DNA of 47,916 nucleotides, the filler included, from Streblomastix strix (Eukaryota): assembly GCA_008636045.1 (NCBI GenBank). It is 2 parts of 2 records of this genome, joined end to end, with 100 filler letters (N's around TTAATTAATTAA, not from the genome) between each part and the next. Parts side by side here need not be neighbours in the genome. Positions count along the whole stretch, not along the records: positions 1 to 23,930 come from SNRW01000253.1; positions 24,031 to 47,916 come from SNRW01000254.1. The stretch is one strand, 5' to 3'. A program made the position numbers and the translations under genes. Shown here in pieces: positions 1-47,916 of this stretch; position 1 is the first letter of the stretch; the number at the start of each line of letters is the position of its first letter. The notes beneath the pieces are model-generated. The model searched no databases. It saw nothing but the letters and a program-made list of their open reading frames with translations, and was not told the origin of the DNA.

Positions 1-2170
1 ATAACCAGCTTATCTAGCTTATGTGTTTCAACAGAAATAGACATTAAATAGGTAAGCCACAGCCCATGGCAGATACAATGTAGCAGGAAAAAAATAGGGA
101 AGGATCTTTAAATTCTTAGAACATCAAATACATGGACATTATCTTGGAATGTTCACCACCCTCACTAAATTTCAATACATAAATTGGAGAGGGATCAAAA
201 GGATAGCTCCCTTGTTTAAAAGAAGGAATGAGCAAAGAACCTTAAATAGTAGCATAGAAAAGCCTGGGACCTAGAAGAATATGACTTAGATGCTTAGAAA
301 TCGAAATACTTTGATTTTCTATATGCAGGATATGCTGAAGGCAATGAGTAAATCGGGCCATTTATCGATGCGCAGAATAAAGGAGCATAAGTTATGTTTT
401 CATGAATATCAAGCTTTCAAGAAAAAATAATACCACAAGCTCTTCAAAGGGAAGCCATTGCAATCCGATATGAGGAAGGACTCTTCTCGCTTTGCTTATA
501 GTGGTCATGATAATGGTAAAAATGAAAGAAATAATAGAAGAGGTGGTAAAACAACCCTAGCATTCTTGAAATAACAATTTGAACAAGATATAAATTCTGG
601 ACTAAATTGGATCTAACCTAGAGAGGACAATTTATGGTAAAACGGCTGACAATTTGAAATATTAATTCTATAAAATATCAACCAAGTTGAAATAAATATT
701 CAAGCTTTAAGGATATATCGTTAGGCATTAGGATAGAACCTAAGAAGGAATCTCCAACCTCTGGACATGGGCTTAGAAAGGTAACCAGCAAATCCAGATA
801 GCAGAACATAAACTCCACATGTAAATATTTCTGAAATGGCTAAGAATAAACAGATCTTTCTACTAAGTGATTTATAAAAGAGAAGTTCTTGGATAGTATC
901 TCAGGAAGAAGAAGAAGAAGAAGAAGAAGAATAATAATAAATAAAACCTATAGTACCATCCAAAGTCTCAACTTAAAATATGATTAACAAAGCAATTTAG
1001 ACTCAAGTGCCAAAAATGAGGCAACAAAAACTCATACCATCCACTTAGTAACACCTTATAATATAGATGCCACCTATTACAGAGTCTTAGGGCGCTTGGC
1101 CAGTTCGTTCCTATGCCTGACTTGAACAATAGAGAGCGTAAGAGAGACGAATTGTTAATATTAGGGAGCTCCAGCAGAGATTTAGAGCTGCAGAACAAGA
1201 GACTAGAGATTTAAATCAAGAAAAAAATCCAATTTCACATTAAAGTTAATTAAGGGAGAGAAGAGAGAATAGGTAGAAACAATCTGAACAATTCTGGGAA
1301 ACAAGAGATCCAGAACAACTAGAGTTAAACAAAACAATAATATTGTCAAGTAGAATTTCAGATTAAGAAGCTCAAACTGAATAATTGAGCTCAACATATT
1401 ACCATGATAATATATTTGATGAGTAGATGATCTAAACAGAAAAAGAGGAATCTGCTTTAGAAGTCTTTAATAAACATATGAGAGAGAATTTGGACAAGGA
1501 GAACGAAATAAAGACTTTGGAAAATGAAAAAAACGAGTAAATAAGAACCTTGAGAAAGGATTATATAGACTCGAATCCTACATTATAAATAGATCGTGCA
1601 AATCCCCAAAGCCCACGTCTCCCTAATTACATAGAACAAGCAATTGCCCTAGAGGTTGATGAACGACTACCACTACCTAACTAAGTAAACAACATGCAGG
1701 ATGCAATGCTAATAAATATGACAATTTCACCTTTGAGAATAAACTTTAACCAGGACTCCAGCTCCAAACAAAACTTAACTTATCCGTCACCATCTTTAGC
1801 TAATAATAACTAACTCTCATTCTTTGAATAATATGCAAAAAATAGTTCAAATAAAATTCAACAATCTTTACAACTTCCTACATAACCTAAAAGCCCACAA
1901 ATACAATATCAAATCAGATAAGTCGACCCTTAGGAAGAGGAAGACCTAGATAAATAAATCCGCCAATTGCAAGAAGTAAGAGATATAATACAGTTGAGAT
2001 TAGAATAGAAAACGCATGATGCAGTATTTGGAGATATTGATTGTCTTCTGGAAATCAATAACAAAAAATGGACAAAGAAGGTCAGAATTATAATTCTGAA
2101 GAGGATAAAGGTCCTCTAGTTAAACAGAAAAATAGAGAAAATCTTATATAAGGCAAGAATTCGAAAGTAA
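1..2170 (+). other. Degenerate ORF1/gag-like region upstream of the DIRS pol (tentative)
   Basis: Purine-rich, intron-free, more GC-rich than host introns; frame 2 is open from 2 to about 648 under the TAR=Gln code; no recognisable domain; assigned by position and composition only. Confidence 0.35.
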
Positions 2171-2423
2171 AAGAGCTTGATTTAATTTTAATATATTTTT
2201 TTATGGAAATATATGTATATGTAGAACATATGTATAGATCAAATATAAAAGTTCTCAAAATTTGAATCAGTATATAATTTTAAATTTTTTTATGAGTATA
2301 AAACTAAAGATCATAAAAATCCAAACCAACTTCTATGAATTCAAAATTTATATTTTGTTTAAAAATATCAATAATACAATGTAAATTGTCTACCGTAAAA
2401 CTCAGTTAATTCATTTTTGAGTT

Positions 2424-4608
2424 AATAAACCATGGAGCATTTAGATTTTCCAAGCACCATAATTCAAGGTTCACCTGCTGGAACAGGAGGGACACTCGGC
2501 AATGGACTCGAGTAATGCTCGGAGTCCTCACCACATAATGTGGCGAGGGAGGGCTCCTGATGCATCTAGCAAAAAGACGGGCCAGTTCGCACTGTCCTAA
2601 TTCAGGAAGTTGTTACTGGAGTGGGAGCATCTGTTTAGCTCTCAGCGGAATATTATAGAAAGAAGAGACTAAATGCTCTCATCCACGGGAATGGGAGGCA
2701 AGACAGCACGATTCGCGCAAACATGGGATTTGATCAAGGCACAGCAAGTCAAATCAATAGAATTATTCCTGATCTTTAGGGACAGCATTAACGAAACTCG
2801 TTTAGCAGCATCTTTTAGACCTTATCCGTTTAAAGGAATACCGAAAAAAAACAAAGTATATAAAGAAATATTTCAAACAGAACAGGAAGAGAGAATTATA
2901 GAAATGACACTTGGAGAACAAATGAAGAGTTGGAATCTAACTTTCATAGTACCGAAACTGGACAGAATATGGAGACAGATCCTGAATGCAATAATATTGA
3001 ACGAAAAGATCCTACCATTACATTTATAAATGCAGGAAATAAAAGATATAAAAATGATAATTTTACCAATGGATTGGTTGAATAAACTAGATCTAAAGTC
3101 AACGTTCCACCATTTCACAGTCTACGAACCACATAGACCTTATCTGGCATTCGACGTATAGGGAATATGTTATAGATATAAAGGAATGCCCTTTGGAATC
3201 CAATACTCACAAATATTCTTCACGGAAGCAACGAATCGAATCCTGGCAGAAGTTAGAATTACATAGGATTTGCGAAAAATTAATTACTCGGTCGATATTC
3301 TCCTATTATATCAGGATTAAATGATCCTAAAGCAACAAATAATTCGTTTGATGGAAATATTCGAACAGTTTGGTCTAACAATCTCGCTCAAGAAATACAA
3401 GCTGGAACTGAAACAGAAGATAGTATTCTTAGGTTGGTCTTAGAATTTAACAACAATGGAACTACAAATTCCGAATTATAATAGATCAACGAACATTGAT
3501 TTGCTTAAGAATTTATTAAAGACAACTTTGGGTAATCACCTGACTCGATTCAAATATCTCACAGCGATAATTGGAACTTTAAGTTTTCTTAGAACATAAT
3601 TCAAATAGACATCTATTTATCTGATGCTCCTATTTTCAGCTGACGCATGAGCTGTGAAAGAACAAGGATGGTATGGAATGATAAGATTTTCGATGCAAGC
3701 ACTGCCAGAGATGTATTGGTGGATCAATAAGATATAAGAAAACAAGAGACTTTCTTTGATATGGAACATTCCTCAAGATGTTCTTGTTACATATGCAGCC
3801 TCCATGATTGGAGAACTTCTCTGGAATTTAGAAATCGAAAAGTTCTAATTGTATAGGACATTTGTAAGAGAGAATAAATGAAATCGACCAGAAATTTAGA
3901 AGAAATGTAAGTCATATCTTTATGTCATCAATTTTCCCAGATAAGTTTTGCACAATTGAGAACGAAGGCGATTCCGATTAGATCGGACAACTCTTCGATA
4001 GTATCTAATCTTAGAAGACTGAAGGCAGCACCACAACTAGCATCTGGTCTTAGCAATCTAAATAAGATAATCCAACATTTGGGTCTATAGGTATAAACAG
4101 TACACGTTCCAGGAGTAATTAATTACATAGCAGATTCACTAAGTAGATTGGATAGCTCGGGAGACTATAGTATAAACCCACAATTGGCGTAAATCCTATT
4201 TCTTTGGTGGAACCTAGAGCCAACTCTGGATTTATTCGCAAACCAATACAATGCGATCCTACCTCGTTAGGTATCGACAGACCAGAGGGATTTGATTGCA
4301 AAATGCATAGGAGCATTTAACTATTCATTGGAGAAAGAAATACTTTGAATCTATTTGCATATCCCAACGATATCTTAGATTTTAATGACACTTAAACTGT
4401 AATAAACTACAGTGATTGTGGTGGTACCCTGGTGACCAGGCCAATCTTGGTTCACAACACTGCTATAAGAGAATTAAACATAGATCATCCAAGGTCCATC
4501 GAACCGAATCCTGACTCTGGGTCCGAATATGATAACAAAACGTCTCCACCTCCTACCAGGCAAGTTAGCAGCCTTCATCATGGCTACGTAGTGGATCGAG
4601 GACACGAA
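2424..4608 (+). pseudogene. DIRS pol pseudogene: reverse transcriptase, RNase H, Dam-like methyltransferase domain
   Basis: RT motifs TFIVPK, LDLKSTFHH, YKGMPFG, YSVD at 3285-3296 (YxDD broken), IVFLGW. RNase H motifs VTYAA (TDAS broken), IRSDNSS, HVPGVINYIADSLSR (4100-4147). MT motifs LDLFA (DLFA 4229-4240) and VVVPW*PGQSWF. In-frame TGA at 3648, 4346, 4433 and a frameshift near 3810. Confidence 0.9.
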
Positions 4609-4985
4609 CTATTAACAAGTTTCTTAGAAGCTGTAGGATTATCAAGACACGGATAAGTACTACTAATAGGAGGATAGAAGTTTCAATTAATAATAAGAAG
4701 TTAGTATGCTATAGCAACCTTAGATGACTCGATGAAGCTCATACATTACCCAATATAAGATGTTTTAGGAATGAAATCTGGATTTTTAAAACTAGAATCA
4801 TGATATGATTCACAAGCCAGTGCGTGGTATCAAAATCTTCACATAATAAACAAACATATATTAAAGCACTGATACAATTCATATTTGAAAGAGAACCAAT
4901 GCGTTTTTCTGCTTTGGCTCTTACTTTTGGTGCGATCTCAAATAGCAATATACAAACATGAAAATACGCTCATGTATGAGATATT
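4590..4985 (+). pseudogene. N-terminal fragment of DIRS tyrosine recombinase
   Basis: Overlapping ORF directly after the MT domain, ending in T*KYAHV*DI (4956-4985), which resembles the 'Y...WD' motif preceding the DIRS YR catalytic domain; the catalytic part is absent. Confidence 0.6.
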
Positions 4986-5850
4986 CAGGGCCGTTAAAAG
5001 TGCGTCTACACAATTTTTTTCCTAAATCGTGAGTAAAAATTTTAAAATATTTTAATAATTTAATATAACATAAATTAAAATATAAATGAAAATATTTAGC
5101 ATAAAATTGATTGATGCTTATAAGTATATTATCGAATTTCTTAAAAATATGTTCAAATTTTATTTAGTTTTATATTTAACTAAACGAATTGTAGCAAAAG
5201 TAAAATATTGAAATATATTTCTTGAATAAATATAATTATATTTAATAAATTATCGACATTTAAATAAGAATAATGAATCGAAAAAAATATAAAATTTATA
5301 AATATATTTGAATTATTTCGTTCAAAAGTAGTTTTTCCAAGCGAGAGACCGTGAAATTGATGTTCATAATTTATAATAATTTTTTATATTTTACTTAATT
5401 TACTAGTTTATATCTAAGAACGAAGAAATCAGCTAGGTAACTTTAAATCGTCCTGACTGGGTGAGATACCATTCAAATGATAAATTTATGTTTTTATAGT
5501 TAACAAATTATATTAAGGTTTATGATAAACTAAAAAAAGTCTAAGATGATATTCCGCTTGAAAAAAATTTTAGCGACTAATCCTTATATTATCTTAACCA
5601 GATTCGTAGTTGAGCTTGAAATAAATAAATAAACACTATCAAGGGAATAATCAAAGAAGAAATAGAATATAGGCGTGTTGCATCGAAGTGGATTCCATAT
5701 AATATAACAAAAGAATAAAAAATGCATTGAATTTAGAAATCAAAAGAACTCTTGCGGAAGATACTGGCAAAAAGAAGGAATAAATTCAAAGGAATTTTTA
5801 CTGGAGATGAAACATGGATTTATTTTAGGAATCCAAAATCTGCCAATTAA
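4984..5850 (+). mobile_element. Truncated Tc1/mariner DNA transposon remnant (putative left TIR plus transposase fragment)
   Basis: 5641-5850 translates KGIIKEEIEYRRVASKWIPYNITKEQKMH*IQKSKELL...GIFTGDETWIYFRNP, containing the mariner WVPHEL-like linker and the TGDETW first catalytic Asp motif (5800-5817). TA followed by ttcagggccgttaaaagtgcg at 4982-5004 resembles a mariner TIR. Confidence 0.85.
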
Positions 5851-6452
5851 GTTAGTATCATTTCTTCTGTAAGTTTGTTTTTTGAGAATAATCGAGATAT
5901 CAGAAGTAGATATCAATGTTTCAAACTTCAATTTTGGAAACCACACAGCTCCATTAACCCTTTCACCAAAATATCCAACAAATTAGAATAATATGAAGTT
6001 AGAAGAATATGAATACTGAACATTGAAACAAATCACGTTCCTGACTCTAAGACTTCAAGCAACTATTAAGTTTTTGCTGCCAACAGGAAAGCTCATTCAA
6101 TTGCTGTTAGATAGGTAACTATTGATCACTGCCTGGAAAACCAAGATTCTACTTTAATGAATATCTCAAAATAAAAGCATCCGTAATGAAATAACTTGCC
6201 ATCCTAATAAAAGATATATTACAAACTATTTAACGCGCAATAAAAAAAAACTGTAAAATCTTTAAAAGAGAATTTTTGATTCAAAGTAATATATTCAAAA
6301 AGGAGATGATATCGATCAATATTTAATTAAAATATATACATACAAATTATGGCATTCAAATTTTAATCATATAGAATAAATATGGAAAATAGAAACTGGT
6401 TTTTGAAAGACTTCCTACGAAAGCACTCGCATTCATTTGGAGATAATTTGCC

Positions 6453-9254
6453 ATGACATAGGAATAACTACTTTTAAGTTTAGGTTTTTAAGTATGTATA
6501 CATTATTTATATCCAAATTCATGGTTATCTTTCAATTTTTTGTTCGGATTAGGTTTTCAAAACATTGGGTATGATTTTGTAGTTAATTTTTATGAAAAAT
6601 AAGATATTATATTTACTTCACAAATAATTTTAAAGGTCATGGCGCATTTGGACAGTATGAAAATAGTTGGGCTTTGCAATCAATTTTTTTTACGATTTGT
6701 TCTTTATTTTGTGTCCAGAGTATTCCTAGTGAACAGCACTTAAACAGGACTGATAGCTGCAAAGGTTATGCAGAAAAATGTGTTCGATCAGAACGAGTGG
6801 GGTGCTGCAAGAATACTTAGCCAGTATAATTTGCTTTATTGTGATGTTTTGAATTAATATTTTATTTTATTATTTAAGAGGAGAACCAATCCCATTTGTT
6901 GTTCAGTTTAATGCAGCTAAAATGTTTGAATAATAAGTTGTTATTCTGATGGAGTTTGCAAATATGAAGGCTTGTTTTTCTTTTTTCATTTTTTAAGTTA
7001 ATTTTGTTTTAATTCAAAATTATTATTATTTCAGAGTCTTGATAACATTATTAAACGGAAATCTGTTCTTTCTGGAGGAACAATTCGAGCAATTGCAAAA
7101 CAACTTCGTATGAATTATTAACATAAAAATTCTATTATTCTTTTTATTTTTTATTCATATTCAGTCTAAGGTATTAATATGATTCACTAAAAAGGTCTTG
7201 TTCATCGGTATATAATAATCAATTCTTTATATTTATAACTATTTAATTTAATTAATTAATTTATTTAATTTAATTTAATTTAATTTATTATTTGATAATA
7301 TCAGAGATATCAAAGGAGAAAACATTATGCTTCACAATCCAATTGGATCTGATCGAGTTGTATGAAATAAATTAAATAATAAATTATTTTTCATATATCC
7401 TATTTTATTATTTTATTATTTATTATTTTCATTATATTATTTATTAATATTATATTATTTATTGATTTATTATGATTAAATAGATTGTTAAAATAGCAGA
7501 TTTTGGACTTGTCAAATTTCAAGATCGATTATAATAAACGATGTTAATGTCTGCAAAAGGGTTTGAATAATTAATAATTTTCTTTTTTTTTTATTATTTT
7601 ATTTATTTTAATATTTAAATCAGAACTCCATTAAATATGGCACCGGAACTTGTTATTGGAGATGGAAAAGCTGATTCCAAAGTTTGAAAATATTATTATT
7701 AATATTTAATATTGAAATCTATTTATTTATATTATATTGTATTACAAATATAATTAGGTTGATGTTTGGTCTGTTGGAGTTGTGCTTTTCCAACTTGTTG
7801 GACATGAATATCCAATTAAAGCGATGAGCATTCCAGATTTGATGAAGTTTGAAAATTGAAAGCAAAATTGAATTCTTATTAATTTACATTTTATAATATA
7901 TTTTATTCAGGCTTATGTAATTGCAAACCATAAATCGACCTTCATCAATTCAAGATAACTTGCTCTGGGATCTTCTTATTCATCTTCTTGCATTTGATCG
8001 AACTAAACGTTTTACAGCAGCCGAAGCACTTCAACATCCTTATTTCACAAATCCATAAGCACGAAATGAAATTAGTTCATAAGCTCAATAAATTGCATTA
8101 AATTCACAAATATTGTAACAGAATGGAGACCAAAGTATCACATAATTTGATATTGATTCATCATATATTATTACATCAATTGAAATCAAAACTTCATTTG
8201 GCTATGATCCTTTAACTGAACTTCAACCAATCTACTAATAAATTTAATTAAATTAATAACAACTTGTAATTTAACAATTTCAATAATAATAACCTTTAAC
8301 CAATATTAATATTAAATAATAAAATCCTCCTTTTAATCCTCAATATCCAATTCCTATCCAAACAAATATCAATCAAATTTACCTACCGAATAATCCACAT
8401 CAATAAAACATCCCACCTCCATAAACATTTCTTAGTATTACTCCTCCTCCATCCATTCTTCCTTAATAAATTGTTATTCCTCCATAAAATATTCTTCCTG
8501 CTGTTACTAATATTTAATATTAACAACCTCATTAATAGTAATAATAATAATAATAATATGCAAATATTATTAATAATCAAAATCTTATTTATCCAAATAA
8601 CATACCAATTCAACCCGATCTTGATTAATCATAAACTTAACAACTTTCACCTCAATAATAATAACAATAATAATTGCCATATTAATAATCATATTAATAA
8701 TAACCATATTAATAATAACCATATTAATAATAACCAATTTAATAAATACCAATTTAATAATAATTTATTTAATAATAATTTCCATAAGTTGTTCCTCCTA
8801 CAAATCAACCTGGTTATTATCCAACACCAAAAGTTCCATCTTTAATTCCATCAAATATTAAACCAGCTTAGAATATTCAATATCCGTAACTTATTCAACA
8901 ATAAATTCAATAACAATAACAGATTTAGAATTTAAATTAAAATCAAAATTATATTATTCCTGGAAAAGATACTATTGCAAATAATAATGCATAATAACTA
9001 TAATTACAATCAGAATCCAAAATTCTTCAAAAATAACCTTAAATTTAATAAAAAGAATAATAAAAGAAATAAGATAATATTGATGTTGAATCAGATCCAC
9101 AAATTCCCTGTGAGCTTTGTAAGAAGTTGATTTCATTCAGTTAATATGAAGAACATGTACATTAATGTTAATAAGAATAAACACAAGAAAGAAAAAGAAA
9201 AGAAAATGAAGATATGTAATTTGCTTTATAATTGTAATATTAGGGCAATAAACC

Positions 9255-9330
<76 letters not shown>

Positions 9331-10008
9331 GAAACAATTGATAGAGAAAGAGTTAAATTGGCTGAAAAAGAAAGAGTTGAGAAGGAAAAACAAGATAAAA
9401 TTGAAAGGGAAAGATAAGAAAAAATTAAATGGGATAAACAATAGAAAGAAAATGAAATGCAATAAATTATTGAAAGAAATAGAATTGCCTAAGAAGAAAG
9501 AGATAGATTGAAAAAAGTAAATAAACCAAGTGCAGATCCAAAAAGTAGACTGAAATAGTAAGCAGAATAATAGAAAAAATAACCATCGTCAGATATTCCT
9601 TCTTAATATATTCCATCCGAACCAAAATCTAATATTAAATCTCCTCCATCATAAATTTCATCTTCAAGTCCTTCTAAATAATCACCTCCTCCTAAACCTA
9701 AACAAATTGCTTGTCCTTTTTGTTAGATATCATAAGATCGAAGTTCTATTTACGTACATATTAGTAACTGTTAGAAAGATCCAAAATATAGTTCTATTTC
9801 CACCCAAATAAAACAAATTCTCCCAAAAATGGAAAGAAAATGGAATGGTCAATTCCAAACTTAAAAAGGATAAAAACCTAATTGTCCTTTTTGCAATAAT
9901 AAACCTTCTTAATTCACACTAGAAAAACATTTGGAAGAATAACATCCGAATGAAATAGACATTTTCCAAAAACTCCTCAAATTCCACTTTGAAATGCAAT
10001 AATTATGA
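6453..10008 (+). CDS. Kinase A: multi-exon Ser/Thr protein kinase with Q/P-rich tail, three zinc fingers, MIU-like helix, polyQ and coiled coil
   Basis: Spliced: MTQEQLLLSLGFQ|VFKTLG|HGAFGQ|VFLV..AAKVM..MEFANMK|..HR|DIKGENIML..ADFGLV..G|TPLNMAPE..DVWSVG..RFTAAEALQHPYF. Last exon (about 7911-10008) is open and holds CELC..H..C (9109), CPFC..H..C (9712), CPFC..H..H (9883); TGA at 10006-10008. Confidence 0.93.
8758..9443 (+). repeat. Copy 1 of an approx. 650-700 bp coding module shared with kinase B (inverted relative to 14461-15110)
   Basis: Long near-identical stretches, e.g. cctacaaatcaacctggttattatccaacaccaaaagttccatctttaattccatcaaatatt, are present on the opposite strand at about 15007-15068. 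Confidence 0.92.
9256..9330 (+). repeat. (TAA)25 microsatellite encoding poly-Gln in kinase A
   Basis: 25 perfect TAA triplets in the reading frame of the last exon. Confidence 0.95.
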
Positions 10009-10343
10009 TTCATATTAATTAAAGAGAAAAATTCTTCTTGCTTCATTTAAATATCACTTATCTCTTCACTTTTTTTCTGAAGTATTTATTTTATTCAAAC
10101 TTAAGATTCGATTTTTTCTATTATCAACAGGAATATTTTGCCTTTTCTCAACTGTTTCAATCCACTTCACTTAGTATTTATGGAGAATTTTTTACGCTCA
10201 TTTAATTTTGACTTATTTTATTATCACTATAAATATATTCAAATAATTTACGATGAAATGTTGTTATTTATTTTTTCCAAACAAGATTTTACTTGAAACA
10301 AGTTGAATTAAACTTTGAGCATTGTATTAATCGATTAATACGT

Positions 10344-12302
10344 ATGAATTCAACTCAACAATCAGAAATTTAAAGTTCATAAGACGATAAAAACAGAGTT
10401 CAAAATAATAATTTAAATACGAGCTATATTTATACCAATGATATAGAAAATCCAAATATTATGTCATAGTCTGAATAAGATTTATTAACTACATAACTTC
10501 AAAATTAAACTACTTCAAAATATTCTGAATAAATAGAGAAATCTGCAGATTAAAATTTATAGAATAATTCTGAAGTTTTACAAAATAATAGTTTTTCTGA
10601 AATTTTAAAAGATACACATTTACACAATTCTGATGAACAATTTCAATATGTAACATTAAGACTAATTGATACTGATAATAATGGAGAAAACACAGATTAA
10701 CAAACTCTGTCAATAAATATAAATGAAAAATAAGAAATAAAACAAGATTTATCTGAAAATAACTTTTTAATATTATTACAGCAAATTTCAAGCACAACAT
10801 CAGAAATTGAAAAGTTAAAAAAGATCAAGCAATTGCATCAATAAATCAATAATTTTGAAGATGAATAAATATCGAAAGAAATTAATAATGACGTTTGTTT
10901 AGAGTTATTGAGTTAGATTGGAGAATGTAAAACTGTTATTGAATAAGAAATATTATCAGTTATTGAAATATTTAGTGAATATGGATCTTAAATTTCTGAA
11001 AGTTGGGAATTGAATCAATACTTTTTTCATTTTCAATCATCTGGATTATCAAAATAAATTGAGAAACTTCTTCTCTAATAAATATCATAAGAGAATTAAG
11101 ATGATAAATAATCAAATTCATTCTCTAATATTCTCACTCAACTATTTCTAATAATTTCTTTCATTAATAAATATAAACGAATAGAAAACGAACTTCTTGA
11201 ATAATTTGGATAATTTTATAAACTTCAAATAATTAATCTATAATAAAACATTGATAAGATAAATAATCAAAATAAGATATCACAAGATGAATAAATAAAG
11301 AATAAAGAATTTCTTGGAATTAATTTAACTGATGGAATAAGAATATTAAGATCTTTAAAAGGCCTTTGTGAGAATTCATAAAATCAATATTATTTTGTTC
11401 GTAAATTAAATATTCATGAAATTCTTGCTCTTCTTCTTCATATTCGATGTCCAATTGAATTAAATTGTTCATAATCTCTCAATATTGAAGAATCATTATC
11501 ATTATCAGAATTTATTGGTTGTATTTATGGAACAATTGCTGAAATCAGTTGGAATAAAGAGGATATCAAATAATTTCTTTTTAATAAACATCAAATATTT
11601 GAACATCTTTCATCTCATATCATTTCATTTTCTAATAAACATTCACTTCATAAGAAAGAAACTTAATAAATTAATTAAAATTCATCATTACAATAAATTC
11701 AAGATCCGAATTCACAATATCTTTCAGTTATTTCTGGATCTCTTCATTTGCTTTGGATTCTTCTTGATGATAATTAAATTCTATGTCGAATAGCTGAATC
11801 TACTTCAAAATTAACAAATTCGCTTGTTTAATTAGTTTAATTTGGAAGAAAATAACATTCAATTAGAAAATAGGAGAAATTATCAAGAGAAATAAGATAT
11901 TACAGTAATTTATGCATTTATTGGATTCGAAGATACGCAAATATTGGAATGCAATAAATAATTATCAATGATTGGAAATATATTGATATCCAAATGTCAT
12001 GTATATGTTTATTAGGAGGAAATGAAGAATAAAGCAATAAAATAATCTAAAATGGACTATTAAGTATAAACAGTGCCATATATTATATTCGAAATGGAAC
12101 TTCATGGTGTTAGTCTCTTCCATTAGTTATTAAAGATCTATATAATGATATTGAATTATTTGGAGGAGTAGAAGAAATTGATTCTTATTAGTTTCATTCG
12201 CTATAATTGTAAAATGATGATATTAAAGATTGGTCAGAAAATGCATTGAAAGAAATAATTAATATTCAGAAATATAATACAAACAGATTAAGAAATAATT
12301 GA
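10344..12302 (+). CDS. Intronless hypothetical protein (652 aa), helical/ARM-like, probably a lineage-expanded family
   Basis: ATG 10344 to TGA 12300-12302, 653 codons in one frame under TAR=Gln; N/Q-rich N-terminus, then I/L-rich helical sequence ending IELFGGVEEIDSYQFH..IKDWSENALKEIINI. Confidence 0.8.
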
Positions 12303-12815
12303 TTAGAATAACCAGGAAATATTTGTTTGAAAATTAATGATTCATATCAAAGAAAAGAGAAATTATTCTTTCTTTATTTCTGGATCATTAATCACCTCTC
12401 TTTCTGATATTTATAATTAATACAAAAATAATATACAATTTTATTATAATCAGTTAGAAACTTCTGTTTATTCTTGACGGTTTCAACCACATTTCACTTT
12501 GTATATAAGAATTATTTATACACTATTTGTTTTGATATTAATATTATTTCAATAGTAAAATTTTCTTCTTTAAAATTATTTATTATTAATAACTTTAATA
12601 AAATATCAATAAACCCATTCAATATACAATGATCTTAATTTTACCTTATGATAATTTCAAATGGAGTAATATTAATCAAATAAAAGATAATCAAAAGAAA
12701 TGTTTGATTTTTATTATTTTTTTTTATTTATTTAAAAAGTTACTAAAAAAAGGATACAAAATGATGTGTACTAAGAATTGTCAGACAAGAAAATGATTCA
12801 AGTTGACAAAATAAC

Positions 12816-12890
12816 TCATTTTAATTAATAAAAATCAACTAATTTTACTTAATAAAAAACAACTCATTTTACTTAATATAAAACAACTCA
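12816..12890 (-). repeat. 24-bp tandem repeat (3+ units) starting at the kinase B stop codon
   Basis: Minus-strand unit tgagttgttttwtattaagtaaaa; TGA at 12888, 12864 and 12816. Confidence 0.85.
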
Positions 12891-15800
12891 TTTCTTTGGC
12901 TTGCTTTGTTTTACTGGAGGAAATTAAGGTGATATTTAGCTCTATGGATAAAATTGGGGATTCGTGGCTTATTTTGAAGAATTAATATTATTACGAGAAG
13001 ATGATTAGGAAGATGATTAATGTACAATTCGTGTTTATTAAGGATTGTATTAATTATTATGAGAAGGTCGTTATTATGACTGAGATCTAATTTATTTCTA
13101 CTTTGGAGAACTAATATAATTATTATTAGGAGATGATAATGTAAAATTAGTTTAAAGTTTATTTTATTTCTAAATTGGAGAAATAATATTATTTTGAGAT
13201 TATTAAAGAACTGATGATTATTATCTATTAAATGAAGATTAGTCAAGTTATTTTAAACTTTCTTTCTATTATTATTGAATCTGTTGCTGATCTTTTTATT
13301 ATTAAATAATTTTTTATTAATCAATTTATTTATTTATTTAATGAAGTTGCATCATCATTCTAAAACCATCTAAATAATTCTTATGCTTTTTTTAAATGTG
13401 TAATTCAATTCCTTCAGCAAATTTATGCTTATCACATAAAGGGCATTTCAACATTATCGAAATATTATCAGCATGTTTATTTTCTATTGATTTGAATATA
13501 AGCAAAGTTTATTCAGAGAAATTCTCATAGTTTTCAATTTAATATAATTTTAATTGATTTTTAAGCTTTTATTTTTCTTTCTCTAATTTAATGATTATTT
13601 AAAGTTGAGTTTGTTTTGGTTAAAATATTGATAAGACTTTAGAAAAAAATCCAGTTTTAGAAGAAGGTGTTGTAATAGTATTTAAATATTGTATTGATGG
13701 AGTTTTAGATTCTTATTTTAATTATTATTCATTATTTATATTCTATTATTAGAGATTGAATTCCTCCATTTTCTGATTCATTGGTCCACTTTCATTTAAT
13801 TCTTATCTTAATCTCACATTATCTCCTTTTTATTCCTCTTATAAATGTTATTAACTTTGTTTCAGTTTGTCTTCTTTATTGATTGATTAATTATTAAGTA
13901 AAAAATCCAGTCGATTATTTTACAATTATAATATAGGTTCTTATTAAAACGAATTTAAATCATAACTTTGTTATTATTATATTAATTCTTATTAAATACT
14001 ATCCTAACTACTATTTTCTCTTTCTTTCAAATTCTTAGATATAGATTCATTATTAATTTGTTTTTAATTCATTCTTTATTTTTCTTATCTAATTTACATT
14101 TCTCCTAATTAAAAATGATAAGGCCATTATTATTTTTATTAATATTCATCATCTCTTTCTTTTTTCAATTATTATTCATTTTATATTCTTTATTATTCTT
14201 ATTCTTTCTATCTTTATTCAATTTATTTTCTAGCGATTTCTTCTTCATCTTTTTTTCTTTATTCTTATTCTTCATTCTTTAATTTATCTTTCTATATTTA
14301 TTTTTGTTATTCAAGTTCTATTTGTTTTTGTTTTAATTGTTCTTACTATTTTTACTATTCAATAATTCTTTATCTTTATTTTTCCTTCTCTTCTTCTTAT
14401 AATTATTTAGCAAATCTTTCTTATTCTTCAAATTCTCTTTATCTTTTTTCTTTATCTTTTTATTGTTTATCCCATTTAATTTTTTCTTGTCTTTCCATTT
14501 CTGCTTTAATTTGCTTTTCTTTCTCAACTCTTTCTCTTTCAGCCAATTTAATTCTTTCTCTATCAATTAATTCTATTTATTATTATTGTTATTATGGTTT
14601 TATATTATATTATTATTATGGTTTATTACTCTATTATTAAAATTATATAGCAAATAATTTATCTTTTTCTTCAATTCTTTTTCTTTCTTATTCTTATTAA
14701 CATTATTGTACGTGTTCTTCATATTAACTGAATGGAATTTGATTATTACAAATCTCACAAGGAATTTGTGGTTTTGATTCAATATTATCTTATTATTATT
14801 ACTTTTACTATTATTCATATTATTAAATTTAAGGTTTTTTTTGAGGAGATTAAGATTCTGTTTATATTTATGATTATTATTCATTATTATTTGTAATAAC
14901 ATCTTTTCCAGGAATGGTATAATTTTGATTTTGATTTTAAATTTGTTATTATTATTGAATTTATTGATGAATAAGTTATGGATATTGAATATTCTAAGCT
15001 GGTTGAATATTTGATGGAATTAAAGATGGAACTTTTGGTGTTGGATAATAACCAGGTTGATTTGTAGGTGGAACAACTTAAGGAAATTATTATTAAATAA
15101 ATTATTATTATTCATTAATGTTCATCACATTGATTTAATTAGTTGAATTATTCTCTCTTTCTTTAATGTTATTAACATTTAATTATGGTTTTGGTTAATC
15201 TTTTTCATTTTTAATTTCTAAAATATTATTTTTATTATTCTACTATTATTTATTAACAAGATTATATAAAATTTCAATTATTTTTTCATTGCTGTAATTA
15301 AGTTGAGTGAATTATTCATATTTTTTGTTATGTCTGTTCTGAACATGATTAATTATTAGTTATACATTGAACATGGTACTATTATTACAATATGGACATA
15401 ACATTTCAATTTACTTTTATTATTCATTTTCTTATTATAAATGTTAATCTTCTTCGTATTATAATAACTGAGCTATTCTCAAATCTTCTTCTTCTTGTTT
15501 CTTCTTATTTATTTCTTATATTCTTAATTATTCTTAATTAATTGTTTTCTCTTCAAATTTGTTTTTAATTCTTTTATCTTCTTTAATATTTGAATTTTCA
15601 GTTGTATGTTTATTCATTGAAAAATTTATGTTTTTATTGATATTTTAATTATTAATGCTATTTTAATTATAGTTTTAAGTCTAACTTGCAATTTGCTTTA
15701 TAGATTAACCAACATATGATTGTGTTTAATAATTCTTGATATTAATATTATTTTTATTTACTTTTCCTTATTATTTAGTATGATTATCTTGATGTTAATT

Positions 15801-18800
15801 ATATTCGTGAAATCTTACTTTCTAATTACAAATGTCACATTCTATTAATTCCATATCAACGTCTTCTTATTATAACTTTGTTGTATTTTCAATTATTTTT
15901 ATATTTTAATTGCTTTTTCCTTATTAAATTAATGGTTAATTCTTAATATTATTTTTATTTTATTATTAATTTTATTTATTGTTTGAGAAATTATTATTAA
16001 GTAATTAATTATTATTTAAATTAATACTATTATTCTACTTATCTGTTGTTTGAAATATTTTTGGAGAAGCTGCTGAATATTTTGGTTAATTTTTTGGTTA
16101 TTTGATATTTTATTTTTCAAGTTCTTATTGTATAGTATGATTATCTTGATGTTAATTATATTCGTGAAATCTTACTTTCTAATTGCAAATGTCACATTCT
16201 ATTAATTCCATATCAACATCTTATTACAACTATTATTATTGCTACTAATGTAATTATTATTCTTCCTATTTTATAGTCTTTCCAACAATCATTAATTATT
16301 CTGGAATCAAATTATTATTTCTATTATTATTTTATTATTATTAATTCTCCCTTTAATTTTTTTCTTTTTCTTTTTTTATTTTCTCAATCTCAAATGCAGA
16401 ATGTGGACCAAATGCAGGTTTTGTTGCATTTGGAGGAGAAAATTTTACAATTTAAACTGGATTAGGTTTTGGAGGAAGTATTATATTAGGAGAAGGTATA
16501 ATAATATTTGTAGAAGGAATAACTATCTAATTATTAGAAACAGGATATGTTTAGTTTAGATGGCTATTAATAATATTCTGGATTTAAGGTGGATGAATTT
16601 GAATTTAAGGTATTTAAGGTTGAACAGGTACAATATTGAATTATTATTACTATTAATGTTGAAGTTGAAGTTAGTTTTATGGTTGATTTTATGTAATTGG
16701 ATAAGTCTGTATTAAATTTGTGTTTGCTAATGGAGGTTATTAATATTATTAATTATTATTGTTATAATCTATTTATAAGTTTTATTATTATGGATTATTT
16801 TATTAAGGATTTAATACTTGTATTTGATTATTATTCTGATAAATAGGCTAAGGTTTTCTTTGGTTAACAATTTTTAATTCTTCCGCTTCTGGATCAAAAT
16901 TCAAAAAGACCTGAATATTAATATAATAATAAAAGAAATATTAATAAATATATATATTAAATATAAATATATTTGTACTTGTTTATATTTAATAAATCAA
17001 TTACCTTTATTTCTGGTGAAGGAACAATGAATGTTGGATTTGTATCATATATTGTAACCCAAGTCTCTCCTCTTTATTATGCATTCTTTGCTGTTATTAT
17101 ATAATAATATAAAAATAATATTTTTAAATTTATTTTTCTAATTTAATTTAATTAAAATACAAACCAGATTAAGCAATCTATAAAGCATATTAACTTATTT
17201 ATGAATTCGCTTGTTGTGCTAAAATAATATATTTAAAATAAAAAATAAAATAATTTCAAATTATAAATATAATTTCAAATTATAAATAATAATTAAATAC
17301 AAACAAAATTTCTTAATTTTAATTATTCCTGTTCATACATGTGAAGAATGGATGCTGAAGTGCTTATTCTGCTGAATATCTTTACTTTGGATCAAAATTC
17401 AGCATTTTAGACAATAAATCCCAAAGTAGATCATCTTTAATAGCAGAAGGACGACTAATTCTTTTCATCTAGATCATTTTACTGTGAGTAAATATATAAG
17501 TAATAATTATAATTAAAAAAGATTGTTATATAGAAAAATAAGAAAATAAATTATAATTAATATTTTTTAATTATATAATATTAGTTGAATGCAAACTTTC
17601 CAAGTTCTTTTATACTTCCAGCATTAATTGGATAATCGCGGATTAAAAGTTGGAAGAACACAACACCCAAAGAATAGATATCGACCTATAAAAATAAATG
17701 AATATGATTATGAGAAATAAAAATAATAATAAATAAAAATAAACAAATTAATTATTTTTTATTTCAATTCAAATATTAATAAAATTTATATTTTCAATAT
17801 ATACTTTATTATCGCTATAAAAAGAATGATTAACAAGCTCGGGCGCCTGACGAAGTAAATTATAAATAAAAGTATTAATAAGAAGAATAATTTAAATAAT
17901 AGTTATTTATTTATATGAAGATTTAAGTAATATTATTATATACCATATTTAATGGCGTTCCACAAGATGTTATTTACAATTGAAAATCCTACTTGATCTT
18001 AGCTAATCCAAAATCTGCTATCTTTGCCTTAATATTTCCTGAATAATATAAATAAAGCAATCATAAAAATAAAAGAAATATTTAATATTTAATTATTAAA
18101 ATAATTTAATTTTATTATTAATGTAGTTTGTTATTATTATTTATTATGTTCTATTTAATAATAAACCTCGTTGAGAATGTAGCATAATATTTTCTGCCTT
18201 GATATCTCTGATAATAAAAATATGATGGCATAAATAAAGAAAGAAATATAAATAATTAGAAAAATAAAAAAGAAAAAAAAAATAATTTAAAAGCAAATAG
18301 TATTTAAATACCTGTGGATTAAATTGGCAGAATGAATAATTCTTAATCCTTCAACTGATTAATATATAAATGTAAATATAAAAGAATATATATTACAAAT
18401 GAAATATCAAAAATTAAATATATTATGAAAATTAATTAATAAAATTCACACTGAGTTATTTTGCTAGTGCTCTAAATGATGGAATTGGTAAAATTAGATT
18501 TTTATTTTTCACAATAACATCAAGAGACTGAATAATATATTAAATTATTAAAATATATTAAATTAAAGAGTAAAAAATTCAAATAAAAAATAAAGAATAA
18601 TAAATCATACTTTCGCATTCGCATAACTCATAAGAATAACTACATTATTCTCAAATTTTCTAGCAAACAGATAATTCACAACAAACGGACACTGATATTC
18701 GGGCCTGAGAAAAAGATCAATAATAAAATTGTTATTCAGGGAAGAGATGAAATTCATACTTATTAAGTGCCCCGGCTGCGTCCCACTCTTTCTCGTCGAA

Positions 18801-19158
18801 CTTCTCGATAAGCAAGACTTTCGCTGCAATAACTCCAAGTTCGTAGTGAAATGCCAAATATACTCTGAAAAATTAAGAAAATAAAAGTGAGAAAGATGAA
18901 AAATAGAGAGAAGAATTAATTTGTCAAAAATTGAAGCGTACCTTCCATATGCACCTTAACCTAATCATGGCAGAATATTAATTATAAAATAAATAATAAA
19001 TTTTAAATAATAAATTAAATAAAATCAATAATAACAAACCAAGTGTCTTAATAGGCTGTAAAGAAAATTAAAAAGGAGAAAGCATTATTTAGCGCTCGAA
19101 TAAAAATAAATTGGTATACTTCGATGCTATTTTCCTGCAGAAGCTGTAAATCTTCCAT
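12888..19158 (-). CDS. Kinase B: multi-exon Ser/Thr kinase with long Q/N-rich tail, five zinc fingers, MIU-like motifs and coiled coils
   Basis: Spliced: MEDLQLLQENSIE|PIKTLG|QGAYGR|VYLA..AAKVL..MSYANAK|..IHR|DIKAENIML..ADFGLAK..CGTPLNM|APEL..DIYSLG..RYSAEQALQHPFF. Final exon of about 4 kb (about 16910-12888) is in one frame where checked, ending PPVKQSKPKK-TGA. Confidence 0.9.
14461..15110 (-). repeat. Copy 2 of the coding module shared with kinase A
   Basis: Encodes FPQVVPPTNQPGYYPTPKVPSLIPSNI..IPGKD..IPCEICNNQIPFSQYEEHVQQC..LAEKERVEKEKQ..RQEKIKWDKQ, matching 8758-9443. Confidence 0.92.
15777..16218 (-). repeat. Direct duplication of an approx. 84-bp zinc-finger cassette (15777-15860 and about 16135-16218)
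   Basis: Both copies encode VDMELIECDICNQKVRFHEYNQHQDNHT and differ at about one nucleotide. Confidence 0.92.
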
Positions 19159-19642
19159 TGAAATCTGGTTTTAAGCTGTTTACAAGTTTTAAAGAAAATT
19201 GAATGTTATTCGAAAAGTGAGTTTCTAAGAAAAATTGTTACGGAAAATAAAGGCGTATTTCATAAATATAAGTAGGTAAAACTTACATATTTAATTTAGC
19301 TAATCTATTAACAATGCAACTAATAATGAGTAGGAAGCAGATATTTTTTGTAAAAATGTTAATTAATAGTTTTGATAAAATATCAAATTACAGGTTCATT
19401 AGTTGTTTTCCGTTCATTTGGAACCAAATTTAAATATATATGCTATTTTTAATTTTATTTTTCATCCATATTTTACTATTTAATAATACGTTGCTGAGGA
19501 AATTACTTTTCTATTAATAATTCTTGTTTTCCAAGTTTATTTTCATCAACTAAAGTAATTTAGTTAAATTTATATTGATATTATTGTTTTGTTTATTTTT
19601 TACGCTTATATTTTAACTTTGAACGTTGGTTGAACAGAGACA

Positions 19643-22600
19643 ATGTCGGACAGGCATCTTCCTTTTGATCAACAGAATTCATAGAACAACGGAGTATATG
19701 TGGTTTGCCGATTTGCTTATTAAATTCTTTTATTATTATGAAATTGATTTTCAATTTGCAGTCCAATTTTCCACGCGGAGCAACCGAGCAAGACATATAG
19801 AAAGCATTTGCGAAATACGGCACAGTCACCGAGGTCTCAATAATAAGAAGACAAGCCAAGCTGAAGAGTTTTGCTTTTCTACGCTTTAGCACGGTTGACG
19901 AAACATATGCATCAATGGACGAGAAGAATCCTCCATTTATGTTTGATCCTGTTACAAGAAAAAAGTTTGTCCTGAAAAATAAATCAATTAAAATCATTAA
20001 AACATTATTTTTTTTGTATAATTATTTATATACTAATTTCTTCTCTTTTTATTTTTGCAATTACAGTGTATAGCTTGAAGTGACATTTGCAGATTCGAAG
20101 AACAGTCTTTTCATTGTTAATATTCCACTCAAATTAGATACCCATGCCGCATAGGATGTATTTGAACGTCTTTCATAAGTATGACATAAATTATTCCTAA
20201 TAAAGAAAAGTTGAATTTATAAGGAAATAATTGATATATTAGAGAATTATTATTAATAATCTTATATTATTATATATTCTTATTCTTATTTTATATTTTC
20301 ATACTATTATATATTATATATTCATAATAATATTATATATTATATATTCATATTCATATTTCAGATCAAAATGGAGAACTTTGTCCTCTCTACAGACTTC
20401 GAAGGCAGGTCACGAGGGTATGGATGGGCAACATATCAATCACATTCCATATCTGTATTCGCTATGAAAGCTTTATAAGGATAAGTACTCGATGGATTGC
20501 AATTGTCTGTTTGCTTTGCTAGGAGAAGGTAATTTGATCCAAGAGAACTCGAAAAGGTTAGATCTCTATTTGTGAAAGGAATTCCACTTGGATGGACGCC
20601 AATACAACTAAGATCTGAAGTATTATCTATCTTACCACCTGATTAATAATAGCAATTGAGAACTGTGGTCATTCCAAATGATGTGAGAACTAAGCAATAA
20701 ATGGGACATGCATTCATTCACTTTGAGACCAAAGAATCTGCATAAATCGCGATGGAAGGTTTGTAAGGCAAGAATATTAGAGGACATGAGATTAGGGTTG
20801 AATGGGCATTGCCCAGGGATGATAAAATGCCTGGATCTGATAAATAATAGTAATAGTAATATAATTAGTAATAATAATAATAAGGAAATAATAATAATAG
20901 TAATTGGTCATATGGAAGATAGAAAGGTAGAAATAAGAACAGTTTTATGAATAATGATCATGGAATGTAGATGATTAGTGACAATATAATGGAATATGAA
21001 GGATAACAAGCATTATAGAAGATGAACTCAATGGATAACTAATAATATAATAATAGTTTTTCTAATTCTAATTAAATGAATAGTTAATAATAATAATAAT
21101 AGAATAATGATTCATTTAAAGGGCGTGGAAGAGGAAGAGGTCGAAATAAGAACCAGAATTTGAATTATTATTTCCCTAATTAGAATCAACAGTAGCAGTA
21201 ACAGCTGTATGAAGAAATAGAAGCGGAGAAATACGGAGAAATTCCGGTTGGATCAGAAACTGAATAGAAATAAAATAATAATAGTAATACAAATGAAGAA
21301 GGATAAGAATAACAACAATTCAAAGACTCAGAAGAAGATAATAATTAATAATAACAATAATAAAACCAATAATAATCTTAATCTTAGTAACAACAATAAT
21401 AATAACAACAATTCCAAGATACAGAACAATAAGAAAGACTTGAATTGGAGTAAATGAGATAAAGACTGAGAAGTGATCGTGAAAGGAAATGGGAAAGATA
21501 GAGAGACAAATAGAAGGATAAAGATAAGGAGAAGGTTGGATTTATGGGTATGAATATGAATATGAATATGAATACGAGGAATTATAATTAGAGTTAGAAT
21601 TATAGTTAGAATATGAATTAAAATTAAATAGGTATTAATATAAACGATGATAATAATATGAATAATGCACTCAACTAAACATAGGGTAGTAGAATAAATT
21701 CTGACTTTTATTATTAATATTCTTCCAATCGATATAATAAATATAACAATTAATAAAGAACTTCTAAATGGGACGATATTTTGAATGGAGAAATTGATGA
21801 TGATGATTATGATGAAGAATAAGATTAGTTTGATGGATTGAATGAATAATAGATACCAAGTAAATAATAATAACAACAAAGATTGGATTTGAATGGTACT
21901 ACAAATTCATTGTTTAATTAATAATAGAGGAATATATCAAATATTAACTTGAATAACAGTATTTCATCTGCTTTTCATTAATAGGTTCCATAATAAACTG
22001 TTTCATATTCACCGAATTAATAATTAATACAGAAATAATAACAGATGCAATTATTACCTTAAATGACATAATAATAATAATAACAACAATAATAATAATA
22101 GAAATATCAACAGCAGAAATAACTTGATTCTTCATATCCACTCTAACAATTGGGCGTATCTATTATTAGAAATACAAACCAGAATACAAATTGGACATAC
22201 AGTACTAGTTAGAATTAGAATCAGAATCAGAATCAATAATAAACATCATCTCCAACACAAATAACAACTCTGAACTCAAATTAAGCTACAAATTCAAATA
22301 CAAACTAAAATTTAAACTAAAACTCAATAACTAATTCAATTCCTAATTAATCATAATCTTAATCATAATCATAATCTTAATAATAATCTTAATAATAATA
22401 ATAAACTCAATAATAATAAACTCAATCTTCCAATTCCAATTCCACTCTTATTTCATTACCACCTCCTCCTCCTCCTCCTCCATTGATATATAATACTAAT
22501 ACTACTAATACTAATTAATAATAGAATAATTAATAATAGAATAATAATCAATATAATGAATATGAATAATTGAATAGTAATTAATATGAGTAATAATAAG

Positions 22601-23882
22601 GAATTAGTAGATAATAATAATTGGGGGAGAATTCATTGATGAATTAATTGAATGCATCTCCACTTCAATAAGGTAATTATCAATCACCTTAGACTAGTTA
22701 ATTATAATAGTAATAATCATTATTATAATCTAATCAATAACAGAATCCAAGTTCATTCAATCCTTTAAGCTTTATTCCTTCATAATAATCAGCTATTAAT
22801 CCATCATAATAAGTATAGAACATCAATTAGAATGTTATTATCAGTGCAGGTGATTCATAATTCTAATAATAATAACAATAACAGTTTATGCAGCAATAAT
22901 AACAATTCTAATAATAGATATATTAACTCCAGACCAAAATGTAATTATTTTAGTAACAATCATAATAGATATAATAATAGTAATTGATGTTATAGTTTAT
23001 GCAATATCCTTATTCATAATAGAGTAATGATGTTAATGCGATATAAGCATAATAATATCAGATGCAACAATAATCTATATAATAATCTATATAAGGGTTA
23101 TAACTATAATAGTAACAGGTTCAAACACAATTTTAGATAATGTTGCTGTAATATTAATAACAATAACAACAATAATAGTAATTTGTATTTAATCCTTAAT
23201 ATAACTAACAACAACAATAATAATAATAATAACAAACACCTCCAATTTAAACTCAAACTCGTCTTTCATTGAATAAACAGAATATTCCTGTATTCCAACC
23301 TAAATTATAACATATACAATAATAACAACAATAACAATAATAGTAATAAACTCAACCTCATCAACAATCTATACAATTCCTCCTACCAAATCCAACATCA
23401 TTACAATCCTAATAAAACTAATCATCATCTTCATCATCATAATCATAATCCCTAACATCATCATTATTATCGCTTCCATCAACTATATCTTCAAATTAGA
23501 CTAATTAATCTCATGCATCATCTTTATCATTGTAGTTCTAATAGTTATAATAAGAGCATCAATAAAAGATTAATTAATAACAACCTCCAAATTCTACGTC
23601 TGTTCCATTACCTGAATCATTGCAGATGTTATAACAATAAGAAAATGCTGATTTATTGATTAAAAATAACAATTAAACTGAATCTTCATCAATTTTACTT
23701 CCTTAATAATAAACTGAAAATGAATTAAAAACCGAATAATCAAAAGCATTATAATAATAAAGAGATTCTAAAAAAGATAGTCTACTTCCACTTCCAACAA
23801 TATTTCATTTTACATCTCAATAATAATAATAATAATATTAATAACAATAACAACAATAATAGTAATTTGTATTTAATCCTTA

Positions 23883-23913
<31 letters not shown>

Positions 23914-23930
23914 GAAACAATTGATAGAGA
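19643..23930 (+). CDS. Three-RRM RNA-binding protein (hnRNP Q/R / SYNCRIP-like) with very long Q/N-rich tail; 3' end lost at the gap
   Basis: RRM1 GVYV|SNFP..KSFAFLRF; RRM2 NSLFIVNIP..SRGYGWATY; RRM3 KVRSLFVKGIP..GHAFIHF..IRVEWALP; three GT-AG introns; no TGA seen in frame before the N gap. Confidence 0.88.
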
Positions 23931-24030
23931 NNNNNNNNNNNNNNNNNNNNNNNNNNNNNNNNNNNNNNNNNNNNTTAATTAATTAANNNNNNNNNNNNNN
24001 NNNNNNNNNNNNNNNNNNNNNNNNNNNNNN
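23931..24030. other. Artificial scaffold gap/linker: 44 N + TTAATTAATTAA + 44 N
   Basis: Symmetric 100-nt spacer carrying the palindromic standard-code all-frame stop linker at 23975-23986. Confidence 0.97.
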
Positions 24031-27000
24031 TTTTTTTATTTTTTCTATTATTTTTTCTCTTATTCTTATTCTTATTCTTATTCTTTCTATTGTTCTTTTT
24101 CTTATTCGTTCTCTTATTCTTATACTTATTCTTGCTAATCTTCCTTCTTTTATTCTTATTCTTTCTTTTATTCTTATTCTTAGTTTATATCTTATTATTT
24201 CTCTTTTTATTTCAATTATTCTTTCTCTTATTATTTATCTTCAATTAAATAGTTTTCAGTTAGTTATTTATTATGTATTTGTTCAATTTAATGATTTGAA
24301 GATTAAGAAAAAGAAGATTATGATCCTTGAATTAGTGCAGATGGAATTGATTATATATTTTAATCATTTCCAATATAACAGTTATCATTTTAATCTTCGA
24401 TCTAATGTTATAATAAATATTATATCTTTTCTTCATCATCTAAATATTATTCTTTTTCTTTCTCATTATCTTTTTCTATTTCTTTTTGTAAATCACAATA
24501 CAAATTCTATTTATTCATATCTTATAATGAAAATTAAATTGCCATTTCAAATTATACGTCTTCATCTAAATTCAAATTATTGTTTATTTTTATTTCATTT
24601 TCAAGATTATTTTTTTTTTCATTTCTCTAATTTTCTTATTTGTATTAAAATATTATTTAAATAACTTAATTAGATTTTATCTTCAATTTATTATTATTGC
24701 TTTAAGAAAGAATAATTAATTAATCCTTATCAATTTCTTTGATTATTCTTTATTTCATTTCAAGATTTCCATTTTTAATTAAAATGAATAATAAATTTAG
24801 AGAATTAATTTTTAATCCAACTATTGAACTTTCTTTCAATATCTAATTAATCAATTTCAAAAATTCATTTGAAATTATTAAATTATGATTGAATTAACAT
24901 TCAGCTAATTATGAGAGTGCAACAATTGAATAAAATCTGAAATATGAATTTTAATTAGAAATTAACCTTTTCAGATGATTAATAATTATTTCTCCAATAT
25001 CTATTGGAGGTTATGTTGCTTTATATAAATATCCTATTATTAAAGCTGAATTATTCTTGATCTCAACATTTTTAAACTTATCATTTTAAATAAAATCAAT
25101 AAGTTTAAATAATAGTCCATCTTTTTCCATATCATTTAAAAATGGATTTATTTTCCCTTCTACTTCAATTTCACATTAAACATTCATTATTCTTTCAAGA
25201 GATCTAGTTACAATCAATAGAACATCGTCATTATCATTATTCAATTATTTTTATAATACTTTTGTTAATCCTTTCTCATTCAATTGAATTATTTCTTCAT
25301 TATCGCTCATTTTAATAAGTTGATAAAGGAAGTCAAGTAAAATATTATTTTCATTTTCATATTCATTATGATTATTGATGATTTTTATAATCTATTCAAT
25401 CATTCCAATTTATATGGAAATTTTCCTGTTTTCATTATTTTCATTTAATTATTCTAATAGAATTGAAATTAAAATTTCTTTTTATTTCAGATTCAAATTT
25501 TCATATTTATCTAATTAAGAATTGAAAAATTATAATTTATCAAATGAATTTGAATTAAATTAAATTAAATCAATAGAAGAAGATTGCAATAAAGATGATG
25601 ATTATTATATTAATTAATCTTATTACTTATCAACATTTTCATTTTAAATTTTTTATTCAATTCCATTTTATTTCTATTTATTTTCTTCTTCCCATTTCTT
25701 CTTCATCTGAATTTTATAATCATTTAAATTTTAATTCATATTTTCTTTGTTCTTTTCTTCTTATTGTTATTATTTCACTCTCTCTAATTGTTGTCGAGTC
25801 TTCTTTTTCTTCAATATTTCTATTAATTATTCTTTCTATTATTCTTTCTCTTATTTATTCTCTTATTATTTCTCTTATTAATTCTGTTATTTATTTATTA
25901 TTGCATCAAATTTATTAAATAATTAAGAAACTATTTTCCATTGTTGTTATTCTTATAATGATTCTTTATCATTCATTTACTTCTGTTATTTTTTAATCCT
26001 ATTATTTTTTATTTCTTTAATAATTTCTAATATTTCGAAAAGAATATTTTTATTTTCTTATTAATTCTTTTAAATATTATCATTTTCTAATGATTATTAA
26101 AGTGCAATCTATAATAATTATTCTTCATTAATTTCATCACTATCAAACTCAATTTAATTTTTGTTTATAATTTTATATTCATTATATTTCCAAGTCTCTT
26201 ATTCATATAAATTTTATTATGATTTCATTTTCTCTTTTTCATGATTTTAATTATCTTACAATGAAAGATACAATACATATTTCATTATTTATTCTTCATC
26301 AGAACCTGCTATTTTAATTTATACTACCTTATTTGGAATCTTAAATACATCCTTTTCAATTTCAGATCGGTTTGCTAAATAAATGATAAATAAAATAAAT
26401 TTGGATATAAATATTTTTAATAATATTAATAAACAAACATTAATTCTAAGCTAAGCAATTCAAAGCAAGTTTAACTAATTTTCTTACATTTTCTGTTGGA
26501 TTAAAAATTGATTTCAAATGAGAAATAATTTCAATTTTCATTTCATGGTTATTAATTTCCTGAGCTTTGAATACTGTTCCAATGCAAATTGCACATGTAA
26601 TTTTAATATTTTCATTTTATGATTTTCTGAATAATTTGAATAATTTCTCAATTCCTCCAGCTTTCTTTAATTCTTCATAATACGGATGAATTGAAATTAA
26701 TTCATTTTCAACTGCACCATTATATAAATAAAAATTGATTACATCAAGTGTAATTCCAATAATTTCTTCCTTTTCATGGTCTAAAAGGCGAAAAAGTGAA
26801 GGAAATGGCTTTTTCAGGAGAATTTATTGAATAATTTCATAATTAAATGTTTGTGTAGAGGTAAAGAAAGCATCAATAAATGATTATGTTATTAAACTCA
26901 GATATCGAGTATTAAAAATATTCAGTAATGAATCAATTATTCCAAAATTAATTATTTATTATCTAAATTCAAAATCTTCTTTATTATGCAATATCAAATA

Positions 27001-30000
27001 AATAAGATCACATCCAATTTTTTATTTCAAAATAATTTCTTTCTATTCATTTTCACTTCCAATAAGTGGTTATTAAAGATCTCTTGAAATCTTATCTAAA
27101 TCAACATATTTCATAATTTCTTCTCGATTTTCTATTAAAATAGATTTTTAAAATAATATTAGATAATAATTTAAGGAAATATTTATATGATCTTTTAAAA
27201 TTATATTTAATAATTATAAAACCTTCATTCTAAGCAAGTATTAAGAGAGATACATTAGAATTTTAATATATCATAAAATTTGGATCATAAAGTAGTGAAA
27301 TTAAGTGTTATATTAATTCAATTTTCATTTAATAATCTTAGGTTTCTATATAATTAAATAGAAACCCCAAACAAAAAGCCGAAGTGACTTTGGAAACTTT
27401 TGTTATATCAGTTCTTTTGAAAAATTTATATAATTTATTTATTCCATCATTTTGATACAATTTATCAAAATGATGGCGTAAAGAAGCTGTTGGAAATTCA
27501 TCAAGTTCTTTATAGAGAAAATTGTATATGGATGTGATTGTATATTCTATAATATTTACAACTTTAGATTCAAGAAGACGGAGTAAAGAAGGATATGGAT
27601 TTTTATTGTATAATAATTATCTGATTTCATTTGATGATTCAGTTAATAATGCAAAAAGAAAAATTTATGATTAAGTTATTTAGTCAATATTTCTATTTGA
27701 GAATATATCAAGAAGAGCATCAACAATACCAGCATTAATTATTTATTAACAAAATTCAATATTATAATTGTTGCCTTCCAATCTTTTAGTTAATTTATCA
27801 CATTCTTAATCTTATTATTCTATTATCTGTAATTTTTTCAATAATTATCCTTTAAAAGGTAATTTTAATATTTCTACAATTTTGTATAATTCTTAATTTT
27901 CAAGAATTTTCTATTATTCTACTTTTATTATTTATTCATCAATAATTTATTAAGAAGGAAGGTTTTATTAAAAATGTTATTATAATCTATTCTAATTTTT
28001 TGAAATTTAATTTAAATCATTCGCTTCAGTATTAATTTATTGATTTTTCTCAGGTTTTTTATTTATTATTCCTTCATTCAAAATTTCATTGTGTTCTTAA
28101 TTTTATTCATATGAATATTCATTATTGATATCAAGAGAGTGCTATAATGCAATTTTCAAAATTTCTTTTTCATTTAAATTATCATATTTATTATTTTCTT
28201 TTTCTTATATTAATTTAATATTTGAAATTGTTTAAATTATTTATTTTTAATGAATTATCATATTTTTATTAATCAAATTTAAAAAGAAGGATGCTTATTA
28301 AGAAATGATTTCATCTTCATTTGATTTAAGTTCAATTATTCTATTTATGTTTATTTGCTTCAAAATAATATTTTGTGTTTCATTTGATCCAAATATGAAG
28401 AGATAAATTAGAAGGAGAAGAACAAATTAATATTTTTTTTCTTTCTCGTCATCATTCAAAATATCATCTAACTGATGTATAAATCCATCAGCAATAATAA
28501 TTTAATGATTATCTGTATAATAAGAAAAATTTAAATATAAATTATTTTAAATATTAAACAACAAAATTATTTTAATATACATTTACACTCAGCAAGATTA
28601 AACAAAGTTTAAATTGAAAAAATCAAAGTATATTCATTTCTTTGTGAAATACTTTATTTGAGATGAATTATGATTTCTTATTAAATTTCAATTGGTAATG
28701 AAGTTGCTTTGAATAATATTCCAAGTATAATTGCTGCTTGGGTTTAAATATTTTTATTTTAAAATTTGTTATTATGAAAAATATTAATGAGTTTTGTTAA
28801 TGTTCCATCATTTTCCATCATAATTCTTAGAGGGTTTAAACTTTCTTCTTTTCCTTATCAAAATTCAATTAAAATTATAAATGATAATTAAAATAATTGA
28901 TGAAATAATATAGTTTCATTTCTATTCTCAATTATTCTATTTGTCCATTTTATTATTTCTTATTAATAGTGATTATTTTTACTTAAATCAGGAAAGTATG
29001 CAAAACATTCAACTAATAGACAACTATATAATGGATATATTTATTCAATTGGAATTGTGTTAATTATATTAAATAGAAGATCTATTATTCCAAGTTATAA
29101 TGCTTAAACCCAATTTTCAGAGTTTTTATAAAGAATTTTATATAGATTAACAAATATAATATCTCGTTCAATAAGTGACAAAGAATTGAACCTTTTTAAT
29201 TATTCTTTGATTTCAATAAGATTCATATTCAATTCAACTAATTCTTTTTCAGCTTTTAATTATTCTTCTGTTGCAAAATATGAAATTGATTTATGAATAG
29301 GAAGTTTTACATAGTCTTGATTTGAATGATGACTATAAATAGATTATTAAGAATTAAATAACGGAGATTAAGAAGATTAAGTACTTAGATAGATTTCAGA
29401 TGATGAAGATTAAGCTATATTATTATCTGTTTCTTGAGAACTATTAAAATGTAATGATTAATCATCCTTTTAATTTTATTCAATTTTATTTTAAATCATT
29501 TCTATATCTTCTTTCTATTTTTCAATTAATTTTTATTATTTCTTTTATATAAGTAATTATTATTCAACACAGCAATTCATGAATTTCATAATTTCAGATT
29601 GAGCTACAATGAAAGTTGGATTTTTATCATAAATTTATATTTTTGAATTTCTTTCTAATTCGGTCGCAGATGCTAATGATGCAAGATCTTATTATTCTGA
29701 CGAAAAATTAGCTTTTGCTTCTGGTGATGTGAAAAATGGATGAGTGTTTGCTTCAATAGCAATGATTCTATTATCTGGATCAAACTCCAACATATGTGAA
29801 AGAAGATCCCAAAGATGATTATCTGTGATTTCTGAAGGTCTCTAAATGCCTTTCATTGTTGCTAATTTTCTATATTGAAACAAAAATAATTATTAGTAAA
29901 TTAAAAATATATAAATAATGTTCATACTCTCCTTACTTTATAAATGTTGATTCATTCACAGGATATTTATGTGTAATAAGTCTGTAGAATGTGATACCAA

Positions 30001-31099
30001 GAGCATAAATATCTACTTTCTGAGTTACTATTAATGGCTTCTTGAATATCTCAGGTGCCTGAAGAATTAAATTAATTAATATTAAAATTTATTTAATAAT
30101 TCTTTGATTTATTATAATTCTAAAATACCATGTAAGGGAGAGTTCTAAAAAATTTAAAGAAAATCAATAGTTTTGCATAAAATAATAATTTATTCAAACC
30201 CAGCGGTATATGTTTGTTCATTTATCAAGTCTTCTTGTTTAGCAAATCCAAAATCTGAAATCTTTGCATAGACATATCCAGTTCCAGGTGGATTATGTAA
30301 GAGAATGTTATCGCATTTGATATCTCTAAATTATAATTTCAAAATAAAAATTAAAATTAAATAAAATTAATTAAATACCGATGAATGAGACCAGCATCTT
30401 GAAAATAAGATAACCCTAAAACTATTAAAAAATTATATAAATATAAAAAGAAATAAAAAATGTATGTAATAGATTTTTTAAACGAATTTATCTCATCAGT
30501 GCTCGAAGTACATATGAAGGAAGAGGAATTTGCGGTTATTTTGTTATGATATTCAACGTCTAAAATTAAAATAAATTCAAATATAATAAAATAAATAAAT
30601 ACATGCAAACTCCCATATTAGCGTATTCCATTATGATATATGGATATTGACAATCATCATCATATTTATAAAGTCTATTTATATAATTATTAAATTTGTG
30701 TTTTCAAAAGATTTCAAAATAAGCATCAAATTCTTTATAATTGAATTCATTTTTTTGAAAAATCTTCACAGCAGCCATTTAATACTAAAGAGAATAGGCC
30801 TAATAAACACTACAATGAAATAATAATAAAAAAATAAATTAATAAAAAGAAAAGAAAAAACAATTTAACAAACCAGCCGAAAGATCCTTGGCCTATAATT
30901 AGTAATATTAAAATTAAAATTAAAATAATTATTTCAAATAAATAAATGTAAAAATACCAAGAGGGCGAATAGGCTGTAGAGTAAATAGCAATTATTTTTT
31001 AAAAAGAAACAAATATGATAATTATTTCTAATAAATAAAGAAAAAATAATAATATCGTACTATAAGCATATTTGACCGAAGAAAATGTTCATAGTCCAT
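24031..31099 (-). CDS. Kinase C: Ser/Thr kinase + ARM/HEAT-like repeats + four UIM-like motifs + coiled coil; two in-frame TGA (readthrough or young pseudogene); 3' end lost at the gap
   Basis: MDYEHFLRSNMLI|PIRPLG|QGSFGC|VYQA..AAVKIF..IHR|DIKCDNILL..SDFGFAK..G|TLPYM|APEI..DIYALG. Repeated helical units (NPLR..ENDGTLTKLINIF, PYPSLLRLL, HPYYEELKKAGGIEKL, LAQN|NR.EI). TGA at 30704-30706 and 28858-28860. Confidence 0.82.
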
Positions 31100-31919
31100 T
31101 GTATCTGGAAGAAAAGTTAAAACAAAAATTATTCAGGAAATATTGAAAGTTAAATTGTTTAATTTGGCTTTTATTTTATGAAAAAATAATCCATGATAAT
31201 AATTATCACAAAATTTTTATTTATATATTATAAAACTTTGTTGTTACGAAGAAAAAACTAATTTTATTAAATAACTTGATTTTTACAATAATTAGTAATA
31301 ATTAATAAAATAATATAATTTAATATTACATAAAATATTATTTTATAATGTATATGAAAAATTTGGTTCCAAATTTATTATTAAACATTTGCTGCTAAAT
31401 CTAATTGAATAACAAATTTTATATCACATTATTAATGAAAACGTGTATAATTTATGATTTAGAATATATTTTTTAAAATGCTAAATCAATGCAATTTCAA
31501 CTTCAAAAAAATTCATTATAAATATTTAACTTTAAAATTTATATAAATAACAAAGTTTAATTTTTATATTTAATATAATATTTTAATTAAAATAATTAGC
31601 ACAATTTTTATTTTACTATAATTTTAACTTAATACTTCGCTTATAACTGGAAAATCATAAATTTTATTTTTTATTAACTAAATAATGTTTATCTATTTAT
31701 AATTTTGTTTTAATTCTGCTTTAGTTTTTATATATTAATAAATCAATTCAATTATCACAAATTTTCATAATTTGATAATCAAAATTATTGCTTGTTTAAG
31801 AAATTCTGAGAATAAAAATTGAAAAACACTTTAAATATCTGTTGATTGTAATTTTTTTTGCTAAATTCTGAAATTTTTGACAATCTCTTTATTTCTTTCT
31901 TTCTTTAGATATAACATCA

Positions 31920-32311
31920 ATGAGTGGAGAGTTCCTAACAAACCATCTTGACATTGCAGTTGAATTTCATCCTACACCTTTACGAATCGGTATGAATTCA
32001 TTGTTATTTATTACAGATTTAATTTATCACTATTTCAGATTTCATTTGCTCGTTTGATGGGTGGCAGAAACATCCTCTATTCTACGACCTGGAACGAAGA
32101 CGCTGGGTGATTTGCTTTGATAATTTCCCAACAGGAACATACCAATGCAAGTTCTGCATAGACGATTAATTTGTATATTACTTATTTATTAAAAATTCTA
32201 ATTAAATAAAATATTATATTATATAATTAATTAATGTAGTGGGTTTGCCTTGACAACCTAAAGAAAACAACAGATAAGGATGGAAATGTGAACAATGTGA
32301 TAACTGTTTGA
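31920..32311 (+). CDS. Stand-alone CBM48 / AMPK-beta-type glycogen-binding domain protein (91 aa, 3 exons)
   Basis: Exons 31920-31989, 32039-32172, 32240-32311 give ..ICSFDGWQKHPL..WVICFDNFPTGTYQCKFCIDDQFWVCLDNLKKTTDKDGNVNNVITV*, matching the GSF.NW / G.Y.YKF.VDG.W / D..GN.NN pattern. Confidence 0.88.
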
Positions 32312-32535
32312 AAGATTAAATTATTTGATCCTTTGCGAATGCATACAAGGATTATATCTGCGAGTGTTTATATTTAATTCAGTGGCGTTATACAATATAT
32401 ATTATTCAATCTTTATTTAAGTCTTATTTGTTAGTTTTTCATTTCACTAAACAATAAAACAAACTATGAGCTTTAAAATAATGTAATATTTTTATTTTAT
32501 GAAGTGATATAGAATTTAAAATAATAATTGAAAAC

Positions 32536-35503
32536 TCATTGACTTGCTTATTCAACAACTTCCCAGATATGAATAAGCATATCGTCACTGCATGTTGCTA
32601 AATATTGAGTCTAAAATTATCAAATAAAATTTGAATATATATAAAAATACATAAACATTCTATAATTCCAAAAATATAGATAATATTAATATAAAACAAT
32701 AACCATAAAATAATCTATCTATTTATATATATAATCAAATAAATAATACCTCAACAGGGTTGAATCTAACGCAGTTTATGTCAGAGTTATGCGCATCAGG
32801 AACAGATGCTTCAAGGAAGAACTGATGATTAATTGGATCTTCAGTAAATATGCGAAGTGTGTTATCATTCCCACCTGCAGCAAATTAAGCGACTGATGCT
32901 TCTATTGAAATTGAATTGGATTGTTTTTGTGATTGAGATTGAGATGATGAAGAAGATTATTATTATTTAGATGATGATGATGAAGAAGAAGATGTAGATA
33001 TTGGTGTTTGTTAAGTAGATAAGGATTACTATTACTATTATAACTATTACTATTACACTTCATCCAACTACTATATATTCCCTTATATAAATTATCTCTT
33101 AATCTTTCCCTTCCTCCAATTAACACTGAAAATGACTGATCCTTCTTCAAATGGATCTTTGATTATCTGACTGGGTCGGTATGGATGGTTGTTGATGGCT
33201 GTGAGTGGTAATGGAATATAAATATAAATGTTAATATTTATATAATATAAGATAATATAAGATAATATAATAAAATGTAGTAAATAGTTAGATATATAAG
33301 CGGTTAGATCATTTAATAATGAATTAAATATTTAATTAGTTATTAATCAGTTATTAATTATCAAATATAAATTTCATACGTCTGACCCACACAATTACAG
33401 AAGAATCAGCACTGCAGGATACTAATTTATATAAATAAAATAAATGATTATAAAAAAGAATAATAAAATTTTTGAAGAATATAAATAGATAAACAATATA
33501 TGAAATGAATACTAAAATAAATAAATAATATATGAAATGAATACTAAAACATTCATAAACGACTTACTATCAATATATAGTAACAATAATAATAATATAA
33601 ATACAATTGTTTCATACACATTCTCGGCTGAAATGAATTTCCATATGGGAGAATTGCATTATCATCAACAACACTACAAGAATCTTTGTCAGTTTACTCG
33701 TCATCTTTTTGCTGATCATGTTTTATATCTTTTCGAGATTCAATATTTATTTACTATTCTTTTTCTTTTTATTCGTCTTTTTCAGATAATTTTTCTCTTT
33801 CAGATAATTTTTCTTTTTCAGATAATTTTTTCCTCTTCTTATTTTCAGATTCAAATGCTATATCCCAAACAGTGGATTTGTGATCTTCATGGAGCTCAAC
33901 TTGAAGCCAAGAATCACTGACTGGTTGTTTTTGATATAAATAGAAATAAATAATTGGAAAAAATAATATAAAATAAACAAATTAATTGACATAAGTAAAT
34001 TAATAGATATTAATAATAAATATAATAAACAGTTTCTTTATTATATTCAAAATAAATAGTTTCTTAATTACATATAAATATAAATATAAACATTATCTCA
34101 ATTATATTCCAAATATCATCTTACCCTAATTCATACATAAACATTAATAAACCTTCTTCCCCCAAATCTTTGTTAAATGCACCACTTCTGTCAACAGCTG
34201 GATCCAACCAGAATCTGATACTGTTGTCATATGACCCAGATACTAGAAGATGCTGAAATGAATTGGATAGTAATAATAATATTATAATAGTAAGAGTTAT
34301 ATATATTTGTAAGATTTAATGTATAATATAATATATAATTAAATATTAATAATAAATAAAAATTTATAGATAATAAAATATATTAAATAAACTGTATATG
34401 TCGGATGCCACGCAAGACATTTAATATCCTATGTATGTCCTGTCATTTGAGCAATGCATTCAATTGGATCAGTTACTTTTACATATAGTAATATATATTT
34501 ATAAGAAATAATTATTAAAATGCAATAAATAATATAAACACAAAATTAATAATCAATCTAAATAATAAACATCGACAATAATATTTCTATATACCACCCT
34601 ATATATATACATAATATAATATAATATAATATATAATATATATATAATATATTACAATCACACCCGCCCACACAATGACTTATCTATCCCTTCCGCAAGT
34701 TCCAAGCATGTCACTATTCCCATATGAGAAACATGCATCTTTAACTTCAGATTCATGCCCATCTAAAACACTGATGGCTACTGCTTCCATCTCAGTGGGA
34801 CTTGGTTGTGCTTATTAATGTGGATGTAGATTATGATGTTAATGTGGATGTTGATGTTAATGAATTTGAATATTGAATTTGAATATAGGATTTGATTATT
34901 GAATTTGAATGCGGATGTTATATAATTGATAAATTGTTAGAAGTGAATTAATGAGTAATAATAATAACATAAATAAATATTGATATTAATACAATATACA
35001 TATTCATTTATTTATATATAAAACAATACAAAGCTTATATTCACACACATATTTTATATATAATAGTCTTCTTATCAAACGAGCACGACACTAATTGTTT
35101 CCCATCAGAAGACCAGTTGATTTTTCTCACTGTTCCAGAGTGCCCAGTAAACTTCAGCTTCATGACCCATTGATTATGGTCACCTTTCCCCCATATTCTG
35201 GATATTGGAAATAATATTGAGTAATATGTGAAGGAAAAATAGTTGGGATTATGCAAATTGGAAATAAGTAGAATTATATGAATAAGAGAAAATATTTAAA
35301 ATAATAAGAAATATTAGTCAAACATTATGCTCTGGTCTTGACTACAGCTCGCAAGTAGTTTGCCATCTGGAGACCATGATATATACCAGACACGAGCTAT
35401 ATGACCTGAAGACAAGTAATATTTGTTAAGAAAAAATTAAATAAATGGTATAAATACCATCTAGAGTTGTAACTTTTCTTAGTATGCTTGTGTTAACTGA
35501 CAT
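32536..35503 (-). CDS. CIA1: Cytosolic iron-sulfur assembly WD40 protein Cia1/CIAO1
   Basis: LDG|HIARVWYISWSPDGKLLASCSQD; GHSGTVRKINWS..SCSFD; LDGHESEVKD..GTCGRD; ECIAQMTGHTQDIKCLAWHP; LVSGSYDNSIRFW; HKSTVWDIAF; AHNSDINCVRFNP; ATCSDD..IW. Some internal splice sites are uncertain. Confidence 0.88.
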
Positions 35504-36620
35504 CTAAGTTTAGAATTAATGTTAAAAATCTAATCATGAAAGATAAAATAAATAAATATAAATATAAATAAAATAAATTTAATTTCAAATGTAAGTTGAA
35601 TATTAAAATAAGTAATAAGTTTCATAAATTCTTAATCTAGATATAATCTTGTTTAAAAGGTCAAAATAATAGAAATTATATAATCAAAATATTAAATGAC
35701 TAAATGTAAACTAAATTATTAACTAGAATTAATGAAATTTAAGCATATTGACAAGTTAAATGTGATATTTAATAAATTAAAATTAAAATTGTTTAGCATA
35801 GATTAGGATGAATAATAAAATTATAATAAATAATAATATTGAAAATTTACTATAGTAATATTCACAGTAAAATTATTAAAATCAATTTTTGTACCCAACA
35901 TTAGGCAAGAATTTGTTTGTAAAAAAGATAAGATATCTGCTCTGCTAAAATAAATATCTTTTAACAAAATTTAATTGACGTTATTGATTGTTCAATTTAT
36001 TGACTTTTACGTAATACATAAACGCATCTTGCTTACTCGATTCTTGCAATTTTTTCTTGTTCCAAATTTTTACTTATATGCACATTTTAATTCAAAATAT
36101 TGTATTTAATTCTTTTAGTAATATAATTATCTCGTATTAAAAGCACTTATTTTCTTATTTAAGCTACATTTATTGACTAAAAAAATAATTGCACTTTTTT
36201 TCGTTTAACTCTGAAATATAGAGTAGATAACTTATATATCACCAAACAGAAATGTTTTATTGTAGCTACATATATTGATTTTTTAATGTTTTAAAAATTC
36301 ATTATGATTAATATAAAGGTTATGAGAAAATAAAGAACAACTAAAACCAATTTTCCTTTTATCATATCTCTTTCTATTATTTAATAATCAGAATATTTCA
36401 TTATTACTTTCTCACAATTTTATTTTTACTGCTTATTAATATTCAAAGTATATGTATTATTTTTGAGTACCGTTCAAAAAATACCATCAAATTTTTTAAA
36501 ATAAAATTTTACATTCACACGAAAAATAGTAGATAATTTTTCATTATTTTTATTTTTTTATATTCATACATTTGTAGATTATTTTTAAAATCCTTGATTT
36601 AACTTTGTAACTGCAAATTC

Positions 36621-37679
36621 ATGAGAGCTCCACTTAAAGTTGGATGTATGCATTTTTTATTTTTCGATTTAAGCAGTTTATTTTTACTTATTTATACAAT
36701 TACAACAACTTTTGCTAATAGAAAAGGTAAAGAAACCTATTTTATTTTAATTGTTGACAGCTGGGTTTATAATCATGTTTGTAAGCGCTATTCTAGTTAT
36801 TTTTAATCTCATTGCATCAATTGTTGTTTGCTCAATTTTTTTATTTCATTTTTTATTCAATTTTTTAATAAAATATTTTCTATCAATTTTCAGGGGGGAG
36901 TTGTTGGATTAATTGTTATCATTATTGGTTTATCAGTTTGAAAAACATAATTAATATTTAAATATTTACAATATAAATATATCATTTTTTAAATTAATTT
37001 CTTATTTTAGATAATGCAATGCAGCAAATAGAAAATATCATTAGAGCTTTATTGGGAAGAAGGAACATGCATCATTTCAGGGGTTAAAAAGCCTTCAAAT
37101 CCTAATAGTAATGCTAATGAGCCATTCTTCATCAAAATATCAGATATAATTCTGGTTGAAGGTGTCCTAAGCAACTGTTAATCCCCATTTGGTAGGTCGA
37201 ATAAAGCTGAATATGATATTATTCTTCTACTTTAAAATGGACAGTAGATCAAATTAAAGTTATCAGTGAGCCAATAAAAAACAAAAGAGATCGCCAATTA
37301 TGTTGCAGAATATAATGAATCACATTAACAGACATAAATAATTAATCAGCAACGTTAAATTGCTCCATCATTGCAACGCCCACAAATACAACAATAACAG
37401 CAATAATACTACCAATATACTCCATTTATAGACCAATATGCTCCAATATCCAACTCAGGATAAAATCCCAGTTCATATAACAATCCACAAAACAGTATCC
37501 AAGTTGGGTATCAATCACAGCAACCAATTCCTCTTTCTTATTTGCCAAAATAACCATCTCAACCATTGCAAATCACCAAAGATGAAAAAGATCCGAATTT
37601 CCAGACTTCTGAACAAATAATTAATTAGATTCAGATTATTCAACCGTCGGCTCCACCTTTATAGGACTAGCGAGAGTGA
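36621..37679 (+). CDS. Hypothetical membrane protein: two N-terminal hydrophobic helices, small globular domain, Q/P-rich tail ending PSAPP
   Basis: MRAPLKVG|SGFIIMFVSAILVIFNLIASIV|GGVVGLIVIIIGLS|IMQCSKQKISLELYW...IIQPSAPPLQDQRE-TGA (37677-37679); three GT-AG introns; the true start could lie upstream. Confidence 0.78.
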
Positions 37680-37922
37680 GTTATATTCATTGCATATCAT
37701 GCTATAGTTCATGTATTAATGATTCTATGAAATACATATTAAATAAAAATAATATTCTGTATTTTTAAATGTAAAAAAAAATCTTTATTTTATTTTATTA
37801 GAGTTCATGACAAATTAACAAAGGATCTAAATGAATGAATTTGATAATAAAAAGCAACTCGAGTGTAGTGAAGATTAAATAATACAATGGTTCTAATATG
37901 AACCCTTTTCAAATTCGCTTCT

Positions 37923-40900
37923 TCATTAACCTTTTAAATTAGCTGCAACTTCTGGAATGGAAAGGATTTCATCTGCTGAAATGCGCCGAGATGGATCCTG
38001 ATTTATTAATTCAATATTAATAAATATAAACAAAATAATTTATTTAAATTTAATATATAATTCCATTTTATTATACATAATAAATAAATCAATTAAATAC
38101 CTTTGATAGCATCGCTTTGATCAACTTCTTCAGACTATCTGGGTAATGTGCAGGGAGTTCAGAAGGTTCTTCAGTAACAATGCGATGTGCAATCTAAATA
38201 TCAGATAAGTCTGAAGAGTCATCCTTTTATATATTAATATAGAATAATTAGAAAAGAATAAGAATAATAATATAATAATAAGAATAAGAATTTAAATAAG
38301 AATATGAATTTATATATGAATAAGAATAACGTAATAAAGAATAATGTGATAAAATATTAACTTGCATACATCATTGTGAATGAATGGATGATGTTGAGCA
38401 AGGAGTTCGTAGAGCATGATTCCAATGGCCCAGATATCAACCGCTTTTGTTTATGTAATTCTCCTGAAATTAATAAATAATATAAATGTAAATATAAATA
38501 AAAAAAAATATTTATTAATTAATATAAATAAATAAAATATTACGTAATATTTTAAATTAATAAATATTTCTATTTTATATACTTCATAGGCAGCTTCTGA
38601 TTTTATTTTCCTGCTGCAAGTATTTGATCAATTTCATCTTTTTATATCTCTGGTGCAAGATAGAATCTGAAAAGTCATATTAATATTATATTAAAAAAAA
38701 TGGTTAGTTAAATATTTATTGATTAATATTATAATATTTATATTCTTTATCATACTTTGTTCCTCCATGATATGTTTGATATTCTTTCCCTTGTTGGAGC
38801 TTCCTGGACAATCCGAAGTCAGCTGATATACAAAACAAACAAATATATTAATTAATTAATTATTATAACATAATTTATTATAAATTAAATTAATTATAAA
38901 ATGAATTGATTTGTATATAAAACAAACCCAATTTCACTTTTATGTCTTCTGTAAGCAGAACATTCTCAGGTTTCAAGTCTCCATGAATTATATCATACTC
39001 ATGAAGTTGGTAGACAGCAGATACAATTGAACTCACAAATTCCCAGCATTTCTGTTTGATAATATGAAATAATATTATTTATTTATTGATTAAATGATAT
39101 TTAATATAAATACTTATTATAAAATATTATATATTTATACCTTAGCACTAATTTCAGATCCCATTTTCTATAGATTCTTAATATAACCACGCAAGTCACC
39201 TCCTGAGCACAGTTCCATCACAAGATATGCTTTTTCTTCATCTTCATTCACAAAGAATCCAAATAATTCAACAACATGAATGAATTACGATTAATGTGCT
39301 GATTATCTAATTATCCTTATAATATCCTTCATTACTTCAATTTCTCTGTTCATCATTGATTTTAACTCTTCTGTATCATAATCACACTCTTTTATTGCTA
39401 CAATTCTTTGTGTACTGATTTCTTACATACTATAAACTGTTCCAAATCTTCCTCTTCCAATCTTTTTGATCTTTATGACTGATTATGAGAAAAATAAATA
39501 ATAATAAAATGGAAAAGTTAAAAAAAAGTACTTTAAATAATTTCATTTATTATTAATTGTGAAAAATTATTTCATACAATCAGATAACTTCCAAGTAGTA
39601 TTAAAACATGAAATCTGTTATTATGATGATGAAGAGGATTACGATTATTGAACTTAAATTTATGCTTTAATGCCAAAAAAAGTAGCAAATCCTCTTTCTA
39701 ATCTCTATTTTTCTAATTATTCTTATTCAATTCTTTATCTTTCATTTTCTTATTCAATTCTTTATCTTTCTTGTTAATCTCTAATTCTTTAATTTTCTTT
39801 TTCTTATTCAATTCTTTATCTTTCATTTTCTTATTCAATTCTTTATCTTTCTTGTTAATCTCTAATTCTTTATCTTTCTTTTTCTTTTTCTAATTCAATT
39901 CTTTCTTATTCTTTTTATTCAATAAATATTTCATGTTTCTGATTGTGGAAAGGTACTTCGCTGAGATGATAATCGAGGTGTTCTTGATATTAAGAGAAAG
40001 GAATCTTCTAATGACATTATAAGCACTCAATATGGGCATTATGCTATTGTTTTGGCTATGGGCTAGGGGGTTGTGGCTAACGATGTCCAGCTTGGTTATT
40101 ATGGCCTCCACCACGACCGACTCCATGATTTCGATTCATATTCTCTGCATTAACTCTTTCTGCAACGTGATGATCGAGATGTTCTTGATATTAAGAGAAA
40201 GGAATCTTCTTCTTACATTATTCGCATTAAATTAACTCATTATCTTTCTAATTATTTTCTTATATATTAGCATTTTGAAATTATTAAGGCTATGAAGGTG
40301 GAAGAAGAATTGCAAATGGTTATGCATTATGTTCATTGATATGTTATAGATATTTGGAAAAGGGAATCTTTTGTTTACAAAATTAACAAGGAATTTATTA
40401 TTCTGCTTTATTTCCACCACTCTTATCTTTATTTGGTAGATTCTTTTATGAATTATTAATACTTTATGCAACATGGGAATCTTAGTGACCTTGAAATTGT
40501 GAGAATGGAATAAATTAATGACAGATTTCACAGTCTATTATAGCTTCTTCTCCATGATTAAATTTAACTTATTTATCAATTCCTTGTTTATTTATATTTG
40601 ATTAATTAACATTTTGCTTTGGTGGAGAAGATTTCGGTTTTGGTTGTGACGCAGCATTTCCTTTATGATATTCATCTATATGTTCTTAATATTTAGAGAA
40701 AGGTATCTGCCGATGACATACTTCACAATCAATTTAAGCCATATCAATTTCTTTTTCTTTTTCTTTTTCATTTGATTTTTAATCTTAATTTTCATTTCCA
40801 ATTCCCATTTATTATTTATATAAATCCATCTACTGAACAACAACTGTGTTCTTAATATCAATATGGAAATTAACTTCAGGTGCAATTGGAGAATTTGATT

Positions 40901-43366
40901 AAGGAGGAATTTATTAATTAGAAGAAGAAGATTATGAAGGTAATTAAGATTATTAAGATTATTATTGAATATTAACCTGATTGGGATGGTATCGATGTGA
41001 CTAATTAATCAAAGGTGAAATATATTATTATTTGATGATTGGAGATTGTGCATATTATTGTTATTATTATCCAGGAATTGTAGGTTATTATTATTATTAT
41101 CCAGCATATTATTATTACTGTTGTCCAGCATATTATTATTGCTATTATTATTGTCCAGTATATTATTATCCTGGTATAGCACCAATTTATGGAGAAGGAT
41201 TATAAGCAACATTACCATTGGGAGCACTATACTGCTGTTATTGATATTGAGGTGTTCTAATTGCTGGTGCTTATTATCCTTATCCTTATCCATGAATTTG
41301 TTTCACATTAATTGGCTGATGTACAATTGAAATATTTATATTCTATACTCCTTTGGATAATATTGGATCTTAGGCGATTAATTCTTATTGATGGTGTTTC
41401 AATTCTGCGATTTTGTTATTAACTTATTATTCAAATTATTCCTGTGGTTGATTAATCCAATCATATCCATATGAATATGCAATAACTTCTCTTAATCCTA
41501 GTGTAGATAATGGATGATTATTAATTGTTGTATTTGGATTGATTTAATATTATTATCCATTTTCATCTTATTTGAACCAATCATGATTGAGTGCTTCTTT
41601 AGCTGAAAATCTTTAGTTAGGATTGTATTGAAGCATCTTCTTCAATAAATCAATGCATTGATAAGAGCGATTTGTTGGCATATTCTGGATCGGACGTTGG
41701 ATTATACTAATAAATAAATCATATAATATTATTAATATTAATATAAATAATTTCAATATTTAAAATTTTTATACTAATTTCCTTTTCATACTTTATCAGC
41801 TATCCAATGTTAATCGCTTCAAATGGATATCGTTTAGTCAGTAATTGAAAGAATAGAACTCCTAAACTCCAAATATCTACTTTGTTATTATATCCAGGTT
41901 AAAATTATTATTATCCTGCACTTTGATTTGAACCTATCAATATTTCTGGAGGCTATAATAATAAATATTTTTATAAAATATAATAAAAATAAATATATTT
42001 GGTGATAAATCAATATGTCAATATTAACCACACTATTCCAAGAGGTGTTCTATTGTGGATTTATAATATTCCATATAACAATAAAAGGATATGAAAATGA
42101 ATAAATATATAATTATACAATAAATAATTAAAATTGAAAAGATAATCTCTAATAAAATGTATCTTATTAATAAATCAAACCCACATTGTGCACCTCCTCC
42201 AGTAAATGTATCAACTTCTCTCACAAGTCCATAATCAGTAATCTTCACAATTACATTATCTGTTCCCTATATAATTAATATAATTTTAATAATAAAAATA
42301 TTTATTGAAAAATATTTAATAATATTTTAATTAAAATTAATATAAAAGTAATATTTGAGTTAAAATATATAAAAAATATATAATAAGCATACAAAGATAT
42401 TATGGAACATGATATTGTCAGGTTTTAAATCTCTAAAAGAATAATAATTATGAATATAAAAAAAATATATAATATATTTGAAATATTTTCCATAATTCAT
42501 ACTGGTGAATCACTCCAGCTTCATGAATCACAACAACTCCTTGCACTAGATATGAGTAAAATATATAAAAATATGGAAAATTTGATGTATGAATTAGAAA
42601 TTAAATTTATTAATAATATTTTATTTAAAAAAAAGTAAAAAATCATACAAAGTTGCCATATAATCGGTTTCACAAAGTCTTCTCTAGGAAGAGGAGTAAA
42701 TTTATAATCTAATATCTTCTGCATAGGCTGATAAGTATAATGAAATATGAAATTATTTATTTAAAAGAGAATAAATAAATATATAAAAATTATTTAAAAT
42801 CAAACAGGGAGATTTGCATATTCCATCAGGATAACAGCAGAATTTTGAATTATTTGAGCTACTTTATAGTTCACAACATATTAGCACACGTTCGCTCCAC
42901 TTAAAAATGAATAAAAAATATTGAATTAATAGTGAAATGTTTAGAGAAAAAGTTAAAAAAAAATCATACTTACTCACTTTTCCAGCTACATCCCATTCTC
43001 GTTAATTAAAATGTTGCAAATCCATAACCTTAGCTGTTGCTATTCCAAAATCTTTTGAAACTACTAAATATACCCTATAAATCCGATAAAAATGTAATAT
43101 AAATTAAAAATTATTTGATCAGCAAAATATTAGCATAATCACACGTTCCAAATGCACCACGACCTATTAAAATATAAATAAAAATATTTAAAAATAAAAA
43201 TATAAATTTTAATAATGAAACATACCTAGATTTTTCAGAACCTTGACATCAGTATTTCGGCATAAATAGGGAATAAATATTAATATTAATAGCAATTTTG
43301 AAAAATACTATGATTGTTTATTCATACCCTACATCCAGCACTATCTAACACCGTATAATCCATCAT
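37923..43366 (-). CDS. Tandem kinase: N-terminal kinase (HQD/DYG) - Q-rich linker - five zinc fingers - coiled coil - C-terminal NEK-like kinase (HGD/DFG)
   Basis: Domain 1: MMDYTVLDSAGCR|VLKNLG|RGAFGT|..ATAKVM..IHQ|DLKPDNIM..TDYGLV..PPEI..DIWSLG..RFSAKEALNHDWF. The exon of about 41708-39578 is open without TGA. Domain 2: IGRGRFGTV..VAIKE..MELCSGGDL..IHGDLKPENVLL..ADFGLSR..YLAPE..DIWAIG..DPSRRISA; TGA at 37923-37925. Confidence 0.9.
39720..39895 (-). repeat. Coding tandem repeat (ERQRIEQEN / ERQRIRDQQ units) forming a coiled coil
   Basis: Recurrent plus-strand units ttcttattcaattctttatctttc and ttgttaatctctaattcttt. Confidence 0.8.
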
Positions 43367-43783
43367 TACGATGAGTTTGTTTATACAGTTGGTTATTATG
43401 CATTCTGAATTATTTTCAGACACAGTATAAAAAAATGAATATATTTTTTATTACTCATTTGCATAACAAAGAAATGAATGCAAATTTTCAATTTAATGAT
43501 GACTTGCGAAAGAGGGGTAAAATAAAAATATAAACAATTTGAACTCATAAATCATACTAAATTAAAATAAAAATATAATGTAGAAATCGAAGAAAGTTTA
43601 AAAAAATAATTTATTGTTGCATCATCTTGCTAGAAATCAATATTTATTTTATCTTCTTTCTTCGATCAATTAATAAATTATTTACCATTATATTCTTATT
43701 CAAATTTATTATTCAAATTCATTTTCATATTACAATTCTTATTCATTATATTCTTATATTAATTCATATTTATTATTCACCAT

Positions 43784-46700
43784 TCACTGTCCATCTCTCT
43801 CATTGCCATCCCCTCTCCCTTCAAACCTCCCATATGCATATTCTCTTTCCCTATCTACATCCAGATCATAGATTACATGAGCCAATTCTTCTTCAATCTC
43901 TTCTTCTGGTTCTGGTTCTTGTTCTTAGTCAGGTTCTTGATCTTGTTCTGGTTTATGCCCCTATTAATATTCAATATCTAGATCTGGTTCATTATCAATA
44001 TCAATATCATTATCAATATCATTTTCTAAATCTAGAGTTGATTTATTATCTATTTATTGTTGTTATTATTGGAATTGTTCATCTTCTGCTATTTCATTTT
44101 ATTATTGATGATTATTCTTGTTTAATTCATCATTAATATTGGTTGTATCTGATTCACTACCACTGTCTTCTTCATCTTCATCATCATCTTCTTCTTCATC
44201 AATTATATCTTTCTATTTCTCATCTTGTATCTATTTTTCAATTGATTCAATTTATTATTTTAGTTCTTCATCCAATTATTATTTCTTAATATCATTGATA
44301 TTTTCTAATTTTTCATTAAATTTAAAAAGTTAATCATTTTCTGTTTCATTTTTATCAATTGTATCCGATACAAGTTCTTTTTCGTCCATTTTATCCAATT
44401 ATTGTTATTAAGCTTCATTATTTTATTATAATTGGATAGTTTATTCAATTTCATGATCTAAAAGCGATTTATCTTATATTTAATTATTTTCTTTATTTAT
44501 ATTTTATTCTTCCATTATTTATTAATTTTCTTATTCTTTTTGTCCTATTATTAATAGTTCTTATTCTTTTTCAATTTCTTCAATTAGTTCTTCTTTTTTC
44601 TCAATATTTTCTTATTCCAATTCATTTTCATTGTTTTTATTATCTTCAATTTCGATTTACGACTTTTCTTATTATTTTTCTTTTTCATCCGCTTCTTAAC
44701 TTTAATCTTCAATTTAATCAACTATTTCTTTCTATTATTCTTTCTTTTAATCATCATCTAAATTTTCATTAACTTTTTCAATCATTTATTCCTATTCTTA
44801 TTCAACTTCATTATTCTAATTTTTTCTCTTCTTATGTTCTCTTTTCTGACTTTTACTTCTTTTATGCGATTTTTTATGATGTTTTTCTTTTTCATTTTCT
44901 TTTTCATTGTTATTTTCAATATTTTCAATATTTTCTTCATCTTCATTTTCATTTGATTTTTGATTATCTTTCTCTTTCAGAATAAATTCTTATTTCTCTT
45001 CATCATATTCTTCTTCTTCAATTATTGGCAGTTCTTTGATCTCAGCTTTTTTAGTTGAGTTTTTCTTCTTGCTATTTTCATCTTTATTCTTCTTATCAGA
45101 ATCATTGTTATCATTATTCTTATTCTAATCAACATTTTCTTTATTATCTTTAATATCTTTATTACCAACATTATCTCTTACTTATTATTAATTCTAATCT
45201 TATTCTTACAATTCCTCCTCATCCTATTCTCCGATTTCATCCAAAATCAGCAACTTCACTTTAATAGCATCGCTCTCCCTCCTTATAAGATCTCTAACTA
45301 TCCATTCAGTCCTGAAATCTTCTTCTTTCTGCTTTTATTCATTTTTATTCAGATCATTTTCAGTATTTAATATTTTTGAGCCGAATTTGAAGAATCTGCT
45401 GAAAAGTGGGATTGAGGATCTCCTTTGTTGGGGCATAGTGGTGTAATATTGAGATTGTATGGATGATGGCGCATGAAGAGAAGTTGAATATTGCTCTTTT
45501 ATTTGCGTATATTATTATTCTGTTTATTATTCTTATTATTATTATTCAGTTTATTATTCTATTTGTTACTCTTATTCAGTTTATTAATTTTAATTTAAAT
45601 CATCTTATTATTAATTATTATTATTATACTATTCCTATCTTTTAAGCAGCTCCATATACACAGAATAAGAAGTCTGCTTTTAAACTGGATTCTGAAGAGC
45701 ATATGATTAAGATTATTGTAAAGAAGGAGGTGGCAATATTTGAATATTAGATGAAGATTAAGAAGATGAAGATTCTATTGTTGTTTGTTTTGGTTTTGGA
45801 GATATTGATAATGGAGGATTATTGATATTGTTATTATTATTATTATCATTTGATTTATTATCAAATGTACTTATTTCTGAATTGACATTTTATTTATCAT
45901 CTGGTTTGAGTTTCCATTTATCTTTTTCTTTATTATTTTCTTTCTCCTTTTCTTTATTAATCAAATTCCCCAAAACCGAACTTTTATTACCAATATTATT
46001 AACAATTTTATTTGCTGGTGATCCTTATTGCAACTTAGGATCTTTTTTCATCACTTTCTTACCATCAACATATCCAAAGTAGATCCGAAGCACGTTTTTC
46101 ACATTAGAAACTCGCGATTTCTTCTTTTTAGTGTTGGCTTGCGCTGTTTTTGACGGTTTCTTCTCTAATTTTGACAGAATCTTCTACAAGTTGACTTTCT
46201 TTAATGTTGTGTATTGTCTCTTCATTCGACCACTCTCGCGTGTTCTGGATAATTCAATGATCTCATCTTTCAATTTCCCGGGTTTGGTGTTTTTGCTTAC
46301 AACTTTTTTCTTAGTGTTTCCCAATAAATTTGATGGAAATGATGAATTTTTATTTTAATTTTAATTAAGTGGTTAAAGCGGCTTTTTTCTCCAGGGAATA
46401 ACATTAATCCTGTTTTATATGTTGATTGTATAGTTTGGATATTATTATTACTACTATTATTATTAAGATGATGAAGATGATGAATATGACTTATGTGAAG
46501 TGAGTAGTGGTTGGTTACTTCTTATCCAGTCATACGATCTCCCTTGAATGGACAATTTGTCTTTGCTGAGTTGATTCGTTTTTTATGATGTTTTCTTCTT
46601 ATTTATTTTATTGTCTATTACTTTATATGCATTTATGTTTTTGTTATTATTAGTAGTATTATTTTTGTATTCATTGGGATATAATACTAATTTTTCAGTT

Positions 46701-47916
46701 ATTGTCTCTTTTTCTTCCTTTTCTTCTTCTTTAAATACTTCAATAAATTCTTTCTCAACCTCTTTTGAATTAATATCATTATGATCTTCAATATCAACAG
46801 CTTCATCGTGGCTTTATTTCCAACTGTTTTTGTCTTTCTATCGAAAATATTCATTTAATTTGTTCAGGGTTTATTCTTTTTCTTATAACAACTCATTTTC
46901 TTTCATCTGTTATAGATCATTTATATAATCAGATGTTTTTTGGTATCCTGTAATTTCTTTGCTGAGTTATTCTTCACTGAATTCATTTTCAAAATTGTAT
47001 TTATAAAATTGATCTGAGAAATTAGTAGGTTTTTTTAGTGATGATTTTTATAGCTAATTTGGAGATGATGATTATTATATTGATTCTTATTCCTAAACTT
47101 ATTCTTCTTATTCTTATTAATGAGATTATTATTATTATTATTTCTATTATAGATTAGAGAATGGATCCTTTAGCGAATATGAATTCTATTCAATTTCTTT
47201 ATCTTTATATTCAGATTTCATTTTTTCATATTAAGAAGAAGATTAAGACATTGATAATGAAGAAGAAGAAGATGATTATTTTTCTTATGAAAAAGGATTA
47301 TGAACACGAAAAGTCTCCATTGCAATTTGCACCCAGCCTTTGCCAATCTGTTTATCATATTCATTATCTTTTAATAGTTATTTATTTTTTGTTGTTTCAC
47401 TCAAAATTTTATAATTTGAGTGACTTATTTCACTTTTCTTTATATCTTCACTTTTCTTATTTGATTCAAATTCTTCGTCAAAATCTTTGCTTTCTATTCC
47501 AACTCCGAGATATTCATCATATCCAGAAAGTTGTTGATTGGTTCTTTGATATAAAGAATGTTATTATTAAGAAGTAGAAAGTGATTATTTAAATGATGAT
47601 GTTGCTGATTGGAAAATATCGGTTTCTTAGTTAGAATTGTTTGTTTATATATTATTATTAATATTGTTATTAAAATTATTAATAGTATTCAAATTCTTAT
47701 ACTTCGCTTAATATTCATTCAAATTCGAAACACTCTAAATGATTATACCTTGAAACTTCCTTATTCCATTCTCAAACACATACAACTTTTCATATTCTTA
47801 TTCATCATCATCTTCGTAATCATATTCATAATCATTACCATTATTATAGCTATTATTATATTAACCATTATTTTAACTGAATTCTTTATCACTCAAAATT
47901 CGATTTAATGATATTT
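43784..47916 (-). CDS. 3' part of a large low-complexity (acidic, K/Q/N/S-rich) hypothetical protein; 5' end outside the window
   Basis: One minus-strand frame is free of TGA wherever checked from the window end to TGA at 43784-43786 (over 1370 codons); no domain recognised; basic patch at about 46000-46350. Confidence 0.72.

Follow-up and report, generated by a model that had tools for sequence, protein, structure and literature searches.

The window (a stretch of 47,916 nt) consists of two unlinked contigs of Streblomastix strix, a termite-gut protist, joined by an artificial linker, and it carries four kinase genes, A and B on one contig and C and the tandem kinase D on the other (Table 1). 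The initial annotation correctly placed these pairs on opposite sides, but the "gap" between them is the artificial join and not a gap in the genome; a physical clustering of all four genes was dropped for the same reason. The common 5' architecture that had been described is indeed found in each: exons 1-3 measure 39, 16, and 19 nt, a 43-nt exon ends in the catalytic-loop His-x codons, and all introns are of the GT-AG type, with the exception of one GC-AG intron in A. Gene A encodes, in order, a Ser/Thr kinase, a family-specific extension of ~45 aa, a P/Q-rich linker, finger A1 with a MIU-like helix, a charged helical stretch, and fingers A2 and A3; gene B encodes the kinase, the extension, and a Q/N-rich tail with five fingers and two strict MIU-like helices; and gene D encodes kinase 1, a Q-rich linker, five UBZ-like fingers, a charged repeat helix, and kinase 2.

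Table 1. Features of the window, in order of position.
Feature	Position	Strand	Remarks
Kinase A	6453..10008	+	gene model, 12 exons, 920 aa
Tail cassette common to A and B (P/Q linker, finger, MIU-like helix, charged helix)	8755..9457	+	
Finger A1, CCHC, no Asp at -4	9109..9168	+	no Pfam match alone
MIU-like helix of A, D(-4) A(0) L(+3) complete	9211..9237	+	pattern match
Fingers A2 (CCHC) and A3 (CCHH, Di19-like), not UBZ	9712..9945	+	Pfam
Kinase B	12888..19158	-	gene model, 15 exons, 1654 aa
Finger B5, weakly Di19-like	13383..13445	-	zf-Di19 E 0.035
Finger B4 (CCHC, no Asp) and MIU-like helix with Phe at +3	14637..14759	-	copy of A cassette
MIU-like helix (15485-15459, signature complete), then Di19-like finger B3 (15398-15330)	15330..15485	-	
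Fingers B1 (16196-16137) and B2 (15839-15780)	15780..16196	-	95% DNA duplicate
Artificial linker joining two contigs	23931..24030	.	N44-TTAATTAATTAA-N44
Kinase C	24031..31099	-	at least 13 exons; cut by contig end; probable pseudogene
Four UIM-like motifs of C (~28170-28135, 26297-26253, ~26130-26085, 24563-24519)	24519..28175	-	
Tandem kinase D	37923..43366	-	gene model, 19 exons, 1243 aa
Predicted 99-nt intron, finger exon to kinase 2 of D	39479..39577	-	GT-AG, in frame
Fingers D1-D5, CCHH	39966..40727	-	zf_UBZ match, 5 stretches

For kinase 1 of D, our model is identical, residue for residue, to the public model (KAA6402322.1), which hides three of the five fingers and breaks a fourth by a predicted intron. 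If the 99-nt intron ahead of kinase 2 is left unspliced, the reading frame is closed by a stop, and one must go back 180 aa to reach an upstream Met; the peptide at the finger/kinase 2 join is also present in another tandem kinase, P0007. It is extremely improbable that such architectures arose from the fragmentation of a single-cell assembly or from errors in gene prediction. The stretch does consist of two joined contigs, the final 44 nt of contig 1 do recur inside gene A, models P0002 and P0021 resemble fused genes, and the splicing of the models is predicted; however, one open exon in A, and likewise in D, holds the kinase-domain end and all of the fingers, in B two short extension exons precede the tail, and similar architectures exist on other contigs.

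Kinases A and B have intact HRD and DFG motifs, and the Gly loop, beta-3 Lys, catalytic Asp, and DFG fall in one open frame in both of these, and not in C. The motifs of D are HQD and DYG in kinase 1 and HGD and DFG in kinase 2 ('NEK-like' in its public name), and the two domains are unrelated (23% identity to each other). The structure predicted for kinase plus family extension has a mean pLDDT of 47 and was set aside. Gene structures, paralogy, finger class, and the tandem order of D are established. Genes A, B, and D belong to an expanded Streblomastix kinase family, and the family forms a Preaxostyla cluster of 57 members. The closest kinase group is inconsistent between queries: the family profile scores 118 bits with ULK1, 114 with CDPK, and 107 with PAK, the kinase of P0004 matches ULK1, STK10, and Snf1 at a level 94, and Aurora ranks first for P0009. 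Tighter searches with P0009 or P0008 as the query returned no matches, and the C-terminal tandem MIT domain, an Atg1/ULK trait, has no Pfam match in any of the four tails at E up to 3. On other contigs, kinase and finger are combined in P0005, P0006, and P0012, and in P0004 with a Di19-like finger, while the tandem order recurs in P0003, P0006, and P0007; the catalytic Asp is missing from the first kinase domain of P0006, from that of P0007, and from the P0012 kinase. Five of the eight other family members retrieved (three of them partial models) have no finger, and none has a strict MIU or UIM. Architecture and family counts are lower bounds, and A and B themselves are absent from the matches returned.

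One member, C, has decayed and is a probable pseudogene. It encodes a kinase and armadillo-like repeats, with four UIM-like helices interspersed, and it is interrupted by in-frame TGA codons at aa 60 (30706-30704) and aa 559 (28860-28858), both present, with 0 differing letters, in the contigs of run X1, which may be the source sample (the read/contig check covered the C region, 24040-34200). The sole splice avoiding the first stop deletes the beta-3 lysine, and each of the many splice options around the second deletes armadillo-like coding sequence; with two in-frame stops, no normal kinase is to be expected from C. The UIM consensus comprises an acidic run, hydrophobic-x-x-Ala/Val-hydrophobic-x-x-Ser, and acidic residues (PMC5361193). 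All four UIM-like motifs noted initially are recognizable by pattern or by eye, three in the Ala form (shuffle mean 0.02) and the fourth with Val (26297-26253), but none of the three windows scanned against PF02809 reaches the Pfam cut-off: two match at E 0.023 (14.9 bits) and 0.074 (13.4 bits), with a gathering score of 21, and the third has no match. As C is both the only UIM carrier and a broken gene, there is no working kinase-UIM protein, and the proposed convergence of three module classes on one kinase family is left without its UIM component.

The fingers are 13 in number, three in A, five in B, five in D, and 0 in C, as first counted, and this is well above expectation from shuffled tails (means of at most 0.013, with the observed count reached in 0 of 2000 shuffles); none is present in three long control ORFs of the window that do not encode kinases. 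As the finger, MIU, and UIM patterns were composed after the motifs had been seen, the shuffle figures speak for non-randomness and not for function. While these motif counts are upheld, a single finger class is not, any more than an intact C: nine fingers are UBZ-like (A1, B1, B2, B4, D1-D5), and of the other four, A3, B3, and B5 match zf-Di19 and A2 has no clear Pfam match of its own (the A2 and A3 pair scores 29.6 bits, cut-off 27.5, with the best stretch on A3). The D array matches Pfam zf_UBZ at 86.2 bits (E 1.1e-24, 5 stretches; gathering cut-off 25.6), and D4 alone at 38.8 bits; the B tail (21.9 bits), B1 (17.8), D1 (17.5), and B4 (16.7) fall under the cut-off, with E 0.0026 for the protein-identical B1 and B2 and 0.0056 for B4, the copy of A1. 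The zinc ligands are CCHH in D1-D5, B1, and B2, and CCHC in A1 and B4, unlike those of UBZ3. In a PDB search with a profile of eight fingers, the best five of ten matches are RAP80, Pol eta (2), and RAD18 (2), at E 0.003-0.11, and the BCL11A rows begin at E 1. AlphaFold gives D4 a beta-beta-alpha fold (pLDDT 83), for which the Pol eta UBZ is the best Foldseek match (probability 0.96, rmsd 0.6 A). By Pfam, by PDB profile search, and by fold, the common finger fits UBZ better than DNA-binding C2H2, the Pol eta, RAD18, RAP80, and WRNIP1 fingers ranking ahead of the DNA-binding ones. On the main test named with it, the initial proposal is thus favored. A DNA-binding C2H2 array was rejected on the grounds of linkers of 45-120 aa, of no classical zf-C2H2 match for the D array, and of BCL11A at E 1 or above.

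The ubiquitin-binding face is less uniform. The UBZ3 helix rule calls for D(-4) A(0) L(+3), and the full signature, with Ile/Val for Leu, is retained in two of the 13 fingers, D2 (40532-40473) and D4 (40226-40167). Asp(-4) is present in six, including D1 and D5, and B1 and B2, which have lost Ala(0); D3 keeps Ala, and A1 and B4 have none of the signature. Four of the five D fingers possess Asp(-4), versus 9 of 56 fingers in the non-Pol-eta relatives, and Asp and Ala are both kept in 2 of 56 related protist fingers. What is invariant in all eight aligned fingers are the zinc ligands and the Ile/Phe core, and the conserved face of the finger family is Ile-Pro-Phe...Tyr rather than Asp/Ala; with the signature mostly missing from related protist fingers, this face may serve another partner. 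A finger scan of 1.84 billion representatives produced 27 matches, seven with RING, U-box, Deltex, or ZUP1-type peptidase domains, three with the Pol eta C-terminal domain, and one each with PARP (under cut-off), PA28, and a kinase; the top-scoring match, the plant repeat protein P0011, was excluded from the finger counts. Elsewhere, the closest relatives of the finger are found in Pol eta, in E3 ligases, and in deubiquitinases of ZUP1-like type. In S. strix itself, at least one U-box protein and a PA28 model carry the finger, and it is not confined to kinases.

These patterns bear on the proposal, which we consider unlikely, that selection maintains the fingers as folded domains for a ligand that is not ubiquitin. 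Candidates are a protein partner of the TRAFD1/XAF1 type, a modifier resembling ubiquitin, ADP-ribose, and nucleosomal DNA, to which the Sgf11 finger binds. Beside the conserved Ile-Pro-Phe...Tyr face, this proposal is favored by the sole non-self match of the finger profile in a 5.8-billion set, a TRAFD1/XAF1-like protein, by the nearest Atlas clusters of a finger-only relative, XAF1/TRAFD1/CEP104 fingers (all <0.9, leads only), by PARP and Deltex proteins among the finger relatives, and by binding of NEDD8, as well, by the Pol eta UBZ. Three of the fingers also match zf-Di19, which in RNF114 reads ADP-ribose, with a WGD motif (PMC12583694); however, the Di19-like fingers lack WGD, for which reason ADP-ribose reading by them was rejected, and neither A nor B has the RNF114-type arrangement of a Di19 pair with WGD and a following UIM. 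Further, D2 and D4 conform to the UBZ3 rule, the MIU-like helices adjoining the fingers independently point to ubiquitin, and the finger spacing is unlike that of tandem DNA-reading arrays.

The MIU-like helices reported for the A and B tails are well founded: the strict pattern D-x3-A-x2-[LF]-Q occurs once in A and twice in B (15485-15459, complete with Leu at +3, and 14663-14637, with Phe), against shuffle means of 0.002-0.004, and these helices have no Pfam matches. The MIU rule asks for one helix with acidic residues at its N-end and D(-4) A(0) L(+3) (PMC4267625). The shuffling of tails among paralogues has likewise proven correct. The cassette at 8755-9457 in A is 82.7% identical in DNA to 15110-14447 in B, and dS between A and B is 0.25 in the cassette versus 1.7 in the kinase domains, demonstrating a recent copying of the finger and MIU-like cassette. 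The dN/dS value is ~0.5 in the common finger and MIU (49 codons) and 0.26 in the kinase domains, where dS is near saturation. One could envisage such shuffling as a by-product of birth and death: a kinase family with rapid turnover, in a genome rich in repeats, would acquire a mobile finger and Q-rich cassettes through recombination, with a few modules possibly touching ubiquitin, most decaying, and no sensing system under selection. This is possible but doubtful. The two stops in C, the signature eroded in 11 of the 13 fingers, the recent cassette copy with its dN/dS, the finger in U-box and PA28 models of the same genome, the catalytic Asp missing from P0006, P0007, and P0012, and the size of the Preaxostyla cluster are all in agreement with it, but A, B, and D remain intact across 920-1654 codons, the finger core is invariant, the dN/dS of the A and B kinases is 0.26 (dS near saturation), and UBZ-, MIU-, and UIM-type motifs are all found in this small sample, versus 0 of 3 control ORFs.

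With a probability of about 0.55, we favor the interpretation that the tails of A, B, and D bring these kinases to proteins carrying polyubiquitin, and that their clustering there would trigger phosphorylation. Counted in its favor are the UBZ match above cut-off, the PDB profile and fold matches, the domains that accompany the finger in its relatives, the retention of Asp(-4), the MIU Asp and Ala, the recurring kinase and finger combination, and the recurring tandem; counted against it are the signature in only two of 13 fingers, the broken C, the five fingerless members of eight, the dN/dS of ~0.5 in the finger and MIU, and, for D4, no Foldseek match at E 0.001 with the Sgf11 finger at rank 2. 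The ubiquitin-sensing kinase family proposed initially is supported in part: the UBZ match and the shuffling speak for it, and the lost UIM component, the eroded signatures, the fingerless family members, and the finger outside kinases speak against it. No observation points to chain reading or to a coordinated combinatorial code. Each putative module would bind the ubiquitin Ile44 patch weakly (KD is ~160 uM for the Pol eta UBZ; PMC11482926), so that binding would be driven by avidity, with little choice of linkage: the five D fingers on flexible linkers, or the A and B fingers with their MIUs, could hold ubiquitin chains, or surfaces tagged more than once. The stretches of charged helix, identified by eye, may dimerise, and local crowding would allow trans-phosphorylation. 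In D, kinase 2 would be the main catalyst and kinase 1 a regulator, because the first domain lacks the catalytic Asp in two of three related tandems and is incomplete in the third.

Kinase activation triggered by ubiquitin is known chiefly from separate adaptors in animals. If recruitment by the tails is real, the kinase-5xUBZ-kinase protein and its cassette-trading paralogues would amount to an independent solution, within one polypeptide chain, in an amitochondriate lineage that diverged deeply. The graded loss of Asp and Ala over near-identical fingers would provide a natural series on the requirements for binding by a UBZ, and would bear on the role of the widespread protist Ile-Pro-Phe finger in E3 ligases and ZUP1-like enzymes. 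A decidedly more speculative and improbable extension is that Streblomastix diversifies one-piece ubiquitin sensors, both kinases and kinase-pseudokinase tandems, with tails reshuffled in the manner of immune receptors, that police ubiquitin-coated bacteria in its symbiont-covered cell, fusing what in animals are ubiquitin receptors (NDP52/TAX1BP1, TAB2, NEMO) with kinases (ULK, TBK1, TAK1). A relative has no recognisable Atg1.

As to known systems, the Pol eta UBZ3 (PF18439; PDB 3WUP, 2I5O) shares with these fingers the CCHH beta-beta-alpha fold, the spacing, and, in D2 and D4, the signature; here, however, up to five are found in one kinase, with an extra Ile-Pro-Phe...Tyr face, and most copies are incomplete. 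The ZUP1/ZUFSP deubiquitinases (PMC5896202, PMC8776766) similarly combine an enzyme with several UBZ-like fingers and a MIU, and swap modules between lineages. Protist ZUP1-like proteins bear the same finger type, but the catalytic domain here is a kinase, and the modules lie on the C-terminal side, tethered by long Q-rich stretches, and their spacing does not look rigid. In ZUP1, a canonical-looking MIU binds ubiquitin poorly and one of four fingers dominates binding (PMC5896202), and in RAP80, finger deletion has only a marginal effect, with little contribution to chain cleavage (preprint 10.64898/2026.06.05.730395); both results count against recruitment by the tails. The RAP80 finger is the best PDB sequence match, with the same Pro-Phe...Tyr pattern, but RAP80 and TRAFD1/XAF1 fingers are CCHC and reside in adaptors. 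Kinases with ubiquitin readers include ACK1 and the AMPK-related kinases with their UBA, and the adaptor pairs are TAK1-TAB2, IKK-NEMO, and TBK1-NDP52/TAX1BP1. The MEKK1 kinase has a UIM (PMC1832185). All of these tie a phosphorylation output to ubiquitin recognition, but with one domain or a separate adaptor, whereas here several readers are fused into paralogues and shuffled. Finally, the plant tandem kinase proteins with integrated sensor domains (PMC8761531 and others) also possess two kinases, one often degenerate, and an added binding module, and also form an expanded, variable family; the two kinase domains of D are mutually unrelated, and the likeness is one of analogy only.

The finger counts of the initial annotation (three in kinase A, five in B, five in the tandem kinase D) were confirmed, with 0 of 2000 shuffles as high and fingers in 0/3 control ORFs. 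Their proposed ubiquitin-binding class held in part when profiles were run: the array of D passes Pfam zf_UBZ strongly and finger D4 passes by itself, while B1, B4, and D1, taken singly, are sub-threshold, A3, B3, and B5 tend toward zf-Di19, and A1 is without a match. The top five of ten PDB matches to a profile built from 8 fingers are fingers of RAP80, Pol eta, and RAD18, and the predicted model of D4 finds its best superposition in the Pol eta UBZ, with no match attaining E 0.001. For UBZ2/UBZ3 and MIU, the residues facing ubiquitin are given as D(-4) A(0) L(+3) (PMC4267625); in Pol eta this face consists of D652, F655, and A656, with a KD of about 160 uM (PMC11482926). This rule is complete in 2 of the 13 fingers (D2, D4), with the Asp kept in 6; A1 and B4 possess no residue of the face, and an MIU-like helix directly follows each.

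A scan of 1.84 billion representatives for the finger gave 27 matches (domain calls from the top five families per protein): three with RING, one with a U-box, one with Deltex and RING, two ZUP1-type peptidases, three with the Pol eta C-terminal domain, one PARP (under the cut-off), one PA28, one kinase, 13 with fingers only, and one plant repeat protein. Those with a species name are from Streblomastix (P0012, a kinase; P0020, a U-box protein; P0021, a PA28 model), a dinoflagellate, and a foraminiferan. Asp and Ala are present together in 19/19 fingers of a Pol eta-like group of 8 proteins, a partly circular grouping (3 by Pfam, 5 by eye); in the other 18 relatives Asp is present in 9/56 fingers and Asp with Ala in 2/56. 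P0012 (KAA6398909.1), a divergent pseudokinase without the catalytic Asp or DFG, carries four fingers of the same type, with Asp(-4) in 0/4. The protist ZUP1-like deubiquitinases P0023 and P0034, one of them from a foraminiferan, possess four N-terminal Ile-Pro-type fingers without the Asp, and one of the two also has a weak UIM match. One finger-only relative maps, as a lead only, to the XAF1/TRAFD1/CEP104 clusters of the Atlas. This is accordingly a mobile protist finger, mainly found alongside ubiquitin-system enzymes and usually devoid of the canonical face; D possesses that face more often than the finger family does. A different ligand for the fingers is rather unlikely.

The exon chains of A-D were assembled by hand and verified by translation (A, 920 aa; B, 1654 aa; D, 1243 aa), and the 5' architecture said to be common to the four kinases is indeed present, with first exons of 39, 16, and 19 nt in 4/4 genes. 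Over kinase and extension, identities are 48% (A-B), 34% (A-C), 39% (A-D1, the first kinase domain of D), 39% (B-C), 38% (B-D1), and 28% (C-D1), and first-type domains are 22-25% identical to the second kinase of D. The extension, roughly 45 residues C-terminal to the kinase, is common to A, B, and C and absent from D1; kinase and extension are both covered in the alignment of 57 Preaxostyla proteins that form one Atlas cluster. In the tree, the 11 first-type domains are grouped with support of 88/90 (drawn open), the four second domains with 100/98; P0012 has a long branch, and its position is unsure. The family profile finds ULK1 first, only 4 bits ahead of CDPK; with the related kinase P0004 as query ULK1, STK10, and Snf1 are tied, and P0009 finds Aurora first. 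Among 8 other family members retrieved, three of them marked partial, 3 possess fingers, 3 a second kinase like that of D, 1 armadillo repeats, and 0 a strict MIU or UIM.

In D, fingers and kinase 2 are joined through a 99-nt GT-AG intron, without whose splicing the frame hits a stop, with no nearby Met. The public model KAA6402322.1 (P0001), from Streblomastix strix and the sole match for the last long exon, loses fingers D1-D3 and the D4 cysteines to an intron predicted within this open exon, and the database finger count for D is therefore too low. 'NEK-like' for its second kinase is a label from the public name only. Among similar tandem kinases, the catalytic Asp of the first domain is gone from P0006 and P0007, and in P0003 this domain is cut off.

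Kinase C is broken. In-frame TGA codons are found at codons 60 and 559, and the sole intron able to skip the first removes the beta-3 lysine. Both are spanned by contigs of sequencing run X1 with 0 differing letters; as X1 may be the source sample, this speaks against a late assembly slip and is not independent support for the stops. The tail encodes armadillo-like repeats (weak Pfam matches) and the four UIM-like motifs noted earlier, which fit the published consensus, Val variant included (PMC5361193), but score under the Pfam cut-off and belong to a kinase gene with two TGA. The downstream frames remain open for ~1500 codons, which points either to a recent loss or to a tail that forms a gene of its own; in both cases C provides no demonstrated kinase-UIM protein.

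The window is AT-rich, eukaryotic DNA translated with table 6, and the single run containing it is a termite-gut metagenome; a published description calls the S. strix assembly fragmentary and single-cell (PMC10703272). The initial annotation correctly placed A and B on one side of a gap and C and D on the other, but this gap (N44-TTAATTAATTAA-N44) is a join of two unlinked contigs, the part beyond it measuring exactly 23,886 nt, as does the contig that carries KAA6402322.1. The RRM gene ending contig 1 closes with a stretch identical to kinase A, which may stem from a join made across the repeat during assembly or from a further copy of the cassette. That the architectures are artefacts is highly improbable.

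The tails of A and B share a cassette (linker, finger, MIU-like helix, charged helix) at 82.7% DNA identity, with dS of 0.25 over 216 codons; in the kinase domains dS is 1.7. The cassette has a dN/dS of 0.54 and its finger+MIU core, of 49 codons, one of 0.50, versus 0.26 in the kinases. Internal duplicates are 95% (B1/B2) and 91% (D4/D5) identical. Neutral turnover is a conceivable but less likely explanation. To the reading of the family as a repertoire of ubiquitin sensors we assign a probability of about 12%.

Features of the window and their coordinates
Feature	Coordinates	Strand	Remarks
Retroelement-like region	1121-4800		Overlapping frames, seemingly interrupted; RVT_1 match (E 9e-13), then RNase H-like stretch (by eye)
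Kinase A intron	6970		GC-AG; GT-AG at same position in B, C, D
Cassette, A	8755-9457		
Single-frame ORF, 651 aa	10347-12299	+	No Pfam match
Cassette, B	15110-14447		
RRM gene	about 20365-23930	+	Extends past end of contig 1
Final 44 nt of RRM gene	23887-23930		Identical to kinase A stretch after Gln repeat
WD40 gene	32700-36000	-	Intron-rich; matches obtained WD40 only; by eye presumably like CIAO1/Cia1 of cytosolic Fe-S assembly
Intron predicted in KAA6402322.1	40990-40215		
Single-frame ORF, 1376 aa	43787-47914	-	No Pfam match

These proteins are undescribed in the literature found on Streblomastix kinases/ubiquitin, protist kinomes and UBZ, ubiquitin-binding kinases, and oxymonad kinase expansions; the kinase tables supplementing the M. 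exilis paper and the first publication of the S. strix genome may bear on the matter. The term 'UBZ domain' is absent from the literature found on protist kinomes and kinase domains. Further kinases linked to ubiquitin readers exist besides MEKK1, and novelty is thus limited to the multi-UBZ tandem kinase and the cassette-swapping paralogues. MEKK1 itself is a kinase with a UIM (PMC1832185); in M. exilis, TKL kinases are reported to be greatly expanded and Atg1 to be absent (PMC6759080), and the available part of a Stentor kinome preprint mentions neither ubiquitin nor zinc fingers.

The simplest working model is avidity, of which we infer all binding and activation steps: several weak putative readers on a disordered Q/P-rich tether would take the kinase to polyubiquitinated proteins, crowding there would permit trans-phosphorylation, and in D the first kinase domain may regulate the second. 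RAP80 fingers are described as secondary in role (preprint). Work on ZUP1 finds look-alike ubiquitin modules to be often poor binders, and presents ZUP1 as a multi-reader enzyme using fingers and an MIU, as proposed here for the kinases (PMC5896202, PMC8776766).
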